DNA from: a virus
Lineage: Duplodnaviria; Caudoviricetes
Virus record (IMG/VR): IMGVR_UViG_3300025276_003682
Location: 1-59,988 of that record
Length of the DNA: 59,988 bases
Reading direction: 5' to 3' (one strand)
The position numbers and the translations under genes were made by a program. The notes under the pieces were generated by a model that saw only the letters and a program-made list of their open reading frames with translations, did not search any database and had not been told where the DNA came from. Shown here piece after piece: positions 1 to 59,988 of the stretch (the first letter of the stretch is position 1; the number at the start of each line of letters is the position of its first letter).

Positions 1-2
1 CT

Positions 3-1043
3 AGTCCAGCGTTTACAAGCGGCTCTGGTTTAGAAATTGAAAAATCAGGAACAGCAACATTAAGATTACAATCATCTGGGTCAAACGCAAGTGAAATAAA
101 CCAAACAAGCTCAGCTCTTCAGATAGTTGATTTGTCTAGCGGAACTATGCTTTTTAAAGTAAGCAACGATGAAAAAATGCGTATCACCTCAGCGGGTAAC
201 GTTGGAATAGGAACATCAAGTCCTGATGCTAAGTTGGATATAGAGGGTGATTTTGAAACTACTTACGCTCTTAAATTTACGAATACAAAAGGAACAGGAA
301 CTGTCTCAGGATTTAGAAGTCATGGGGTTAATGGTGAAGACTTATCATTATATAATGGTGCTAATAGAATACAAAGATGGGATGAAAATGGAAATTCAAT
401 TTTTGATGGCAAGGTTGGAATTGGAACAAATAGTCCTGATGCGTTACTAGACATAGAAAGCACTACTGCTCCAACCTTAAGGATATCAAACGGGGGAGGA
501 ACCTCTCCGTTTCCAAGATTAGAGTTTTTTAGACAGTCTGGCGTGTCATCTCACATACAATACGATGTTGCTAATAAAATACTTACAACAGATAACGTCC
601 ACGCATCTGGAGTCATTAATTACAAGATAAATGGCTCAGAAAAAATGCGTATTACCTCAGCAGGTAACGTTGGTATTGGAACAATTAGTCCTAGTGCTAA
701 ATTAGAGGTAGAAGGTGACTTACAGGTCAAAGGTGTAAATATATCTAACCAAGAAAATCTTGACGTAGACACAGGGACAGAAACTATAGCAACAGTAGTA
801 AAAGCTAATTACGATGCAGCGTTCTTTGACTTTGTAATTAAAAATGGAACAAACCTTAGAGCGGGTACAGTCTTTGCAATACATGATGGAACTAATGTAG
901 AATTTACAGAAACATCTACAAACGATTTAGGAGATACATCAGATGTAACCCTTACAGTTGATATATCAGGAACAGATATGAGACTAAGAGCAACAACAAC
1001 ATCAGATAACTGGATAATAAAAAGTCTAGTTAGGACAATATAA
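3..1043 (+). CDS. Fibre-like virion protein, C-terminal part (5' truncated by the window edge)
   Basis: The frame of ORF 132..1043 is open back to position 3 (SPAFTSGSGLEIEKSG...). It has repeated GNVGIGT-x-SP-x-AKL(D/E) fibre motifs. Confidence 0.75.
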   Translation, partial: SPAFTSGSGLEIEKSGTATLRLQSSGSNASEINQTSSALQIVDLSSGTMLFKVSNDEKMRITSAGNVGIGTSSPDAKLDIEGDFETTYALKFTNTKGTGTVSGFRSHGVNGEDLSLYNGANRIQRWDENGNSIFDGKVGIGTNSPDALLDIESTTAPTLRISNGGGTSPFPRLEFFRQSGVSSHIQYDVANKILTTDNVHASGVINYKINGSEKMRITSAGNVGIGTISPSAKLEVEGDLQVKGVNISNQENLDVDTGTETIATVVKANYDAAFFDFVIKNGTNLRAGTVFAIHDGTNVEFTETSTNDLGDTSDVTLTVDISGTDMRLRATTTSDNWIIKSLVRTI

Positions 1044-1053
1044 ATAAAAAGAT

Positions 1054-1260
1054 ATGGCATTTAAAATTCAAAAACAATTAATCCCTACAGATACATTTTC
1101 GGAAGATCCATCCTGGGCTAAAAGACAAATATGGGTGTATAAATTAAACTCCGGAGATACTGTAGAATCATTTGAAACAGAAGAAGAAGCAAATACAAAA
1201 AGAGATGAACTTATAGCTGCCGATCCTACAAACAGAGTCTACCAAGTAGTAGAAGAATAA
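1054..1260 (+). CDS. Hypothetical protein (68 aa)
   Basis: ATG after an A-rich leader, packed between structural genes. Confidence 0.7.
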   Translation: MAFKIQKQLIPTDTFSEDPSWAKRQIWVYKLNSGDTVESFETEEEANTKRDELIAADPTNRVYQVVEE

Positions 1261-1305
1261 GTTTGTAATTAGACAATAAGTTCATATATTTAATAAAATA
1301 CAATT

Positions 1306-2424
1306 ATGGGAATAGCAAGAGGACCTAATATAGTAAAAGATGACTTAGTATTTGGATACGATACCGGATACGGTGTGGCTGATAATAAGACTGTTACTAG
1401 ATTCTACGCTGGAAAACCTACATCAAACCTACTTACAAAGAGTGGAGCATCATCTCTAGATGTACGTACAGATATTTACAACAATACCACTAAAACAGAT
1501 TTAGGAGGCGGAAAGTATAGGTTTGTAAACGACGGTACAGGAGGTTCTACGATAAGGCTGTATACTGATGTGAACGACCTAGTAGACGGCACAACTTACG
1601 GGTGTAGTGTAAGTTATGAAAATTTTAATCCTGGAGATGGAACAGCGGTGATACTAGACTGGTGCGACCAAAATAACACAACATTTTCTCATGCAAATTA
1701 CGGAGCTTCGAATAGACTTTTTATGTCAGGAACAAGATCATCATATACTTCTACATTTAGATTTTTGGATATAACCTTACCTATTAATTCCTCTATAGTT
1801 TTATTTAATGCTCAAGTAGAAGTATCAACACCTTCTCCATATACAGACGGAACAAGAACATCCACACAATCTCTTATAGATTTAAAAAGAACAACAGACA
1901 TAGGTGTATCAAATGTTTCTTTTGATTCAACAGGTCAACCTACTTTTGATGGTACTGATGATATTATAGAGGTAAACAGACTTATAAGCACATCAAACTA
2001 CAGTGCTGAATTTATATTTAAAGCAGACGTAAACACATCAGGGACAGAACATTGGCTAGGAAGTCAGTACCCAGGTACAGGAAGGGTTATATTTGATTTA
2101 TACACAAACAACAAGTTAAGAAATTTTATTAATGGAACATCAATTAACGGGGCAACAACAATTGCAACTGGGACTTGGTATCACGCAGTGTTTACAAGAG
2201 ATTCTGCAGGAGCTGCTAAAATTTACCTAAATGGAGTACAAGACGCTACAGGTACATTATCTACTACAGCACCAGTTAACGATAATTTTGAAATAGGCGG
2301 TTCTACTACCCTCACAAGATGGCTTACAGGAGATATACCAGTAGCAAAAATATACTCAAAAACTTTAACCGCAGAAGAAGCACAACAAAATTTCAACGCA
2401 TATAAAAATAGATTTAATATATAA
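1306..2424 (+). CDS. LamG/concanavalin A-like lectin domain virion protein, paralog 1
   Basis: C-terminal FDGTDD...WYHAVFT...KIYLNG...IY...LT.EE..QNFNA pattern typical of LamG-like domains. Confidence 0.75.
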   Translation: MGIARGPNIVKDDLVFGYDTGYGVADNKTVTRFYAGKPTSNLLTKSGASSLDVRTDIYNNTTKTDLGGGKYRFVNDGTGGSTIRLYTDVNDLVDGTTYGCSVSYENFNPGDGTAVILDWCDQNNTTFSHANYGASNRLFMSGTRSSYTSTFRFLDITLPINSSIVLFNAQVEVSTPSPYTDGTRTSTQSLIDLKRTTDIGVSNVSFDSTGQPTFDGTDDIIEVNRLISTSNYSAEFIFKADVNTSGTEHWLGSQYPGTGRVIFDLYTNNKLRNFINGTSINGATTIATGTWYHAVFTRDSAGAAKIYLNGVQDATGTLSTTAPVNDNFEIGGSTTLTRWLTGDIPVAKIYSKTLTAEEAQQNFNAYKNRFNI

Positions 2425-2427
2425 ATT

Positions 2428-2760
2428 ATGAATAGATTCGAAAATAGAAGATGGTTAGTAATACCAGTAGAAAAAATAGACGATATTGATTTCAATCAAG
2501 TTCATGAATCAAATGCTGATTCATTAAGAAAGTCTATAGATGAGACTTTAACTTTTGTTAAGTACGAAGTAAACATTATAGAAGAAACTTATACAGAAAC
2601 TTTTGAAGATATTGAAACAGGAGAAGAAGTTACTAATACGGTAGAAGCAGGTACGTACGGTAGACCTTCAATATATAATGAAGAACACACGGAATATACT
2701 CATTCAGAAATATTAGAATTACTTTCAACCGAACAGTGGACTGAACAAATAGAAGAATAG
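2428..2760 (+). CDS. Hypothetical acidic protein (110 aa), possible fibre/lectin chaperone
   Basis: Clean ORF between lectin paralogs. The function is inferred only from position. Confidence 0.65.
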   Translation: MNRFENRRWLVIPVEKIDDIDFNQVHESNADSLRKSIDETLTFVKYEVNIIEETYTETFEDIETGEEVTNTVEAGTYGRPSIYNEEHTEYTHSEILELLSTEQWTEQIEE

Positions 2761-2761
2761 T

Positions 2762-4003
2762 ATGGCAACCATAGGAGGACCTAATACAGAAAAAGATAAC
2801 TTAGTATTTGGATACGATACCGGGTACGGTGTGGCTGACAATACTTCTTCTACTAGATTTTACCCTGGTGAATCAACTGTTAACTATACTACTGATACAC
2901 CATCTCAAGGAGGGTGGACAGGAACATATAGCGTTCTTGATTCTTCTTTAAAAAAGTTTAGATTTAATGTAAGCAACTTTTCTGCTAATCCAGGAAGTGG
3001 CTGGAGGTCGTTTACTTGGGATTTACGTGCATACACAGGGCAATCAGTTACTATATCAGCTACAGTAGAGGCGCCAAGCTCAAGCCCAGGAACATTTGCT
3101 TGGGTAATGATGGGTCAAGGGAATACACATACAAATACTAGTGGCGCTGGTGGGTACATGGGTTATTCGGCTGCTAGTGAGAGAGTATATAAATCTACTA
3201 CAACTAAAGAACATATTACTTGGAGCGGAACATTAGGTAATTCAGGAACAGCTAACTCTCCATCAGGGCATATAGGTTTTACAGTATGGTACAACAACGG
3301 AGTCCCTGGCACTAGCTCTTACGTAGAAGTTTCAGATGTTCAAATAGAACTAAAGTCTCATGAAACACCATTTGTAAATGGAACAAGATCAGATACAGCG
3401 TCTCTAATAGACTTAACAAAAACAACTGATATAGGTGTATCAAATGTAAGTTTTGATTCAACAGGACAGCTTACCTTTGATGGCAGTAATGACCAGGTAG
3501 TAGTAGATGTAGACGATATAGTAAGAAACACCAGTAACATAACTATTGAAGGTATAGTTAATGCAACATCTATAAGTTCTGCAGGTCCTTGGGCTGTATT
3601 AACAGACCATGCGGCAGCAACCGATAAAGATGGGTTTTGGTGGCATTATAATATAGGGAATGCTGTTTACTTTAGAGTTGAAGACGCAACCGCTGGAGAG
3701 CAGGGCACAACCTTTTCAGGATCAGTTCCCTTCGTAGCTAACACCTATCAACATGTAGTGACAGTTGTAGGAGATAACAATGTTAAAGTATATGTTAATG
3801 GAGTATTATCCAAATCATATACCCCTAACTTTAAATGGAATAGAATAGACTCAACTAAAACTGCTTACCTACATATAGGTCGTACATACCCCAACTACTA
3901 CTTATCATGTGCAATACCAGTTTTTAAAATGCATAATAGAGAACTATCAGTTGACGAAATAAAACAAAATTACAACGCATATAAAAATAGATTTGATATA
4001 TAA
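2762..4003 (+). CDS. LamG-like lectin domain virion protein, paralog 2
   Basis: Same N-terminal (LVFGYDTGYGVADN), linker and C-terminal (QNYNAYKNRF) blocks as 1306..2424. Confidence 0.75.
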   Translation: MATIGGPNTEKDNLVFGYDTGYGVADNTSSTRFYPGESTVNYTTDTPSQGGWTGTYSVLDSSLKKFRFNVSNFSANPGSGWRSFTWDLRAYTGQSVTISATVEAPSSSPGTFAWVMMGQGNTHTNTSGAGGYMGYSAASERVYKSTTTKEHITWSGTLGNSGTANSPSGHIGFTVWYNNGVPGTSSYVEVSDVQIELKSHETPFVNGTRSDTASLIDLTKTTDIGVSNVSFDSTGQLTFDGSNDQVVVDVDDIVRNTSNITIEGIVNATSISSAGPWAVLTDHAAATDKDGFWWHYNIGNAVYFRVEDATAGEQGTTFSGSVPFVANTYQHVVTVVGDNNVKVYVNGVLSKSYTPNFKWNRIDSTKTAYLHIGRTYPNYYLSCAIPVFKMHNRELSVDEIKQNYNAYKNRFDI

Positions 4004-5181
4004 TGTATACAGGACCTCATTTAATAAAAGATAATTTAGTATTTGGATATGATACCGGATACGGTGTGGCGGATAATAGTACTGCTACTAGGTTTTACCC
4101 AGGTGAACCTACAGTTAATAGTTTGGCCAGTACTGCATTTGGATCTAGCGGCATAACCTTAGGATCGGACTCAGGAGGTACTTATTTACAAACTAATAGT
4201 GGAACTACCGGGTACAATTACATAAAAATACCAAACATAACTGTCTCTTCTAATGAAACATACACATGGTCGTTTGAGCTAAAATCAACAGAAACTATTA
4301 CACAGAACGGTAATAAATATTATTTTGATACAAATGAATATTCAAATGAGTTTTCAACTAGTAATGACCAATCAAGAGTAAGTTCATCTCAAATTAGACC
4401 TTCATCATTACCGGCTAATGAATGGGTTAAATTTGCACTTACCGTTACTATGAAACCTAGCCTAACAGGAGCTTATTCTTATGATTTTTTAAATTTTATA
4501 AAACCTCATTTCACTAGTAAGAAAATATACTATAGAAAAATGCAGTTTGAACATAATAAGAGTCACCATACACCTTTTGTAAACGGTACCCGTTCATCTA
4601 CACAATCTCTTATAGATTTAAAAAAGACAACAAATATAGATGTATCAAATGTTTCTTTTAGTTCAACAGGACAACCCGAATTTGATGGCACCGATGATAC
4701 TATACAAATCTCAGACCCTAATGTATCAAGCTCTGCAGGATTTAGTATAGAAATGATTATTAAACCTGGTAATGCATCATCATCACCGATGGTTATAACA
4801 CCAAATAGCGGCGGAATAGATCATTTTGTACGATTTAATAGCAATGGTAGGTTATATATGAGAATGGTAGTAGCAGCAGATAGTTCAGTGCAGGATTTTA
4901 CTACAACTACATCACTCTCTTCAACAGACTACCATTACACTGTCTTTACCTTTAAACAATCAGAAGGAGGTAAAGCATATTACAACGGTAGTCAAGAGAG
5001 CGCAGCTTCTGCTAACTTTACTGCACTAGATTGGAGTAGTATCTGGAAAATAGGTCAAAGAGGTAACAACACATTTTTCTTTGATGGAGAAATTCCTATA
5101 TTAAAAATACATAACCAAGTACTAACAGCCGACCAGGTAAAACAAAACTACAGAGCATATAAAAATAGATTTGGAATATAG
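4003..5181 (+). CDS. LamG-like lectin domain virion protein, paralog 3
   Basis: Same conserved blocks. TAATG stop/start overlap with paralog 2. Confidence 0.75.
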   Translation: MYTGPHLIKDNLVFGYDTGYGVADNSTATRFYPGEPTVNSLASTAFGSSGITLGSDSGGTYLQTNSGTTGYNYIKIPNITVSSNETYTWSFELKSTETITQNGNKYYFDTNEYSNEFSTSNDQSRVSSSQIRPSSLPANEWVKFALTVTMKPSLTGAYSYDFLNFIKPHFTSKKIYYRKMQFEHNKSHHTPFVNGTRSSTQSLIDLKKTTNIDVSNVSFSSTGQPEFDGTDDTIQISDPNVSSSAGFSIEMIIKPGNASSSPMVITPNSGGIDHFVRFNSNGRLYMRMVVAADSSVQDFTTTTSLSSTDYHYTVFTFKQSEGGKAYYNGSQESAASANFTALDWSSIWKIGQRGNNTFFFDGEIPILKIHNQVLTADQVKQNYRAYKNRFGI

Positions 5182-5210
5182 TAAGTAAATAATAATACAA
5201 TTCTAGAGCA

Positions 5211-5218
5211 TATTTATA
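5211..5218 (+). promoter_or_regulatory. Putative late promoter element TATTTATA (representative copy)
   Basis: The same octamer lies between or at the ends of genes, just upstream of starts, at 5211, 19999, 20829, 20886, 23098, 23679, 24702, 27758, 37194, 47164 and 59719. Chance copies also occur inside genes. Confidence 0.6.
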
Positions 5219-5256
5219 ATCGTACCTTTTGGACAATGAAAAAAGGATAAAAAATT

Positions 5257-8200
5257 ATGGCAAACGAATTTAAAGTAAAAAAAGGCCTGATCGTACATGG
5301 ATCAGGGTCTACTGTACTAGATATACAGGGATCTCAAGGACAACTTTTCTCAATAACAGATGATCTAACAGGCACTCTCTTTGCCGTATCTGATATATCA
5401 GGAGTCTCTATTTTTGATGTAAATGCAGATGGTACGACTACCTTAGATGGAAACATAACACAGACTTCTGGAACCGCAACTTTTGGTAATGGAATCACCC
5501 TACAGCAAGTAGCTGGATACTCTCTCATAGAAACAAATACAAGTTCTCTGTTTCTAAAAGCATCAAACATTCAAATCCAAGGTGATTTAATACCGGATGC
5601 AGATAGTAGCCGTAATTTAGGAGCTACTAATAGGTATTGGGAAAATTTATATGCAGATAACTTATACGGTGATGGTAGCAACTTAACAAATGTTGCAGCT
5701 ACAGAAACAGACACACTAGACTCAGTAACAGATAGAGGAGCAACAACTACTAATAATATAACTGTAGGAACCATCGGCTCTGGCGCTATAACTTCTACTG
5801 GCAAAATACAAGGTACAGAATTAGAAGGTACAAGTTTAGATATAAACGGTAATGCTGATATAGCAGGTAACTTAACTATAGATAGTGGGTATGTAACCCT
5901 AGACCCAGATACAGCTGGAAATGTTTTAACATGGAAAGAAAGTGATAGTAATCTAACAGCAGGTCAATTAAGAAGTTACGCTAATAGGGGAGATATTTAC
6001 TTATATAAAGACGGAACAAAAACAACAGAATTATCAGCCCTTACTGATTCTTTTATACCTGCAATACATATTGGCGGTACAACTGCTGCAACTGGTGGTG
6101 TTTTACAAACAACTGGTAACGTTAATATAGACGGTAGTGCAAATATATCTGGAGATACGGCTATAAGTGGTTCTTTTGGAGTCGTAGAAGCATTTACTGC
6201 AGAAGCAGGAGGTGATGTAGTCGTAATAGGAGGCCTTGAAGCAAAAAGTGGAATAGATGCTCGTAACTATGTAGATATATATCAAGACTCAGACAGTGCT
6301 GGATTAAAGATATTTGGGTACGATGATAGATCGGCTTATTCCGGTAACTTGTATATTGACACAAATGGAAATTTCCAAATAAACCAAACTCACGGTGCTG
6401 GCTCCGGTTACATTCAAATTCAAGCTGAAAATTACTTAGAATTAGGAGGAGGCTCTCTCGTATACACATCAAGTAACTTCAGAATATACGATGCTGGTCA
6501 ACTTAGCTTAGGGAATAGTGGAGATTATAAGATTAAACATAATACAGCAGCAGATAACCTTATAATACACACAGACGATAATAAAGGTATTACTATTGAT
6601 AATGCAGGTAATGTAACATTTACAGAAGATGTTGTAGTAGCCGGGAAAGTAACTGCTCAAGAATTTCATACCGATTTCGTTTCTGCATCAATAATGTATG
6701 AATCAGGTTCAACTAAGTTTGGGGATAGTTCTGATGATAATCACGACTTTACAGGTTCTCTTAATATAGAAACAGGAGATATTAATATAGATAGCGGTAG
6801 ATTTTTAACAATGTACGGTAATGGTAGTACATACCATGGAATAGGAAGTGTTGATCAAAACGCAAACAGCAGTGATGACATTAGGGTTAATTCTTATCAC
6901 AATGTTTATATAGATTTAGATTCAAATAATAACAATACAGATACTACAACTTTCTTTCAAATAAGTCAGCATAGTGGTGCATCAACTCTAAATACACCTT
7001 TTTTTAAAGTTAGAGGAGATGGAAGAGTAGGGATAAACGAAGATAACCCAGACAGTATACTACATGTCAATACCGGAACAGGCACAGGAAATGCAAATAC
7101 TGTTATTATTGATAGAGCAGGTTCGAGTGATTACTCTGGTATAAGTTTTGCAACAGCAGGAACTATAGACTGGTCAATTGGACAGAATGCCGCAGGTAAC
7201 TTTGAATTATTTGAAAATGGAGCAGATGCACAAACTAGATTAACTGTCAAAACAAGCGGTAATGTAGGGATTGGAGCAATAAACCCAGCAGATAAACTAC
7301 ATATACAAGGTGGAAATTTAAGACTAGAAAATGGAGCAACATCTGTAAATAAGCTTATACCACTAGGTACTGGAGGAAACGCTGCTTTATCTATAAAAGG
7401 AGGTAACTTCGTACATAATGTATATTTCGATACTTCTTGGAATGATTTTAGATATGCTAGATTAGTATCATCCTATAACACAAGTGATTCAAGTTTCTAC
7501 TTATATAAATCAGACGCTTCAGGTGGGACTTCTGCTACTACTACTATTTCAACCGGCATCTCAACTTTTGCAGGTAATTTATCCCTATTAGGTGATTTAA
7601 ATTTTTCTGGTGGTACTGGTAAAAAAATAGTACTTGGATCACAAAGAGTATACGCTCTTCCTGCTCAAAACACTAAGATGAGAATACTAACCTTAGCAAA
7701 CCAGACTTCTTGCAGGGTTTATATTGATAGTTCTGAAAATGCTTATAACCAACCTATAGTATTAGATATTTTCTACAATTCTCAAGGTAGTGCAAAACCA
7801 GTAATACACAGAAATAATCACTATACATGGCACACTCATAGTAATGATATTAGATTTACTAGTGATACAAGTGGTCATATATATGCGGAAAAAATAACAT
7901 ACTCAACTGGTAGGAATGTTAATATAAGAAAAGTAGAAGAGTTTAAAGGAACAGTAACTTTGTTAGATGGCTCAACAACACAAACAGGTGGCGGAGCAAA
8001 TGAAGTAATCGAAGGTGCATTTGGACGTATACAGGCCCATGGTAACATAGATGTAAATAGTGGTGGTGTTATTAAAATGAATGGCACTGAAGTTATATCA
8101 GCAGCTAGAGTAATAAACGCTACATCTGCAACTTTTGCAGGAAACGTTACAACTTCCGATAATTCATTTTATATCTCTTCTAGAAAGTTTATAGCAAGAG

Positions 8201-11200
8201 ACGCCAACGGCACAGGTCTTTTTGCAGATGATGCATCTAGCGGCTTAAGTATAGCTGACAATGGAAACGCAACTTTTACAGACAATGTAAGCTCTCTCGG
8301 AACGATATCTGCGACAGGAAAAATATCAGGTACAGAATTAGAAGGAACATCTTTAGATATAAACGGTAATGCTGATATATCAGGAAATTTAGTTATTGCA
8401 GGTACAGTTGATGGTGTAGATATATCCACATTATCAACAACGTTTGCACCAATTAGTCATAATCATGCTGCTTCTGAAATTACATCCGGAACGCTGGATA
8501 ATGCTAGGTTAGACGCTAAAGTATTTATAAATGATGGTGGTACATTTAGTACAGGGTTTGCATCAGATGTAGATACTTTGTCTGGGTTTATCATTAAAAG
8601 AGTTACAGGTTTTACAGGCACTGATCACAGAGCATTTACAGGACACCACAACTTACTTCAAATACCTAATACTAGTTCTAATCAACATGATGCTCAAATA
8701 GCATTTGAAACAGGTACAATCGCTGATGGTGGTATAAAGTTTAGAAACTCTTCCGGCGGTACATGGGGTTCTTGGTATAGACTATATCACGAAGGTCATT
8801 TACCAACTCTATCAGAGTTAGGTGCTGCTGCTGATACAGTAGTAAATCAGAGTGATTTTGTTTCGGCTGCAAATGGAGGAACTTTTAGTGGCGCTATAAC
8901 ATCTACAGGTAAGATATCAGGTACAGAATTAGAAGGAACTAGCCTAGATATAAATGGAGCTGCAACTTTTGATACTAACGCTAATGGTCTAGGAAAAATT
9001 GATCATAAAAATAGTAATGCTGGTTCTTCTGCTTACACTTCTATAAGGATTATGAATGATGTAGGTGGAGCAGAAATATGGAGGAACAGCTCTACTAGAA
9101 CACAAACCGGAGGAGCAGCACAATCATTTAATATATATAATAGCCAAGACACAAATATATGGTCTGGCGGTACTAGAGCAGTTAATTTCAACACATCACA
9201 AAACGCAACTTTTACAGGTAATATAACTGTTGGGTCAACAGGAGCTGCTCCGCTTTTATTTAGTAAGAGTACTTACGGTGACATGGACACTGATGCTTTT
9301 TACAGAATAAAATTTCAAGATCAAGGAGGTGTACATAACGATGTAGGTATTGGACAAACTGCAACTGGAAATTTAGGCTTTAACATTACAGCTGGTAAAG
9401 ATTTTTTATTTAATGGAGGTACGAGTGGTAATGCTTTAACTTTAAATGCTGGTGGAAACGCAACTTTTGCAGGTAATGTAGATTTAGGAAATTCTTCAAA
9501 TATTACTATGGGTGTTGGTGCACCAGGCCAATTGCGAGTAAAAGGCTCTGGTTATACAGGTGCTATTGCTTTAGACGCATCGGCTATGTATATTTATCAT
9601 GATAGCTCTCTTAGAGATTTAGTTTTAGGAACAAATGAAACCGCAAGATTAACTATTGATGGAAGTAGTGGAAACGCAACTTTTGCAGGAACAGTAACTG
9701 CTAATGGAGTTGCTTTAACTGGTGATCAAGACTTAAGCAGTTTTTTAACAGCATCTTCTACAGATTTAGATAGTAGGTACTTTACTGAAACAGAAGTTAC
9801 AAATCTTTTAGCAGATAAAACAGATCTTAATCATATACGATCTTTAGGAACCCAAGCATTTACAAATGGAACAAATCCTAGTATTACAACAGCACAGGTT
9901 ATATCAGAGATTGAATCTGATGGTGGTTTTGATTCATATAGTTCTGTATTTAAAACATCATGGAGTTATGCTGGTAATTACAATTTAACTGATGCTGGTA
10001 GATTTACTGAAACTGCTGGTTCATCTTGGATAACTTGGACTGATAACTCAAGTGATTCAGAAAGAGGGAATATAACAACATTGGCAATCGCACCAAATTC
10101 AGGTGGTTCTGCTGGAAAAGTATTTATATATAATGACCAAGGTAGTGGTTATGCACCAGGTTGGAGAGAAGTATGGACTTCTACTTCAGATGGATCTGGT
10201 TCAGGATTAGATGCAGACAAGTTAGATGGGCAAGAAGGAACACATTATGCAAACGTGCAAGCAGATTGGAATGCAACATCAGGTGATGCTTTTATACAAA
10301 ACAAACCTAGCACGTTTACACCAAGTAGTCATACTCATGCTGCAAGTGATATAACATCAGGTACGTTAGCTGTAGCAAGAGGAGGTACAGGATTAACAGC
10401 TAATACTACTTATATTAATTCAAATGCTTTTGCTAATTTTGCAGTAACAACAGCCGATTATGATACCATTACAACTAGAGGTCTTTATAGGTTTCAAGGA
10501 ACTTTAAACGGGCCTTTCGGCACTTCCCATACTACAGGACTAGCACTTTTAGAGAGCAGCGGTAATTACGGTTGGCAAATGGCTTCTAACAGCAGTGTTA
10601 ATAATGCAGAGGGGTTAGCATATAGGTACAAAGATTCGAGTTGGGGACCATGGCAAACACTAGTTACTAAAACTTTTGGGGATGGCAGGTACGTACGTCC
10701 TAATACTGCTCCTAACGCACCAACTAACTTAGTAACATCAATTGTAAGCGATACAGTTAATGTAACTTTTACAGCCTCTACTACAGCTAATATAGATAAT
10801 TACTTAGTATTTAGTTCGGTAGCAGGAGGAGATTACGGATTAATTTCTATTATACCTCCGGCGGACTTTAGTGGGACCATGAGTATTATAGATGATTCCT
10901 TTAACGCAGGAGGGACACAAGCATATAGGGTCTATGCCGTTAAAAATGGAGTCTATTCAAGTCCTTTAACTGGGACCAGATCATTTACAGTAGGTACAGT
11001 AGAACCTGTAAATATGAGTGTAGTAAATTTAAATACTGCTTATTATATTCAATACGATGCACCAGCCAGTAAAGCAAGATTTATAACAGCTTATAATATT
11101 TATAAACATGAACATGCAACACAAGCTAGTTTACTTAGAAGCTCAGCTACACTGATATATTCAGGAGTAAATAATAGCTACATGTACACTATAAGTGGGA

Positions 11201-11250
11201 ATAATAATAATAATTTTCACCAATTTTGGGTAGAAACAACAGTAGCGTAA
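5257..11250 (+). CDS. Large fibre/adhesin protein (1997 aa)
   Basis: G/T/S/N-rich. Internal repeats TGKI.GTELEGTSLDING (x3), GNATFAG, GNVGIG and HTHAASDITSGTL. The C-terminus resembles fibronectin type III (APNAPTNLV...YRVYAV). Confidence 0.8.
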   Translation: MANEFKVKKGLIVHGSGSTVLDIQGSQGQLFSITDDLTGTLFAVSDISGVSIFDVNADGTTTLDGNITQTSGTATFGNGITLQQVAGYSLIETNTSSLFLKASNIQIQGDLIPDADSSRNLGATNRYWENLYADNLYGDGSNLTNVAATETDTLDSVTDRGATTTNNITVGTIGSGAITSTGKIQGTELEGTSLDINGNADIAGNLTIDSGYVTLDPDTAGNVLTWKESDSNLTAGQLRSYANRGDIYLYKDGTKTTELSALTDSFIPAIHIGGTTAATGGVLQTTGNVNIDGSANISGDTAISGSFGVVEAFTAEAGGDVVVIGGLEAKSGIDARNYVDIYQDSDSAGLKIFGYDDRSAYSGNLYIDTNGNFQINQTHGAGSGYIQIQAENYLELGGGSLVYTSSNFRIYDAGQLSLGNSGDYKIKHNTAADNLIIHTDDNKGITIDNAGNVTFTEDVVVAGKVTAQEFHTDFVSASIMYESGSTKFGDSSDDNHDFTGSLNIETGDINIDSGRFLTMYGNGSTYHGIGSVDQNANSSDDIRVNSYHNVYIDLDSNNNNTDTTTFFQISQHSGASTLNTPFFKVRGDGRVGINEDNPDSILHVNTGTGTGNANTVIIDRAGSSDYSGISFATAGTIDWSIGQNAAGNFELFENGADAQTRLTVKTSGNVGIGAINPADKLHIQGGNLRLENGATSVNKLIPLGTGGNAALSIKGGNFVHNVYFDTSWNDFRYARLVSSYNTSDSSFYLYKSDASGGTSATTTISTGISTFAGNLSLLGDLNFSGGTGKKIVLGSQRVYALPAQNTKMRILTLANQTSCRVYIDSSENAYNQPIVLDIFYNSQGSAKPVIHRNNHYTWHTHSNDIRFTSDTSGHIYAEKITYSTGRNVNIRKVEEFKGTVTLLDGSTTQTGGGANEVIEGAFGRIQAHGNIDVNSGGVIKMNGTEVISAARVINATSATFAGNVTTSDNSFYISSRKFIARDANGTGLFADDASSGLSIADNGNATFTDNVSSLGTISATGKISGTELEGTSLDINGNADISGNLVIAGTVDGVDISTLSTTFAPISHNHAASEITSGTLDNARLDAKVFINDGGTFSTGFASDVDTLSGFIIKRVTGFTGTDHRAFTGHHNLLQIPNTSSNQHDAQIAFETGTIADGGIKFRNSSGGTWGSWYRLYHEGHLPTLSELGAAADTVVNQSDFVSAANGGTFSGAITSTGKISGTELEGTSLDINGAATFDTNANGLGKIDHKNSNAGSSAYTSIRIMNDVGGAEIWRNSSTRTQTGGAAQSFNIYNSQDTNIWSGGTRAVNFNTSQNATFTGNITVGSTGAAPLLFSKSTYGDMDTDAFYRIKFQDQGGVHNDVGIGQTATGNLGFNITAGKDFLFNGGTSGNALTLNAGGNATFAGNVDLGNSSNITMGVGAPGQLRVKGSGYTGAIALDASAMYIYHDSSLRDLVLGTNETARLTIDGSSGNATFAGTVTANGVALTGDQDLSSFLTASSTDLDSRYFTETEVTNLLADKTDLNHIRSLGTQAFTNGTNPSITTAQVISEIESDGGFDSYSSVFKTSWSYAGNYNLTDAGRFTETAGSSWITWTDNSSDSERGNITTLAIAPNSGGSAGKVFIYNDQGSGYAPGWREVWTSTSDGSGSGLDADKLDGQEGTHYANVQADWNATSGDAFIQNKPSTFTPSSHTHAASDITSGTLAVARGGTGLTANTTYINSNAFANFAVTTADYDTITTRGLYRFQGTLNGPFGTSHTTGLALLESSGNYGWQMASNSSVNNAEGLAYRYKDSSWGPWQTLVTKTFGDGRYVRPNTAPNAPTNLVTSIVSDTVNVTFTASTTANIDNYLVFSSVAGGDYGLISIIPPADFSGTMSIIDDSFNAGGTQAYRVYAVKNGVYSSPLTGTRSFTVGTVEPVNMSVVNLNTAYYIQYDAPASKARFITAYNIYKHEHATQASLLRSSATLIYSGVNNSYMYTISGNNNNNFHQFWVETTVA

Positions 11251-11251
11251 T

Positions 11252-11410
11252 ATGGAAGAGAATTTAAAGTACTGGGAAGATAAAAGAGATCAAAGAATAG
11301 AGGATATAGAATGCCAAACAACAATAGGTAACCCAGACCGGTCATTAATGAATTTATTAATATTGCAGTTAGAAGAAGCAAATACAAAAATCTTAGAAAT
11401 AAATGGGTAA
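11252..11410 (+). CDS. Small hypothetical protein (52 aa; not in the ORF track)
   Basis: ATG 1 nt after the upstream stop, MEENLKYWEDKRDQRIEDIECQ...EING*. It fills the gap and overlaps the next start. Confidence 0.6.
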   Translation: MEENLKYWEDKRDQRIEDIECQTTIGNPDRSLMNLLILQLEEANTKILEING

Positions 11411-13196
11411 GTTTTCACAACAAGTAGTTACAAGAAGTAATATTATTTCTATCACTGGAGCAGGAATGTACGAAAGTGAGGGAACAGTAATAGGTCCGGT
11501 ACAAAAAGGAGGAACTGGTAACTGCCTAATTTCATCTTCAGGTGGGGAATATGATGGAGGGGATAGAGTAATAGGCTTTCACAACGGTTATGATATAGAC
11601 GGAGATATACTAATAACTGTAGGTTGGGGAGATGGGTGTGCCGTAAGAAGGCTAAACAACGATGGTTCAATGACTAAGTTATATCACGATAACCAAGCAT
11701 TATATAGAGATACAAGTTCAACTTATAACCACTTGCAATCCTGTGCAATGGCAAAAGGGGTAAACAAAGCTGTTATAGGTACATACAACGTTTATGGTTA
11801 TTCTATAATAGACTACAGAGGAGCTGTTGATGGAACAACAAACGGAGGAGCAGTAATAAGAGAAGATAGACCAGCACATACAAACCCAACAGACTTTATA
11901 GATGATTCAGGAACCAATTCAAGAGCAAACGGTTATATTAGAAGATATGGATCATCGTACTATGGAGCACTTTGTGCAGCAGGTGAATGGATTTACGCAT
12001 CATCCCATGATTCAAACACTCACTATAAAAAATACGGAAGAAGAAATTTAGCAACTGGTGCTCAAGAATTTATTAGTGGAGTAACAGATAAGAAATCGGG
12101 AACAGCAGATGAAGATAGAAATGGGTACAGAGCTTTTTTAGCATACGACGAAGTAAACGATAGAATGTTCTACTTTAATCATGACGGTAATGGAGCTTTT
12201 ACTGTTATACTAGATGCTTCAACAGCATCACCTGAAGCAGTTTGGTGTGATCTAGAAGATACAATAGCAGGTACAAATTCTGTTTTCACTATGAGTGGAT
12301 ATAGTAGAGAACAGGGACTTTATATACCTGATCCTGTTAGTGCACCAAACGTAATTATAATGGGCGGATACGATTATATTATGGAAGTTAACTTTACTCC
12401 ATGTTTAACTGGAGGAGTACCCAACGTCACTAAAAGAACTAGTAATAGAAATTATACAAATGGCGTAAATCACCCAGGTAACATGAGATTGGGTAATAAG
12501 TTTCAAAAATCAACCGGAACACCTATGGATAAGATGCCCGACTATGCAGGAAGTTTCTGTGGGTATTATGCCGATAGAGGATATGCAAAAGTAGATGGAG
12601 GATTTGTGGATACAGATAACTTCAAGATATACGCTAGAAAAGAAACGTCAAACTACGTAGAGGATCAAGCTAGTGTATATGGAGGTTCAGCAAGGGGAAG
12701 GAGCTTTCAATCTGACTATGCAGTTAACGCAGTATTAATGTCATCAGCAAACGGGTCTAAATACTGGGTAAGAATGGGGTATGGATCAGATGGACATTCA
12801 TTTAGAATATGGCCAGAAGCTACAAAGCCAATAGAGTTTATTGGGAACTGGGAAATAGAATATGGAACATACACTTTAGATAATTCTGCTAATGTGGATA
12901 TGGTGTTTGTAGGCGGTGCGTCTTATTTCTGTATACCAACTAATTGCACCCTCAGTATATTCGTTAGTAATGATAACGGAACTACTTATGAAGCCTATAA
13001 TAAAGATACAGTAGAATCACATGTCTTTGGATCAACAGGGACCCAGTTAAGACTAAAATTGATTGCAACAGGGCATCCAAATAAAGCTCCTTTTTTAGTA
13101 AGTCAGACACCATTAACAGTGGATTACGGATCGATGCATGATGCTGCCAAACATTCGAATATAAAATTTAAGATAACAAGAAAAAGACTAAGATAA
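11403..13196 (+). CDS. Putative virion structural/receptor-binding protein (597 aa, beta-rich)
   Basis: Long G/Y/D-rich ORF among fibre genes. No catalytic motif recognised. Confidence 0.6.
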   Translation: MGKFSQQVVTRSNIISITGAGMYESEGTVIGPVQKGGTGNCLISSSGGEYDGGDRVIGFHNGYDIDGDILITVGWGDGCAVRRLNNDGSMTKLYHDNQALYRDTSSTYNHLQSCAMAKGVNKAVIGTYNVYGYSIIDYRGAVDGTTNGGAVIREDRPAHTNPTDFIDDSGTNSRANGYIRRYGSSYYGALCAAGEWIYASSHDSNTHYKKYGRRNLATGAQEFISGVTDKKSGTADEDRNGYRAFLAYDEVNDRMFYFNHDGNGAFTVILDASTASPEAVWCDLEDTIAGTNSVFTMSGYSREQGLYIPDPVSAPNVIIMGGYDYIMEVNFTPCLTGGVPNVTKRTSNRNYTNGVNHPGNMRLGNKFQKSTGTPMDKMPDYAGSFCGYYADRGYAKVDGGFVDTDNFKIYARKETSNYVEDQASVYGGSARGRSFQSDYAVNAVLMSSANGSKYWVRMGYGSDGHSFRIWPEATKPIEFIGNWEIEYGTYTLDNSANVDMVFVGGASYFCIPTNCTLSIFVSNDNGTTYEAYNKDTVESHVFGSTGTQLRLKLIATGHPNKAPFLVSQTPLTVDYGSMHDAAKHSNIKFKITRKRLR

Positions 13197-13197
13197 T

Positions 13198-16100
13198 ATG
13201 GCTACAATAACAGGAACTAGAAGACATTTGGGGATTACCTCCGATACTTTTGACAGTAACGGAAACGTAGTAGTTGGCGGTGATTTAACTGTAGAAGGAA
13301 CTACAACAACTTTAGATACAGCTAATCTATTAGTAGAAGATAAAAATATAATTATCGGAAATGTATCTACACCTTCTGATACTACTGCTGATGGTGGTGG
13401 GATAACTTTGAAAGGAGCTAGTGACTATACCATTAATTGGGTAAATGCTAATGACAGGTGGGAATTTAATCAAGGAATATACTCATCAGGAACATTAGCA
13501 TCTAATGGTCTAAATATTAATGGTAATGCTATTATATCAGGAAATTTAAGCGGAGTTGATACGTTAACTGCTACAACGTTGATTGTAACAAATTACGGAC
13601 TAGTTTCTGGTGATATTCCTAATAATGCTGCTAACACTACAGGTTTAGCATCTCATGCAACTAATTTAAATGCTACAGATGATAGAGATATTGCCCCAGA
13701 AGATTTAACTTATAATGATGATCTTCGTATATTTTTTGCAGAAAAATCAGGTATAGAAGGCGGCACGGTTGGAAGTGATTATCAAGATTTATTAGTTTTA
13801 AACTCCTATGCCGATTCATCAGGTGGTACTGCAAACGCATTAGGTTTTGATAAGAATTCAAAAAGAATATTACATTACAATTCAGCCCAAACAGCAACCA
13901 ATTGGGGAACACCAAAACAATTAGCATATACCGATAGTGATATAACAGGTGAAGCAGCTACAGTAGCAGAAATAGGTAATTTAACGGGGCATATAACATC
14001 TGTAGATAGGGCAACATCATTAGGTTCGTTTACAACAGCAGAATTAAATGCAGCTATTTCTGATGGGACAATAAATTCACAAACACTACCTTCAGACTTT
14101 GTATCAGCAGCAAATGGAGGGACATTCGCTAATACAGTTAACATTGCAGATATAATTGACGGGCCTTTTGCAGCTCTTAGATTAATGAACCAAAAAACTT
14201 ATGGTTCAGGTACTGGTACAAACGAAGAAGTAAGGTTTGTAATGGGTATATCTGAAAGCGGTATATCTTTTGATAGTAGAGAAGGTTTTGCTATAGAGCT
14301 TGGAATTGCCGATCAAAGTGACTCCAGTAATGGTGTTGTTAATTTTAAAGTAAGAGATGGCGGTACATTAGGTACTTACTCAACAGTAACTGGTTCTGAT
14401 AAATCAGTTTCTTTCGTAGGCGATTTATCTATTAATTCAAGTTTATATGTAAAAGGAGCTAACGAAAGAATATACATGAACGGGGGAGGAGCTACAAACT
14501 GGAGAGGTGTTGAAGTGAATTCATCAGGTTTGTGGTCATGGGGTGAAACTGGGGTGGGTAACTACTTTTCTAAAAACATCGGGATTGGAACTACATCTAC
14601 AAGTAACTTATTAAGTTTGAGGGGCAGCGGTCAAAATTACTCAACTAGTCCTGCTATAAAAATGTGGGATTCATATAATTCTAAAGGATGGTATGTAGGT
14701 AGCGCTAATAATCATGCAGCTGGAGATTTTTACATAAGATCAGTTACTTCAGAAGCAGCTTATCCTGTAGCTGCTAATCAAGAATTTACAATAAAACAAT
14801 CTGGAAACGTTGGAATCGGGACAATTAATCCTGATGGTAAACTAGAGGTATTGGGGGTTGACAATAATACAATACTAACGTTAACTAGAGGCAATGCTTC
14901 TCAATATTTAACTTTTAGGGGTTATCAAATGGCTAGCAATGGAAACAACATGCTTGTTTCGGCTGATGATACTAAGCAAGTTTGGTTGGGTCATCAAAGT
15001 AGTACATCGGAATTAGTAGTAGATGTAGGAGGTAACGTCGGTATCGGGACAACTACTCCACAATCTAAATTTGACGTTAAATTGGCAAACAATACAGTAG
15101 CAAGTATTGGAGGTACAGTATCAGCTGGTTCTTACGCCGGTTTACATTTTGGTTATTCAGAAGCAGCCAATGTAAACTACAGGCATTCAGCAATTGTATT
15201 TGAAAGAGATGATGCAGCCCATGGAGATGCAAGAGGTAATATACACATATTAAATAGTCCTGGAGGAAGCACTAGTGCAAATCTAGGTGATGCTAGACTA
15301 ACTATAACACCGAGTGGTAGCGTTGGTATAGGGACAACTAGTCCTAGCAGTAAATTAGAAGTATATGCATCAGGTTCGACAGTATTAGACATACAAGGAT
15401 CACAAGGACAGTTATTCTCTATAACAGACAATCTAACAGGAGATTTATTCACAGTCTCAGATATATCAGGAGTACCAATATTTAATGTAAATGCTACCGG
15501 CCTAGCTACTGTTGATGGAGTAATGAGTATCGGCCTAAACGGGGCAACACCGATATTCACTCTAGATGTTGGCGGGGATATAGGTACAGATAGGTACATA
15601 AGACACAACGGAGATTCCAATACCTACTTCGGTTTTAGCGGTGCGGATACTATACAATTTAATACAAACTCAAGTGAAAGATTAAGAATAGACAGCTCCG
15701 GAGACGTATTTATAACAGGCCAGGTTGGTATTGGAGCAACACCTGTATCACCTTTAACTGTAAAATCAAATTCAGTAAGCTCAGGTGAATCTGGTATAGT
15801 TATACAAGCAAACGGAAATACAAATAGTATAATTAAATTAGGAGAAAAAGCTACTGACGGAGCAAGGTTAGAAATGCTTGACGCTGGAGTTACTAAAATA
15901 GCTTTATTCACAGATGGTACAGGTAACTATATAACTGCAGGCAACGTTGGGATTGGAGTGACTAGCCCGGCTACTTTATTGCATACAGCGATATTACCAG
16001 TACCTTCAAGTACAGTTGCAAATGAATTAAGAATAGAAAGTAGAACTGTTACCGGCTACGGTGGGGAATCTAACATTAATCTATATACATCACAATACGG

Positions 16101-17691
16101 TAACCCAGGAATTTACTTTGGTAATCAAGCAGCAATAGCATCACAACCAGCTTCCATTAAGTTTACAGGATCTAGTAGCTTACTAACTATCAATACTACT
16201 GGGGCGTTCCAAGTCTCAAGAAGCGGTGTTCCTAGGCTGAATATTTCTAATACTGTCGCCTATTTTACTGGAATTAACGTTGGTATTGGGATGACTAATC
16301 CTAGCAGTAAATTAGAAGTAGACGGAGATATAAAAGGTGACTCATTCAGTAGTGACGGTAATGCTAAATTCTATACATGGAGAGCATTAGAAAATACAAC
16401 TAATGGAACAAATATTTATCATAGAATAGCAAGAATTACTGCAACTCAATCCACCAGGTTTATTATAGAACTTGCAGGTAGATCTGCTTCCTACGGTGAT
16501 GGTCAAATACCTGCTTATGGAAAACTTGTAGGGCAATTAAATAATGATAATAATTATGATTTAATTTACTACGATTTTACAAACGGTGTTAACGGAACTA
16601 GTCAAGTAGTTACTCAAATAGGACAAGTAGATGTAAGTACTACAGCAACAGACATTTATATACGAAACGGTGAATTCTCAGAAATCACAGCTACAGCACA
16701 TATTTCTGATGGAACGATAACACCATACAGCAACAGTAACGGATCAACCTCTGCACCATCAGGATTTTCTACTGCAAACACAGCCACAGTATGGAACTCA
16801 ACAAACTCAAGTGCACTTGCAGCTACATTAACATCATCGTTCCCAAAAGGAAGTACTACAAACTACACCACAGCAGCAACAAGTAATACTGACGCCTGGT
16901 ATAAGTTATTTCAAATACAGGACAACAATTCTTGTCCAATAGAATGTCATATAAGGAGTTATGCTCATACATCGCTATCTTTCATAGCATCAGAGGGATA
17001 TGCAGGAGGCGCAGCACATATCAACATTCTAGATGCACATGTAAGCTCTACCAATTCTGCCTATAAATTTATAGAAGGTATACGTATTACAGCATCAGGA
17101 GTTGTAGAAATACTACTGAATGGCGGAAGTAATGTATCCGTAGAAATGACATTAATTGGAGATGCAATTCCAGAATCATCATTAGTTGTTTCAACAGAAA
17201 GTACTGCAAATATAAGAGACTCAGTAACGTCCCTTTCAACCGGTATGGTAAGAGCTTACGGAGATGTATCGGTTGGAGAGACTTTATCATATACAAGACC
17301 AACAGCGAATAATCAATTCAGAGGTGAAATAGTTACTTTTGGAAATCACGGTACAATAACTGCAGGAGATCTAGTGTATCTTAATACTTCTGGCGCTTGG
17401 AACAGAGCAAAAGCAGATACAGGTACAACAAGTAAAGCTCTTTTAGGAGTAGCACTGGGAACTAAAGCTTCTGATGGGATACTATTAAGAGGTTTTTCAA
17501 GATCTACTGCAACTTTTACAGAATCTGTAAACGCAGGATTACCGTTATATGTAAGTACTGCCACAGCTGGAAATGCAACTGCAGCTATTCCAAGTACTAC
17601 AGGACATATAGCTAGAATAGTAGGATACTCTACCGGAGTTTCATCAGAAATATACTTCTGCCCAGATAACACATTTGTAGAAATAGCATAG
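13198..17691 (+). CDS. Large fibre protein (1497 aa)
   Basis: N-terminal GDLTVEGTTTT...VEDKNI...ADGGGITLKG fibre motif and about 7 GNVGIG-type repeats. Shares modules with 5257..11250. Confidence 0.8.
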   Translation: MATITGTRRHLGITSDTFDSNGNVVVGGDLTVEGTTTTLDTANLLVEDKNIIIGNVSTPSDTTADGGGITLKGASDYTINWVNANDRWEFNQGIYSSGTLASNGLNINGNAIISGNLSGVDTLTATTLIVTNYGLVSGDIPNNAANTTGLASHATNLNATDDRDIAPEDLTYNDDLRIFFAEKSGIEGGTVGSDYQDLLVLNSYADSSGGTANALGFDKNSKRILHYNSAQTATNWGTPKQLAYTDSDITGEAATVAEIGNLTGHITSVDRATSLGSFTTAELNAAISDGTINSQTLPSDFVSAANGGTFANTVNIADIIDGPFAALRLMNQKTYGSGTGTNEEVRFVMGISESGISFDSREGFAIELGIADQSDSSNGVVNFKVRDGGTLGTYSTVTGSDKSVSFVGDLSINSSLYVKGANERIYMNGGGATNWRGVEVNSSGLWSWGETGVGNYFSKNIGIGTTSTSNLLSLRGSGQNYSTSPAIKMWDSYNSKGWYVGSANNHAAGDFYIRSVTSEAAYPVAANQEFTIKQSGNVGIGTINPDGKLEVLGVDNNTILTLTRGNASQYLTFRGYQMASNGNNMLVSADDTKQVWLGHQSSTSELVVDVGGNVGIGTTTPQSKFDVKLANNTVASIGGTVSAGSYAGLHFGYSEAANVNYRHSAIVFERDDAAHGDARGNIHILNSPGGSTSANLGDARLTITPSGSVGIGTTSPSSKLEVYASGSTVLDIQGSQGQLFSITDNLTGDLFTVSDISGVPIFNVNATGLATVDGVMSIGLNGATPIFTLDVGGDIGTDRYIRHNGDSNTYFGFSGADTIQFNTNSSERLRIDSSGDVFITGQVGIGATPVSPLTVKSNSVSSGESGIVIQANGNTNSIIKLGEKATDGARLEMLDAGVTKIALFTDGTGNYITAGNVGIGVTSPATLLHTAILPVPSSTVANELRIESRTVTGYGGESNINLYTSQYGNPGIYFGNQAAIASQPASIKFTGSSSLLTINTTGAFQVSRSGVPRLNISNTVAYFTGINVGIGMTNPSSKLEVDGDIKGDSFSSDGNAKFYTWRALENTTNGTNIYHRIARITATQSTRFIIELAGRSASYGDGQIPAYGKLVGQLNNDNNYDLIYYDFTNGVNGTSQVVTQIGQVDVSTTATDIYIRNGEFSEITATAHISDGTITPYSNSNGSTSAPSGFSTANTATVWNSTNSSALAATLTSSFPKGSTTNYTTAATSNTDAWYKLFQIQDNNSCPIECHIRSYAHTSLSFIASEGYAGGAAHINILDAHVSSTNSAYKFIEGIRITASGVVEILLNGGSNVSVEMTLIGDAIPESSLVVSTESTANIRDSVTSLSTGMVRAYGDVSVGETLSYTRPTANNQFRGEIVTFGNHGTITAGDLVYLNTSGAWNRAKADTGTTSKALLGVALGTKASDGILLRGFSRSTATFTESVNAGLPLYVSTATAGNATAAIPSTTGHIARIVGYSTGVSSEIYFCPDNTFVEIA

Positions 17692-17719
17692 TAAAGTTAA
17701 CATAAAATATATAAAGGAG

Positions 17720-18418
17720 ATGCCAGAAGGAAAAAAGATAGAAAAAGCAGATCACAAGTTTGAATATAAGCCCGGTTACAAAGAAAAGGAATTAAATTTT
17801 AGCAAAAATAAAATATCATTTTCCGATGGTTTAGAGACCTTTAACATAATGATGGAGTGGGAAACTCCGATAATGAAAAGATCAGCTGAATGGGTAACAA
17901 ACGATGGTAAAGCAGAAAGCGTATTAGAAATAGGATTCGGTATGGGGATAGCAGCAGGCCTGATACAGAAATACTCTCCAGATATACACACAATAGTAGA
18001 ATTACACCCAGAGATAGTTATAAGAGCACAAGCATTTGCAAATACCCAAAACAAACTATTTAGTCAAAAAAAATCGACAGCCCATAAAAAGGTAGAAATT
18101 ATTGGAGGAAAAGACTGGTATGGAGAATTCCAAAAAACGTTTGAAGAATCAAAATTAAGACAATACCATGCAGTTTTTATTGATACATATAATGACAATA
18201 ATCTAGATAAGATTAAAGACTACATTACTAAAATACTAGCTCCAAAAGGAAGAATGACATGGTGGAATCCAATGCAAGATAGTATACCGGACGAAAAAAC
18301 TCAAAAAAAACGAGGACTTACATATGAACGTATTAAAATGAGCGATCATGGAATATTGGTACCTAGTAATAAATACCATACAACAGATACGTACTGGATG
18401 CCTAAATACGAAAGATAA
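17720..18418 (+). CDS. Class I SAM-dependent methyltransferase, GAMT/RMT2-like
   Basis: MMEWETPIM, VLEIGFGMGI, HTIVELHPEI and FIDTY match the guanidinoacetate / RMT2 arginine methyltransferase pattern. Confidence 0.8.
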   Translation: MPEGKKIEKADHKFEYKPGYKEKELNFSKNKISFSDGLETFNIMMEWETPIMKRSAEWVTNDGKAESVLEIGFGMGIAAGLIQKYSPDIHTIVELHPEIVIRAQAFANTQNKLFSQKKSTAHKKVEIIGGKDWYGEFQKTFEESKLRQYHAVFIDTYNDNNLDKIKDYITKILAPKGRMTWWNPMQDSIPDEKTQKKRGLTYERIKMSDHGILVPSNKYHTTDTYWMPKYER

Positions 18419-18440
18419 TTAATATAATAACAAAAGAGTT

Positions 18441-19979
18441 ATGCCAACAATACCAACAAGTAAACAGTCAATAGACGGAACAGTAGGACACTCACTAGAT
18501 ACAACAGGGTATACCTGGAGTGATACTAGAGATGCAAGTACCGGTTCTGGACTAGTATCTATTAACCCAACAGTAATGGGACCTGAAGCTTATAAACAAA
18601 CAGGAGGTAGAGGAAATTTGTGGAAAATAAGTAGAGATATGTTATCTTTTAATTTCTCTGGGGTAACAGGTACAATAACACAGTTAAATTTAAAACTATA
18701 TAAATCTACCGGATACACATCATTCAAAGACGTTATAGTAATTAAAAATAGTAATACATGGGATTCAAGCTTCTTTGCTTTAACTACAGCCGACTATAAC
18801 GTAGACTTTAGTACCCCGTACTCTGCTGAATATACAATGCCAACAGGAGGATCAGGAACTTTAAAAACCATTTCGTTAAACTCGGATGCTAAAGCTGATG
18901 CAGTAGGTAATGCTAACTTTAATTTAGCAATATGCGACCATACCTATGACTTCAGTGACGTCGATCCAACAGGACTTTCAAACGACTTTGCTTCCTTTTA
19001 TTACAATAACTCTTCTTACTACCCTAGATTAGAATATACATTAGATACTGGGTATGGTGAAATAGTTAACGGTGTTATAGCAGCTAATATAAACAAAATT
19101 AAAGACGTAGTAAGATTAAATGTAAGTAAAGTAATAGATACTCCATACAGCAGTACAAGTAGCTGGAGTATATCCGACATTACGACTGGAGGATCTAAAG
19201 ATATAACCTCATTAATAAATGGATCTAACACTCCAGCAAACATTCAACCGTATGTTGATCCAACTGGTACTAAACTGTATGTGGTTGAGTATACCAATAA
19301 GAAAATTAGACAATTAAGTATATCAACGGCACACGACCTATCGTCTACAATTGCCAACGTTGGAATAAGCTCAGCACTTACTACCAGCTTTACGCATTTT
19401 CAAATGTCCAGCGACGGTACTAAAGCGTATATCCGATACAATAGCAGTATTGTACAGTATACGTTAAGCACAGCATGGAACATAACAACAATGGCAACTA
19501 CCGGAACTTCCCTATCTTTCTTAGTACCTTTTGGAGGGTATCCAAAAGGATTACACTTTAGTCCTGATGGAACAGAATTGACTATAGTAACAGTAGATTC
19601 CTCACCTAATCAAGTAAATATAGTTAAGTGGGACCTATCAACAGCATGGAGCCTATCAACAGCAGGTACACCATCATATAATGATATTACAACAACCGGA
19701 CCTAATGGTCCAATAACAATCGGCTCTATCGGCATAATGGAATTATGGACCGGAGAAACAATATATATGATAAATTGCAGTGCTACTGACGATACTTTAT
19801 ACGAAGACGGCGTAACCAATGCTGATTTTAAAGAGACTGACTCATTAACAGGTGTTGAAGGAAATTTTGCATCAATAGAAAATGGTAGCCACTATCTATA
19901 CTATATGAAGAGATTAGGAGGCACTAGCCCGTTTACATGGACAATCCATCAGAAAGTGCTAGGTAACTTTACTCCATAG
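18441..19979 (+). CDS. Virion structural protein with C-terminal beta-propeller-like repeats
   Basis: Repeats of the form (P/S)DGT(K/E)LY...YTLSTAW.I.T. Confidence 0.6.
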   Translation: MPTIPTSKQSIDGTVGHSLDTTGYTWSDTRDASTGSGLVSINPTVMGPEAYKQTGGRGNLWKISRDMLSFNFSGVTGTITQLNLKLYKSTGYTSFKDVIVIKNSNTWDSSFFALTTADYNVDFSTPYSAEYTMPTGGSGTLKTISLNSDAKADAVGNANFNLAICDHTYDFSDVDPTGLSNDFASFYYNNSSYYPRLEYTLDTGYGEIVNGVIAANINKIKDVVRLNVSKVIDTPYSSTSSWSISDITTGGSKDITSLINGSNTPANIQPYVDPTGTKLYVVEYTNKKIRQLSISTAHDLSSTIANVGISSALTTSFTHFQMSSDGTKAYIRYNSSIVQYTLSTAWNITTMATTGTSLSFLVPFGGYPKGLHFSPDGTELTIVTVDSSPNQVNIVKWDLSTAWSLSTAGTPSYNDITTTGPNGPITIGSIGIMELWTGETIYMINCSATDDTLYEDGVTNADFKETDSLTGVEGNFASIENGSHYLYYMKRLGGTSPFTWTIHQKVLGNFTP

Positions 19980-20049
19980 GTTAAAGTTATTTTTACTATA
20001 TTTATATAAAGAACAATAAACTAAAGTTCAACACTTAATACAATAAAAT

Positions 20050-20391
20050 ATGAATACTTATAACTGGGACTGTAAAACAGTAGATGTACACCCTTCAGAA
20101 GGAGGACAAACAAACGTTATCTATAATGTACATTGGAGAGTAGAAGGTACTTCTGATGCACTAGACGCAAACGATAATGCCTACACTGCAACAAGTATAG
20201 GAACACAACACTTAGAGTTTACATCTGGAAGCGCATTTACTGCATTCGACGACCTAGCACATGCAACAATTATTAACTGGGTAAAAGCAGGAATGGGAGA
20301 AGCGCAAGTCAATTTAATACATGGAGGGATAGACTCACAAATTTCTGAATTTCAAACACCAACTTCAGTTACACTAACAGTAGAAGACTAA
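20050..20391 (+). CDS. Hypothetical protein, possible fibre assembly factor (113 aa)
   Basis: Clean ORF downstream of TATTTATA, with motifs NVIYNVHW and FTAFDDL...IINWV. Confidence 0.6.
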   Translation: MNTYNWDCKTVDVHPSEGGQTNVIYNVHWRVEGTSDALDANDNAYTATSIGTQHLEFTSGSAFTAFDDLAHATIINWVKAGMGEAQVNLIHGGIDSQISEFQTPTSVTLTVED

Positions 20392-20415
20392 GAATAAAAA
20401 AATATAGTAAATAAG

Positions 20416-20444
20416 TTGTAGAATTAAATATTAGTTCTTATATT
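20416..20444 (+). promoter_or_regulatory. Putative Bacteroidota-type sigma promoter TTG-N20-TATATT
   Basis: The same bipartite motif, with spacing counted at 19-20 nt, has TTG at 20416, 23654, 35809, 37656, 45193, 48834, 51929, 54928 and 57043 (TAG variant at 46298). It resembles the Bacteroidota -33 TTG / -7 TAnnTTTG promoter. Confidence 0.7.
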
Positions 20445-20486
20445 ATATTATATATATAATTTAATCGATTAATTTAAAGTTAAAAA

Positions 20487-20774
20487 ATGGCAAATCAAAA
20501 GTTATCAAAAGAAGAGTTAGGAAAGATTGAAGAAATCCAAAAAAGAGTTCAAGCTGTAAGAGCTGAATTAGGAAATGTAGGCCTAGCAGAAATAGATTTA
20601 AAAACTCGTAAGACTAACATCGAGCAGTACTTAACAGAAACACAAGAGCAAGAAGCTGCTGTAGTTAAGGAGTTAGAAGAGAAATACGGTAAAGGATCTA
20701 TCGATTTACAGAACGGGGAATTCATTCCAACGGAAGAAGTTAAAGAAGAAGAAGTAGTTACTGAAGTAAAGTAA
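20487..20774 (+). CDS. Hypothetical coiled-coil protein (95 aa)
   Basis: E/K-rich helical ORF ending LEEKYGKGSIDLQNGEF. Confidence 0.7.
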   Translation: MANQKLSKEELGKIEEIQKRVQAVRAELGNVGLAEIDLKTRKTNIEQYLTETQEQEAAVVKELEEKYGKGSIDLQNGEFIPTEEVKEEEVVTEVK

Positions 20775-20800
20775 ATCTACTAATTTAGTAATATTGGTTA

Positions 20801-20827
20801 GAGGGGAAGGTTTTGTACCTTCCCTTC
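20801..20827 (+). terminator. Stem-loop, probable terminator
   Basis: gaggggaaggt-tttgt-accttcccttc, 11-bp stem with one GU pair and a weak U tail. Confidence 0.55.
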
Positions 20828-20921
20828 CTATTTATATACAAATAACTACCTGTACACTACAGGAACGGTTTACAAAATAAGCTGATATTTATAAAAGACA
20901 TTTAAATAAACTTCATTAAAC

Positions 20922-23084
20922 ATGGCAGAAACAATTATCTCTCCAGGTGTATTCACAAGAGAAAATGATATTTCATTTATCCAACCAGCCCCTGTAGCAG
21001 CAGGCGCTGCAATTATCGGACCAGCAGTAAAAGGACCAAAAGAAATTCCAACATTAGTTACCTCTTACGGTGATTATGTAAGGAAATTTGGTACTACTTT
21101 AACATCAGGATCTAACTCTTATGAATTCTTAACTTCTATCGCAGTTAAAAATTATTTTCAACAAGGTGGTAACTCAGTATTAGTTTCTAGAGTAGTAACA
21201 GGATCATTCGATTCTGCTTCATCTACTACGATAAGTAATACTACTACTGCAACAGGTACAGCATCAGCTTCAGGTTCTGGAGCACTTGTTTCCTTAGCAA
21301 TTGCAGGACAGGAATTCAATGTTGTAGATACTTCAAGTAATACGGTATATAACTTTACAGGAATTACTAACGGAGCTATTCTACCTGACAACAATGTAAA
21401 TTCCAACCTATACTTTTTTGATGTAGGTACCAATATAGAAGGAAGTATTGATAATTTAGGAGCTGTAATTAACAGCCTTAGTAATCTACCTTTTGATGTT
21501 GATCTAACTCATTCACCAGCAACAGAAATTGAAGTAGTTGCATCTACAGCAGGAACAGCAGGTAACTCTTTTAATTTTGTTACCGGTTCTGTCGCAGGAG
21601 GAGAACCTGACTCTATTTTATTTAGCTTAGAAGGAGGTACACAGACAACATCTACTACTACAAACTCATTTATATTAGCAACCTTAGGAGAAGGTGAAAT
21701 ATACAATAATGCACTTAGTACGAATTCAATAGCACAAAACTCAGATAGTTCACTAGTATCGGGTAGTGCTGATAACTTAAGATGGGAAGTAAGTAATAAA
21801 AATGAAGATTTAGGTACATTTACTTTAAGTGTTCGTCAAGGAGATGATAGCTTAAAAAACAAAATTGTACTAGAAACATTCAACAACTTATCTCTAGATC
21901 CTAAATCAGCAAATTATATAGAGAGCGTAATAGGAAATCAACAAAAAGTGCTAGCAACAGACGGAGATGGTTCGAAATATATTCAAACACAAGGAGAATA
22001 TGTTAATAAATCAAACTACATAAGAGTTTCTAGTGTACCAGCACAGACATTAGATTATTTAGCAAACGACGGAGCAACAGTTAATACTGATTCAGAAGGA
22101 GTAAGTTATGTTAATTCTCTTCCAATAGCACAATCAGGATCATTCTTTGGAGCAAATGGAGCTCATTTTGGAGACAGGCATGCTAAATTTTTCGGAGAAA
22201 TAACAGGAGTAGATTCACAAGGACTTACCGGAGCAAACTATTCAGACGTTATATCAGTATTAGGAAATAATGACGACTACATATTTAACATTATATCTGC
22301 ACCAGGGTTAGCTTATAACTTAACCGGACACACTACACCTATAGACAGTCTTATATCTTTAGCAGAGACTAGAGGAGATTGTATAGCAGTAGTAGACTTA
22401 GTAGACTACTCAGTAACAGGTGAATCAACAGTAACAGGACAAGCAGCAGGACTTAACAGTTCTTACGCAGCTTCTTACTGGCCATGGTTACAGACTCAAT
22501 CTGCAACAGGCAGAAACGAATGGATTCCAGCATCAGTTGTTATTCCAGGAGTATATGCTTTCACAGATAACAGTTCAGCACCTTGGTTTGCACCAGCAGG
22601 ATTAGTAAGAGGTGGAATTACAGGAGTAATACAAGCTCAAAAGAGACTAACAAGAACTCAGAGAGATACACTATACTCTAAGAAAGTAAATCCAATAGCT
22701 TCTTTCCCAGGACAAGGAATATCAGTATTCGGTCAGAAGACTCTACAGACTAAAGCATCAGCATTAGACAGAGTAAATGTAAGAAGATTGTTAATTGAGT
22801 TGAAAAAGTTTATTGGAGACGAATCAAGAAACTTAGTATTCGAACAAAATACATTAACAACTAGAAACAGATTCTTAGCTAAAGTAAATCCTTACTTAGA
22901 GTCAGTAGTACAAAGACAGGGTCTATATGCTTATAGAGTAGTAATGGACGACACAAACAACACTGCAGACGTAGTAGACAGAAATCAATTAATAGGTCAA
23001 ATCTTCATTCAACCAGCCAAAACTGCTGAATTCGTAGTACTAGACTTTACAATTGAGCCAACTGGAGCAACTTTTGCAGGATAA
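20922..23084 (+). CDS. Contractile tail sheath protein
   Basis: SPGVFTREND, IIGPAVKGP, PWFAPAGLVRG, FGQKTLQ, ALDRVNVRRLLI, FEQN and QPAKTAEFV sheath motifs. Confidence 0.95.
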   Translation: MAETIISPGVFTRENDISFIQPAPVAAGAAIIGPAVKGPKEIPTLVTSYGDYVRKFGTTLTSGSNSYEFLTSIAVKNYFQQGGNSVLVSRVVTGSFDSASSTTISNTTTATGTASASGSGALVSLAIAGQEFNVVDTSSNTVYNFTGITNGAILPDNNVNSNLYFFDVGTNIEGSIDNLGAVINSLSNLPFDVDLTHSPATEIEVVASTAGTAGNSFNFVTGSVAGGEPDSILFSLEGGTQTTSTTTNSFILATLGEGEIYNNALSTNSIAQNSDSSLVSGSADNLRWEVSNKNEDLGTFTLSVRQGDDSLKNKIVLETFNNLSLDPKSANYIESVIGNQQKVLATDGDGSKYIQTQGEYVNKSNYIRVSSVPAQTLDYLANDGATVNTDSEGVSYVNSLPIAQSGSFFGANGAHFGDRHAKFFGEITGVDSQGLTGANYSDVISVLGNNDDYIFNIISAPGLAYNLTGHTTPIDSLISLAETRGDCIAVVDLVDYSVTGESTVTGQAAGLNSSYAASYWPWLQTQSATGRNEWIPASVVIPGVYAFTDNSSAPWFAPAGLVRGGITGVIQAQKRLTRTQRDTLYSKKVNPIASFPGQGISVFGQKTLQTKASALDRVNVRRLLIELKKFIGDESRNLVFEQNTLTTRNRFLAKVNPYLESVVQRQGLYAYRVVMDDTNNTADVVDRNQLIGQIFIQPAKTAEFVVLDFTIEPTGATFAG

Positions 23085-23121
23085 ATTTAAATTAAGATAT
23101 TTATAATAAACAATAAATAAA

Positions 23122-23607
23122 ATGGCAGTATTAGATCCAAACGAAATTATGTTTAGAGCCTTCGAACCGAAGGTACAGAATAGATTCATCATGTACATGG
23201 ACAACATTCCATCATTCATGATAAAAACAGTATCAGCTCCTTCGTTTGAAGATGGGGAAGTTGTGCTAGACCACATCAACTCTTACCGTAAGATTAGAGG
23301 GAAGAGAATGTGGAATGATATGGACATGACATTATATGATCCAATTACACCTTCCGGAGCTCAAGCAGTAATGGAATGGGCAAGACTATCTTACGAATCA
23401 GTAACAGGTCGTGCAGGGTATTCAGATTTCTACAAAAAAGACTTAACACTTAATGTTTTAGGTCCAGTAGGAGACGTAGTATCAGAATGGATTATTAAAG
23501 GTGCATTTATCAAAACTATGTCACAAGGGGACTTTGACTGGTCAGCACCAGATGCAGTTGAATTATCAATGACTGTAGCAATGGATTATTGCGTACTTAA
23601 TTACTAA
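23122..23607 (+). CDS. Tail tube protein (T4 gp19-like)
   Basis: Follows the sheath gene. FEPKVQNRF, W.DM.MTLYDPI and EWIIKGAF motifs. Confidence 0.9.
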   Translation: MAVLDPNEIMFRAFEPKVQNRFIMYMDNIPSFMIKTVSAPSFEDGEVVLDHINSYRKIRGKRMWNDMDMTLYDPITPSGAQAVMEWARLSYESVTGRAGYSDFYKKDLTLNVLGPVGDVVSEWIIKGAFIKTMSQGDFDWSAPDAVELSMTVAMDYCVLNY

Positions 23608-23626
23608 TACAAGCCTTAATATAAAT

Positions 23627-23652
23627 AAAAGCTCGATTAATTTCGGGCTTTT
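23627..23652 (+). terminator. Rho-independent terminator
   Basis: aaaagctcga-ttaatt-tcgggctttt followed by gttgtttt. Confidence 0.7.
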
Positions 23653-23715
23653 GTTGTTTTAGAAAAGTATTCTTCGTATATTTATACTAAGAACTAGTTT
23701 TAATTAATAAAATTT

Positions 23716-24459
23716 ATGGAACAAACACAAAAATTCCCAACGGAGATAGTAGATCTACCTTCTATGGGTAAACTTTACCCAAAAGAATCCCAACTATCTA
23801 GCGGTACAATTGAAATGAAGTATATGACTGCTAAAGAAGAGGATATTTTAACCAACCAGAACTATATAGAAAAAGGTATAGTAATTGATAAACTACTTAA
23901 AGCTCTTATAGTAGATAAGACTATAAACTACAACGAATTGCTGGTGGGAGATAAAAACGCTCTACTAATAGCAGCACGTATTTTAGGCTACGGTAAAGAT
24001 TATGAGTTTAATTATAACGGATTAACAGAGAAAGTTGATTTATCTTTACTAGATAATAAGAAACTACATACGGATATTGTAAAAGCAACTGAAAATGCCT
24101 TTAACTTTACCCTACCTACCACAGGACACGTTATTACATTTAAACTACTTGCACACGGAGATGAATCAGCGATTGATCAAGAAGTGAAAGGGCTTAAAAA
24201 AATTAACAAAGAATCATCAGCTGAATTATCTACTAGACTAAAGCATATGATTACGGCAGTTAACGGTGAAGCAGAGAAAAAAACCGTTAGATCATTCGTT
24301 GATAATCAATTCTTAGCAAGAGACTCTAGAGCGTTTAGAAACTACCTTAGAGACTTTCAACCAGACGTAGACATGAAGTTCTATCCAGAGGACGGTCCAG
24401 AAGGGGGGATAGATATCCCAATTGGGGTTAATTTTCTTTGGCCTGACGCCGTCGTATAG
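23716..24459 (+). CDS. Baseplate hub assembly / tail assembly chaperone (T4 gp26-like)
   Basis: VDLPS.GKLYP, MTAKEEDIL, GDKNALLIAARILGYG and C-terminal FLWPD. Lies between tube and tape measure. Confidence 0.8.
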   Translation: MEQTQKFPTEIVDLPSMGKLYPKESQLSSGTIEMKYMTAKEEDILTNQNYIEKGIVIDKLLKALIVDKTINYNELLVGDKNALLIAARILGYGKDYEFNYNGLTEKVDLSLLDNKKLHTDIVKATENAFNFTLPTTGHVITFKLLAHGDESAIDQEVKGLKKINKESSAELSTRLKHMITAVNGEAEKKTVRSFVDNQFLARDSRAFRNYLRDFQPDVDMKFYPEDGPEGGIDIPIGVNFLWPDAVV

Positions 24460-24688
24460 GTTATCTGTATTTACGCAAATTCATGAAATAGTATTCCACG
24501 GCAAAGGAGGGTTTGATTACGATACGGTATATAATATGCCTATATGGTTAAGAAACTTCACCTTTCAGAAATTACAAGACCATTTCGAAAAAGAAAAAGC
24601 CGAATACGATAAAATTAATAAGAAATCCCAGACAATGAAAGGTGGACAAGTAAAGAAACCTTCTTACAGTACAAAGGCTCGTAAATAA
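24422..24688 (+). CDS. Chaperone C-terminal extension, probably reached by +1 frameshift from 23716..24459
   Basis: Overlaps the upstream gene in the +1 frame. No ATG before the conserved-looking QIHEIVFHG.GG...YNMPIWLR segment. Confidence 0.65.
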   Translation: MGLIFFGLTPSYRLSVFTQIHEIVFHGKGGFDYDTVYNMPIWLRNFTFQKLQDHFEKEKAEYDKINKKSQTMKGGQVKKPSYSTKARK

Positions 24689-24699
24689 CGCGAGCCTTT
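24673..24699 (+). terminator. Stem-loop at the end of the chaperone extension
   Basis: aaaggctcg-taaataacg-cgagccttt, perfect 9-bp inverted repeat. Confidence 0.6.
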
Positions 24700-24726
24700 A
24701 CTATTTATAATAAACTTACTATATAA

Positions 24727-27700
24727 ATGGCAGAAGGTAATTTAAATAAAGAACTAATACTCTTAAAGAGGCAACTTGAAAACTTAGGTGCTAAACCTAG
24801 AGAAATTGATGCTATAACTGCCGCATTTACGGCATTAACAGGAAATGTAGCAGGAACTGCTGCTGAAATGGAAAGAGTACGTAGCCGTGTAGCACAGTTA
24901 AATACTGAAGCTGAATCACTAAACACTCCTTTTAAAGACCTTTTAGAAATAGTTCAGAAAAATGCAGCAGCTTTAGATAATAATGTTTCTGCAATTTCCA
25001 AAGCTAAATCTCTTCAAAATAAAGTTGTAAGTATTACTCAGGAGTTAAAAATGGATAATGAAGGTATCACCGACCTATCCAAACGTCAGCTCGATACTAA
25101 ATTAGCGACCTTAGAAAAAACTAGGCAGCAATTAGGTGCAAACTCCGACCTTGCTCAAATTCAACTTGACCAGCTTAAGATAACTAATAAATCATCTGAT
25201 GCTGATAAAGCCCGAGCTGTTAAACTTAGTGAGATACTAAAATACCAGGCAGATTTTGATGCAGGATTAGGAGGTATTCTAGCTAGAACAAAACAAAGAC
25301 TTGATTTAGAAAGGTCTATAAATGAAAATATGGGTGTAGCCGGTGCCTTAGTAGGAGGTACTGGTGCATTAATGGAAAGACTAGGTATGAGATCTGGTAT
25401 TTTCCACCAAGCTATGGAAGACGCAAACGAAGAAATGCGTGATATGGCAAAAAACATGGGGGAAAATGTTTCCTTTATGAATAAGCTTAAAATAGCAGCA
25501 AAAGGTTTTTCAACTTTAGCAGATGGCTTCGGCCCTGCATTAAGGGATCCGACAGTTATAGTAGGTAAGATAGTAACCGCGTTCTTTGATGTTAATAAAG
25601 CACAAACAGAATTCATACAGTTAACAGGTCAATCAGCAGCCTCACTCGGTGGAGTAAACACTGAAGTAGCCTCTATGACTGATTTGTTAAAAACAGCAGC
25701 AGCTTTTACTAAACAGACAGGATTAAATGCAGCCGCTATATTTACACCACAACAGATAGGTCAAATAGCAGATGCTACAGAATTATTAGGCATTTCAGCT
25801 GAACAAGGAGTTAAGCTAGGAATGATAATGAAACAGACAGGTAAGTCTGCTGATGATATAGGAAATGCCATATACCGTAACGTAGATGCAGGAATATCAA
25901 ACAAAGTAGTCTACGACGATGTATTGAGTGCTTCTGATGACATAGTTGCTTCATCAGGCGGTAACGTAGAAGCATTAGGTAGAGCAGCATCAGCTGCTAG
26001 AAAGCTAGGTTTAGATTTAAGTAAAGTAAATCAAATAGCTGACGGTTTACTGGACTTTGAAGCATCTATTGAAAGTGAACTAGAAGCACAACTACTTACA
26101 GGTAAAAATATTAACTTAAATAAAGCAAGAGAATTAGCATTAAATAATGATCTTGAAGGAGTAGCAAAAGAATTAGAAAAAAACGGAGCATCTGCAGCAG
26201 AATTTGCTAAAATGAACCGTATACAGCAACAGTCTTTAGCTAAAGCTATGGGATTGTCTAGGGAAGAACTAGGTAAGATGGTATTGACTAAAAAAGCAAT
26301 GGCTAATATGTCTGACGACGAAATTGCAAACGCCAGAGGAATGACCTTAGAACAGTCCAAACAAATGGATATTCAGTCCAGAATTACGAAATCTACGGAT
26401 AAGTTAGCACAGGCATTTGCTCCAATCTTAGAAGCAGTAGTTCCTATAGTAGAAGCATTATTATCAGTAATTAGGCCCATAGCAGCCGCTGTCGGGTATC
26501 TTTTAAAGTTCAAAGCAGTATCCATTGCATTAACAACAGTACTTACTGGAATTGCCGGTTTTTTCGCAGTTAAAAAAATAGCTAATTTTGTCGGTGTAGG
26601 AATAAAAGGGTTTAGTGCAATGAGATCATCCCTAGGCGGACTGGGGAAAGGACTTGAAGGAGTTAAAGGTCTGTTTGGAAAAGCAGGGAAAAGCATAACA
26701 GACTCATTTAGTAAAGGGTTGGGAGACAAAACAAAAGTAGCTTTTGATAAAAATATAAATCGATTTAGAGATCAGGCAACTGGTAAATTAGTATCTGCTG
26801 ATAATGCAAAAAAACTAGGAGCTAAAATGCCTGATAGTTTAAAGAAAACAGGCGATACTGTAGGAGATTTAGGTAAGAAAACAAAAAACGTAAAAGCAGA
26901 TTCAGGAGCAGGCATCAGAGGATTTCTTAAAGGCCTAGGAGATGGATTGGCATCTATAGGTAGACAGATAGGTGATGTTATAAAAGGATCTATAGCAATA
27001 GGAGTTGCAGGATTAGCTCTTGGAGGTTCATTTGCACTTGCATTAAGAATGGTTAAAGATGTAGATCCGGCACAAATGCTTGCATTTGCAGGATCATTAA
27101 GTATGCTAGGACTGACCTTAGCAGTATTAGGAAAAATTGGAGGAAGTGTAATACAAGGAGCTTTAGCAATGGGAATTTTAGGAGCAGCTTTGATACCCGC
27201 AGCATACGCATTTAGCTTACTAGACGGTATTAAACCAGGTCAAATGTTTGCATTTGCTGGTGCTTTAACACTATTAGGATTAGCAGCAGCAGGTTTAGGA
27301 TTCTTATTTCCCTTTATAGCAGCAGGAGCAGGAGCAATAGCCTTACTAGGAGCTTCATTACTACCAGTAGCATTTGCATTTAACATATTAGGTAATTCAC
27401 CTATAGAATCTATTATAGGTAAATTATCCGGATTAGCATCAATAGCACCACAGTTACTAATGGTAGGAGCAGGATTGATGTCTATAGCTGCAGGATTAGG
27501 TATGGTAGCCATTTCAGGAATCGCAGCAATACCGGCTCTAGCCGCTTTATCTGCTTTTGCTTTAGTAGCCTCTCCATTAGCAGCCCTTGGAGGACTGTTT
27601 GGAAATGAAGAAGAAGACAAAGACAACTCAATGGCAGAAATATCATCTAAACTAGATACTCTTATATCGGTAGTGTCAGCAGGAGGAAATGTATACCTAG

Positions 27701-27753
27701 ACGGCGATAAAGTAGGAGAGACACAGGTACTAGGTAACTATAAACTTTCTTAA
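24727..27753 (+). CDS. Tail tape measure protein
   Basis: 1008-aa Ala/Gly/Leu-rich helical protein with LLDFEASIESELEAQLLTGK, hydrophobic C-terminal repeats and VYLDGDKVG end. Canonical position. Confidence 0.9.
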   Translation: MAEGNLNKELILLKRQLENLGAKPREIDAITAAFTALTGNVAGTAAEMERVRSRVAQLNTEAESLNTPFKDLLEIVQKNAAALDNNVSAISKAKSLQNKVVSITQELKMDNEGITDLSKRQLDTKLATLEKTRQQLGANSDLAQIQLDQLKITNKSSDADKARAVKLSEILKYQADFDAGLGGILARTKQRLDLERSINENMGVAGALVGGTGALMERLGMRSGIFHQAMEDANEEMRDMAKNMGENVSFMNKLKIAAKGFSTLADGFGPALRDPTVIVGKIVTAFFDVNKAQTEFIQLTGQSAASLGGVNTEVASMTDLLKTAAAFTKQTGLNAAAIFTPQQIGQIADATELLGISAEQGVKLGMIMKQTGKSADDIGNAIYRNVDAGISNKVVYDDVLSASDDIVASSGGNVEALGRAASAARKLGLDLSKVNQIADGLLDFEASIESELEAQLLTGKNINLNKARELALNNDLEGVAKELEKNGASAAEFAKMNRIQQQSLAKAMGLSREELGKMVLTKKAMANMSDDEIANARGMTLEQSKQMDIQSRITKSTDKLAQAFAPILEAVVPIVEALLSVIRPIAAAVGYLLKFKAVSIALTTVLTGIAGFFAVKKIANFVGVGIKGFSAMRSSLGGLGKGLEGVKGLFGKAGKSITDSFSKGLGDKTKVAFDKNINRFRDQATGKLVSADNAKKLGAKMPDSLKKTGDTVGDLGKKTKNVKADSGAGIRGFLKGLGDGLASIGRQIGDVIKGSIAIGVAGLALGGSFALALRMVKDVDPAQMLAFAGSLSMLGLTLAVLGKIGGSVIQGALAMGILGAALIPAAYAFSLLDGIKPGQMFAFAGALTLLGLAAAGLGFLFPFIAAGAGAIALLGASLLPVAFAFNILGNSPIESIIGKLSGLASIAPQLLMVGAGLMSIAAGLGMVAISGIAAIPALAALSAFALVASPLAALGGLFGNEEEDKDNSMAEISSKLDTLISVVSAGGNVYLDGDKVGETQVLGNYKLS

Positions 27754-27790
27754 CTTCTATTTATAATAAAATAAACTAAATTTAATAATT

Positions 27791-28000
27791 ATGGCTAACG
27801 GAATAATAGACAATCAACTACCTAATTCGAACTTAGGTTTAAAAGGAGCAACACCACCTCAAAGAAATGGAGCAAAAGGAAAATCTACTCTACATTACCA
27901 ATCATCGTTAAATAACATACCAGCGATTAATCAAAGTCCTTCAGGACTGGATCTAGATGGAGTAACCCCGGACAAATACTCAGATAACCCTCCAGCATAA
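27791..28000 (+). CDS. Hypothetical protein (69 aa)
   Basis: ATG with A-rich leader downstream of TATTTATA. Confidence 0.65.
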   Translation: MANGIIDNQLPNSNLGLKGATPPQRNGAKGKSTLHYQSSLNNIPAINQSPSGLDLDGVTPDKYSDNPPA

Positions 28001-28004
28001 GCTC

Positions 28005-30374
28005 ATGCCAATTATAAGGAACCTTAAAAAAGACTTTGAAGAAGGCCGTATGGATACTTTACGTTCAGTAACCTATAAGGAAACTGGTACTGAGGCTCCT
28101 TATGTTTCTAAGCCAATAGGTAGTTCATCCGACCAAATTACAAAAAGGATTGACGATCTAGCCCGTATGGGAAAAATGCTTACAGACAATCCGGGACTGA
28201 AACACTTGTCAAAAGAAGCATTACTTAAGCAGGGAGAGATAACGGATAAGTTAAGAAGAAACAGCAAATATAATACCGGTACAGATGTAGGTAATTTTCT
28301 TAGAAGAGCAACTGGAACAGTAGAACACTTAGCATTAGTTGCAGGGTCTACCCTAGCACAGATTCCTGTCAATGGAACTGGTACACATTTTGTTAGAGGA
28401 TTTAAAAGAGATACATACTTACAGGAATCTACCGGATTTAAAACTCCTGTTGCCGGGTCTACATACTCCCTTGAAGGTGAGAGCGTTCCTATGTCGGAAG
28501 TCAATTCTAGCTCAACACTTCCAACTAACAACACAACTGCTACACCAGGTGATTTAGGAAGTTTAAATATAGGAACAGAAGGAAAACTAGAAGGAATAGG
28601 CCGTACTGATAGTAAATACAGTCAGTATGCGACCTTTACAGGAGAAGATACTGTTAAAAATGCTAATAATGTTCAAAGCGGAGCAAGCATAGCTAAACCA
28701 TCAGAACTCCTCAGAAATACAACACCATCACCAGAAAGTTTAGGTGTGTCCAATAAGGATGTAATAGGGGATATACCTGAGAAAGTAAATTCAAGCAATT
28801 ACCGCCCGGATACTACCTATACAGAAACTGATACAACTAACAATGCAAATGCTGTCCGTACTGGAACCCCAGTTAGTAACCCTAAAGGAGAAGGACTATT
28901 TAACCAGACTTTTAGTAAACAGACAACAGCCGCAAAGGAGCAATTCGGTATAACAAATACTGGAGTTCAAGGAGATACAGCATCTCTATTAAATACCGAT
29001 ATAACTAAGTTTGAATTAGGGGATAAGAAAACTAAATTAAACACACAAGGTAATATAGTAGCAGCACAACCTGGAAGTACCGGAAGTAAAATTAACATAC
29101 CCTTAACTGAATCCCCAACCCCGGATGAGTTTGTAGATAGGCAAATGTCTAAACAACTATTTTCCTCAGGTAGTACATATACAGGAGAACAGGCTAAAGA
29201 TCACATAAACATACTCAAACATGGAGACGGTATATCAGCAGGTTTAGGAAATAGGGTGAACCTTAATGATGATACCATTGCAGGAACTTCTCAACCGATA
29301 CCGAATAGATTAGATACAGAATCAGCTACATATAATCAACTTAGTTCTTCAACTAAAATAAAAGATTTTAGAGAAACTGATGATTTTGGAGGTGGAATAA
29401 GAAATACATACTCTTTTGACTACAATGATATAAGTATTAATAAAGAAAGAAGAGTAGGCCTAGGCAATCCAGGTAAATCATCAAGACTTAGAACATCTTA
29501 CACAGTTTCTGACCCAGATACAGTAGATAAAATTAATGCACTAGATGTAAGTGAGAAACCTTTAGACGGAATAGAAGAAAACAGGGACTTAATTCAATTG
29601 GAATTCCAAGTTATAACACCAGAGGAAACATATTATATAGCCTTCAGAGCTTTTCTTGATACATTTGACGATAGTTTTAATGCTTCATGGAATTCTAGCA
29701 AATACTTAGGAAGAGCAGACAGTTTCTATACATACAATGGATTTGAAAGATCTATAAATATAGGATTTAAAATAGCAGCACAATCAAGAGAGGAAATGAA
29801 ACCTCTTTACAGAAAAGCAGCTACTTTAGCTTCTGTAACTGCACCTTCATACGGTACAGGTGGAAGATTTATGAGAGGTACTATAGCTAAAGTAACTGTA
29901 GGAGATTATATTTACGAACAACCAGGCATAATAGAATCAGTTCAATATACTTGGCAAAAAGATTACCCTTGGGAAATATCTTTCCAAAACCCAGAAAAAG
30001 AAGGAGGAAAAGATCAAATACTACCTCATGTTTTAGATGTAAGTATATCATTTAAAGTAATACATGATTTCCTTCCTGAAGTAGGTGTGACACCGTTTAT
30101 AACAAACCACAGGCCTATTAAAGGTAATAAAGACGTATACATTCCTTTAGAAGATAGGAAATTTATAATACCGGAAACAGCTGCAGAAAAAAGAGAAAAG
30201 TTAGCTAAAGAAGAAGCAGCTAAAAAAGAAGAAGCAGCAAAAGCAAAGCAAACAGCTGAGGATACTATATTAGTGGAAAACGGACTTACCGGTCCTTTAG
30301 AAAACCCGGATTCTTCAAGAGGAGCAAGCACAGACAGCACTACAAATCAAGGAATCCCCGGTATTAGTTTATAA
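28005..30374 (+). CDS. Baseplate / tail-tube initiator-like protein
   Basis: C-terminal FRAFL..F.DSF.ASW...KYLGR...FY.Y.GFER.I..GFKIAAQS tube-like domain preceded by a long low-complexity linker. Confidence 0.65.
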   Translation: MPIIRNLKKDFEEGRMDTLRSVTYKETGTEAPYVSKPIGSSSDQITKRIDDLARMGKMLTDNPGLKHLSKEALLKQGEITDKLRRNSKYNTGTDVGNFLRRATGTVEHLALVAGSTLAQIPVNGTGTHFVRGFKRDTYLQESTGFKTPVAGSTYSLEGESVPMSEVNSSSTLPTNNTTATPGDLGSLNIGTEGKLEGIGRTDSKYSQYATFTGEDTVKNANNVQSGASIAKPSELLRNTTPSPESLGVSNKDVIGDIPEKVNSSNYRPDTTYTETDTTNNANAVRTGTPVSNPKGEGLFNQTFSKQTTAAKEQFGITNTGVQGDTASLLNTDITKFELGDKKTKLNTQGNIVAAQPGSTGSKINIPLTESPTPDEFVDRQMSKQLFSSGSTYTGEQAKDHINILKHGDGISAGLGNRVNLNDDTIAGTSQPIPNRLDTESATYNQLSSSTKIKDFRETDDFGGGIRNTYSFDYNDISINKERRVGLGNPGKSSRLRTSYTVSDPDTVDKINALDVSEKPLDGIEENRDLIQLEFQVITPEETYYIAFRAFLDTFDDSFNASWNSSKYLGRADSFYTYNGFERSINIGFKIAAQSREEMKPLYRKAATLASVTAPSYGTGGRFMRGTIAKVTVGDYIYEQPGIIESVQYTWQKDYPWEISFQNPEKEGGKDQILPHVLDVSISFKVIHDFLPEVGVTPFITNHRPIKGNKDVYIPLEDRKFIIPETAAEKREKLAKEEAAKKEEAAKAKQTAEDTILVENGLTGPLENPDSSRGASTDSTTNQGIPGISL

Positions 30375-30402
30375 ATAAAAATAAAATTCGTATATTACAA
30401 AT

Positions 30403-30708
30403 ATGGGTAGAAGATTTAAAAAAATACCAACAGTTAATACAAAAGATGGAACAGTTTACAAAAGAAACGTTATCTATCCAGAAATACCTTTGAACGAAAA
30501 CGATGTATATGTTCTATCCCAGTATGGAGACAGGTACGACACATTAGCTTTAGAATTCTATAAAGACTCGGAACTATGGTGGATTATATCATCTGCAAAC
30601 AACTACCAAAAAGGTTCATTAAACATAACACCAGGAGTACAATTAAGAATCCCGGCAGATAAAACATCAGCAATACAGTTATACGAAGAAGTTAATAAAA
30701 ATAGATAA
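30403..30708 (+). CDS. LysM-like baseplate wedge protein (gp53/tail X-like)
   Basis: GDRYDTLALEFYKDSELWWIISSAN...PGVQLRIP. Confidence 0.8.
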   Translation: MGRRFKKIPTVNTKDGTVYKRNVIYPEIPLNENDVYVLSQYGDRYDTLALEFYKDSELWWIISSANNYQKGSLNITPGVQLRIPADKTSAIQLYEEVNKNR

Positions 30709-32255
30709 TGTCTAAAAAAGGAAAAGATAAGCCTCAAGGCCAACCTCAAGATGTTATAGGAGGTGGGATAGATGGAAGTGTAGTCGAGCAACTTATTGCA
30801 CGTGAAAACCTTATAGCTTCTACAAAGAGAGATAACAACCATTTACTATTCTATAATAGTAACGGTGCATGGGCAAGGATAGTATCTAGTATTAACACAA
30901 TAACTAAAGAAGAGACAGAAGCATTAGCAACAGGAGATAAAACAATAAGTGACGTAGTAGGTAACAAAAACTTAGCTTATAATAATGTAATAATGGGCGG
31001 TACCGTTAAACAAGGTACTGCTAACGAACCTACTTCAATAGGAGGAGGAGTTAATCAATCAAAACATAGTCCAATAAATATTGATATGGACGGCTACGCT
31101 TCTAGTGGCGATACTAAAGACAGTGCTTACCACAACTATGAGAGCTTAGGACATAGACCAACACCGGGGATTAATTCTGTCTCCGTTAAATCTAAAGGTA
31201 CTTACGGTAGTTTAAGAGAAGCAGAAGTAAACGTAACCGTATGGACATTGGAGGACTTAGAGATGATGCAAGCTCTATACCTACGTCCCGGCTTTACCAT
31301 ACTACTAGAATGGGGGCACTCACTTCAATTAGATAGTAAATCCGGAGAAGTTATAAAAGATATTCAGTACTATAGAAAGTTTTTAAGAAATAAGGTACCA
31401 AAAAAGACTATACAAAATGACTTAAAAGAAATTGCTTTTGATTCAAGTTACAATTACGACTCAATGGCAGGTTATATTTCAAACTTTAACTGGACCTTCA
31501 GAGAAGACGGAGGATACGACTGTATGATTAAAATTATTTCATCAGGTACAGTTTTGGAATCAATAGCAGTTACTTTCGATACTTCAAACGTTTATCCACC
31601 CGATCAGTTGGAAAGTTGGAAAAAAGATAAAGGGAAAAAAGAAAGAAGATCTATTTACCATAAACTTTTTGTAGAACTTGAACACCTAGTAGGTGATCCC
31701 GATTCATCGGTACAGGAAATTACACAAAACGTTGTAGACTTTACTCAATCTGTAGGGGATGTACAAACAGCAGCAGCATTAGCATTAGCAACAGGTAATA
31801 CCGATTTACTTGTAAGTGCATCCGCAGAAGCAGTAGAGGACTTTACTGAAATATTTACAGGAGATGATGAAGCAGCATTCGAGGACTTACAGAACGTGAA
31901 AACCTCTACAGGAAGAGCTCTACTAAAGGATACGACTTTTAAAGCAAAGTACGATAAAGTAGTAGGAGGAGGATCATTAACATATAAAAATACATCCTAT
32001 ACCTGGACTAAAGAAATGCCACTGTCTCAATATAGTGAAAATAAAGTCGTACCCTACTTAGAAGAAAAATTCGGTATGTACGGACTTAAGTTTACAAAAA
32101 CAGGAATTGGGAACAATGTAAACATAACAGTAAAAGGAGATGCATCTAGATCACAAGATTTTGACCTAAATACATTAACATCTCCAGGCTCTAGAAAGGA
32201 GACCTACGATATAATGGACTTTATAGTTGAAAATGGTAAATTACCGGGTAATTAA
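30708..32255 (+). CDS. Baseplate hub-like protein, N-terminal module
   Basis: RPTPGINSVSVK..G.LREAEV, LYLRPGFTILLEWG and NFNWTFREDGGYDC. Follows the LysM wedge gene. Confidence 0.65.
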   Translation: MSKKGKDKPQGQPQDVIGGGIDGSVVEQLIARENLIASTKRDNNHLLFYNSNGAWARIVSSINTITKEETEALATGDKTISDVVGNKNLAYNNVIMGGTVKQGTANEPTSIGGGVNQSKHSPINIDMDGYASSGDTKDSAYHNYESLGHRPTPGINSVSVKSKGTYGSLREAEVNVTVWTLEDLEMMQALYLRPGFTILLEWGHSLQLDSKSGEVIKDIQYYRKFLRNKVPKKTIQNDLKEIAFDSSYNYDSMAGYISNFNWTFREDGGYDCMIKIISSGTVLESIAVTFDTSNVYPPDQLESWKKDKGKKERRSIYHKLFVELEHLVGDPDSSVQEITQNVVDFTQSVGDVQTAAALALATGNTDLLVSASAEAVEDFTEIFTGDDEAAFEDLQNVKTSTGRALLKDTTFKAKYDKVVGGGSLTYKNTSYTWTKEMPLSQYSENKVVPYLEEKFGMYGLKFTKTGIGNNVNITVKGDASRSQDFDLNTLTSPGSRKETYDIMDFIVENGKLPGN

Positions 32256-32261
32256 AAAATT

Positions 32262-35150
32262 ATGGCTAGTACGTATACACAAAAGGGACTTAAATACTTA
32301 AATACTACACCTAAGATAGTAGAGCAACTACCGTCTAGTGAAAAACCTAACGCTATAAATATATGCAAAAGCCTTAAATCCGCAGGATACACTAAAGCAG
32401 GAGCACATGCTGTGTTATCTAATGTAGATAGAGAGAGTTCATTTAACCCAGAAAAATTAGAAAGAGTAAGCTCTACCGCAGGATACTCAGCTTCTAGTGA
32501 CATAGGTGGAAAAGGGGGTTATGGGTTAATACAGTGGACTGCTTCCAGGAGAAGAGGACTAGAAAAAGCAGCTAATTACGATAAATCAACTAGAGATAAA
32601 TTAGATTTCCAAATCAAGTACTTAGTAAAAGAAAAGAAGGGTAAAGCTATTGCAAGTATTCTTAAAAGTGAGACTAATCCCGTAATTGCATGTTTAGAGT
32701 ACCTGTTTCTAGATGTTAGATCTGGATCAGCAATACGTTTTAGAGATGCAGCCAAAGCAGACAAAGTACCTGGAACCGACGAAATAAAGAGAGTACAGAG
32801 AAGGGTAGATTCTATTTGGAGAGTTCAAAGTATAGTAGATGAAGTCTACGGCGGCAAGTTAACAGACTACCCTACAGGCAATACCCCTACAGAACAGGGT
32901 ACAGGAAACAGCGCTAACAGTTCACCTAACTCTACTACACCTACAGATCCAGATAAAGTAAATCAAGATAGTAATACTAAGCAGAGTTCTGGAGAGATTC
33001 CAGCTAGTGATCGAATACCAATATACACTATAGATAGCTTTACTAGAAAACAAGCAGAGCATTTTAAAAAGACATTAAATGGGTTTGTAGCATTCAGATT
33101 AGAGTCTATAGAAGAAAAAGACACAGGTACTTTTGATAACGATGATTTAAATGAATACTGGATACCCATGTATGTTATGTTGGACATCTACAACCAGTAT
33201 ATCAGCTTAATAGATGCCACAGCAGAACCGGAAAAAGGGACTAATACACCTGGTCGTAAACTAACAGAGTTTTATACCGGATATCAAGATGAAGATGACA
33301 GCAAAAAAGAATACCAAAAAGAATGCAAATTTCTTACAAACGAAATGCACTTTTCTATTGACCCTATGGTATGTGTACTTCCGAGGTCTGTGGATAATAT
33401 AAAACTTTATGACTCTAAGAAAATAATAATACCGTGGAGAGATCCTATGTTAGGATTTGACACTACTTCTTACGCTCCTGGACTACTATGGAAAAATGGC
33501 TTTCATAAAAATGTAGCAGAAGCACTAGAACGAGGACTAATGAGAGGAGGTACAGATGATGTACTGAATATACTTGTCTCTTGTCAAATGTTACAACAGG
33601 AATTAGATAAAATTATCTCCAGTAATAAGGATTCAGATCAAAACGAGGGTAATGATATGGTTTCTTTCCTAAATGTACTTTTAAAAGCAGTAAACGAGGC
33701 ATTAGGAGGAATAAATGATTTAGAAACTATATACAATGAACAGGATGATATGTTCTACATAGTAGATCGAAAAGTAACACCTCCTCTACGTAACATACTT
33801 CCAACTATAAGCCTATCAGGAGTAGGTTCCACAATTACTAAGCTGAATATATCTAGTAAGATCAGTTCAAATATCGGTAGTATGATATCGATCGCAGCTC
33901 AAGGTACAGGAGGACACACAAAAGATAATATAGCACCTTTGTTAGAATGGAATAGAGGTTTATTGGACAGGCACATAATACACAAAACTCAAAAAAATAC
34001 AGAGGATAACAAACAAGTAAAGGAAAATAGAGAAACACCTGAAGATGCAAGATTAAAGAAGTGGACACTTGCTTACTACGAGTACTGGCAAGAGATTAAT
34101 GGGGAAAACTGGTTTGACAATGGAGATTACGACCGATCAGCAGTAGCAAATATAAAAGGATACCATAAAGAATGGTGCCAGAAGTGGGTTGTTGAAAAAA
34201 GAAGTAAGTCAAAAGACAGTCCTTTACCGGCTCCCGGAGTAATTCCAGTAGAACTTTCTTTTACAACTATGGGAATAGGAGGATTAAAAATAGGACAAGC
34301 ATTTTTAGTTACAGAAGGTATACTACCGTTCCAGTACTCAGAAAATTTTGGATTTATTATAACCGGGTTGTCACATAATATTGCTGAAGGTAAATGGACA
34401 ACTGATGTTAAGACACAATTCTACTCAACTCGACCTCCAACCCCAGAAGAAATAGCATTCTTTAACGAAAAACATAATTCAGAAGCAGCACCATATCAAA
34501 ATACAAATTCAAGTTCTTCAACTTCAGGAGGAAGTTCAGGAAATGTAGTTGTAGAAGGAACACCTTGGGAAGCAGCTCCAGATATTTACATACCGGCAAA
34601 TCAAAGAGTTACTTATCGAAGTAATATTACAAAGCAGAAAAGACCTGTTCCAGTTCAAAAACAATTGATGGACATATTAGCACAAGCTGCAGAAGAATGT
34701 GACGTAACAATAAGTATCTCATCAGCTGGTAATGTACCAAGACCACAACGTGCAAATTCACTATTTACAGGACCCGGTGTGAACAGTAAGAATTCATTAG
34801 GAAGTAATAGACATGATAATGGATTCGCAGCAGATTTTGCTATATATTATCAAAAACAACAGCAAAACGTTGCAGAATCTGTGACACCGAAAGCAATGGA
34901 GTATTTTAAAGCTATTAGAAGATTAGGAGTGCAGAGTATAGGTACAGGAGCAAATTATATGAAGGGTACATCTACTCACGTAGATATAGCAGGTGGAAAT
35001 TCAAGAACAGGAACAATTAAGACCAACTTTACAGCTCCAGGCAAAGGACCGGTATCTTCATGGTTAAGGCAATTTATGAAAAATACAAGAACTGCAAATA
35101 ATGCTCCTACCGGAACATTTGGCGGAAAGACACTTAAATTAGTAGACTAA
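32262..35150 (+). CDS. Baseplate hub / tail-associated lysin with N-terminal tail-lysozyme domain and C-terminal M15-like peptidase
   Basis: N-terminal AVLSNV.RESSFNP...GYGLIQWT..RR..L...QIKYL. Hub-like IPVELSFT..GIGG.K.GQ.F...ITG.SH.I....W.T. C-terminal SNRHDNGFAADF...HVDI (H-x6-D...H zinc motif). Confidence 0.7.
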   Translation: MASTYTQKGLKYLNTTPKIVEQLPSSEKPNAINICKSLKSAGYTKAGAHAVLSNVDRESSFNPEKLERVSSTAGYSASSDIGGKGGYGLIQWTASRRRGLEKAANYDKSTRDKLDFQIKYLVKEKKGKAIASILKSETNPVIACLEYLFLDVRSGSAIRFRDAAKADKVPGTDEIKRVQRRVDSIWRVQSIVDEVYGGKLTDYPTGNTPTEQGTGNSANSSPNSTTPTDPDKVNQDSNTKQSSGEIPASDRIPIYTIDSFTRKQAEHFKKTLNGFVAFRLESIEEKDTGTFDNDDLNEYWIPMYVMLDIYNQYISLIDATAEPEKGTNTPGRKLTEFYTGYQDEDDSKKEYQKECKFLTNEMHFSIDPMVCVLPRSVDNIKLYDSKKIIIPWRDPMLGFDTTSYAPGLLWKNGFHKNVAEALERGLMRGGTDDVLNILVSCQMLQQELDKIISSNKDSDQNEGNDMVSFLNVLLKAVNEALGGINDLETIYNEQDDMFYIVDRKVTPPLRNILPTISLSGVGSTITKLNISSKISSNIGSMISIAAQGTGGHTKDNIAPLLEWNRGLLDRHIIHKTQKNTEDNKQVKENRETPEDARLKKWTLAYYEYWQEINGENWFDNGDYDRSAVANIKGYHKEWCQKWVVEKRSKSKDSPLPAPGVIPVELSFTTMGIGGLKIGQAFLVTEGILPFQYSENFGFIITGLSHNIAEGKWTTDVKTQFYSTRPPTPEEIAFFNEKHNSEAAPYQNTNSSSSTSGGSSGNVVVEGTPWEAAPDIYIPANQRVTYRSNITKQKRPVPVQKQLMDILAQAAEECDVTISISSAGNVPRPQRANSLFTGPGVNSKNSLGSNRHDNGFAADFAIYYQKQQQNVAESVTPKAMEYFKAIRRLGVQSIGTGANYMKGTSTHVDIAGGNSRTGTIKTNFTAPGKGPVSSWLRQFMKNTRTANNAPTGTFGGKTLKLVD

Positions 35151-35151
35151 T

Positions 35152-35814
35152 ATGTACTTACCTAAATCACAGTATAAACTAACTGATATGAGCGAACTAC
35201 CTGGAAATGTAGTAGCTTTGCTAAATCAAGCAGGAGAATTAATAGAATCAAATAAGAAAATAGTTTTAACAGCTTACGGAACTATCTTCGACACAGTAGG
35301 TATTGATTTTGACAAAGGAGATTTTTCTAAAGCAAAAAAACTTTTCATACAAAAATCAGATGAGGAGTTTGATAGAGATACAGAAGATAACCCAACACTC
35401 TCTTCTGATTCAAATGCAAAGTCTCTGAAACTACCACCAACAACAGCAGACAGAAACAAAGGAGTAGTTAAGAGATGTTTCTACTACAACAAATGTACAG
35501 GTAAAGCATCGGAGATATCTAAACCTCAGCTAAAAAATTTATCTATAAATAAAGACCACTGTACTGTATTGGCTATAGCTGATTGGTATATTAAGGGTTC
35601 CGCTAAAGATCGAACTGTGAATGGGTATTTTCTAGAAGGTTTAGAAACTGTTAATAATAAGACTATACAGGAAATTAAAAAAACGATTCCGGTGATAGAA
35701 GCATTAATAAAAAGTCCTTTGGAATACGTAGAAGACATCTTTATACCTACATCTACAGAATATAAACCACAAATAAACGATATTGTTATACCTTCCCCAG
35801 GAAAAGAGTTGTAG
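35152..35814 (+). CDS. Hypothetical protein (220 aa), end of baseplate operon
   Basis: Starts 1 nt after the upstream stop, MYLPKSQY. Confidence 0.7.
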   Translation: MYLPKSQYKLTDMSELPGNVVALLNQAGELIESNKKIVLTAYGTIFDTVGIDFDKGDFSKAKKLFIQKSDEEFDRDTEDNPTLSSDSNAKSLKLPPTTADRNKGVVKRCFYYNKCTGKASEISKPQLKNLSINKDHCTVLAIADWYIKGSAKDRTVNGYFLEGLETVNNKTIQEIKKTIPVIEALIKSPLEYVEDIFIPTSTEYKPQINDIVIPSPGKEL

Positions 35815-35856
35815 ATACGAAATATTTTCGTATATTATAATAAAGGTTACAAACAA

Positions 35857-37182
35857 GTGTTTTATATATTAGAATCAAAAGATCAAATCGACTGGTTGGA
35901 AAACCAAACTAATTCTCCTCTATACGTAGATGTAGTTAGTACAAATTTCTATTACCACTCTAAATTAACTTCAACAGTAGGAGTATACATTAGAGTTGTA
36001 GGAGACAATCAAGGGTACTTCATTCCTATCTCTCATGAGGATGGATTGAATGTAGAAAAAGAACGTATCTGCAACATTCTTAATAAAGCACAAACACTTT
36101 ATACTTTAAATAAGAAAACACTTCTATATCACTTTAATCTACAGAGAGCTATAGACATATCTTTAGTTTATTCAATGAGTAATTATAAGAGATTAGAATA
36201 CTCTATATCAAATACAACTATTGACTGGTATTATAGAACCCACAGTGAAAATCCTAACATTAATAGAATAGTTCCCATAGTTAAACTCTACCAGAGATCT
36301 GAAAAGATATTCGATCAGATAGAGCAATACCTGGAGTTACCAATACCAGATGGATTCGACTTCTATAATAATATGACTACAAATGTGTTCTTCTTACTGG
36401 AACAGAACGGTGTAGGTACAGTGTACGATGCATTTAATGAGTTGTTTAAACCGAAAAATCCATTATATAATACAGAAAATAATAGAGTATATACTGAATA
36501 TAACCTATATAATAATACATCTAGACCGACAAATACATTTAACTCTGTAAACTTTGCTGCGATACCTAAGACACCAGAACATAGACAATGTTTTAAACCT
36601 CAGAATGACTTTTTTGTAGAGTTTGACTTCGACGGATATCATTTAAGGCTTCTAGCAGAACAGTTAGATTATCCGCTAACTAATGAATCGGCTCATAAGC
36701 AGTTAGCTAAACAGTATTTTGGTAAGCAAGATATATCTGAAGAAGAGTATAACAGAGCTAAACAGATTAATTTTCATGCCATATACGGGAAGATACCAGA
36801 AGAGCATAAAAATCTTAAAATATTTAAAGAAGTACAGGAGTATATAGATGCTATGTGGAAGAGTTATACCGAATCAGGGTGTGTTTGGAATCCACAATCA
36901 GGAAAAGCATTTACAACTAAACTTCAAGATATGAATCCAGCTAAGTTAATGAATTATATGATGCAATCGTTGGAGACCTCAAATAATATCATTATATTAA
37001 AAGATATACTAAAGTACTTAAGAGATAAAAAATCATTTATAACGTTGTACACTTATGATGCGATTTTATTTGACTTTAGTAAAGAAGACGGTAAACAGAC
37101 TTTATCAGAGATACAAACAATAATGGAAAACCAGGGAAAATACCCGGTAAAATTTAAATATAGCACTAATTTAGTGTTATAA
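35857..37182 (+). CDS. Short family A DNA polymerase-like protein (441 aa, GTG start)
   Basis: TSRP.N.F..VNFAAIP, motif A EFDFDGYHLRLLA, motif B RAKQINFHAIYG and motif C YTYDAILFD. The exonuclease domain looks degenerate and the thumb shortened. Confidence 0.8.
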   Translation: MFYILESKDQIDWLENQTNSPLYVDVVSTNFYYHSKLTSTVGVYIRVVGDNQGYFIPISHEDGLNVEKERICNILNKAQTLYTLNKKTLLYHFNLQRAIDISLVYSMSNYKRLEYSISNTTIDWYYRTHSENPNINRIVPIVKLYQRSEKIFDQIEQYLELPIPDGFDFYNNMTTNVFFLLEQNGVGTVYDAFNELFKPKNPLYNTENNRVYTEYNLYNNTSRPTNTFNSVNFAAIPKTPEHRQCFKPQNDFFVEFDFDGYHLRLLAEQLDYPLTNESAHKQLAKQYFGKQDISEEEYNRAKQINFHAIYGKIPEEHKNLKIFKEVQEYIDAMWKSYTESGCVWNPQSGKAFTTKLQDMNPAKLMNYMMQSLETSNNIIILKDILKYLRDKKSFITLYTYDAILFDFSKEDGKQTLSEIQTIMENQGKYPVKFKYSTNLVL

Positions 37183-37202
37183 ATCAGCACAACTATTTAT
37201 AT

Positions 37203-37655
37203 ATGATAACAACAACTAATACACCAAGGTTCGATTACGATATAGAACCTATTTTTACCAGCGACGATATGAGCAATAAGCTGTTTTGTACCTTTTCGAC
37301 AGAAGAAGGACTTGAAGAGGTTTTAACATCAATTCAAGATAGATACAAAATTATATATAATAAAATATTTGTACTGTATTCTAAAAGTCAAGATGAATAT
37401 ATGTGTACATATAATGTAGATTTTGGAAATGTAGGAGCTTTTATAGATAACACTATACTAGTACATAGAAAGAAAGAAACTAATACTCTTTATACTATTA
37501 ATGCCTTAAACACATTAATTAAAGAACTTAACGGCGGTACATTAGATACTAGCTATAGAATAAACTGGCCTGATTATCGCAATTGCGTACTTCTTACTAA
37601 AGGTCCGGAACTCAAAAGAGTAAACACAAAGTTATATAAAATTATTGAGCTTTAG
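37203..37655 (+). CDS. Conserved-looking hypothetical protein of the replication module
   Basis: NKLFCTF and ILVHRKKETNTLYTINALN. The true start may be the later Met (MSNKLF). Confidence 0.7.
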   Translation: MITTTNTPRFDYDIEPIFTSDDMSNKLFCTFSTEEGLEEVLTSIQDRYKIIYNKIFVLYSKSQDEYMCTYNVDFGNVGAFIDNTILVHRKKETNTLYTINALNTLIKELNGGTLDTSYRINWPDYRNCVLLTKGPELKRVNTKLYKIIEL

Positions 37656-37714
37656 TTGGCTCTTTGATTTTTTATTCCTATATTAATAATAAGTTATAAT
37701 TTAAAATCAGTTAT

Positions 37715-38521
37715 ATGGATATCAATGCAATCAGAGCTAAACTAGATGCTCTTAACTCTAATGGTCAGGAGAGAGAAAAAACAGACTACACTAAAATCTT
37801 TTGGAAACCAGAATTAGGTAAACAGACAATACGTATTGTACCGTCTGCATCTGATCCTTCTTTTCCCTTTAAGGAGTTAAAATTTCACTACGGAATTGGT
37901 AAATTTCCAATGGTAGCACTTTCCAATTTTGGCAAGCAGGACCCTATTGAGGAATTTGTTAAAGAGTTAAGAAAGACAAGTGATAAAGACAATTGGTCAT
38001 TATCGGGAAAGATCTCACCTAAAACTCGTATTTTTGCACCAGTTATAGTAAGAGGAGAAGAGGATAAAGGAGTCCGATTATGGGGATTCGGAGTAACAAT
38101 CTATAAAGCATTACTTGCTTTAGCAGAAGATGAAGATATTGGGGACTTCACAGACGTAATAAACGGATGGGATATGGTAGTAGAACAACAAAAAGGTAAT
38201 CCTTACCCTGAAACTACTGTTAGAATTAAACCAAAACAAACTCCATTATCAGATAACAACGAACATGTAGATACTTGGTTAAAGACTCAACCTAACCCGG
38301 TAGAAGTACATACCCAGTATGATTACGAGTTTATTAAGAAGAAACTACAAGCATATTTAGATCCAAATGCAGTAGAAGAGAGTAATGATACTCCGAGTAC
38401 TACTAAAGAGGATAAACTGCCAGAAAGCTTAGGTCAACAAAAAACAGACTTTACTTTGGAAACAGCTACGGCTGGCAACAAAGACACAGTTAGTAAATTT
38501 GATGACTTATTCAACGAGTAA
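37715..38521 (+). CDS. Single-stranded DNA-binding protein (gp32-like)
   Basis: FWKP..GKQTIRIVP, PF.E..FHY, GVRLWGFG and acidic tail FDDLFNE. Precedes recA. Confidence 0.8.
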   Translation: MDINAIRAKLDALNSNGQEREKTDYTKIFWKPELGKQTIRIVPSASDPSFPFKELKFHYGIGKFPMVALSNFGKQDPIEEFVKELRKTSDKDNWSLSGKISPKTRIFAPVIVRGEEDKGVRLWGFGVTIYKALLALAEDEDIGDFTDVINGWDMVVEQQKGNPYPETTVRIKPKQTPLSDNNEHVDTWLKTQPNPVEVHTQYDYEFIKKKLQAYLDPNAVEESNDTPSTTKEDKLPESLGQQKTDFTLETATAGNKDTVSKFDDLFNE

Positions 38522-38523
38522 AT

Positions 38524-39597
38524 ATGGCAAAACAGAGAAAAGAAGTAAAAGCAGCCGCATCCGCGGCAGTAAAGAAGGGCTTTAATTTAGGTAATTTTAA
38601 GAAGAAGAAAGGCTTCTCTAATGCATCTGTAAAGTTTAAAGAACAGGGATGGATTCCTTTATCGAAAGCATTCCAAGACATAACTTCATTACCGGGTATT
38701 CCTACAGGACATATTACCCTACTAAGAGGTCATAGTGATACAGGAAAAACAACTGCTCTATTAGAAGCTGCAGTTAATGCACAAAAGCAAGGTGTTTTAC
38801 CGGTATTTATTATCTCAGAGATGAAGTGGTCATGGGAACATGCTAAGGAAATGGGACTAGAATTCACAGAGGTATTAGATGAAAACGGGAAAGTTACAGA
38901 CTACGAAGGTTTTTTCTTATATGCGGATAGAGGAACGTTAAACACAATTGAGGAAGTAGCTGTACATATGGCTGACTTAATCGATGAACAATCAAAAGGT
39001 AATTTACCTCATGATATGTGTTTCTTCTGGGATTCGATCGGATCAATACCCTGTGATTTATCAGTACGTTCTAATAAGAACAATAATGAATGGAATGCAG
39101 GAGCTATGTCTACTCAATTTGGTAATAACTTAAATCAAAAGATTTTATTATCTAGAAAAGAGAATTCACCTTATACAAATACGTTAGTAGCTATTAATAA
39201 GGTATGGACTATGAAACCAGAGCATCCTATGGGTCAACCTAAGTTGCAGAATAAAGGTGGAATGTCTATGTGGTACGATGCTACATTAGTAGTAACTTTC
39301 GGTAACATCACTAATCCAGGTACTTCTAAAATTAAAGCTGTAAAGAACGGTCTTCAAGTAGAGTTTGCTAAAAGAACGAATATACAGATTGAAAAGAACC
39401 ATATTGGAGGAGTGCAGTCAAGAGGTAGAGTTGTTATGACGTCCCATGGATTTATCGAAGATGATAAAAAAGCAATTGATAAGTATAGAGATGCACACAA
39501 AGAGCATTGGCTAAAACTAGTAGGTAGTATAGATTTCGACTTAATCGAAGAAGGAGACTTAGAAGAAGAAACTATAACTCCAAACATACTAGATTAA
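38524..39597 (+). CDS. uvsX: RecA/UvsX-like recombinase
   Basis: GIPTGHITLLRGHSDTGKTT Walker A, FFWDSIGS Walker B, KGG motif. Confidence 0.85.
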   Translation: MAKQRKEVKAAASAAVKKGFNLGNFKKKKGFSNASVKFKEQGWIPLSKAFQDITSLPGIPTGHITLLRGHSDTGKTTALLEAAVNAQKQGVLPVFIISEMKWSWEHAKEMGLEFTEVLDENGKVTDYEGFFLYADRGTLNTIEEVAVHMADLIDEQSKGNLPHDMCFFWDSIGSIPCDLSVRSNKNNNEWNAGAMSTQFGNNLNQKILLSRKENSPYTNTLVAINKVWTMKPEHPMGQPKLQNKGGMSMWYDATLVVTFGNITNPGTSKIKAVKNGLQVEFAKRTNIQIEKNHIGGVQSRGRVVMTSHGFIEDDKKAIDKYRDAHKEHWLKLVGSIDFDLIEEGDLEEETITPNILD

Positions 39598-40631
39598 TGG
39601 CTAAATACGATCAATTACTAGACGGCTTAAAAGAACGTCCTCCCAGAGAGTTGAATGACCATATACTGGTTATAGATGCTATGAATATGCTAATCCGTAG
39701 CTTTTCACTTCTTAAAGCAATGAACCCCGCAGGCCACCATATAGGTGGTCTTGTAGGCTTCATGCGATCCTTAGGATTTGTAACTCGAACTTTTGACCCT
39801 ACTAGAGTGGTTATAGTATGGGACGGTAAAGGTGGATCTGCTAATAGAAAAAATATAGACCCGAACTACAAAGCACAACGTGCTACATCGAGGATTACAC
39901 ACTGGGGCTTATATGATTCTAAAGCAGAAGAACAAGAAGCTCTAATCGGACAACTATTTAGGACTCAAGATTACCTTGAATGTCTTCCTGTACAGCAAAT
40001 ATCTATGGAGAAACTAGAAGCTGATGACGTAATAGCGTACATAGCTAAAAGAGCCTCTGCTTCTAATGTTAAGAAGTGTACAATAGTGTCCTCTGATAAA
40101 GACTTTTTACAGTTAGTAGACGATACGGTAGAAGTATATGCTCCTATAAAAAAGAAAGTATTTAAAGAAGATAATATCTTTGAAGAACTAAAAGTACTTC
40201 CTGAGAATTATAATTTAGTGAAGGCACTATTAGGGGATAACTCCGATAATTTAGCAGGAGTCAAAGGGCTGGGGATAAAAACGATAATATCGGAATTTCC
40301 AGACTTAGTTGATAAACCTAAAATGTCATTACAGTACGTTTATGATGTGTGTGCTGCTAAATTAGAAGACAAGAAATTTAAAAAGATCTTTCCTAAGATA
40401 ATAACAGAATGGGATCGTGTAGAAACTAATTTTAAATTAATGGATTTACATGAAACTTCGTTGGATACTAAAGAAAAAGATCATATATTAAATATAATAA
40501 AGAGTGACATTCCCAATCTACAATCAGGGGCATTTCTACATCTTTTAGATCAAGACAAGATCGAAGGGATAACTAAAAATACTGAAGGTTGGTTAGAGAA
40601 CTTTAGAGGGTTAACGGTTTTAAAAAAATAA
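39597..40631 (+). CDS. 5'-3' exonuclease / flap endonuclease (RNase H-like, PolI N-domain family)
   Basis: LVID, VWDG, YKAQR, EADDVIA, SSDKDFLQL and GDNSDNLAGVKGLG.KT. Confidence 0.92.
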   Translation: MAKYDQLLDGLKERPPRELNDHILVIDAMNMLIRSFSLLKAMNPAGHHIGGLVGFMRSLGFVTRTFDPTRVVIVWDGKGGSANRKNIDPNYKAQRATSRITHWGLYDSKAEEQEALIGQLFRTQDYLECLPVQQISMEKLEADDVIAYIAKRASASNVKKCTIVSSDKDFLQLVDDTVEVYAPIKKKVFKEDNIFEELKVLPENYNLVKALLGDNSDNLAGVKGLGIKTIISEFPDLVDKPKMSLQYVYDVCAAKLEDKKFKKIFPKIITEWDRVETNFKLMDLHETSLDTKEKDHILNIIKSDIPNLQSGAFLHLLDQDKIEGITKNTEGWLENFRGLTVLKK

Positions 40632-40635
40632 GGTT

Positions 40636-41982
40636 ATGACATTAAAAGCATTGAATCAGTATGGAAAAGGATTCCAGCTGAAGGTATTGGGCTCATTACT
40701 AACAGACAAAAGCTTTCTTCTTAACGTAAGAGACGTATTACAAGAAGATTATTTTGACTCAGACGCACACAAGTGGATTATTAATGAACTAATAAGTTAC
40801 TTCGATAAGTATCATACTACTGTAACAATGGACGTATTAAAAGTCGAGTTACAGAAAATTGAGAATGATATACTAAAAGTAGCATTAAAAGAGGAATTAC
40901 GTAACTCATACGAAGCATCTCAAGATGATTTAGATTACGTACAGGAAGAATTTACAACTTTCTGTAAGAATCAAGAGATGAAGCAAGCTATCCTTAACTC
41001 TACTGATTTACTAAAAGCCGGTGATTTTGACGGTATTAGGAATACTATAGAAAAGGCTATGAAGGCCGGAATGGATAAGAATATCGGGCACGAGTACAAT
41101 AAAGACGTAGAATCTAGATACAGAACGGACTATAGGCCAACAGTGCCTACTCCTTGGCCTACTCTAAACGAAGGAATACAGGGAGGTTTCGGTCCTGGAG
41201 ATTTAGCAATCGTTTTTGGAAATCCTGGAGGAGGAAAAAGTTGGGCTTGTGTAGCAATGGCAGCCCATGCGGTTAAGATGGGATTTAATGTAAACTACTA
41301 TACCTTAGAGCTCGGTGAAGACTATGTAGGTAAGAGATTTGACTGCTACTTTACAGGGCATTCAATAGACATAGTAAATGATTACAGGAAAGATGTACAG
41401 ATTTATGTAGATAACCTTAAAGGTAAGCTTATAGTAAAGGAGTATGCACCTAAAGGAGCAACAGTTAATACAATTAAGTCACATATCCAAAAGTGTATAG
41501 ATATGGAACATAAACCGGATTTAGTAATAATTGACTACGTAGACTACTTAAGAGCACCTTCAAAAGGAAAATACTCAGAACGTAAAGACGAGATAGATGA
41601 TGTATTTATTGCGACTAAGGGATTAGCTAAAGAATTAAAAATCCCGATAATTACTCCGTCTCAGGTTAATAGAATGGGAGCTAAAGACTCAGTTATCGAA
41701 GGAGATAAAGCAGCCGGATCTTATGATAAAATGATGGTAGCTGATATGTGCTTCTCTCTTTCTAGAATGAAAGAAGATAAAGTATTAGGAACCGGTAGAT
41801 GGCATGTTATGAAAAACAGGTACGGACAAGACGGTATGACCTATAACTTAAAAATGGATACCAATAACGGCCATATTGAGTTCGAAGGGAAAACAGACTT
41901 GGAAGATCTAGACGGAGGTAACGGTGGACCTACATTTACCCTATCTAGAGAAAAGATGTCTGAATTATTTGACAAAAAGTAG
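40636..41982 (+). CDS. dnaB: Replicative DnaB-family helicase (gp41-like)
   Basis: GNPGGGKS, TLEL, IIDYVDYL, SQVNR and KNRYG motifs. Confidence 0.9.
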   Translation: MTLKALNQYGKGFQLKVLGSLLTDKSFLLNVRDVLQEDYFDSDAHKWIINELISYFDKYHTTVTMDVLKVELQKIENDILKVALKEELRNSYEASQDDLDYVQEEFTTFCKNQEMKQAILNSTDLLKAGDFDGIRNTIEKAMKAGMDKNIGHEYNKDVESRYRTDYRPTVPTPWPTLNEGIQGGFGPGDLAIVFGNPGGGKSWACVAMAAHAVKMGFNVNYYTLELGEDYVGKRFDCYFTGHSIDIVNDYRKDVQIYVDNLKGKLIVKEYAPKGATVNTIKSHIQKCIDMEHKPDLVIIDYVDYLRAPSKGKYSERKDEIDDVFIATKGLAKELKIPIITPSQVNRMGAKDSVIEGDKAAGSYDKMMVADMCFSLSRMKEDKVLGTGRWHVMKNRYGQDGMTYNLKMDTNNGHIEFEGKTDLEDLDGGNGGPTFTLSREKMSELFDKK

Positions 41983-42006
41983 AATATATATGCTATTTAT
42001 GATATC

Positions 42007-42044
42007 ATCTCCAATAAAAAGTACCTCTCTATTGGAGATTTTTT
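42007..42044 (+). terminator. Rho-independent terminator
   Basis: atctccaata...tattggagat 10-bp inverted repeat followed by a T run. Confidence 0.6.
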
Positions 42045-42081
42045 AATCTAGTACTATTAACAAACTAACAATTTAAAATTT

Positions 42082-43059
42082 ATGAAAAAGAACATATTCG
42101 AACCAAGCGAAGATGTTAGAGGAAACGATTACCCACATTTACTTAGGTATGCAAACGTAATTTGGGAAGCTTTCTGGACACCAGAACATTTTGACTACGA
42201 CAGAGATGTCAGGGACTTTAAGACAAAGTTTAAACCCCATGAGCAAGAAGCAATGAAGAGATCTATGCTCTGTATAGGAGTAGTTGAAAATAAAGTAAAA
42301 ACGTCATGGGCTAGGATAGATATTAGGTGTCCAAAGACAGAAATAGCAGATGCAGGACATGTATTTGCAGGGAATGAGGTTGTACATAGGAGAACATATA
42401 AACAGGGGTTAGATCTACTAGGTTTAGACGGAGCGTTTGAAGATATTATGGAAATACCTGAAATAGCAGGTAGGGTGCGCTATTTGAATAAGTACTTAAA
42501 AGGATATACATCTAGATCTAATAAAGAGTTTACAAAATCACTGATTTTATTTACCCTACTGGTGGAGAATGCAAGTTTATTTGCTAACTTTCTAACAATA
42601 TCAGCATTCGGTAAGTATAAGAATATGTTTACTAACTTTACAACAGTTGTTAATGCAACTTCGAAAGAAGAAGCTATACACGCTCAATTTGGTGCAGAAC
42701 TGATAAAAATTATTAAAGACGAAAATCCGGAGTGGTTTGATGCAGAGATGGAAGATAAGATTCGTAGAAATATTCGAAAAGCACTTGTAGCAGAAGAAGA
42801 GCTAATTGACTGGGTGTTCGAAAAAGGAGAATTGGAGTTTATGCCTAAAGCAGTAATTAAAGAATATACAAAACAAAGACTTAACCACGGATTAGAGTTG
42901 ATAGGGTATAAGAAAGAGTTTGAAGTAGACAAAGAACTACTAAAACCAACAGAATATTTTGATAGAATGGCAAAAGCACCAATTTCCTTCGATTTTTTCG
43001 CACAAAAAAGCACAGATTATAATAAACAAAACCTAATTACAGAAGACGCATGGGATTAA
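42082..43059 (+). CDS. nrdB: Ribonucleotide reductase small subunit, class Id-like
   Basis: FWTPE, VENKVK (Glu first ligand, Lys at +4), EVVH...Y, VENASLF, EEAIH and DFF....TDY. Confidence 0.9.
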   Translation: MKKNIFEPSEDVRGNDYPHLLRYANVIWEAFWTPEHFDYDRDVRDFKTKFKPHEQEAMKRSMLCIGVVENKVKTSWARIDIRCPKTEIADAGHVFAGNEVVHRRTYKQGLDLLGLDGAFEDIMEIPEIAGRVRYLNKYLKGYTSRSNKEFTKSLILFTLLVENASLFANFLTISAFGKYKNMFTNFTTVVNATSKEEAIHAQFGAELIKIIKDENPEWFDAEMEDKIRRNIRKALVAEEELIDWVFEKGELEFMPKAVIKEYTKQRLNHGLELIGYKKEFEVDKELLKPTEYFDRMAKAPISFDFFAQKSTDYNKQNLITEDAWD

Positions 43060-44768
43060 ATTTGGAATGGCTCAAGGATAAGGAGCAAAGAGATATGTTA
43101 AAAAGAGGCTACTTAAATGAAGGAGAAACACCAGAACAGAGGTTCCAGTCAATATGTGATACAGTACAAAAGTACTCTAACCAGTTAGCAAAGACAGAAG
43201 AAGCAAGAGAATACCTAAAAGGGATAGGTAAGAGATTTGAAAGCTATACCGCTAAAGGATGGCCTTCATTCTCCACACCGGTACTAAGATCATTCGGCTC
43301 AGAGCACAACCTACCAATTAGCTGTAACCACTCTATAATAGAAGACTCTATAGACGGTATTTACAAGAGGTTTTACGAAACAGGTATATTAGCAAGTAGG
43401 GGTGCAGGTACTGCTGTAAACGTATCTGACCTACGTCCGCTTGGTTCTCCTATTAAATCTGGGGGAGAAGCTAATAGTATTATGGAATGGATAGAACTCT
43501 ACGCAGATATGATGAGTAAGACAGCTCAAAATTCTCAAAGAAGAGGATTTATCACCTTCTACTGCGATGCAGACCACCCAGAAATCATGGATTTCCTAGA
43601 TATCGGAACAGAACGTATACCTAAGGATAAACAGAGATTTCTGACTACAGTTACCACTGCAGTTGTACTTCCTGAAGGTTTTAGACAAGCACTAAAGGAT
43701 GGCGATAAAGAAAAGAGAAAGATATTCACTAAGATACTAAACACTAGAAAAGAAGCTGGATTTCCGTATATTCTAGATGAAGAAAATTCAAATAAAGGTA
43801 TTTCTCAAGCATATATAGATAAAGGTATGAGAATACGTAACGCTAACATATGTGCTGAAGCTATCGAATATACAGATTACGAAAAGACATTCGCTTGCTG
43901 CTTGTCTTCTATAAACGCATACCATTGGGACGAAATAAAACAAGACCCTAACTTTCTGTTTGATATGAATATCCTACTAGATTGCGTTATAGAAGAGTAC
44001 ATAGAGAAAGGTGAAAAAATACCAGCAATTAAAGCTGCTATTAAATTTGCAAAAGAGCATAGAGCAATTGGTATGGGAATCTCTTCATTCCACTCCTACC
44101 TGCAGAAGAATAATATAGCATTCGGAACAGTACCTTCTATTACTGTTAACGGAGATATATTCTCTACTATGAGGAAAGAAGGAGATAGAGCATCTAAGTG
44201 GATGGCTAAGCATTTCGGAGAACCTAAAATGTTAGAGGGTTACGGAGAGCGTAATACAAGTCGTATGGCTCAAGCTCCTAAAAAATCTACTAGCTTTATA
44301 GATGGAGGAGTTACAATGGCATACAGTGAGGGTATTGAACCTCATAAAATAAACTATGGAGAAAAAATGGTAGCCAAAGTACAAGTAGAATGGAAGAATA
44401 GAGAATTAGAAGCACTACTTAGAAGCAAAGGAAAAGACACAGAAGAAGTTTGGGAGAGTATACTAAACTACGGAAGTTCTGTACAACATTTAGACTTCCT
44501 ATCAGAACATGAAAAAGATGTCTTTAAGCTATTCCATGAAATATCTCAAGTAGATGTAATAAATTTAGCTGCCCAAAGACAGAAGCATATAGATATGGGA
44601 CAATCTATTAATCTAGCAATCCACCCTAATTCAGCTCCTAAAGACGTAATTAAACTTCATTTAGACGCTTTCGATAAAGGAATCAAATCACTATACTACC
44701 AGTACAACTTAAATGCTGCACAGCAATTCTCCCAAGAACTGTTAACATGTAGCGCCTGCGAAGGTTAA
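43050..44768 (+). CDS. nrdA: Ribonucleotide reductase large subunit (no ATP cone)
   Basis: FSTPV, LPISC, RRG, NICAE (NxCxE), CCLSS, GQSINL, SLYYQY and C-terminal CSACEG. Confidence 0.93.
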   Translation: MGLNLEWLKDKEQRDMLKRGYLNEGETPEQRFQSICDTVQKYSNQLAKTEEAREYLKGIGKRFESYTAKGWPSFSTPVLRSFGSEHNLPISCNHSIIEDSIDGIYKRFYETGILASRGAGTAVNVSDLRPLGSPIKSGGEANSIMEWIELYADMMSKTAQNSQRRGFITFYCDADHPEIMDFLDIGTERIPKDKQRFLTTVTTAVVLPEGFRQALKDGDKEKRKIFTKILNTRKEAGFPYILDEENSNKGISQAYIDKGMRIRNANICAEAIEYTDYEKTFACCLSSINAYHWDEIKQDPNFLFDMNILLDCVIEEYIEKGEKIPAIKAAIKFAKEHRAIGMGISSFHSYLQKNNIAFGTVPSITVNGDIFSTMRKEGDRASKWMAKHFGEPKMLEGYGERNTSRMAQAPKKSTSFIDGGVTMAYSEGIEPHKINYGEKMVAKVQVEWKNRELEALLRSKGKDTEEVWESILNYGSSVQHLDFLSEHEKDVFKLFHEISQVDVINLAAQRQKHIDMGQSINLAIHPNSAPKDVIKLHLDAFDKGIKSLYYQYNLNAAQQFSQELLTCSACEG

Positions 44769-44778
44769 AATACAAGTT

Positions 44779-45192
44779 ATGATATATATAATTTTAATTA
44801 CACTTCTCCTAGTTAGTCTAGGAGGAGTTACTTTACTCTATAAAAAAAAGATAGCAAACTTAAAAGCCGACTTTGAAAGTGAAAGAGCAGAGATAAGAAG
44901 AGATGCTAAAAAAAGATCCGGTGCTGTACAATGGGGTAAGACTATAGAACACTTCGTACCATTTATGACCGACTTTCCAGTACCTCCTGAAGATTGTACG
45001 TTCTTAGGTATGCCAATAGACTACGTTGCTTTTAAAGATACTGGAAGTAAGAATAAATGCTCGGTACATTTCGTAGAAGTAAAAAGCGGTAGCGCGTTTC
45101 TTATGGGAAAACAGAAGAATATAAAAAAGGCGATTGAAGAAGGTAGAGTGTTTTGGCATGAAATATCCGTAGATGGAAATAATGTAAAATAG
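44779..45192 (+). CDS. Holliday-junction-resolvase-like PD-(D/E)xK endonuclease with N-terminal membrane anchor
   Basis: Hydrophobic N-terminus, G...EHFVPF, FLG.PIDYVAF, FVEVKSG and Q..IK.AIE.G.V.W. Confidence 0.8.
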   Translation: MIYIILITLLLVSLGGVTLLYKKKIANLKADFESERAEIRRDAKKRSGAVQWGKTIEHFVPFMTDFPVPPEDCTFLGMPIDYVAFKDTGSKNKCSVHFVEVKSGSAFLMGKQKNIKKAIEEGRVFWHEISVDGNNVK

Positions 45193-45247
45193 TTGTTTTT
45201 TAGTATAATTTTTCTTATATTATTATATAATCATAAATCAAAGTTAT

Positions 45248-45379
45248 ATGTCAAAAAACTCAAGTAAACAACTCTATACACAGACTATAGAGTGGCTTAA
45301 AACAAGAGGAATAAAAACCTCTTCAACTACAGGAAAAAAATCAAGATTTAGCAACTTTAAAGATAGAGGTAGAAAATGA
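45248..45379 (+). CDS. Small basic protein (43 aa; not in the ORF track)
   Basis: MSKNSSKQLYTQTIEWLKTRG...RGRK*. Follows a promoter motif and has ATGA overlap with thioredoxin. Confidence 0.55.
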   Translation: MSKNSSKQLYTQTIEWLKTRGIKTSSTTGKKSRFSNFKDRGRK

Positions 45380-45636
45380 TTAAAGTAATTAAATTTTACG
45401 CAGACTGGTGCGGACCTTGTAAAGTATACGCTAAAACTTTTGACAAAGTATCAGAAGAATTAAAAGACAAGTACGAATTTGTTAATATTAATGTTGAAAC
45501 AGATACAACAGGATTAGCAGCAGAGTATAAAGTTAATGGAATACCTACAACTGTTGTAATAGACGGTGACAACGTTAAATCGGAATCCGGAAGAATGGAT
45601 GAAAAGAGATTAAAAGGATTTATAGGAAGTGAATAG
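45376..45636 (+). CDS. trxA: Thioredoxin
   Basis: FYADWCGPCK and GIPT. Confidence 0.92.
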   Translation: MIKVIKFYADWCGPCKVYAKTFDKVSEELKDKYEFVNINVETDTTGLAAEYKVNGIPTTVVIDGDNVKSESGRMDEKRLKGFIGSE

Positions 45637-45973
45637 AAATATAGTTATAGCGATTATACTGTTCACAGCAGCACAAAGTATGATATGGTACCAGACTAAC
45701 TCTCAGTTCTTTAGTAACTGGGTAAAGGAAAGACCATTACTTATGGCCTGTTTAGGTATACCTATTAGTTATATTTTAATTTATGCTTCAAGGTATGTGG
45801 TAGCAGGGTTCGATGGACTTTTATGGCCTGGTAGGTTAATAGGATTTTCTGCAGGTATGGTAGTAATGGCTATACTGACTTATACACACTTAGGAGAAGG
45901 TATTACAGTTAAAACAGGAGTTACACTGTTACTGGCATTTATGATAGTAATGGTACAGTTATATTGGAAATAA
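45629..45973 (+). CDS. Small 4-TM membrane protein (SMR/DMT-like size)
   Basis: Four hydrophobic segments, ending LGEGIT.KT...L.L. Confidence 0.6.
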   Translation: MNRNIVIAIILFTAAQSMIWYQTNSQFFSNWVKERPLLMACLGIPISYILIYASRYVVAGFDGLLWPGRLIGFSAGMVVMAILTYTHLGEGITVKTGVTLLLAFMIVMVQLYWK

Positions 45974-45994
45974 TAAATAAAATAAATTTAAGTT

Positions 45995-46300
45995 ATGTTA
46001 AGAAGACCAGATTCTATCCCAGCAGCGGATACAGTTATTGAAGACACGGTTATGGAACCATTTTTTATTGCTAAATCTTCCTCAGGAGGATACACACTTT
46101 ATGAAAGAGTAATAAAAGGAGAAAATAATACCCACTATATTAAAACTATATGCTACCCAGCAACCTTTAATGCAGCCTTAAAATCGGTCTGTAGACAATT
46201 GTTAAATAGTAAAAGCAACCACTATACTTCTATTAAAGATTATATTAGTGAGTGGAGAATTATACAAGAAAAGATATCATCTTTTACAAATATAGAGTAG
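45995..46300 (+). CDS. Hypothetical protein (101 aa)
   Basis: Clean ORF with A-rich leader. Confidence 0.65.
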   Translation: MLRRPDSIPAADTVIEDTVMEPFFIAKSSSGGYTLYERVIKGENNTHYIKTICYPATFNAALKSVCRQLLNSKSNHYTSIKDYISEWRIIQEKISSFTNIE

Positions 46301-46380
46301 GAATTTAATAGTATATTTCTTATATTAAATTAACCGTTAGCCTATACGCGTAATACCTGGCAAATTAAAAAAGAAAAATC

Positions 46381-47172
46381 ATGGCAAAACATGTAGTTGT
46401 AAGTCTTAGTGGGGGAATGGACTCCTCAACATTATTATTAAGAGCATTAAAAGAATACGATACTGTAACTGGTATTTCATTTGACTATGGTCAAAAACAT
46501 AGGGTAGAGTTAGAAAGAGCTCAAGAATTAATTAATTATCTAGCAGATAAAGGTCATAAAGTAAATTATCGCCAAATTAAACTAGACGGATTAGTAGATT
46601 TACTAGACTCAGCTCTAGTAGAAGGTGGAAATGATGTACCAGAAGGACATTACGAAAATGAAAATATGAAAGATACTGTCGTACCTAATAGGAATAAAAT
46701 ATTTGCTTCTATTGTACAAGCTGTAGCATTATCAATAGCAAATAGAGAAGAAGAAACTTGTGATATTGCTTTAGGTATTCATGCTGGTGATCATGCTGTT
46801 TATCCTGATTGTAGACAAGAATTTAGAGATGCAGATGATAAAGCATTTAGAGAAGGTAATTGGGAGGCTGATAGAGTAGGGTACTTTACACCTTACTTAG
46901 ATACAGATAAATTTGGAATCTTACAAGATGGAGAACGATTGGTTAAAAAGTTGGGTCTTAGTTTCGATGAAGTATACAAAAGAACAAATACTTCTTATAA
47001 GCCTTATCCTTCAGGAAATAGTGATTATAAGTCTGCTTCTAGTGTTGAGAGGATTGAGGCTTTTATTGCCCTTGGCCGAAAAGATCCCGTACAGTATGAG
47101 GATGAAACTGGAGAAGTGGATTACGAAGTAGCGAGAAAACACGTTGAGAACGTTTTATCTGCATATTTATAA
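46381..47172 (+). CDS. queC: 7-cyano-7-deazaguanine (preQ0) synthase
   Basis: SLSGGMDS, FDYGQKH..EL, VVPNRN and HAGDHAVYPDCR. Confidence 0.95.
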   Translation: MAKHVVVSLSGGMDSSTLLLRALKEYDTVTGISFDYGQKHRVELERAQELINYLADKGHKVNYRQIKLDGLVDLLDSALVEGGNDVPEGHYENENMKDTVVPNRNKIFASIVQAVALSIANREEETCDIALGIHAGDHAVYPDCRQEFRDADDKAFREGNWEADRVGYFTPYLDTDKFGILQDGERLVKKLGLSFDEVYKRTNTSYKPYPSGNSDYKSASSVERIEAFIALGRKDPVQYEDETGEVDYEVARKHVENVLSAYL

Positions 47173-47200
47173 GCTCATGTTAATTAATTAAAGTAAAAAA

Positions 47201-47347
47201 ATGAGAACTACGAGCGATCAACAAAACGGTCAACCCCACACTAACGGTACCAGAAATACTTTTAATAATAGAGTAAATAGGTACGTTATGTTAGGAAAGA
47301 GTAAAAAAGTTCAATGGGACGGTAAAAGAAGAAACCGTTCTATCTAA
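47201..47347 (+). CDS. Small basic protein (48 aa; not in the ORF track)
   Basis: MRTTSDQQNG...RRNRSI*, downstream of TATTTATA at 47164 with an A-rich leader. Confidence 0.5.
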   Translation: MRTTSDQQNGQPHTNGTRNTFNNRVNRYVMLGKSKKVQWDGKRRNRSI

Positions 47348-47358
47348 AACAATCAGTT

Positions 47359-47958
47359 ATGAAAACTAAACTTGACAGTATCTCTAAGGTAATTTTATTT
47401 GCTATAATGTTATTTTCTTTAATGGCATTTACATCAATATATAAACTAAAAAGAGGTACTGTTAAAGTTAATGTAATTAAACCTGAGAAAGTTAAAGTAA
47501 GTACTACTCTAGATTCACCTATAATACCTAAAATAGTTATCAAAAACCATCAACTGTTTTTAAATGACTTAGGTCACCAAGAATCAGGAAATAGGTACAA
47601 TATAGTTAATAGGTACGGATATATGGGAAGATACCAGTTTGGAAAATCTACTTTAAAAACGTTAAAGATACGAGTAAGTCGGTCTGTATTCTTGAAAGAT
47701 ACAGTTTTGCAGGAACAAGCTATGTTTGCTTTACTTAAACATAATAAAAAACGATTGCAAAAACTTATAAATAAGTTTGATGGGAAAACCGTACACGGAG
47801 TATTAGTTACAGAATCAGGATTATTAGCAGCAGCTCATTTAGGCGGACAAGGAAGTGTTAAAAAGTGGTTTAGATCAGGAAGAGTAAGAAGGGACGGAAA
47901 TGGAGTAAAAATAACTACGTATATGAAAAAATTCGGAGGATATACCCTAAGTTTATAA
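47359..47958 (+). CDS. Lysozyme-fold muramidase/transglycosylase with N-terminal signal or anchor
   Basis: Hydrophobic N-terminus, QESGNRYNIVNRYGYMGRYQFG and LLAAAHLGG.G. Confidence 0.75.
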   Translation: MKTKLDSISKVILFAIMLFSLMAFTSIYKLKRGTVKVNVIKPEKVKVSTTLDSPIIPKIVIKNHQLFLNDLGHQESGNRYNIVNRYGYMGRYQFGKSTLKTLKIRVSRSVFLKDTVLQEQAMFALLKHNKKRLQKLINKFDGKTVHGVLVTESGLLAAAHLGGQGSVKKWFRSGRVRRDGNGVKITTYMKKFGGYTLSL

Positions 47959-47959
47959 A

Positions 47960-48547
47960 ATGAAAAAGAGTACAAAACACCTTATAATAGTAGGCCACCC
48001 TGATCAGAAATCTTTCTGCTATAGTGGCATATACAAAACCATTATTAGACAGATGAATAAGTATAACTCGGAATATAGAGTTATCGACTTGTATGAAGAT
48101 AAATTACATAGAGATAAAAAAGACCTGATAAAAAACTATAAGAAGTTAGTTACTTGGTCAACCCATATGTACTTTGTTTCACCAGTATGGTGGTTCAGGT
48201 TAACACCTAAGTTAGAAATGTTTTTTGACGAAGTATTCACACCTGGATTTGCATATAAATTTGTACCAATAGTAGGAAAGTATGCATACCCAAAACCATT
48301 CTTCAGTAATAAGAAAGTAAGGACGTATATTACACACGGAGCTCCAAAATTACCAGTTATAACACTGTATTTAAACTCTGTAAAGTTAAGACTAGTTATG
48401 GGAGTGTATACATTCGTATTTGGCTGGAACTTAAACAGATGGACTAAGACAAAACAATTCTGGTCAGTACCATTTGTATCAAAAGAAAAACGTAGAAAAT
48501 ACTTAAGAATAGTAAAAGAAGATATTAGAAAAGATTTAGGACTATGA
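47960..48547 (+). CDS. Flavodoxin-fold NAD(P)H-dependent oxidoreductase
   Basis: IIVGHPDQKSF, IDLY and SPVWWF..TP.L..FFDEVFTPGFAY. Confidence 0.85.
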   Translation: MKKSTKHLIIVGHPDQKSFCYSGIYKTIIRQMNKYNSEYRVIDLYEDKLHRDKKDLIKNYKKLVTWSTHMYFVSPVWWFRLTPKLEMFFDEVFTPGFAYKFVPIVGKYAYPKPFFSNKKVRTYITHGAPKLPVITLYLNSVKLRLVMGVYTFVFGWNLNRWTKTKQFWSVPFVSKEKRRKYLRIVKEDIRKDLGL

Positions 48548-48816
48548 AAAAAGTAAAAACTAGCTACTGGAATAACTACTTAAGGAAGATGGTTAGAGAT
48601 AGGAGACTAACACCAGCCGAACGTTTAGGTACAAGAATAGGCTATATGGGAGTAGGATTTTTAATAGCAGGTCAATGGACACTTAACCCAGCTATGTATG
48701 TAATAGGTTTTGGATGTGTCTTAATACAGGTAGCAATTCGTAGACAGTGGAACTTAGTAGCACTACAGTTAAACGGATTAATTGCCTGGACGATACATTT
48801 TATAAATTCGTTATAA
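48544..48816 (+). CDS. Small membrane protein (about 3 TM)
   Basis: Basic N-terminus followed by hydrophobic segments. ATGA overlap with the upstream gene. Confidence 0.6.
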   Translation: MKKVKTSYWNNYLRKMVRDRRLTPAERLGTRIGYMGVGFLIAGQWTLNPAMYVIGFGCVLIQVAIRRQWNLVALQLNGLIAWTIHFINSL

Positions 48817-48880
48817 AAAAAACGTATATTTAGTTGGAGATAAGAAATATTCTGACTATATTATACTATAGGTAATAATT

Positions 48881-48908
48881 AGTGTCGTAGCACCACTTTA
48901 AAAACACA
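48881..48908 (+). ncRNA. preQ1-I riboswitch-like aptamer in the leader of the queD/queE operon
   Basis: AGUG-UCGUAG-CAC-CACU-UUAAAAA-CACA: 4-bp P1 closed by G-C, UCGYAG loop, C before the 3' strand, A-rich tail then C. Lies between a promoter (TATATT at 48857) and the ATG at 48912. Confidence 0.7.
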
Positions 48909-48911
48909 CGT

Positions 48912-49136
48912 ATGCAAGAAGAAATACAAAAAGAGTTATGGAATAGAGAAATTAGAAACTCTATAAAAATCGACGGACAGAAGATACCTGATCCGAAATT
49001 ACATCAAAGAATATCTTTTATTAAATCAGCTATAAGAATGGGAGCATGTGCTTTGGGATTCTTTGGTATGTTTGAAGTTGGATTTATTGGACTATTTTTA
49101 GCAGAAATAGTTGGAATTGGTGAAGAATTAGTTTAA
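48912..49136 (+). CDS. Small membrane protein (74 aa), first gene of the queD/queE operon
   Basis: C-terminal hydrophobic hairpin (ISFIKSAIRMGAC...LAEIVGIGEELV). Confidence 0.65.
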   Translation: MQEEIQKELWNREIRNSIKIDGQKIPDPKLHQRISFIKSAIRMGACALGFFGMFEVGFIGLFLAEIVGIGEELV

Positions 49137-49145
49137 ATTATAATT

Positions 49146-49610
49146 ATGGGAAAATACCAATCAACAAAAGTATTTGACGGATACTCTACTGTATTTCGTC
49201 AATGGAAAGCAACAACTACACATTGTTCTAAACTACACGGATACGGTGTATCGTTTAAGATATGGTTTGAAGGAGAATTAGATGAAAGAAATTGGGTCTG
49301 GGATTTCGGAGGAATGAAAAGAGCTAAAGGGACTATAGAAAAGATGACACCTAAGGCATGGATGGATTATATGTTTGATCATACCTTTTTAGTAGCTGAA
49401 GATGATCCGTTCAAAGAATCTTTTATGCAAATGGACTTAGCAAAAGTAGCCCAAGTAAGAGTAGTTCCGGCAACAGGAGCAGAGAGCTTTGCTAAATTTA
49501 TTTACGAAAGTATAAATCCATTTATTGAATCAGAAACTGACGGAAGAGTTAAGATAGTTAAAGTAGAATTTAGAGAACACGCTAAAAACAGTGCAATTTA
49601 TGTCGCATAA
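49146..49610 (+). CDS. queD: 6-carboxy-5,6,7,8-tetrahydropterin synthase
   Basis: RQW...THCSKLHGY, WVWDFGG, FDHTFL, GAESFA and EFREHAKNSAIY. Confidence 0.9.
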   Translation: MGKYQSTKVFDGYSTVFRQWKATTTHCSKLHGYGVSFKIWFEGELDERNWVWDFGGMKRAKGTIEKMTPKAWMDYMFDHTFLVAEDDPFKESFMQMDLAKVAQVRVVPATGAESFAKFIYESINPFIESETDGRVKIVKVEFREHAKNSAIYVA

Positions 49611-50388
49611 ACAGTTAAAAAGGGTAGAAGACTACGATAAGAATTTACCTATTGTAGAAATATATACAGCAGTGCAGTCTGAAGGTTCAAGAGCAGGGTA
49701 TCCTACAGTGGTAATTAGAACAACAGGATGTACACACAGATGCTACTTCGGTGAAGGAGGATGGTGTGATAGTTGGTATACAAGTATTCATCCGGAAAAG
49801 GGACATTTTAATTTCAAAGATATTATTAAGGCATATGAAGATAATCCTCATATTAAGGAAATGATGTTGACTGGCGGTTCACCAACAATGCATCCAGCCT
49901 TAGTAAACGAACTAACACACTTTGCACATGAAAACAATATATTCATTACTATTGAAACTGAGGGATCTCATTTTCTGCCTACCGATTATCCTATTAATTT
50001 GCTTAGCATTAGTCCTAAGTTTAGTAATAGTGTCCCCGTTGTTGGTGTTGAAACTCCTCAAGGAGCCATTACCGACGAAAGAATGGTAAAACGTCATAAT
50101 AAGTTTAGACTTAATTATGATGCAATAAAACAATCAATTACTTACCATTCTGACTACCATATTAAACCTGTATGGGACGGTAAAGATGAGGGAGCATTAT
50201 CCGAGATTATGGAATGTATTAGTATCTTAGAAGTACCTCAACATAAAGTTTGGTTTATGCCTGCTGGAGATTCTAGAGAAGCACTATTTAAATCTTACCC
50301 CGTATTATTTGATTGGGTTAGAGATAATGGTTATAGAATGACTTGGAGACCGCACATTATTGCTTTCGAAGATCAACGTGAAGTATAG
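49591..50388 (+). CDS. queE: 7-carboxy-7-deazaguanine synthase (radical SAM)
   Basis: EIY..VQSEG...G.P...IRT.GC...C.......CDS, LTGGSP, ITIETEG and SISPK. The start may be the ATG at 49600. Confidence 0.92.
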   Translation: MQFMSHKQLKRVEDYDKNLPIVEIYTAVQSEGSRAGYPTVVIRTTGCTHRCYFGEGGWCDSWYTSIHPEKGHFNFKDIIKAYEDNPHIKEMMLTGGSPTMHPALVNELTHFAHENNIFITIETEGSHFLPTDYPINLLSISPKFSNSVPVVGVETPQGAITDERMVKRHNKFRLNYDAIKQSITYHSDYHIKPVWDGKDEGALSEIMECISILEVPQHKVWFMPAGDSREALFKSYPVLFDWVRDNGYRMTWRPHIIAFEDQREV

Positions 50389-50522
50389 TGGATAAAAAAG
50401 AGGCATTAGAAATATTAGAAACTATAGCAGAAAACATTAATACATGTTGTGCAATTACTATGGAACCAGATGACGTTTTGGTACTATGTGATAAACTAAA
50501 AATATATATAGAGAATGATTAA
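50388..50522 (+). CDS. Small hypothetical protein (44 aa, GTG start; not in the ORF track)
   Basis: MDKKEALEILETIAENINTCCAITMEPDD...END*. It overlaps both neighbouring genes. Confidence 0.5.
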   Translation: MDKKEALEILETIAENINTCCAITMEPDDVLVLCDKLKIYIEND

Positions 50523-50814
50523 CTTAAAAGAATTAATAGAATCAGCAGGTCCGGATAGACTTGACCACACGGTTACTATAGAAGGAAGCCCAGTTTGGGA
50601 CTATAAAATGGGAGGTGTACATACTGTATTTCTCATATCTGAAGACCCTTGGGAGGGTGTAGAAGAAGAGTACGTAACTTTAAGAGAACTGAGAAAGTAC
50701 ATAGTAGACAGCTTCATACCTTTCGATTCAGTAAAATTTAAAACAGAAGCAGATAGAGAATTAATTAAAAGTTTCAAATGGGAAGAAAAGCAATTAGTAT
50801 TATCACATTACTAG
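50515..50814 (+). CDS. Hypothetical protein (99 aa)
   Basis: Clean ORF in the operon. Confidence 0.6.
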   Translation: MINLKELIESAGPDRLDHTVTIEGSPVWDYKMGGVHTVFLISEDPWEGVEEEYVTLRELRKYIVDSFIPFDSVKFKTEADRELIKSFKWEEKQLVLSHY

Positions 50815-51359
50815 TATTATTACCTTTTGCAGGTGTTAGTCAAGTAATAGAAGTAGAAACAAAGATATACAAGGTACTGTACGATCAAGATTTAAAACAA
50901 CCTCTTGAAGTTAGGTACACAGTACAGTGTCCTAAAGGAGATGCTGACAGAGCAGGAATGGATTTTAGAACCGTTCCTAATGTGATCACATCTAGACCAG
51001 AAGACTACTCTAACAATGTATGGGATAAAGGTCATCTTGCTCCTGCAGCAGCATTTAGTTGTACTAAGGAGATGTTAAGAGAAACGTTTCTATACTTTAA
51101 CTGTGCTCTTCAACATGAAAGTTTAAATAGAGGAGTATGGAATAGGTTAGAACAATTCGAAAGAAGTCTAGCTAACTTCTATCAAGTCGAAGTAGTAATA
51201 GAGGTAATATTTGACGACAAGGTCAGAAGAGTTCCTACAGGAGCAGCAATACCTAAAGAATTTACAAAGACTATAAAGTTTGGTGATAAGAATTTAAAAT
51301 TTAGGTTCCCAAACACCAATACATCAGGAACGAATTGGATTGACTACTTAATAGACTAA
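50778..51359 (+). CDS. DNA/RNA non-specific endonuclease (NucA/EndoG-like) with signal peptide
   Basis: N-terminal signal (RKAISIITLLVLLPFAGVSQ), WDKGHLAPAA and N.ALQ...LNRGVW..LE..ER. Confidence 0.85.
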   Translation: MGRKAISIITLLVLLPFAGVSQVIEVETKIYKVLYDQDLKQPLEVRYTVQCPKGDADRAGMDFRTVPNVITSRPEDYSNNVWDKGHLAPAAAFSCTKEMLRETFLYFNCALQHESLNRGVWNRLEQFERSLANFYQVEVVIEVIFDDKVRRVPTGAAIPKEFTKTIKFGDKNLKFRFPNTNTSGTNWIDYLID

Positions 51360-51362
51360 AAA

Positions 51363-51533
51363 ATGACAGAGAAAGAATTTATTGACTGGTTAAGAGGATA
51401 CGTAGACGGAGTACATACCTACTCAGTATCACCCAAGCAGTGGCAGTACTTAAAAGATAAAGTTAAAAGTATATCTACAGGATCTACTAGGTATACTATT
51501 GATAGTGATAAGTGGACAACTAACATAGCATAA
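51363..51533 (+). CDS. Small hypothetical protein (56 aa; not in the ORF track)
   Basis: MTEKEFIDWLRGYVDG...TNIA*, exactly filling the gap between genes. Confidence 0.6.
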   Translation: MTEKEFIDWLRGYVDGVHTYSVSPKQWQYLKDKVKSISTGSTRYTIDSDKWTTNIA

Positions 51534-51535
51534 CA

Positions 51536-51940
51536 ATGGAACCAAAGAAAATTTATATTACCTGGGATGAGGTTAACGAATTACTGGATAGAGTATATGA
51601 TCAATGTAAAGAAGATATATCATTAGTAACAGGTGTACCGAGAGGAGGTACAATATTAGCAATACTATTTTCACATAGATTTGATATACAATATACTCCT
51701 TATATGAGTAATCATTACCCCAATATGCTTATACTAGATGATATAGCAGATTCAGGAAAAACATTCAAAGACTTAGAACAAGACTTTCCTAAACCTAAAT
51801 ACGGAGCATTACATTACAAAATCACTTCGGTATTTGAACCAGACTATTACGCAAAGGAAATAGATAAAGACTTTGGATGGATAGTATACCCTTGGGAGAA
51901 AAAAGATTCAAATACTATTCAAAATTATTTGGAGAATTAA
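51536..51940 (+). CDS. Type I purine phosphoribosyltransferase (Gpt-like)
   Basis: ITW, GVPRGG, LILDDIADSGKT PRPP loop and WIVYPWE. Confidence 0.88.
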   Translation: MEPKKIYITWDEVNELLDRVYDQCKEDISLVTGVPRGGTILAILFSHRFDIQYTPYMSNHYPNMLILDDIADSGKTFKDLEQDFPKPKYGALHYKITSVFEPDYYAKEIDKDFGWIVYPWEKKDSNTIQNYLEN

Positions 51941-51970
51941 AATAAATTGCTTATATTATTATTATATTAA

Positions 51971-51998
51971 TGAGTCGTAGAACCTCAAAAAAAACAAT
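51971..51998 (+). ncRNA. preQ1-I riboswitch-like aptamer in the folE leader
   Basis: UGAG-UCGUAG-AAC-CUCA-AAAAAAA-CAAU: same architecture as 48881..48908 with a different, compensated stem. Lies between a promoter (TATATT at 51952) and the folE ATG at 52007. Confidence 0.7.
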
Positions 51999-52006
51999 TA
52001 AAATTT

Positions 52007-52720
52007 ATGCCTAAAAAGTTTATAGACGGAACAGAATTAGTAAAAGCAGGATATGCAAACGGTATATCAAGTCAATTAGCAGAGAAGCAAAAAGCAGAAG
52101 GACCTGAAGCTAGATTAACTGAACATGAGAAACAAGTAATTATAGAAAGAGCAGCAAATGCTTATGCAGATTTTCTAACTGCATTAGGATGTAACTATAA
52201 AGACGATCCTAATTCATCTGAGACCCCTCATAGAGTAGCAAAAGCATACGTTAATGATTTATGGGCAGGAAGGTATAACCCTTTAGACCGTATTACAGCA
52301 TTTCCTTCAGACGGATATGACGGTATTGTACAGGAGAGTAATATACCAGTAACGTCTATGTGTTCTCACCATCATCAAGCTATTAGAGGTACAGTAAGTA
52401 TTGCTTATATTGCTTCGGAAGATGGAAAGGTAGTTGGACTATCTAAGCTAAATAGAATAGTAGAGCAATTCGGAAGAAGAGGAGCTATTCAGGAACAACT
52501 TACTGTGGCTATACATAATGCAGTAAATAAGATATGTGAAGGTAATTTAGGAGTTGCAGTACAAGTTAATGCTACTCATGCATGTGTATCCTGTAGAGGA
52601 GTTAAACACGGTGGTGCCTCAATGCAAACAGCAAAACTAACCGGAGCATTTTTACACGAAGATTCTGCAAAAGCAGAATTTTATAAGAATATAGAATTAG
52701 CTTCAATTTGTAAACATTAA
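52007..52720 (+). CDS. folE: GTP cyclohydrolase I
   Basis: ETPHRVAK, SMCSHH, VVGLSKLNRIV, IQEQLT and HACVSCRGV. Confidence 0.95.
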   Translation: MPKKFIDGTELVKAGYANGISSQLAEKQKAEGPEARLTEHEKQVIIERAANAYADFLTALGCNYKDDPNSSETPHRVAKAYVNDLWAGRYNPLDRITAFPSDGYDGIVQESNIPVTSMCSHHHQAIRGTVSIAYIASEDGKVVGLSKLNRIVEQFGRRGAIQEQLTVAIHNAVNKICEGNLGVAVQVNATHACVSCRGVKHGGASMQTAKLTGAFLHEDSAKAEFYKNIELASICKH

Positions 52721-52725
52721 ATATT

Positions 52726-53247
52726 ATGGAAGGAAAACAATTATCATTATTCCCTATACTAGATCCTAAAACTGGAAAAGACTATGTACCTTTTGTTAGT
52801 GAAGTAGAAACATTTAACGACACATTTAATAAACCTAATAACTATGAACCTACTATACCGGCTAAGAAAGAATGGCAATTCGTATATGACTTCATACTCG
52901 AAGAACTTGAAGAATATAGAGAAGCTTGCGAAAACGGAGACATTGTGGAAGTTTTGGACGCTTTGTGCGACATTGCTTATGTTTCCCTTGGGAACGGTAC
53001 TATGTTACATGGTCTTAAGGATAAGATATGGCCAGCATATCAAGAGGTACAGGCAAGTAATATGTCAAAAGCTTGCAAAACTGAAGAAGAAGCCATACAT
53101 AGCGTCAGCAAAAGAACTCAGGAACAAGGTGAGGCCTGCCATTTTGAGAAGATTGATGAGGGACGGTATATTGTCTATAGAACACGTGACAGGAAAGTAA
53201 TGAAAAGCATTAATTACTTCAGACCAGACTTAAAGCAATTCTTCTAG
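52726..53247 (+). CDS. All-alpha NTP pyrophosphohydrolase (MazG/HisE-like)
   Basis: EELEEY, EVLDALCDIAYV, EVQASNMSK and KVMKS..YF.PDL. Confidence 0.85.
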   Translation: MEGKQLSLFPILDPKTGKDYVPFVSEVETFNDTFNKPNNYEPTIPAKKEWQFVYDFILEELEEYREACENGDIVEVLDALCDIAYVSLGNGTMLHGLKDKIWPAYQEVQASNMSKACKTEEEAIHSVSKRTQEQGEACHFEKIDEGRYIVYRTRDRKVMKSINYFRPDLKQFF

Positions 53248-53248
53248 T

Positions 53249-53434
53249 ATGATTGATTTAACTAAACATAAGATATATGTAGATAGTCATAAAATGGAAA
53301 TGGTGCCTCTATCTATAGCAATTAAAGCAGTTAAAGAAGCAAGTACTCCGGAAGTAGAAAAGTATGCAGAGGAGTTTGAAAAAGCAATGGCAGAATTACG
53401 TAACTCAATAAACGACATAAAATTAGATGATTAA
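53249..53434 (+). CDS. Hypothetical protein (61 aa)
   Basis: Tightly packed ORF in the operon. Confidence 0.6.
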   Translation: MIDLTKHKIYVDSHKMEMVPLSIAIKAVKEASTPEVEKYAEEFEKAMAELRNSINDIKLDD

Positions 53435-54227
53435 AATAGCTCATGAAAGTCCTAAAAGTATTTTTAACGATGTACAACAGTATACAGATTATGATTACGC
53501 ATTAGTACATTTATTAGAAGAAGATGAAGAGTACTTAAACCAGTTTAAAGAAGCAGTCAAAAAAGGTAGGGAAGTTATATTAGATAATTCTATTTTTGAA
53601 TTAGAAGAAGCTTTTGATGCTGATAAATTTGCTTACTGGATTAATGAGCTAAGACCAACTTGGTATATAGTACCTGATGCATTAGAAGATACTAAGAAAA
53701 CTATGAGTCAGATGGCTAGCTGGAATATGCACTATTCAAAATCAGTATACGGTAAAAAGATAGGAGTAGTTCAAGGTAAGACATACAAGCAGATAGCAGC
53801 ATGTTACGAATATATGGATAAAATTGCTAATGTAGACATGGTCGCAATATCTTTTGACTATTCGTATTATACCGATTCTATACCTCATCCTAACAAGTAT
53901 GTTAGCTGGATGCTAGGACGTATTAAGCTACTTGGAGATTTAGTAAGAGACGGTATAATAAATGAAGATAAACCTCATCACCTACTAGGTTGTGGACTAC
54001 CTCAAGAGTTTTCTTACTATTCTCAATACCCTTGGATTTACTCCTTAGATACTAGTAACCCTGTCGTGCATGGCATTAAAGGTATACCATACGGTTCAGA
54101 TGGATTATTCTCAAAAGAAAGACAAAAGCTTCATGAACTCATTAATTTTGAAGTAGAAGATACGAATTTAATTCTAAATAATATTCATAAATTTAAATGG
54201 CTTACAAATGGAAAGAGAGCAGTATAA
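53427..54227 (+). CDS. dpdA: TGT-fold transglycosylase-like protein, divergent DpdA (probably DpdA3-type)
   Basis: TGT-like motif order ILDNSIFE, IVPD, GVVQG, HHLLG, SLDTS, inside the deazaguanine cluster. Confidence 0.72.
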   Translation: MIKIAHESPKSIFNDVQQYTDYDYALVHLLEEDEEYLNQFKEAVKKGREVILDNSIFELEEAFDADKFAYWINELRPTWYIVPDALEDTKKTMSQMASWNMHYSKSVYGKKIGVVQGKTYKQIAACYEYMDKIANVDMVAISFDYSYYTDSIPHPNKYVSWMLGRIKLLGDLVRDGIINEDKPHHLLGCGLPQEFSYYSQYPWIYSLDTSNPVVHGIKGIPYGSDGLFSKERQKLHELINFEVEDTNLILNNIHKFKWLTNGKRAV

Positions 54228-54399
54228 GGTAGGAGATAAAGTAAAATTTAATTTTATTGGCCAAGTAGAAGTCGGGGTTATAGAAACAATAAGCGAAGGT
54301 TATGTGAACTTCTCTAGCTATAATACTAAATACAGCATCAGATGTGGAGCACATTTATATCCAATCTCTTATGAAGGTATAGAACAAATAGTAAAATGA
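54208..54399 (+). CDS. Hypothetical protein (63 aa, SH3/KOW-like)
   Basis: YKVGDKVKF...G.I pattern. Confidence 0.55.
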   Translation: MEREQYKVGDKVKFNFIGQVEVGVIETISEGYVNFSSYNTKYSIRCGAHLYPISYEGIEQIVK

Positions 54400-54938
54400 G
54401 AAAACCCTGGATAGCATTTTTCAGTCAGACCGGTTCCGAAATAGTAGATATAGCTAATGCAATAGGCTATTGGCCTGATGCTATAATAACTAACGAAAGG
54501 CCTTCAAACATTAGGAAGATAAATAATGACTTACTAGAACAGAACCTACTAGCAACAACAATAAATAAACCCTTAGTAGAGGATTATGAAGAAGTTATAG
54601 GGTTTTATAAGGATCCTGTAATAACACTACACGGATGGTTAAGAATTATGCCTCCTTCTATATGTGAAAAATATAGTATATTTAACGGACATCCAGGACT
54701 TATTACGGAATATCCAGAACTAAAAGGTAAGGATCCACAAATGAAAGCTTTTGAAGGTAAGTACCCGGTGATGGGATGTGTTCTTCATAAGGTAGTTGCA
54801 GGAGTTGATGAAGGAAAAGTTCTAGCAGAAGAGAGATTTAATGCTTTCAATATTACTGAAGAAGAGATGTGGAAGGTAACTAGAGATAGATCTCTATTTC
54901 TTTGGGTAAACTTTCTTAAAAAAGCAGTTGGAAAGTAG
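54396..54938 (+). CDS. dpdN: PurN-like formyltransferase, probable preQ1 formyltransferase (DpdN-like)
   Basis: FSQTGS, LHGWLRIMP, FNGHPGL...YP.LKG.DP and GC..H.V..GVDEG.V. The queF/dpdA context supports the DpdN assignment. Confidence 0.75.
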   Translation: MRKPWIAFFSQTGSEIVDIANAIGYWPDAIITNERPSNIRKINNDLLEQNLLATTINKPLVEDYEEVIGFYKDPVITLHGWLRIMPPSICEKYSIFNGHPGLITEYPELKGKDPQMKAFEGKYPVMGCVLHKVVAGVDEGKVLAEERFNAFNITEEEMWKVTRDRSLFLWVNFLKKAVGK

Positions 54939-54984
54939 TTTATAATTTCGTATATTGTATATAAATAATAAAAGGTTATATATT

Positions 54985-55110
54985 ATGAAAAAAGAGAGTA
55001 GTTCATTTCAAAGATTAATGGTATTTTTTTTAGAGCAAAATAGAAAATACGGAGGAAACTTTGGAGTTGCAGGAATGTTTAATACATTAAATAGGTTTTA
55101 TGGTAAATAG
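54985..55110 (+). CDS. Small hypothetical protein (41 aa; not in the ORF track)
   Basis: MKKESSSFQRLMVFF...FYGK*, downstream of the promoter at 54928 and overlapping the next start. Confidence 0.45.
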   Translation: MKKESSSFQRLMVFFLEQNRKYGGNFGVAGMFNTLNRFYGK

Positions 55111-55618
55111 AGTTGCACTAGTTGGAGCAAGTAGTACAGGTAAGACTACTGTTTACGAACTATTAAAAAATAAATTACCTAAATACGACTTTGTTAACGA
55201 ATCTACTAGAACAATAGGCTCTTATGGATTTCCTATCAATGAGAAAGGAACTGATGCTACTCAATTAGCTATTAGTTGTTTTCATTTAGAAGCTTTACTA
55301 CAACCTACCAATCAAGTACTCGATAGATGCTTTATGGATGTTGTAGTATATACAAGATTTATGGATAACGTATCAGAAGAGACGTGGAAATATATAGACG
55401 CTACTTGGAATAGGATTAAAAACGAGTACACCCACTACATTTATTTTCCTATAGAATTTGATTCTGTAGATGATGGAGTAAGAAGTGTCAATGAGCTTTG
55501 GAGAAGAGATATTGATGCTGAATTTAAAGATGTATTAGAAGGTGTAAGTCAACCTTATTTGACGATAACAGGTTCTCCTATGCAAAGAGTAGAGCAAATA
55601 TTAAAATTTATAAAATAA
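55100..55618 (+). CDS. P-loop nucleotide kinase-like protein (NadR/AAA_28-like)
   Basis: GASSTGKTT, LDRCFMD...Y, DDGVR and ITGS...RV. Confidence 0.8.
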   Translation: MVNRVALVGASSTGKTTVYELLKNKLPKYDFVNESTRTIGSYGFPINEKGTDATQLAISCFHLEALLQPTNQVLDRCFMDVVVYTRFMDNVSEETWKYIDATWNRIKNEYTHYIYFPIEFDSVDDGVRSVNELWRRDIDAEFKDVLEGVSQPYLTITGSPMQRVEQILKFIK

Positions 55619-55622
55619 AATT

Positions 55623-56534
55623 ATGGCAAACGTTAAGAATTATCAAGAAGTAGTTGAGATTGCTTCTAAGCATTTAGGAAAAGTTGGAGGAGACGGGTAT
55701 AAGGATACATACTCTCCTGAACTGTTAGTAAAAGTACCAAGGTACTTAAATAGAGAAGGTTACGGACTTACGTCTGATAGTTTTGTAGGGGTAGATACTT
55801 GGAACTGTTATGAAGTATCTGCAATTACTACTAAAGGACTTCCGGTAGCAGGTATGTTGAAAATAGTTTGCCCTTCAGATAGTGAATATCACGTAGAATC
55901 TAAATCTATTAAGTTATACTTGAATTCTTTTAATATGACACGGATAGGAGATAATTCTGCAGACTGTATGGCAGTTATAGAAGCAAGAGTAAAGAGGGAT
56001 TTAGATGAGTTACTAGAAACTAATACTACCGTTTCTTTTTATGCCTGTGAAAGCGAAGGAATTCCTATTTCTTTTGAAGGATATTCCGATCTCGGTGCTA
56101 TAGTAGACTTAGATCAAATAGACTTTACAGCTTTCCAGTCAGATGCAAATCAATTAGCAATAGAAGATAGAGTTGATGAGCCTGTAGAGATTAAGTTAAA
56201 ATCTAACTTACTTAGATCTAACTGTAGGGTAACTAACCAGCCAGATTGGGGAGATGTATTTATCAAAATAAAAGGAAGAGACATACCTGCAGCAGATGCA
56301 CTTGCTAAGTATATTGTTAGTCATAGGACCGTTAGTCATTTTCATGAAGAGATTTGTGAAATGGTATTTAAACATCTAATGGATGCTTATAAGCCGGATC
56401 AATTGATGGTATCTTGTTTATATACTAGAAGAGGTGGATTGGATATTAATCCTATAAGAGCAACCCACCAAAGTTTGATACCGGAATTCTTTACAAACAC
56501 AGATTTTAGAATCGCTAAAACCTTAAGACAGTAG
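55623..56534 (+). CDS. queF: NADPH-dependent preQ0 reductase, bimodular type
   Basis: WNCYEVS, VESKSIKLYLNSF, LLRSNCRVTNQPDWG, FHEEICE and YTRRGGLDINP. Confidence 0.95.
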   Translation: MANVKNYQEVVEIASKHLGKVGGDGYKDTYSPELLVKVPRYLNREGYGLTSDSFVGVDTWNCYEVSAITTKGLPVAGMLKIVCPSDSEYHVESKSIKLYLNSFNMTRIGDNSADCMAVIEARVKRDLDELLETNTTVSFYACESEGIPISFEGYSDLGAIVDLDQIDFTAFQSDANQLAIEDRVDEPVEIKLKSNLLRSNCRVTNQPDWGDVFIKIKGRDIPAADALAKYIVSHRTVSHFHEEICEMVFKHLMDAYKPDQLMVSCLYTRRGGLDINPIRATHQSLIPEFFTNTDFRIAKTLRQ

Positions 56535-56535
56535 T

Positions 56536-56802
56536 ATGGAAAATATAAAATTACAAGAGGAACTCGCTAGTTTAAGATTTGAAGGTAAGTCAGTACTAGA
56601 TGCAACATATTCACTTTTTGATTTCTTAGGACAAAAAGCAGGACCTGAATTAGGAAAAGATGTATATAAGACAGCATTAAGAGAGAAAGAACCAGTGGGT
56701 ATAAGAGAGATAAGTAATAAATCTTATACAGGTAAAGTAATGTTATATAGAAGAGAATTCTTAAAAGAGTATTTTGATGGAAAAAGAAACAGTAGAGTTT
56801 AA
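56536..56802 (+). CDS. Hypothetical protein (88 aa)
   Basis: SLFDFLG.KAG.ELG..V and Y.GKVMLY.REFL.EYF. Starts 1 nt after queF. Confidence 0.65.
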   Translation: MENIKLQEELASLRFEGKSVLDATYSLFDFLGQKAGPELGKDVYKTALREKEPVGIREISNKSYTGKVMLYRREFLKEYFDGKRNSRV

Positions 56803-57034
56803 CGAACTTATAGCAAGAAGAATACCTCCAGGGGATAAATGGGAACTAGTCATCGATAAGAAAAATGTTATCAATGGCTTAGTACCGACCTTAAATCAGT
56901 ATATGCGTAAAACTGAATTTAAAGGGCATTATAGGTTAGAACCTTTGAATAGTAAATTATTTGCTATAAAAACAAAAGAGGTAACTATAGAGGAACCGGA
57001 ACCAGAAAAGTTTGATCTTTATGGAGAATATTAG
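56774..57034 (+). CDS. Hypothetical protein (86 aa)
   Basis: Overlapping operonic ORF. Confidence 0.6.
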   Translation: MMEKETVEFNELIARRIPPGDKWELVIDKKNVINGLVPTLNQYMRKTEFKGHYRLEPLNSKLFAIKTKEVTIEEPEPEKFDLYGEY

Positions 57035-57039
57035 GAGAG

Positions 57040-57063
57040 AAGTTGCTTAATTGCAACTTTTTT
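57040..57063 (+). terminator. Hairpin plus T-tract overlapping a promoter motif
   Basis: aagttgc-ttaatt-gcaactt-tttt. Confidence 0.45.
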
Positions 57064-57095
57064 CTTATATTATATTATATTAAAACGGTTATATT

Positions 57096-57392
57096 ATGTC
57101 AAAAGCAGAAAATCATTACAAAGAATGGCCATTGGAGGAATGTCGACTTTATTTCGATAGATACCTTTCAATGATTAAAAACAAAGACGTAAAAGTTGTA
57201 CGAGAACTCTTAGCAGAAGAGTTCGGTAGGACTAGAAGTTCTATTGGGTTTAAAGAAAGAGAAGTTATCGGAGTATTAACTAACGGCGAAGAAGGGATCT
57301 ACACTTACGGTGAGAACATGATTAAAGCTACTAACGAGGCTTTAGAAAAATCCGGAATGTCAGTTACAAGATTTAAAATTTTATTTGAATAG
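57096..57392 (+). CDS. Hypothetical protein, possibly helix-turn-helix (98 aa)
   Basis: W..EE......LAEEFGRTRSSI pattern. Confidence 0.6.
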   Translation: MSKAENHYKEWPLEECRLYFDRYLSMIKNKDVKVVRELLAEEFGRTRSSIGFKEREVIGVLTNGEEGIYTYGENMIKATNEALEKSGMSVTRFKILFE

Positions 57393-59703
57393 TATGAATA
57401 TAGAAAAGAAATACTACACCGTCCAAGATACTGAGACGCTAAAACTAATGTACCAGCATATTGAAGATTCAGAAGTAATAGCAATAGATACTGAGACAAC
57501 TTCATTGAATATGAGGAAAGGTAAGATTGTGGGGTGGTCTATATCCGGAGCTGAAGGTACAGGTTTTTACCTACCTACTTTAGTTTGGAGTCATGAAGCT
57601 AATGAACTGGTAGTACAGGAAATAAACGGTCAAAGTACGGAGATAATTTCTAAGAACTTGCTTAAGATGTTAAAAGGTAAGAAACTTGTAATGCATAATG
57701 CTTCGTTTGACTGTAGATTTATTAAGAACTACTTTGGAATAGACTTACTAGAAGACTTATGGGTAGAGACTCTTTTACTAGTACATACAGTACAGGAAGA
57801 AGGTGCTGGTATGGGAGTATTCGGACTTAAAGCTCTTGCTATATCAATACAGGAACATATAGGATTAGATGTTGAGAAAGCCGCTAACGAAGAGCAAATA
57901 GAATTAAAAGGTTCTATAAAGAAAAATGGAGGAGAAGCTACTAAAACTAACTTTGAAATTTATAAAGCAGATCTTGATATACTTTCCAAATATGCATCTG
58001 CAGATACAGACTTAACTTTACGTCTATGTAATCACTTCCTAACAAAGCTTAAAGAAGAGAATTTAGAGAAGTTCTTTTTCGAAGATGAAGTAATGCCTAT
58101 ATACAAAGAAGTAACTATTCCTATGGAAAACTACGGAGTAGATTTAGATATGGACTTACTGCAAGAAACTCACGATAATATAGCAAAAGACTTAATAGAG
58201 AATAAGGATATAGTAAAAAAGAGCTTATTAGCAACTTCAGAAGCTAAGAAATGGGTTATGAATACTGCATTCGATAATTTTCCTCCCAACCATAAAGGTA
58301 GTTGGGCACAGAAGCTTGCTGAAAGGTACTCACTATGTCTACCTAAGTCTGAGAAAACAGGTAAGTATTCTCTTACTCAAAAGAATATCGAAGAATTAGA
58401 AGATAGTCCTGCAAAGCAGTTCCTACTAACAGGTGATAATTCAATACTTGAAGAACTAGAAATAGCTCGTATTTCTATGTCGCTATGGAAAGAGAAGAAC
58501 GATGGAGAATATATCAATATACAGTCTAAAAAGCACTTAGGTGAGATTGTATTTAACTACATGGGGATTAAGGCTAAGAGCAAGACAAGAAAAGGTCAAG
58601 CTCAGTTTGATATGGACATGTTAGAATCATTAGCAAAGACGTATGCCTGGGCTGAAAACTTAAGAATATATAATAAGTTACTTAAGATTAAATCTACATA
58701 TGTTGATAGGTTTATAGATAATAGCGAAGACGGTAGATACTATTTTTACTTTAAACAACACGGTACTGTATCAGGCCGTTACGGTTCGGATGCTCAACAG
58801 CTTCCTAAACCTAAAGAAGAAGGAGAAGATGCTCCGATTATTGTTAAGTATACTAATATTGTTAGAGCATTCTTAATTGCTGGAAAAGATAGAAAGGTAA
58901 TAGATTCGGATTATGAATCACTAGAACCTCACTGCTTTGCCTCAGTAACAGGAGATCTAAAATTACAGGAGATATTTAATAATGGCTGGGACTTTTATTC
59001 TACCGTAGCTATACAAACTGAAGAACTAAAAGGAGTATCTCCAGATAAAAAAGCTGACAACTACTTAAAGAAACTAGACCCAGTTAAACGTAATCAAGCT
59101 AAAGCATACTCTTTAGGTATTGCATACGGAATGGAGGCATATGCTTTGGGTATGACTTTGGGAATACCTACTAAAGAAGCAGAAAAATTAGTAGCAGGGT
59201 ATTTAGATGGCTTTCCTGATCTTAAAAAATGGAGAGAAGATTCTAGATTGCAAGTTAAAGCTCATGGGTATATTAAGAACTATGTAGGACGTATTAGACA
59301 CTTACCTAAGGTTACTAAAATCTATGAAAAATTTGGAGAAAGGATAATGGACTGGAGATTTAGAAACCAACTATCAGAACAGTACGGTAAGGACCAGGTA
59401 CTTCAAGTATACAGAGATTACAGAAACGGCTTGAACAACTGCTTAAACTTTCAACTTCAGTCTTTAGCAGCATCTGTAGTGAATAGAGCAGCACTTAAGA
59501 TTAACCGTAAGGCTAAGGAGATGAATATCGATGCAATTGTACAGGCACAGGTTCATGATCAACTTATAATTAATATTAGAGAAGATCAAGCGAAAGACTT
59601 TGCTCCTATAGTACAAGAGATAATGGAGAATAATCTAATACTACCTGGAGTTACGTTAAAAGCACCTCCTGAAATAGCTGATAATTGGAAAGAAGGGCAT
59701 TAA
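57385..59703 (+). CDS. polA: Family A DNA polymerase with 3'-5' exonuclease
   Basis: Exo motifs IDTETT, HNASFD and YASAD. Polymerase motifs GTVSGRY, DSDYESLEP, RNQAKAYSLGIAYG, NFQLQS.AA and QVHDQL. Confidence 0.95.
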   Translation: MNSMNIEKKYYTVQDTETLKLMYQHIEDSEVIAIDTETTSLNMRKGKIVGWSISGAEGTGFYLPTLVWSHEANELVVQEINGQSTEIISKNLLKMLKGKKLVMHNASFDCRFIKNYFGIDLLEDLWVETLLLVHTVQEEGAGMGVFGLKALAISIQEHIGLDVEKAANEEQIELKGSIKKNGGEATKTNFEIYKADLDILSKYASADTDLTLRLCNHFLTKLKEENLEKFFFEDEVMPIYKEVTIPMENYGVDLDMDLLQETHDNIAKDLIENKDIVKKSLLATSEAKKWVMNTAFDNFPPNHKGSWAQKLAERYSLCLPKSEKTGKYSLTQKNIEELEDSPAKQFLLTGDNSILEELEIARISMSLWKEKNDGEYINIQSKKHLGEIVFNYMGIKAKSKTRKGQAQFDMDMLESLAKTYAWAENLRIYNKLLKIKSTYVDRFIDNSEDGRYYFYFKQHGTVSGRYGSDAQQLPKPKEEGEDAPIIVKYTNIVRAFLIAGKDRKVIDSDYESLEPHCFASVTGDLKLQEIFNNGWDFYSTVAIQTEELKGVSPDKKADNYLKKLDPVKRNQAKAYSLGIAYGMEAYALGMTLGIPTKEAEKLVAGYLDGFPDLKKWREDSRLQVKAHGYIKNYVGRIRHLPKVTKIYEKFGERIMDWRFRNQLSEQYGKDQVLQVYRDYRNGLNNCLNFQLQSLAASVVNRAALKINRKAKEMNIDAIVQAQVHDQLIINIREDQAKDFAPIVQEIMENNLILPGVTLKAPPEIADNWKEGH

Positions 59704-59800
59704 AAACTAAAGCTAACCTATTTATAATAAAGAAAATTGACCCTAGAGCGATTTTATTCTTTAACAACCAGAGAGCTTCGGCCTCACAAAACCAAATGAT

Positions 59801-59988
59801 ATGAGTACATTATTCAATGAACGCACACCGTTCGACTTACTATTCCGTAATCTTTTCAAGACAGACGGAGTTTTCCAACCAACAACGTTCGAAAACAAAC
59901 AACCACACCCACTAGATATTTTTTATGACGATGAAGGACTTCATTTTGAAGTTGCCTGTACTGGTCTAACTAAAAAAGACATCCAACT
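59801..59988 (+). CDS. Small heat-shock protein Hsp20 (3' truncated by the window edge; not in the ORF track)
   Basis: MSTLFNERTPFDLLFRNLF...HPLDIFYDDEGLHFEVACTGLTKKDIQ matches the start of an alpha-crystallin domain. Confidence 0.8.
   Translation, partial: MSTLFNERTPFDLLFRNLFKTDGVFQPTTFENKQPHPLDIFYDDEGLHFEVACTGLTKKDIQ

What the first reader, a model, noticed from the sequence alone, without database searches (positions are those of the whole stretch)
46381..59703. Complete 7-deazaguanine island predicting formylated preQ1 in DNA, with the parts needed for a pre-replicative route
Seen: folE, queD, queE, queC, queF, a divergent TGT-fold protein and a PurN-like formyltransferase. Established: FolE-QueD-QueE-QueC make preQ0 and QueF reduces it to preQ1. 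Phage DpdA proteins put such bases into DNA as anti-restriction marks. From memory, a formyltransferase (DpdN) making formyl-preQ1 DNA was reported in a Flavobacterium myovirus. Inference: the co-clustered PRTase, kinase, NTP pyrophosphatase and PolA parallel the logic of Z-genome phages (make the modified dNTP, destroy the canonical one, use a dedicated polymerase). That suggests extensive G replacement through the nucleotide pool.
Basis: partly seen in the sequence, partly recalled or inferred. Interest (0 to 1): 0.75.

Follow-up and report, generated by a model that had tools for sequence, protein, structure and literature searches.

The report
Phage gene set for formyl-preQ1 DNA
An uncultured relative of Flavobacterium phage immuto carries the known gene set that replaces every guanine in phage DNA with a formylated 7-deazaguanine, and the nucleotide-handling genes wired into it suggest, but do not prove, that the new base is built on free nucleotides before DNA copying.

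Summary
Observation confirmed. All named genes lie at 46381-59703 on the + strand. The TGT-like protein has no Pfam hit, but its model (pLDDT 96.9) matches tRNA-guanine transglycosylase at Z 18.4.

[quoted passage not shown] That phage's DNA has all G replaced by fdPreQ1 (PMC10516641). This is a new member of a known system, and the fdPreQ1 prediction is well supported.

The route is open. The paper argues for post-replicative exchange. I find:
- a small P-loop kinase near DpdA3 in 49/49 close, 28/41 distant and 7/8 phiST-like loci, against 0/14 DpdA1 controls;
- DpdL-kinase and DpdA3-DpdN fusions.

This favours a T4-like pool route with DpdA3 acting on a free nucleotide (about 50%). The PRTase is dispensable (43/51), and PolA is the ordinary replicase, not a DpoZ type.

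The scan has raised the same idea on at least 10 other genomes.

The parts
46381..47172 (+). QueC (7-cyano-7-deazaguanine / preQ0 synthase)
   Evidence: PF06508 E 3e-38 and phrog_1550 E 1e-43. TIGR00364 scores 127 bits, below its 150-bit cut-off.
47960..48547 (+). Flavodoxin-like NAD(P)H oxidoreductase. Its link to the pathway is unknown.
   Evidence: PF02525 E 1.4e-19. A tblastn match is found in 7 of the 80 related loci.
49146..49610 (+). QueD (6-carboxytetrahydropterin synthase)
   Evidence: PF01242 E 3e-15 and phrog_2389 E 9e-41. 71% identical to immuto QueD.
49591..50388 (+). QueE (radical-SAM 7-carboxy-7-deazaguanine synthase)
   Evidence: phrog_2076 E 7e-52 and PF04055 E 5e-7. 83% identical to immuto QueE.
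50778..51359 (+). DNA/RNA non-specific endonuclease. It may degrade host nucleic acid and so supply dNMPs; this is inferred.
   Evidence: PF01223 E 4e-25. Present in 29 of 49 close relatives with at least 5 kb of upstream flank.
51536..51940 (+). Minimal purine-type phosphoribosyltransferase (134 aa). The most likely role is salvage of the guanine released by DpdA3; this is inferred.
   Evidence: phrog_8995 E 1.5e-15, and NF006613 xanthine PRTase E 7e-10, below cut-off. Best PDB matches are purine PRTases 1vdm, 4trb and 4z1o; the PRPP motif LILDDIADSGKT is present. 39% identical to immuto gp60. Present in 43 of 51 close relatives.
52007..52720 (+). FolE (GTP cyclohydrolase I)
   Evidence: PF01227 E 3e-42. 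75% identical to immuto FolE.
52726..53247 (+). MazG-like all-alpha NTP pyrophosphohydrolase. Proposed to act as a dGTPase producing dGMP; the substrate is inferred.
   Evidence: PF01503 E 2.6e-10 and phrog_671 E 2.6e-28. 74% identical to immuto gp63. Present in 51 of 53 close relatives.
53427..54227 (+). DpdA3-subfamily guanine transglycosylase (TGT fold)
   Evidence: 77.7% identical to immuto DpdA, 42% to the CP220 homologue and 26% to the phiST homologue. Model pLDDT 96.9, matching TGT at Z 18.4. D53, D84 (at least 90% conserved), H185-L-L-G188, E194 and D208 are conserved across 71 sequences.
54396..54938 (+). DpdN (PurN-like preQ1/dPreQ1 formyltransferase)
   Evidence: PF00551 E 1e-7 and TIGR00639 E 5e-10. 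53% identical to immuto gp67 (DpdN), at the same position. N97, H99 and D138 are invariant in 85 distinct homologues and align to the PurN catalytic motifs. Fused to DpdA3 in P0168 and P0222.
55100..55618 (+). Small P-loop nucleoside/nucleotide kinase (AAA_28 family)
   Evidence: PF13521 E 7e-16 and phrog_2107 E 5e-22. 65% identical to immuto gp68 and 28% to CP220 gp057. The family HMM hits CP220 gp057 at E 9e-49. Walker A, the DR motif and lid arginines are invariant. Present in 49 of 49 close relatives.
55623..56534 (+). QueF (bimodular preQ0 reductase producing preQ1)
   Evidence: PF14819 E 9e-28, PF14489 E 2e-17 and TIGR03138 E 2e-72. Present in 47 of 47 close relatives.
56774..57034 (+). 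Conserved small ORF of unknown function between QueF and PolA
   Evidence: 63% identical to immuto gp70. Found in 51 of the 80 related loci. No Pfam hit.
57385..59703 (+). Family A DNA polymerase with 3'-5' exonuclease, the phage replicase
   Evidence: PF00476 E 8e-58 and PF01612 E 4e-14. 70% identical to immuto gp72. DpoZ models score far below their cut-offs. Present in 45 of 45 close relatives.

Best explanation
Identity and product (about 0.85-0.9).
- It carries that phage's DpdA3/DpdN 7-deazaguanine system.
- FolE, QueD, QueE and QueC make preQ0 from GTP, and QueF reduces it to preQ1. This is established chemistry of these families.
- A DpdA3-type transglycosylase swaps preQ1 for guanine.
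- The PurN-like DpdN formylates the aminomethyl group.
- The virion DNA is therefore predicted to carry fdPreQ1 in place of essentially all dG, protecting it from restriction.

Route (inferred, about 0.5). I favour a T4-like nucleotide-pool pathway by a small margin:
1. The MazG-like enzyme cleaves dGTP to dGMP.
2. DpdA3 exchanges the base on the free deoxynucleotide or deoxynucleoside.
3. DpdN formylates it.
4. The AAA_28 kinase rephosphorylates only the finished nucleotide.
5. Host NDK and the phage PolA put it into DNA.
6. The small PRTase returns the released guanine to GMP/GTP, which feeds FolE.

None of the route steps is shown.
For: Identity:
- The order QueD-QueE-PRTase-FolE-MazG-DpdA3-DpdN-kinase-QueF-PolA is shared with immuto, at 39-83% amino-acid identity.
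- Immuto DNA contains fdPreQ1 at 345,000 per 10^6 nt, with no dG peak and no dPreQ1 (PMC10516641, Table 1 and text).
- The DpdA3 model has the TGT fold. Family-invariant D53, D208 and HLLG...E194 sit in TGT-like motifs.
- DpdN keeps N97, H99 and D138 in 85 of 85 distinct homologues.

Route:
- A small P-loop kinase lies beside DpdA3 in immuto, CP220 (plus an HD-AAA_33 protein), phiST (AAA_18 plus MazG) and probably Youna2 (Walker A/DRF ORF).
- Counts for a linked kinase are 49/49 close loci, 28/41 distant loci and 7/8 phiST-like loci, against 0/14 DpdA1 control loci.
- Walker-A small ORFs within 2.5 kb of DpdA3 number 29 in 210 kb. Farther out in the same loci they number 0 in 251 kb.
- Fusions tie the parts together: DpdL-kinase in 3 of 8 phiST-like loci, DpdA3-DpdN, DpdA3-DUF3310 and MazG-DUF3310.
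- DpdN (PurN-like) and DpdL (QueD-like) belong to small-molecule enzyme families. The DpdN N-terminal TGSE loop aligns with the PurN GSN loop; I recall that loop binding the GAR phosphate.
- Published observations that fit: complete replacement occurs only with DpdA3; no residual dPreQ1 is seen; DpdA3 gave no DNA modification in E. coli; ADG nucleoside was seen in the cytoplasm of CP220-infected cells.
Against: - Every characterised TGT-superfamily enzyme acts on a polynucleotide (tRNA or DNA). None is known to act on a mononucleotide; this is established knowledge, recalled.
- The only paper on DpdA3 concludes that insertion is post-replicative.
- 13 of 41 distant DpdA3 loci have no AAA_28-type kinase within 6 kb.
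- A window-type MazG was found by BLAST clustering in only 1 of 41 distant loci. Other dNTPase folds were seen, but only in some loci.
- The island sits inside the replication and nucleotide-metabolism module (RNR, thioredoxin, helicase, PolA). Large phages often keep dNMP kinases and MazG genes there for general reasons.
- The close relatives form one clade, so their synteny is not independent evidence.
- No substrate of any of these enzymes was tested.
- The contig is only about 36% complete, and no virion DNA exists for it.
Confidence: 0.5

Rival explanations
1. Published model. DpdA3 is a DNA transglycosylase that exchanges guanine for preQ1 in already replicated phage DNA, and DpdN formylates either the base beforehand or dPreQ1 in DNA. 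The kinase, MazG and PRTase are general nucleotide-metabolism genes of a large phage, or serve only to salvage released guanine, and PolA is simply the replicase.
For: - DpdA1, DpdA2 and bDpdA relatives act on DNA, and the authors propose the same for DpdA3 (PMC10516641).
- The DpdA3 model has the TGT fold with the catalytic Asp motifs.
- The island lies in a replication and nucleotide module together with RNR and thioredoxin.
- 13 of 41 distant DpdA3 loci lack a nearby kinase.
- The PRTase fits guanine salvage equally well under this model.
Against: - The model does not explain why kinase and dNTPase genes flank DpdA3 in four lineages with different genome plans but not DpdA1 (0/14).
- It does not explain why the kinase is fused to the tailoring enzyme DpdL.
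- Replacing every G after replication, with no residual dG or dPreQ1, demands very high turnover from an enzyme family I recall as slow.
- DpdA3 failed to modify DNA in E. coli, although that failure may have a trivial cause.
Confidence: 0.38
2. The PRTase couples free preQ1 (or formyl-preQ1) to PRPP, the kinase and the phage RNR convert the ribonucleotide to a dNDP/dNTP, MazG destroys dGTP, and a dedicated PolA incorporates the analogue. This parallels Z-genome phages, and DpdA3 is not needed for bulk replacement.
For: - The PRTase, kinase, MazG, class I RNR (42082-44768), thioredoxin and PolA are all present in the window.
- A PRTase of another type also appears in phiST-like loci (L089, L091) and in one distant locus (L125).
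Against: - The PRTase is missing from 8 of 51 close relatives with at least 4 kb of upstream flank, and is present in 8 of 41 distant loci, whereas DpdA3 defines all of them.
- The route leaves the best-conserved gene without a role.
- The PRTase is a cut-down form. It is about 23 residues shorter than 1vdm between the two aligned blocks; I recall the type I PRTase catalytic loop lying there.
- It keeps the DDIADSGKT motif. I recall the last Asp of that motif contacting purine N7 in HGPRT, and 7-deazaguanines lack N7.
- PolA is not DpoZ-like.
- Polymerase families differ among DpdA3 phages.
Confidence: 0.07
3. The TGT-like protein and the que genes modify tRNA (queuosine supply) rather than DNA, as an auxiliary metabolic module.
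For: The fold and the precursor pathway are those of the tRNA queuosine pathway.
Against: - The protein is 78% identical to the immuto DpdA3, and immuto DNA is fully modified.
- It is 266 aa, against about 350-376 aa for the matched TGT chains.
- It is followed by DpdN, whose product fdPreQ1 has been reported only in DNA; it occurs in a single paper in the library.
Confidence: 0.03

Closest known systems
[quoted passage not shown]
   Same: - Same genes in the same order, from QueD to PolA. Identities: DpdA3 78%, DpdN 53%, kinase 65%, MazG 74%, QueF 63%, PolA 70%.
- Same virus type, a myovirus with a genome of about 160 kb. CheckV rates the 60-kb contig 36% complete.
   Different: - Only 10% of the island's DNA aligns, at 76.6% identity, so this is a different species or genus.
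- QueC lies inside the island here, but outside the 24.8-kb immuto stretch examined.
- Extra genes are present here: a flavodoxin-like oxidoreductase, a lysozyme-like protein and a non-specific endonuclease.
- No chemistry has been measured for this phage.
DpdA3 systems of Campylobacter phage CP220 (dADG) and Cellulophaga phage phiST (dDG)
   Same: - DpdA3 homologues at 42% and 26% identity.
- Complete G replacement is reported for both.
- DpdA3 is flanked by a P-loop kinase and a dNTP phosphohydrolase: HD-AAA_33 and AAA_28 in CP220, MazG and AAA_18 in phiST.
   Different: - Both pathways stop at CDG-derived bases; neither has QueF or DpdN.
- phiST has the decarboxylase DpdL and a Pol III alpha polymerase.
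DpdA1/DpdA2 phage systems (phage 9g, CAjan) and bacterial DpdA
   Same: TGT-superfamily base exchange with a preQ0-pathway supply, clustered with replication genes.
   Different: - Replacement is partial, at most about 30%.
- No small P-loop kinase lies within 2.5 kb in 0 of 14 loci, and there is no AAA_28 HMM hit within 6 kb.
- The three 9g hypothetical proteins scanned show no MazG or kinase domain.
T4 hydroxymethyl-dC pathway (gp56 dCTPase, gp42 dCMP hydroxymethylase, gp1 dNMP kinase) and Z-genome phages (PurZ, MazZ, DatZ, DpoZ). Both are recalled, not taken from a call.
   Same: They work alike if the pool route is right: destroy the canonical dNTP, modify at the monophosphate level, and rephosphorylate with a phage kinase. 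The gene trio MazG, DpdA3 and kinase maps onto gp56, gp42 and gp1.
   Different: - There is no homology between the modifying enzymes.
- PolA is not a DpoZ.
- No biochemical step has been shown for the deazaguanine case.

Membership tests
DpdA3 subfamily of DNA guanine transglycosylases | Sequence relationship to the founding members (phiST CGPG_00065, CP220 homologue, immuto DpdA) | tested here: met
   tblastn identities: 77.7% to immuto (E 4e-140), 41-42% to 14 Campylobacter phage records and 26% to 5 Cellulophaga records, each covering at least 83% of the query. Also phrog_19058, E 1e-54.
DpdA3 subfamily of DNA guanine transglycosylases | TGT (beta/alpha)8 fold with catalytic aspartates | tested here: met
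   Model pLDDT 96.9. Match to TGT at Z 18.4, rmsd 3.2 A, 236 residues aligned. D53, D208 and H185/L187/G188/E194 are invariant in 71 sequences. KPHHLLGCG aligns to the TGT motif KPHYLMGCG. Assigning the aspartates to the TGT general acid and nucleophile is by motif recall, not by residue-level superposition.
DpdA3 subfamily of DNA guanine transglycosylases | Exchanges guanine in DNA for a 7-deazaguanine, giving complete replacement | not testable with these tools
   No activity has been shown for any DpdA3; the published attempts in E. coli failed. Whether the substrate is DNA or a free nucleotide is the open question.
DpdN (dPreQ1/preQ1 formyltransferase) | PurN-superfamily protein grouping with immuto YP_010114479 and co-encoded with DpdA and FolE through QueF | tested here: met
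   53% identical (E 5e-63) to immuto gp67, at the same position between DpdA3 and the kinase. The full pathway is present in the window.
DpdN (dPreQ1/preQ1 formyltransferase) | Formyltransferase catalytic Asn-His-Asp | tested here: met
   IFNGHPGL and VDEG align with the ILNIHPSL and VDEG motifs of solved PurN chains. N97, H99 and D138 are invariant in 85 of 85 distinct homologues. The PurN residue numbering is recalled.
DpdN (dPreQ1/preQ1 formyltransferase) | Formylates the aminomethyl group of preQ1 (as base, nucleotide or in DNA) | not testable with these tools
   DpdN activity is only predicted in the literature.
preQ1 biosynthesis (FolE, QueD, QueE, QueC, QueF) | All five enzymes present | tested here: met
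   Pfam and PHROG hits for all five. The NCBIfam equivalog scores are below the curated cut-offs, as expected for divergent phage versions.
Z-genome-type pre-replicative system (PurZ, MazZ/DatZ, DpoZ) | Dedicated DpoZ-clade polymerase | tested here: not met
   NF038380 scores 66.6 bits against a 500-bit cut-off, and NF038381 scores 18.9 against 350. The PolA best matches the generic PolA models.
Z-genome-type pre-replicative system (PurZ, MazZ/DatZ, DpoZ) | dNTPase specific for the canonical nucleotide | not testable with these tools
   A MazG-like all-alpha NTP-PPase is present. Its substrate is unknown.
Type I purine phosphoribosyltransferase | PRPP-binding motif and full catalytic core | tested here: inconclusive
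   The PRPP motif LILDDIADSGKT is present and aligns to purine PRTases 1vdm, 4trb and 4z1o. The protein is about 23 residues shorter between the aligned blocks, and the Pfam score of 20.5 bits is below the 26.3-bit cut-off.

The most novel reading that the evidence does not exclude
DpdA3 may not be a DNA-modifying enzyme. It may be the first TGT-superfamily transglycosylase that works on a free deoxynucleotide or deoxynucleoside. In that case it is the central step of a T4-like pool pathway: dNTPase, then DpdA3, then a tailoring enzyme (DpdN or DpdL), then a dedicated kinase, then the polymerase. Through this pathway immuto-, CP220- and phiST-type phages would write a fifth base in place of G during replication. 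[quoted passage not shown]
Probability: 0.45. Interest if true: 0.8.

Novelty: new member of a known kind. Interest (0 to 1): 0.5.

Why it matters
The system itself is known, so this contig mainly adds reach.
- DpdA3 homologues number 3180 at E <= 1e-3 in the 5.8-billion-protein set. They fall into 1527 clusters at 50% identity.
- I collected 85 distinct DpdN sequences, against the four named in the paper.

The larger point is how a phage replaces every G. The kinase and dNTPase linkage and the gene fusions are not mentioned in the paper's main text or in its one held supplement: 'kinase' occurs 0 times in each.

These observations turn 'post- or pre-replicative?' into a short list of enzyme assays. 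If the pool route holds, it gives:
- a new substrate class for the TGT fold;
- a compact enzymatic route to 7-substituted 7-deaza-dGTPs.

Tried and rejected
- **Single-sequence fold of DpdA3.** pLDDT was 39.9 and the model was unusable. I repeated it with an alignment.
- **Sequence searches of the PDB with DpdA3 alone or as a profile.** No significant TGT hit.
- **Overall pI of DpdA3 as a proxy for DNA binding.** The median was 5.5, with 8 of 130 above 7. I ran no control, and I recall tRNA TGTs also being acidic, so I dropped this.
- **Absence of a Zn subdomain as an argument.** Dropped, because the DNA-acting DpdA1 of phage 9g is also short (317 aa) and shows no obvious Cys cluster by eye.
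- **DpdA3-kinase fusions.** None among the long forms I scanned in the 150 listed representatives. None among the 120 of 145 listed phiST-type homologues, all 245-279 aa. No longer form of the window kinase was found, which the tool rates as weak evidence. The fusion I did find joins DpdL to the kinase.
- **Complex prediction of DpdA3 with the kinase.** No verdict: score 0.04 against a mark of 0.32.
- **Crippen et al. 2019 (PMC6854489).** Not held. What I say about CP220 cytoplasmic nucleosides is second-hand from PMC10516641.
- **Earlier-findings look-up by place.** Nothing for this genome.
- **Literature searches for a nucleotide-level DpdA route.** Searches found none. 'fdPreQ1' occurs in only one work, and the only relevant 'DpdA3' hit is the same work.
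- **Limit of the Walker-A regex.** It requires GK[ST] and therefore misses phiST-type GKD loops, so the 3/8 for set B is an undercount. The cluster count is 7/8.

Full report
**What is there**

The window is a 59,988-base IMG/VR virus record that CheckV rates 36% complete. Nearly all ORFs of 110 aa or more lie on the + strand; the few on the - strand are short ones nested inside longer + strand ORFs.

Upstream of the finding are:
- myovirus tail genes (sheath 20922-23084, tube, baseplate hub, fibres);
- a replication module: SSB, UvsX/RecA-like recombinase, 5'-3' exonuclease, DnaB helicase, class I RNR small and large subunits (42082-44768) and thioredoxin.

The finding's interval, 46381-59703, then holds:
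- QueC, a lysozyme-like ORF and a flavodoxin-like oxidoreductase;
- QueD, QueE and a non-specific endonuclease;
- a 134-aa PRTase, FolE and a MazG-like NTP pyrophosphatase;
- a 266-aa protein with no Pfam hit, and a PurN-like formyltransferase;
- an AAA_28 P-loop kinase, QueF, small ORFs and PolA.

**The TGT-like protein**

Sequence methods barely see it:
- NCBIfam TIGR00449 gives E 0.006.
- PDB sequence searches give nothing significant.

Structure prediction is clear:
- A single-sequence fold failed.
- With a 71-sequence alignment the model reaches pLDDT 96.9.
- All 50 top Foldseek PDB hits are tRNA-guanine transglycosylases.
- VIA-align gives Z 18.4 over 236 of 266 residues.

Family-invariant D53 (LDNS), H185-L-L-G188...E194 and D208 (LDTSNP) sit in motifs that resemble the TGT catalytic motifs. 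Assigning roles to these residues is from recall.

[quoted passage not shown] It is 41-42% identical to homologues in 14 Campylobacter phage records, 26% to 5 Cellulophaga phage records and 24% to Weizmannia phage Youna2. These are the DpdA3 lineages of PMC10516641.

**Relation to the known system**

The immuto record has the same order: QueD, QueE, PRTase, FolE, NTP pyrophosphohydrolase, DpdA, formyltransferase, 'thymidylate kinase', QueF, PolA.

| Protein | Identity to immuto |
|---|---|
| QueD | 71% |
| QueE | 83% |
| PRTase | 39% |
| FolE | 75% |
| MazG-like | 74% |
| DpdA3 | 78% |
| DpdN | 53% |
| Kinase | 65% |
| QueF | 63% |
| PolA | 70% |

At the DNA level only 10% of the island aligns, at 76.6% identity. 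This is therefore a distinct phage.

I read passages of the paper. It reports the following:
- Immuto DNA shows no dG peak, carries fdPreQ1 at 345,000 per 10^6 nt and has no dPreQ1.
- The phage resists G-containing restriction sites.
- The PurN-like gene is named DpdN by prediction only.
- They also state that DpdA3 could not be made to work in E. coli.

The window's DpdN keeps the formyltransferase Asn-His-Asp: N97, H99 and D138 are invariant in 85 of 85 distinct homologues.

The prediction of fdPreQ1 DNA is thus well founded by homology. The finding is a new member of a known kind.

**How common it is**

- DpdA3 homologues number 3180 at E <= 1e-3 in the large protein set.
- They fall into 1527 clusters at 50% identity.
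- In IMG/VR, 94 stretches encode close relatives; I kept 80, which contain 59 distinct DpdA3 sequences.

Among these close loci, counting only those with enough flank, the neighbours are conserved as follows:

| Gene | Loci with the gene |
|---|---|
| Kinase | 49/49 |
| QueF | 47/47 |
| PolA | 45/45 |
| MazG | 51/53 |
| FolE | 50/51 |
| DpdN | 46/50 |
| PRTase | 43/51 |
| QueC (within 10 kb) | 16/33 |

These loci are one clade, so this is shared ancestry rather than independent evidence.

**Test of the pre-replicative idea: reference phages**

I looked at independent lineages and at a control.

- **CP220.** DpdA3 lies between an HD-plus-AAA_33 protein and an AAA_28 kinase. That kinase is 28% identical to the window's. 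It hits an HMM of the kinase family at E 9e-49.
- **phiST.** The order is FolE, MazG, DpdL, AAA_18 ATPase, DpdA3, then Pol III alpha.
- **Youna2.** A 183-aa ORF with a Walker A loop and a DRF motif directly precedes the DpdA3-like gene, and PolA follows.

**Test of the pre-replicative idea: IMG/VR counts**

I searched IMG/VR with three queries:
- a profile of distant DpdA3 sequences (583 relatives, 80 kept);
- a phiST-type profile (10 loci);
- as a control, the DpdA1 of phage 9g (17 loci).

A same-strand ORF of 130-260 aa with Walker A in its first 30 residues lies within 2.5 kb of the transglycosylase in:
- 36/41 close loci;
- 28/42 distant loci;
- 3/8 phiST-like loci, where the regex misses their GKD loops;
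- 0/14 DpdA1 loci.

In the distant set there are 29 such ORFs in 210 kb near DpdA3 and none in 251 kb farther out.

By BLAST clustering, the 41 distant loci hold, within 2.5 kb:
- QueF in 38;
- the AAA_28 kinase in 28;
- DpdN in 22;
- a PRTase in 8;
- a window-type MazG in 1.

The phiST-like loci have the AAA_18 kinase family in 7/8.

**Results against a universal link**

- 13 of the 41 distant loci have no AAA_28 kinase within 6 kb.
- dNTP-cleaving genes are of mixed folds: MazG, DCD/dUTPase-like and HD. I saw them only in some loci.

**Fusions**

- In 3 of 8 phiST-like loci (L089, L091, L093) one ORF of 304-322 aa joins a DpdL-like half to an AAA_18 kinase half. The DpdL-like half is 35% identical to phiST gp040 (E 3e-16). 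The kinase half is 29% identical to gp041 (E 7e-11).
- Two cluster representatives of 447 aa (P0168, P0222) are DpdA3-DpdN fusions.
- DUF3310 is fused to DpdA3 in P0273 and to MazG in L162, and stands free between DpdN and QueF in L101 and L105.
- I did not find a DpdA3-kinase fusion.

**Reading**

The kinase and a dNTPase are functional parts of DpdA3 systems, not bystanders. DpdL and DpdN belong to families that act on small molecules.

Four published observations fit this:
- complete replacement occurs only with DpdA3;
- no residual dPreQ1 is found;
- DpdA3 failed to modify DNA in E. coli;
- ADG nucleoside was found in infected cells.

Together this makes a T4-like pool route a serious candidate. 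In that route a dNTPase makes dGMP, or an HD enzyme makes dG. DpdA3 exchanges the base. DpdN formylates it. The kinase rephosphorylates it. Host NDK and PolA then incorporate it.

**The PRTase**

- It is the least conserved part.
- It is a cut-down form.
- It keeps the DDIADSGKT motif. I recall the last Asp of that motif contacting purine N7, an atom that 7-deazaguanines lack.
- Its simplest role, under either main model, is to salvage released guanine into GMP/GTP, the substrate of FolE.

**PolA**

It is the phage's ordinary replicase:
- it fails the DpoZ models;
- DpdA3 phages use different polymerase families;
- the DpdA1 of 9g also adjoins its polymerase.

**Print status**

- The paper's main text contains 'kinase' 0 times and 'phosphoribosyl' 0 times.
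- Its one held supplementary file contains 'kinase' 0 times. Other supplementary files were not held and might list these neighbours.
- Library searches for a nucleotide-level route found nothing.
- 'fdPreQ1' occurs only in that work.
- Crippen et al. 2019 was not available.

Within this scan the same idea has been noted on at least 10 other genomes. I reached the linkage before reading those notes. I reproduced the linkage, but not the reported DpdA3-kinase fusion.

**Verdict**

- The finding is a new member of a known kind.
- The open and directly testable question is the substrate of DpdA3.
- A complex-prediction job on DpdA3 with the kinase gave no verdict and is not used as evidence.

Noticed in passing
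L151:6804-7352 (+); protein P0236: A GNAT acetyltransferase (PF00583, E 1e-4) sits between DpdA3 and the kinase, where DpdN normally lies. In P0236 (419 aa) a DpdA3 is followed by a C-terminal extension that looks GNAT-like by eye but has no Pfam hit. This may point to an acetylated preQ1 in DNA, a derivative not among the eight listed in PMC10516641.
   Followed up: partly
L089:5030-5980, L091:5082-5993, L093:3489-4454: DpdL (the QueD-like proposed CDG decarboxylase) is fused to an AAA_18 kinase in 3 of 8 phiST-like IMG/VR loci. In the other four loci that have the pair, the two are separate adjacent genes.
   Followed up: yes
L162:5420-5998; L101:7207-7548; L105:7303-7662; protein P0273: DUF3310 occurs fused to MazG, fused to DpdA3, and free between DpdN and QueF. 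It appears to be an unrecognised accessory domain of these clusters.
   Followed up: partly
L120:5277-5930 and L130:5320-5946: A Vut_1 family membrane protein (PF02592, E 6e-23) lies directly upstream of DpdA3. I recall this family including the YhhQ preQ0/preQ1 importer, so these phages may import the precursor.
   Followed up: no
L121:2428-3003 and 7539-8480; L158 likewise: A 2OG-Fe(II) oxygenase and a TauD-family dioxygenase flank the DpdA3-DpdN-kinase-QueF block. They may carry out further tailoring of the base.
   Followed up: no
L098:9240-9866 and 4 other distant loci (cluster c14): An ORF of about 210 aa follows QueC in clusters that have DpdN and QueF but no nearby kinase. The L098 representative hits GATase_6; the L114 representative has no Pfam hit. 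It is reminiscent of a split Gat-QueC.
   Followed up: no
window 35857-37182 (+): A second, shorter family A polymerase-like ORF (441 aa; PF00476 E 9e-12, covering only profile positions 99-248) lies between the tail genes and SSB, 20 kb upstream of the full PolA.
   Followed up: partly
proteins P0255, P0132; L099:7618-8280: GIY-YIG/NUMOD homing-endonuclease modules are joined to, or inserted next to, DpdA3 genes in some relatives.
   Followed up: no
window 50778-51359 (+): A DNA/RNA non-specific endonuclease lies inside the island and is present in 29 of 49 close relatives. It could degrade G-containing host DNA while modified phage DNA is spared, but this is untested.
   Followed up: no
L053, L059, L062, L066 (close relatives): Four of 50 close DpdA3 loci lack DpdN. 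In all four the kinase match is only 26-32% identical, and in L066 the QueF match is only 36% identical. They look like a variant cluster that may make a different derivative.
   Followed up: no

Follow-up and report, generated by a model that had tools for sequence, protein, structure and literature searches.

The window analysed here is a whole viral contig of 59,988 bases, from a record estimated to be 36% complete. Its source is a marine Flavobacteria-type phage related to Flavobacterium phage vB_FspM_immuto (immuto below), with which the contig shares about 75% DNA identity; Cellulophaga phage phiST is more distant. The contig encodes FolE, QueD, QueE, QueC, QueF, DpdA and a DpdN-like formyltransferase (Table 1). 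The immuto counterpart of this last protein, YP_010114479.1, is named DpdN in the available part of a preprint on the immuto DNA modification (bioRxiv 10.1101/2023.04.13.536721). The same part reports that immuto DNA carries fdPreQ1 in place of guanine and that the pathway passes through free preQ1 made by QueF (bioRxiv 10.1101/2023.04.13.536721). Two of the window genes, queD and queE, follow a small hydrophobic ORF of 74 aa (TM74), with queD starting 9 nt after TM74 and queE overlapping queD. TM74 has no match in the Pfam and PHROG families searched, and its homologues belong to virus-only clusters of hypothetical proteins.

Table 1. Positions of the 7-deazaguanine genes, promoter-like boxes and parts of the two leader elements in the 59,988-base window.
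Feature	Coordinates	Strand	Remarks
QueC	46381..47172	+	motif absent in front (R1)
YKTATATT promoter-like box CGTATATT	48823..48830	+	upstream of copy 2; putative promoter role
TATATT box nearest copy 2	48857..48862	+	18 nt before P1; second hexamer of the originally predicted promoter
Copy 2, P1 5′ strand (AGUG)	48881..48884	+	pairs with 48894-48897; G48884 is the candidate pocket-floor G
Copy 2, loop UCGUAGCAC	48885..48893	+	U5-C6 correspond to L1 and C11-A12-C13 to L2 (mapping after the available part of PMC11625349)
Copy 2, loop G7-U8-A9-G10	within 48885..48893	+	candidate P2 5′ strand
Copy 2, C13	48893	+	candidate specificity cytosine
Copy 2, P1 3′ strand (CACU)	48894..48897	+	
Copy 2, A-rich L3 (UUAAAAA)	48898..48904	+	
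Copy 2, C25-A26	48905..48906	+	C25 proposed, by analogy, to pair with G10 (pocket ceiling)
TM74, 74-aa small hydrophobic ORF	48912..49136	+	first cistron after copy 2
QueD (6-pyruvoyl-tetrahydropterin synthase family)	49146..49610	+	PF01242, E 3.3e-15
QueE-like radical SAM enzyme	49591..50388	+	PF04055; matches immuto gene annotated QueE; overlaps queD end
YKTATATT promoter-like box	51950..51957	+	upstream of copy 1
Copy 1 (folE leader)	51971..51996	+	P1 51971-51974 with 51984-51987; loop 51975-51983; L3 51988-51994; C25-A26 51995-51996
FolE (GTP cyclohydrolase I)	52007..52720	+	PF01227, E 3.3e-42
DpdA-type DNA transglycosylase	53427..54227	+	78% identical to protein annotated DpdA in immuto
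DpdN-like formyltransferase	54396..54938	+	PF00551; 53% identical to immuto YP_010114479.1
QueF (preQ0 to preQ1 reductase)	55623..56534	+	PF14819 and PF14489

Two copies of a short motif lie in this region, amid the genes of a complete preQ1 pathway. Copy 1, in the folE leader, reads TGAG TCGTAG AAC CTCA AAAAAAA CA, and copy 2, at 48881-48911 in front of TM74, reads AGTG TCGTAG CAC CACT TTAAAAA CACACGT and runs up to the ATG. Common to both are the TCGTAG loop, the AC ahead of the 3′ stem strand, a 4-bp stem around a 9-nt loop, and CA after an A-rich spacer of 7 nt. Two of the four stem pairs differ between the copies, and pairing is complete in both. The original prediction had placed a preQ1-I-like aptamer in front of TM74, ending at 48908, 3 nt ahead of the ATG, and had compared it with the folE copy, finding the same UCGUAG loop, the same AC before P1′, the same spacings and a changed yet fully paired stem; its layout and its comparison are both correct.

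The prediction also held that two such copies are hard to explain by chance, and the searches of the window exclude chance. The string TCGTAGNAC occurs four times against 0.89 expected, and the other two sites (1544 on the minus strand and 23032 on the plus strand) have neither stem nor tail. When the window was scanned, with filters off, using a covariance model built from relatives (R1), copy 2 (48878-48913) and copy 1 (51968-52003) scored 49.8 and 48.3 bits, respectively, and the next best hit 13.5 bits. By R1 the motif is thus confined, in the window, to the folE and TM74-queD-queE leaders, in line with the expectation that it should be found only at deazaguanine operons. A look-alike, TTAGAGAAC at 49566, lies inside the queD ORF and recurs in relatives; it was rejected since it has no stem.

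Conservation was followed in 80 viral loci retrieved by a FolE-based search, in which FolE is 70-99% identical. An unselected listing of the 80 nt upstream of each of these FolE genes contains the motif in most cases, with stems UGAG/CUCA, UGUG/CACA, GGAG/CUCC, AGUG/CACU, GGUG/CACC and UAAG/CUUA. The folE copy is found in 56 of the 80 loci, a second copy 2-3 kb upstream in 41, both in 33 and neither in 16. Applied to 81 loci (the same 80 and the phiST locus), R1 yields 98 matches, all on the gene strand and including a UCACAG loop variant. Over all loci we count 6 stem, 10 loop and 16 stem-plus-loop versions, and the six stem versions keep their pairing through double changes. These match counts overstate the independent events, since many of the contigs are close kin.

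The stem covaries. Across 42 distinct sequences, a set biased by its selection with a filter of at least three of four pairs, 99.4% of the P1 cells are paired, with changes on both sides at three of the four pairs. The first pair is AU in 19 sequences, UA in 13 and GC in 9; the second is GC in 41 and AU in one; the third is UA in 27 and AU in 15; and all 42 stems close with GC. The covariation score of this set was reached by none of 500 shuffles. An unbiased scan of viral sequences was made with the pattern GTCGTAGMACCWCN{2,5}AAAACA, which leaves bases 1-3 of the 5′ stem strand free, and gave at least 96 matches in at least 80 viral loci. Among the 96 matches listed, 93 have a fully paired stem, though the 5′ strand is outside the pattern. 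The P1 hairpin by itself is predicted at -1.5 kcal/mol, no better than shuffles; such marginal stability is expected if folding depends on a ligand or on tertiary contacts.

The genes behind the motif belong almost entirely to one pathway. Among the 96 viral matches listed, the first ORF downstream is FolE in 43, a TM74 homologue followed by QueD/QueE in 41, QueD in 3, QueE in 3 and unassigned in 6. Four of the six unassigned cases are read as ending at the edge of the locus, one has no stem and is a chance match, and one precedes FolE2 (PF02649, E 1.6e-25), which performs the same first step and is non-homologous to FolE. As one motif stands in front of this unrelated enzyme, the element tracks the pathway step and not the gene lineage. 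In total, 90 of the 96 viral matches listed directly precede FolE, TM74-QueD-QueE, QueD or QueE. Two control patterns were run, and both gave the expected outcome. Placing S at stem position 15 yielded 0 matches. With a base other than C at position 16 there were 48, none of them before a que gene and six with four nominal pairs; three sequence types of these paired controls were inspected, and none is part of a leader: one falls within a called ORF, whereas for TTTG/CAAA in L220/L223 and for L253 no ORF is called on the motif strand.

Outside viral records the motif is nearly confined to one contig. In 185,579 prokaryote species genomes, the exact pattern gives 16 matches in 15 contigs, and full stems are found in only two of them, both on a 5.9-kb contig (L090), where they precede a TM74-like ORF and FolE. 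This contig is a phage fragment binned into a MAG. Neither R1 nor the Rfam model RF00522 found a match in 151 sampled genomes of the Bacteroidetes, each a weak negative with about 40 candidates scored per genome. The positive controls of these genome scans worked, namely the phage's own record for R1 and B. subtilis for RF00522.

On the plus strand of the window there are 22 YKTATATT boxes, 10 of which are located outside ORFs of at least 60 aa, a fraction amounting to 4.6% of the sequence, and an exact TATATT is found 0-23 nt ahead of P1 in 95 of 107 distinct upstream sequences. With a TATATT box just upstream, the aptamer would form the extreme 5′ end of the transcript. The promoter originally proposed at 48834-48862 does not stand out in the same way, as it matches a sigma-70-like consensus at merely 9 of 12 positions and the region holds 20 such matches against 17.3 in shuffles. 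In metatranscriptome assemblies from four runs, contigs of relatives span the region, although contigs cannot show starts, strand or level; one 164-nt contig from one run has its first base at 48868, a position that should not be taken for a transcription start.

Leaders in the window are A-rich and G-poor, and SD-like tetramers occur in 2 of 52 of them against a background of 16%; between the motif and the AUG there are none at either copy. Leaders of this kind, poor in SD sequences and rich in A, are typical of Bacteroidota. As there is no SD to sequester, the expression platform known from class I is excluded here. A terminator or attenuator mechanism was rejected, with 0 terminator-like sites in 48400-52300.

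Class I preQ1 riboswitches, as described in the available sections of a 2024 review (PMC11625349), fold into an H-type pseudoknot with an A-form P1, followed by an A-rich L3 docked in the minor groove. A strictly conserved C before the P1 3′ strand pairs with preQ1, and the base before this C is A in types II and III but U in type I; the floor of the pocket is a conserved G-C pair, with the O6 of its G reading the aminomethyl group in all types; and an L1 U and an L3 adenine read the edge of the ligand (PMC11625349).

The phage motif can be laid onto this scheme base by base. In 51 distinct sequences, U5, A9, G10 and C13 never change, while C6 is present in 48 and A12 in 50. By analogy, U5 would be the L1 uridine, C6 part of the ceiling triple, A12 the base before the specificity cytosine and C13 that cytosine, while the invariant G4-C14 closing pair would be the floor pair. 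L3 is 7 nt long in 65 of 79 distinct sequences (range 5-9) and finishes with several A in a row, the last of which is invariant and would read the ligand edge. C25, invariant by construction of the scan, would form the ceiling pair with G10. The base at position 26 is A in 79 of 79 distinct sequences (50 of 51 in the smaller set) and may form a non-canonical pair with A9. Overall, little or no variation is seen at the candidate counterparts of the bases that contact preQ1 in solved class I riboswitches. Between C25 and the AUG there are 2 to 13 nt, against a near-fixed length of L3; the A tract is anchored to the hairpin rather than to the AUG.

The resemblance is much fainter when measured by existing models. 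A scan of the window at Rfam gathering level returned 0 matches. The PreQ1 family (RF00522) gives copy 1 only 11.1 bits (E 7) against a gathering score of 39, and copy 2 has no match at E <= 10 in scans of 301 and 56 nt. For the best relative, PreQ1 is the top family of the 4227 in Rfam, yet with 14.6 bits and an E value of 0.48. As for the second helix of the pseudoknot, G10-C25 is pairable in all sequences and neither base varies, but only 37% and 16% of distinct sequences could form a pair at the two steps that follow. Since P2 does not covary, the pseudoknot rests on analogy. A longer P2 was considered and rejected, as no loop-tail pair beyond G10-C25 covaries and the CGU/ACG complementarity of copy 2 is lost in relatives. 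The proposal of a two-aptamer regulon over folE and queD/queE is supported, having withstood the computational tests applied to it, namely the restriction of the motif, its recurrence, the covariation of its stem and its gene association. It needs refining on three points: by Rfam score the element is no canonical family member, P2 comes down to one invariant G-C pair, and an SD that could be hidden is absent.

The element is a real, conserved and phage-specific regulatory RNA. As to what it does, we consider it likely, judging from the sequence comparisons, that both copies belong to a miniaturised variant, specific to phages, of the class I (type II-like) preQ1 riboswitch, which would putatively shut down translation of folE and of queD/queE as preQ1 or preQ0 accumulates. 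The phage would thereby probably sense its own modified base to throttle the synthesis of that base.

Such a mechanism could operate as follows. The leader RNA would begin a few bases past the TATATT promoter box and fold into the 4-bp P1 closed by the invariant G-C pair, with the loop offering U5 and C6 as L1, G10, and the A12-C13 step. The seven A-rich bases would then dock in the minor groove of P1, and the C25-G10 pair would close a minimal H-type pseudoknot over the ligand. By pairing with C13, free preQ1 (or preQ0), the base produced by the FolE-QueD-QueE-QueC-QueF route and built into DNA by DpdA, would lock the knot. Considering that the end of the knot lies 2-13 nt before the AUG of mRNAs without an SD, its folding would bury the unstructured A-rich leader that host ribosomes would need, and less FolE and TM74-QueD-QueE would be translated. 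Given the 9-nt spacing of queD from TM74 and the queE/queD overlap, coupling could spread the effect along the operon. The outcome would be feedback on the first three steps of the pathway.

We give an even chance to a broader set of claims: the element would be the smallest natural riboswitch aptamer to date (about 25-27 nt from the start of P1 to the ceiling C-A) and a phage-only offshoot of class I in which about one G-C pair and the ligand close the knot; it would control translation without an SD and be the first riboswitch over phage DNA hypermodification.

The main rival is a translational operator, in which the hairpin and the A-rich tail would be bound by a protein, either a phage repressor or a self-regulating pathway enzyme, with no small molecule involved. 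A conserved loop, a short covarying stem and proximity to the start codon also fit this explanation, and the PreQ1 scores below significance, the unsupported P2 and the reported rarity of riboswitches in phages (available part of PMC5473149) speak for it. We nevertheless regard it as unlikely, because it leaves unexplained why exactly those positions that contact preQ1 in class I are invariant, and why the hairpin is accompanied by an A tract of constant length with CA after it. Moreover, the motif stays with the pathway step when FolE2 replaces FolE, which makes autoregulation by FolE itself unlikely.

The identity of the ligand can also be questioned. A class I-like knot might bind preQ0, CDG, 7-deazaguanine, the formylated preQ1 base or guanine, with the short L2 and minimal P2 reshaping the pocket. 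Variants of the pocket can indeed switch ligand (available part of PMC11625349); L2, L3 and P1 are shorter than in T. tengcongensis (Tte) by one base, two bases and one pair, respectively, and the end product of the immuto type is fdPreQ1 and not preQ1. Still, the specificity C, the floor G, the L1 U and the last A of L3 are all kept, and the motif accompanies QueF or the formyltransferase, one or other of which is encoded in 49 of the 56 loci carrying the motif and in 3 of the 14 lacking it, a link that is weak because the loci are related. A ligand other than preQ1 is, in our judgement, distinctly improbable.

Dimeric operators usually do not vary their half-sites freely around a fixed spacer. 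This is one reason to consider it very improbable that the motif acts at the DNA level, as an operator or as a promoter-proximal site for a transcription factor, with the stem being an inverted repeat. The position 0-23 nt past a promoter-like TATATT box would suit such a site, and so would the lack of G-U pairs in P1, owing to which covariation alone cannot tell RNA pairing from an inverted repeat in DNA. However, all 98 R1 matches have the orientation of the genes, conservation is highest in the 9-bp spacer and the A-rich tail, both of them asymmetric, and freely changing 4-bp half-sites with a fixed spacer would be atypical of dimeric operators. That the leaders are a functionless remnant of a recent duplication, as the identity of copies 1 and 2 at 16 of their first 26 bases might suggest, is scarcely credible in view of six stem versions with pairing kept, of a motif retained before FolE down to 70% identity and before FolE2, and of its occurrence in just one contig, phage-like, among 185,579 prokaryote species genomes.

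Our search found no work joining riboswitch, DpdA and phage, and a search on preQ1 and phage riboswitches, including those of Bacteroidetes, found nothing on this element; the word riboswitch is absent from the available part of the paper on fdPreQ1 in immuto DNA (bioRxiv 10.1101/2023.04.13.536721). A 2017 survey, in its available part, describes phage riboswitches as very rare and considers undiscovered classes in phages possible (PMC5473149), and riboswitches in mRNAs without an SD are called an open challenge in the 2024 review (available part of PMC11625349). If preQ1 binds, the element would show how far the class I pocket can shrink. If the proposed control is true, it would provide a natural test case for riboswitches without an SD, place 7-deazaguanine DNA modification under metabolite feedback and give the phage feedback on the GTP diverted into guanine replacement. 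The idea is directly testable, as immuto has the folE copy of the motif and its recorded host strain is Flavobacterium sp. LMO8.

Among known systems, the closest is the type II preQ1-I riboswitch of T. tengcongensis and B. subtilis (RF00522). Both have a small hairpin, an A-rich tract and a C able to close an H-type pseudoknot, with AC before the P1 3′ strand, a G-C pair closing P1 and U then C after the P1 5′ strand, and both precede 7-deazaguanine genes near the start codon. Compared with the Tte residue numbers (available part of PMC11625349), the phage element has a P1 of 4 instead of 5 bp, an L2 (3 nt) one base shorter and an L3 (mostly 7 nt) two bases shorter, so that the core, counted from the start of P1 through the ceiling C, measures 25 against 30 nt. 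It differs further in having no SD, in a P2 unsupported past one G-C pair, in having been found only in phage contigs and in Rfam scores of 11-15 bits. With types I and III it shares the general fold, which is assigned here by analogy, and the specificity cytosine. Type I, however, has UC before the P1 3′ strand, UU after the 5′ strand and two ligands, whereas the phage element has AC and UC; type III, whose consensus is described as the smallest and most stringent, has UU after the 5′ strand and a full AAGG SD within a Watson-Crick P2, in contrast to the UC and the absence of an SD in the phage element (available part of PMC11625349).

Riboswitches known from phages include c-di-GMP-I in C. 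difficile prophages and the glutamine riboswitch in cyanophages (available part of PMC5473149). Like the element proposed here to sense a metabolite, these are leader RNAs in phage genomes. They are, however, ordinary bacterial classes found in a handful of phages, whereas this element was found only in phage contigs, with one phage-like contig among 185,579 prokaryote species genomes and no R1 match in 151 sampled Bacteroidetes genomes, and is attached to the phage's own base-modification pathway. Translational operators of phages are known as well, such as the T4 RegA sites and the gp43 operator hairpin, which are bound by proteins. They resemble the present element in being a short hairpin or an A/U-rich site that overlaps the translation initiation region; unlike them, the element described here has conserved positions that coincide with a known small-molecule pocket.

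In one viral contig (L162), the preQ1-I-like motif precedes a gene for a FolE2-type GTP cyclohydrolase (PF02649), and FolE is absent from that place. The stem reads AGAG/CUCG, with a mismatch at the outer pair. The exchange of FolE for FolE2 is a non-orthologous replacement in which the leader element has been retained. The cultured Flavobacterium phage immuto (L001) carries the folE copy and a queD without a second copy in front, while both copies are present in its close uncultured relatives L043, L056 and L058-L061. Both are also found, together with a TM74-like ORF and FolE, on L090, a 5.9-kb contig recorded under genome_contigs and titled as a Verrucomicrobiales MAG; it has the appearance of a phage fragment that ended up in a bacterial MAG during binning.

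In copy 2, the motif copy heading the TM74-queD-queE operon, the AGUG...CAC-CACU form allows the loop CAC to pair also with GUG, giving an alternative hairpin of -2.4 kcal/mol which would hide the candidate specificity C, i.e., the loop cytosine proposed to pair with preQ1. Furthermore, the base at loop position 11 varies with the third P1 pair: U3 occurs with C11 in 56 sequences and A3 with A11 in 17, with 6 exceptions. The alternative pairing and this tracking could reflect an apo-state trap or shared ancestry.

Two kinds of sequence resemble the motif. The first, which recurs in L228 and about 20 related viral contigs, consists of AAGG TCGTAGAAC CWAT followed by an A-rich tract, and belongs to the leader of a gene whose 716-aa product has no Pfam family. 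It is conserved within its own lineage, lacks a conserved 4-bp stem, and is probably unrelated to the motif. The second, at the 3′ end of queD in the window, recalls the motif loop and tail (TTAGAGAAC...TAAAAAC); since it is stemless, lies within the queD ORF and is kept in relatives, it was rejected as a motif copy and read as coding conservation.

The YKTATATT box, probably a promoter element of the phage, is strongly enriched outside ORFs, where 10 of its 22 copies on the window plus strand fall within 4.6% of the sequence. Among all 52 window leaders, Shine-Dalgarno motifs precede the start codon in only 2; the sequence 5′ of the start codons is rich in A and poor in G, A peaking at position -11 (0.69).

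Coordinates of the features discussed (YKTATATT boxes are examples)
Feature	Sequence	Position	Strand
YKTATATT boxes	window	46319, 48823, 51950, 54949, 57064	+
Flavodoxin_2-family gene and 90-aa ORF	window	47960-48816	
Alternative hairpin, copy 2	window	48882-48893	
TM74	window	48912-49136	+
Look-alike in queD	window	49566-49610	
Immuto locus (folE copy; no copy before queD)	L001	2822-2997	
Recurrent look-alike	L228	440-510	
Motif before FolE2	L162	8336-8942	

Immediately 5′ of copy 2 there is a gene of the Flavodoxin_2 family (NAD(P)H dehydrogenase-like), as well as a hydrophobic ORF of 90 aa; the closest relatives (L003, L008, L010) have the two as well. On the other side, the small hydrophobic protein TM74 (74 aa) is the conserved opening cistron of the putatively riboswitch-led queD-queE operon, in the window and in related loci. 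Its homologues in relatives are small and hydrophobic (61-107 aa), its clusters are virus-only, and no family was found for it in Pfam or PHROG. In bacteria, preQ1 riboswitches are often found in front of transporter genes, so a role of TM74 in handling the base is conceivable.

Follow-up and report, generated by a model that had tools for sequence, protein, structure and literature searches.

Class I preQ1 riboswitches are H-type pseudoknots that combine a 5-bp P1 with a 2-nt L1 and a P2 of four steps (PMC11625349, PMC10622847, PMC10639078). As described in these sources, the cytosine just before the 3' strand of P1 pairs with preQ1 (PMC11625349, PMC10622847), a U of L1 and an A of the A-rich L3 read the other edge of the ligand, and the G of the P1-closing pair contacts its aminomethyl group (PMC11625349, PMC10622847, PMC10639078). 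The specificity position separates the subtypes, 'AC' defining type II and 'UC' type I (PMC11625349), and type III is marked by UU, by a loop rich in pyrimidines and by an AAGG Shine-Dalgarno sequence that pairs in P2 (PMC10622847, PMC11625349). Type III is almost confined to gamma-proteobacterial yhhQ (PMC10622847, PMC11625349), and its E. coli member is described as the smallest naturally occurring aptamer (PMC10622847). In the type II aptamer of Thermoanaerobacter, only two of the four P2 steps are canonical (PMC11625349, PMC10639078).

Riboswitches are rarely found in phage genomes, and a survey cites only two kinds, c-di-GMP-I riboswitches of C. difficile prophages and glutamine aptamers from two cyanophages (McCown et al. 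2017, PMC5473149). The arrangement proposed below resembles these in being a metabolite-sensing leader carried by a phage, but none of those cited there recognizes the precursor of a DNA base or governs DNA hypermodification (PMC5473149). The word 'phage' does not occur in a review of preQ1 riboswitches (PMC11625349). For the Flavobacterium phage vB_FspM_immuto, all G is reported to be replaced by formyl-preQ1 (10.1101/2023.04.13.536721), and the preprint describing this pathway contains neither 'riboswitch' nor 'regulat' (10.1101/2023.04.13.536721). The original prediction, which placed a preQ1-I riboswitch-like aptamer directly in front of a phage folE, also held that riboswitch control of a phage DNA-hypermodification pathway had not been described. 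A search of the full-text literature (with McCown et al. 2014 and supplements outside its scope) agreed, finding neither a phage preQ1 riboswitch nor riboswitch-controlled deazaguanine DNA modification. The type II alignment of McCown et al. 2014, the paper that defined the three types, may already contain the compact variant described here without comment.

Two copies of the element in the phage genome

The window, the whole 59,988-base stretch of DNA analyzed here, is an IMG/VR virus record of a marine phage with an estimated completeness of 36%, and its closest cultured relatives are the immuto isolates (~74% DNA identity over folE), followed by Cellulophaga phages. It carries the whole pathway, QueC, QueD, QueE, FolE, DpdA, a DpdN-like formyltransferase and QueF; these genes, both elements and the promoter-like boxes described below lie on the + strand. 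The gene behind the predicted aptamer (52007-52720) is GTP cyclohydrolase I, as had been claimed (PF01227, E 3.3e-42). Downstream of it are DpdA (53427-54227), which is 78% identical to the annotated DpdA of immuto, the DpdN-like formyltransferase (54396-54938; Formyl_trans_N match) and QueF (55623-56534; QueF_N/QueF matches). The pathway genes are interleaved with accessory genes encoding a flavodoxin-like protein (47960-48547), a non-specific endonuclease (Endonuclease_NS, 50778-51359), a phosphoribosyltransferase-like protein (51536-51940), a MazG-like NTP pyrophosphohydrolase (52726-53247) and an AAA_28 kinase-like protein (55100-55618).

Copy 1 sits directly in front of folE, within the 66-nt gap between the stop of the phosphoribosyltransferase-like ORF (51940) and the folE ATG (52007). 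Every segment of the motif claimed at 51971-51998 is present letter for letter. The 5' strand of P1, UGAG (51971-51974), pairs with CUCA (51984-51987), and both strands show the covariation described below. Between them lies the 9-nt loop UCGUAGAAC (51975-51983), made up of UCGUAG (51975-51980) and AAC (51981-51983), in which UC would correspond to L1, GUAG to a candidate 5' strand of P2 and AAC to L2. The A-rich tail (51988-51998) consists of seven A (51988-51994) followed by CAAU (51995-51998). Judged by its place in the sequence, C51983 is the putative specificity base, and the invariant C51995 is the candidate P2 partner of G51980, the single P2 pair that finds support. No purine-rich Shine-Dalgarno sequence precedes the folE ATG, in agreement with the original prediction.

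A pattern scan of the window located the same element a second time, at 48881-48908. Copy 2 comprises AGUG (48881-48884), the loop UCGUAGCAC (48885-48893), CACU (48894-48897), UUAAAAA (48898-48904) and CACA (48905-48908), and C48893 is the putative counterpart of the specificity base. An ATG follows at 48912, with no Shine-Dalgarno-like purine run between it and the element, and opens a 74-aa ORF (48912-49136) that is conserved, found in viruses only, and characterized by the motif KIPDPKLHQ.ISFIKS.IR and a hydrophobic C-terminus. This ORF had no Pfam and no PHROG match, and the nearest Atlas clusters are viral hypothetical proteins. Downstream are queD (49146-49610; PTPS, PF01242, E 3.3e-15) and queE (49591-50388; radical SAM, PF04055, E 5.2e-07). 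A further pathway gene, queC (46381-47172; PF06508, 131.9 bits), carries no copy, and the covariance model described below found no match there.

For copies whose loop ends in CAC, folding predicts an alternative 4-bp hairpin, GUGU/GCAC with the loop CGUA (48883-48894 in the window), of slightly greater stability than P1 (-2.4 kcal/mol); the AAC variants cannot form it. According to this folding model, the alternative hairpin could compete with the aptamer fold in the ligand-free state.

The gene set and gene order around folE in immuto match those of the window at ~74% DNA identity, and the folE element is present. The phosphoribosyltransferase gene again precedes folE, with a spacer of 70 nt that shares the core GAGUCGUAGAACCUC and the tail AAAAACAAU with the window letter for letter, although the flanks have diverged. 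The outer pair of P1 is G-C in immuto versus U-A in the window, a compensatory change. Immuto has the folE copy only, whereas the window has two.

Conservation and covariation among relatives

We collected viral stretches encoding relatives of FolE and examined the best 80 of at least 598. The element was present no more than 110 nt upstream of folE in 56 of these 80 loci and absent from that position in the other 24, so that the conservation in related leaders on which the original prediction depended was found in the majority of the loci compared. Of these best 80 of at least 598, 72 loci had enough flank to reveal a second copy, and 21 of the 72 carry one at a distance of 1.5-3 kb upstream of folE. 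Some of these second copies carry UCACAG in the loop instead of UCGUAG.

The stems found among the folE relatives include UGAG/CUCA, GGAG/CUCC, UGUG/CACA, AGUG/CACU, GGUG/CACC and UAAG/CUUA. Across 31 distinct phage sequences, 99.2% of P1 cells are paired, and all but one of the four pairs vary in both partners. For P1 in this set, the covariation score was 0.599 versus 0.142 in shuffles, a value reached by none of 500 shuffles, and sliding the 3' partners lowered pairing to 29-57%. When bacterial copies were added (51 distinct sequences), 99.5% of cells remained paired, and sliding lowered this to 22-56%. In this larger set the outer pair occurs in all four Watson-Crick forms (AU, CG, UA and GC), the second pair as GC, CG and AU, and the third as UA and AU; the inner G-C is constant in 51 of 51. 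Alignment of related folE leaders, which had been suggested as a check of P1, thus yielded changes on both sides in three of four pairs with 99.2-99.5% of cells paired. P1 is strictly 4 bp long, a fifth pair being impossible in every variant seen.

The unpaired positions are conserved as well. In the loop, U, G, AG and AC are invariant among the 31 distinct phage sequences, and the 'AC' before the 3' strand of P1 takes the form AAC, CAC or UAC in every one of them. All elements collected have four or more consecutive A ahead of the C, and the 3' tail is variable after C-A. As for P2, a defining feature of the class, the one constant candidate pair joins the final G of the loop to the C behind the A-run (52 of 52 distinct elements). 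None of the remaining candidate pairs rose above shuffles, the best of them (N8-N28) being paired in 36 of 52 elements versus a shuffle mean of 34.3.

Given that 24 of the 80 relatives lack a folE copy despite similar neighbor genes, and that immuto has a single copy, the control is evidently dispensable. Presence of the element showed no clear difference with respect to DpdA, DpdN, QueD or QueE neighbors in the 80 loci, whose flanks are short. Several loci (L051-L057 and L090, which are folE loci without a folE copy, together with L272 and L276) have a short, plain folE leader and a copy before the small ORF and queD only. Since some lineages keep only the small-ORF/queD copy and immuto keeps only the folE copy, the two copies are gained or lost independently of each other.

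Genes behind the element in viruses and bacteria

A second, independent viral scan, of the exact pattern against IMG/VR, returned at least 118 stretches, of which 96 loci with 103 matches were new to the analysis. Among the matches listed, 97 of 103 have the full 4-bp P1. The ORF behind these 97 was the small conserved protein preceding queD in 50 instances, with a further eight carrying a variant of its motif; FolE in 29; QueD in three; and QueE in three. Two more ORFs ended at a contig end, and the last two were a 107-aa ORF upstream of QueD (as in L009) and L320, a probable chance match.

The small protein forms a virus-only family of 61-107 aa with the motif (K)IPDPKLHQ.ISFIKS.IR, the variants PDAKKHQ and PDARKHQ, and a hydrophobic C-terminus. 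Among the matches listed, it is always encoded just upstream of queD and is the commonest gene directly behind the element. Examples elsewhere include L028:786-989, L040:676-933 and L041:597-830, among many others.

Scanning one genome per bacterial species with the same pattern gave at least 81 matches in at least 80 loci. Of the 81 listed, 33 have the form CCUG-UCGUAGCAC-CAGG-U[U/A]AAAAACA and belong to Thalassospira, Vibrio, Marinomonas, Leucothrix and relatives; two are on the Verrucomicrobiales-assigned contig described below, and the remaining listed matches have mostly unpaired stems and look like chance. We examined 16 of the 33 and found five before QueC-like ORFs, ten before QueD-like ORFs and one that was unclear; Pfam confirmed all five of the QueC/QueD-like ORFs tested. 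Compact aptamers before queC are seen at L128:2507-2537, L173 and L185, those before queD at L148, L130 and L159, and about 27 further bacterial loci carry the element. At the Vibrio locus L159, a GC-rich hairpin and a U-run follow the element, as in a transcriptional riboswitch.

One contig assigned to a Verrucomicrobiales MAG (L175; NYWG01000135.1, 5.9 kb) bears both phage-type copies, at 3192 and 5514, with the small ORF, queD and folE, and is most likely a phage contig that was mis-binned. In 401 Flavobacteriaceae genomes the phage-type pattern gave 15 matches versus about 36 for a reversed control pattern, and only one of the 15 had a full P1, with neither the conserved tail nor a fitting gene context. 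The nearest cellular look-alikes among the genomes searched are the proteobacterial ones. The covariance model built from the phage leaders is too short for whole-genome searches, in which it missed a known Vibrio copy with 150 candidates scored per genome.

Several candidates among cultured phages were rejected. In the Cellulophaga phages phiST and phi13:1, folE abuts queE and there is no leader; the phiST sequence that matched at 22.6 bits is a hairpin resembling a terminator. When copy 2 was compared with cultured phages by BLAST, only chance-level matches appeared (E >= 1), upstream of a T4-like gene 32 and in Streptococcus satellite prophages.

Chance, folding and Rfam comparisons

Exact matches to the 11-mer GTCGTAGMACC are limited to two positions of the window, 51974 and 48884. 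When up to one mismatch was allowed, five matches were found against a shuffle mean of 0.60, and none of 100 shuffles reached five. A covariance model built from the 31 distinct phage leader sequences scored copy 1 at 45.8 bits and copy 2 at 43.6 bits, and the next best score in the 60 kb was 17.2 bits. This third match, at 44822, was discarded as chance because it lies inside an ORF (44779-45192) and lacks the loop consensus.

Thermodynamics of the single sequence gave no significant folding signal, and the hairpin is too small to be informative. The 73-nt leader folds at -1.87 kcal/mol (z = +1.61) and is less structured than its shuffles; the isolated hairpin folds at -1.5 kcal/mol (z = -0.66). 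No Rfam family matched the window at gathering scores. A search with the PreQ1 model at relaxed thresholds, which the original prediction had put forward as a check, turned out non-significant: over 161 nt, RF00522 aligned to copy 1 at 11.1 bits (E = 7; cut-off 39), with P1 deleted by the model. It gave no match at E <= 10 to copy 2 or to a Thalassospira leader copy, and no PreQ1 at gathering score in 12 bacterial loci with the compact element. By this measure copy 1 does not belong to RF00522, and its support comes from covariation and gene context. With the tests on the sequence by itself being weak, the case rests on comparison.

Promoters and start codons

The sequence that had been proposed as a folE promoter is present as TTG (51929-51931), 20 nt and TATATT (51952-51957), and fits a motif recurring in the window. 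In terms of that motif, the promoter-like site of the folE unit (51928-51957) reads TTTG (51928-51931), 18 nt and CTTATATT (51950-51957). Before copy 2, promoter-like boxes (48823-48862) are found as CGTATATT (48823-48830) and CTATATT (48856-48862). The pattern GTTG-N17/18-C[GT]TATATT recurs in intergenic DNA on the + strand at 20437, 23675, 30389, 35829, 45214, 46319, 48823, 51950, 54949 and 57064, and ten of the 15 plus-strand C[GT]TATATT boxes in the window are intergenic and directly upstream of ORFs. The looser YKTATATT gave 46 matches in the window versus a shuffle mean of 31.9. Leaders from box to ATG are mostly 6-42 nt long; that of folE is 49 nt and that of the small ORF 81 nt.

Among 106 distinct phage elements, 94 have a TATATT no more than 70 nt upstream, and its distance to P1 is mostly 6-20 nt, which fits a transcript starting at or just before the aptamer. 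A second TATATT in the window (51963-51968) ends 2 nt before P1, and if this box were the -10 element, the transcript start would fall inside the aptamer. The nearest TATATT is less than 6 nt from P1 in nine of the 94 distinct phage elements with a box.

The start codon follows the conserved C by 6-13 nt in 96 of the 97 viral matches listed, and in the window by 12 nt (folE) and 7 nt (small ORF). No terminator was found in 50500-53500, and there is no room for one between the element and the start codon. A canonical RF00522 aptamer (50 bits) of type-I-like form, the sole match over the cut-off in 151 Flavobacteriaceae genomes sampled, leaves a single nucleotide between its end and the AUG of a transporter gene of the Vut_1/YhhQ family that has no Shine-Dalgarno sequence (L245; G035:C41:20088-20132, - strand). 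An aptamer so close to an AUG that lacks a Shine-Dalgarno sequence is consistent with a translational OFF switch.

Comparison with described preQ1 riboswitches and proposed mechanism

By sequence comparison, the preQ1-contacting positions of solved class I aptamers are all present and invariant in the elements. These include a cytosine immediately 5' of the P1 3' strand, the L1 U, and an A-rich tail whose last A stands before the C of the candidate P2 strand. P1 covaries and is closed by a conserved G-C, with 4 bp versus the 5 bp of described aptamers (PMC10639078). The dimensions given for the proposed minimized class I form (4-bp P1, 9-nt loop, 7-nt tail) are those of copy 1, and the contact positions are invariant in its relatives. 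preQ1 riboswitches in general lie in the 5' leaders of genes for biosynthesis or transport of queuosine and 7-deazaguanines, and the genes here fit that setting: in phages they are folE, queD, queE and the queD-preceding small ORF, and in Proteobacteria queC and queD. One feature of translational preQ1-I riboswitches of the Thermoanaerobacter and E. coli types is absent, in that neither window copy has Shine-Dalgarno nucleotides for P2 or the pocket. Taken with the second copy before queD-queE, the covariation of P1, the invariant contact positions and the linkage to folE, queD, queE and queC support the riboswitch reading of the original prediction.

Because their specificity position reads 'AC', the elements group with type II. 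They share with the aptamers of Thermoanaerobacter tengcongensis and Bacillus subtilis this 'AC', the U after the 5' strand, a G-C closing P1, an A-rich tail ending in a C able to pair with the last loop G, and linkage to 7-deazaguanine genes. The Thermoanaerobacter aptamer, as described, also lies directly at the translation start, as do the elements here (PMC11625349, PMC10639078). In contrast to type II, P1 here has 4 bp rather than 5, it encloses a loop of 9 nt, most tails measure 6-8 nt and no Shine-Dalgarno sequence is involved; moreover, the phage elements are missed by RF00522, are phage-encoded and feed DNA rather than tRNA modification. Like the type III aptamer of the E. coli yhhQ leader, the elements are very small, carry the 'AC' specificity motif and would be expected to have one ligand site, but they differ in their purine-rich loop (GUAG), in the UC that follows P1 and in lacking AAGG. 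At about 28 nt, the element does not exceed the E. coli type III aptamer in size.

We consider it probable that both elements are compact type-II-like preQ1-I riboswitches, sensing preQ1 or preQ0, that repress translation. Each element, about 28 nt long (4-bp P1, 9-nt loop and a 5-9-nt A-rich tail ending in C-A), would stand at or near the 5' end of its mRNA, and together the two would control folE, the entry step from GTP, and the small ORF followed by queD and queE. The trigger would be free preQ1, possibly preQ0, accumulating faster than DpdA inserts the base into phage DNA. The accumulated base would pair with the loop C, the A-tract would dock into the P1 groove and the 3' C would pair with the loop G. 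The folded knot would then take up the unstructured A-rich leader that ribosomes presumably need in a host without Shine-Dalgarno sequences, and with the leader folded away translation is proposed to fall.

Whether the phage elements and the queC/queD leaders of Thalassospira, Vibrio and Marinomonas together constitute an undescribed fourth preQ1-I subtype is a question on which we are evenly divided. Such a subtype would be defined by a strict 4-bp P1, a 9-nt loop, a length of about 28 nt and invisibility to Rfam, and in Flavobacteriia-type phages it would provide two-copy feedback control of DNA hypermodification, free of Shine-Dalgarno sequences, through folding of the A-rich leader.

Alternative explanations

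The same fold might serve in the phage to bind another 7-deazaguanine, such as preQ0, the formyl-preQ1 base, CDG, or even guanine. The pathway does run past preQ1 to a formylated base, as indicated by the DpdN-like gene and by the fdPreQ1 reported in immuto (10.1101/2023.04.13.536721), type II aptamers are described as discriminating weakly between preQ1 and preQ0 (17-fold in Thermoanaerobacter; PMC11625349), and the shorter L2 and L3 could reshape the pocket. Set against this, the same loop and tail stand before queC and queD in Proteobacteria with no sign of the phage pathway, and the specificity C and the G of the closing pair, the aminomethyl contact, are both invariant, so that we regard a different cognate ligand as unlikely. 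Still less probable, though in keeping with an initiation region that offers no Shine-Dalgarno sequence to sequester, would be a preQ1 riboswitch working through Rho-dependent termination, pausing or mRNA decay instead of a block of initiation. Members of the preQ1 family are described as able to induce transcriptional pausing (PMC11625349), but the AUG here is 6-13 nt from the aptamer, inside any ribosome footprint, and 50500-53500 holds no terminator; we judge this mode to be highly improbable.

It is also conceivable that no small molecule is sensed and that the hairpin is an operator for a protein, such as a translational repressor or an RNA chaperone, or an element that affects stability. 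Leader operators to which proteins bind do occur in phages, as at T4 gene 32 and regA, and the present hairpin is tiny and weak, with a P2 that lacks covariation support. However, Flavobacteriia-type phages and Proteobacteria have no obvious partner protein in common, yet their elements agree nucleotide for nucleotide in the unpaired loop and tail; the conserved letters match the preQ1-contacting positions of solved aptamers; and the bacterial copies stand before queC and queD, sometimes with a terminator-like hairpin behind. On this evidence an operator for a protein seems very unlikely. A chance resemblance in an AT-rich leader would agree with the non-significant Rfam match and folding z-scores, but it is already refuted by P1 covariation and the strict gene association, and the two copies and more than 100 viral occurrences likewise speak against it; its probability is negligible.

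Implications

The reading we prefer, preQ1 (or preQ0) riboswitches that repress translation, can be pursued in a cultured system, since immuto grows on Flavobacterium sp. LMO8 and fdPreQ1 in its DNA has already been demonstrated. The absence of the compact variant from annotation before queC and queD in the Proteobacteria examined reveals a blind spot of the standard Rfam model. As a natural aptamer of about 28 nt, the element may be of use in structural and synthetic-biology work, and it offers a test case for translational repression by a riboswitch in bacteria that dispense with Shine-Dalgarno pairing. No phage riboswitch is known to act on a nucleobase-modification pathway of the kind that protects viral DNA from restriction, and the elements appear to be the first riboswitch guarding a viral DNA-modification pathway. 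If this is true, the phage would meter the flux of GTP into its modified base by sensing the free base itself.
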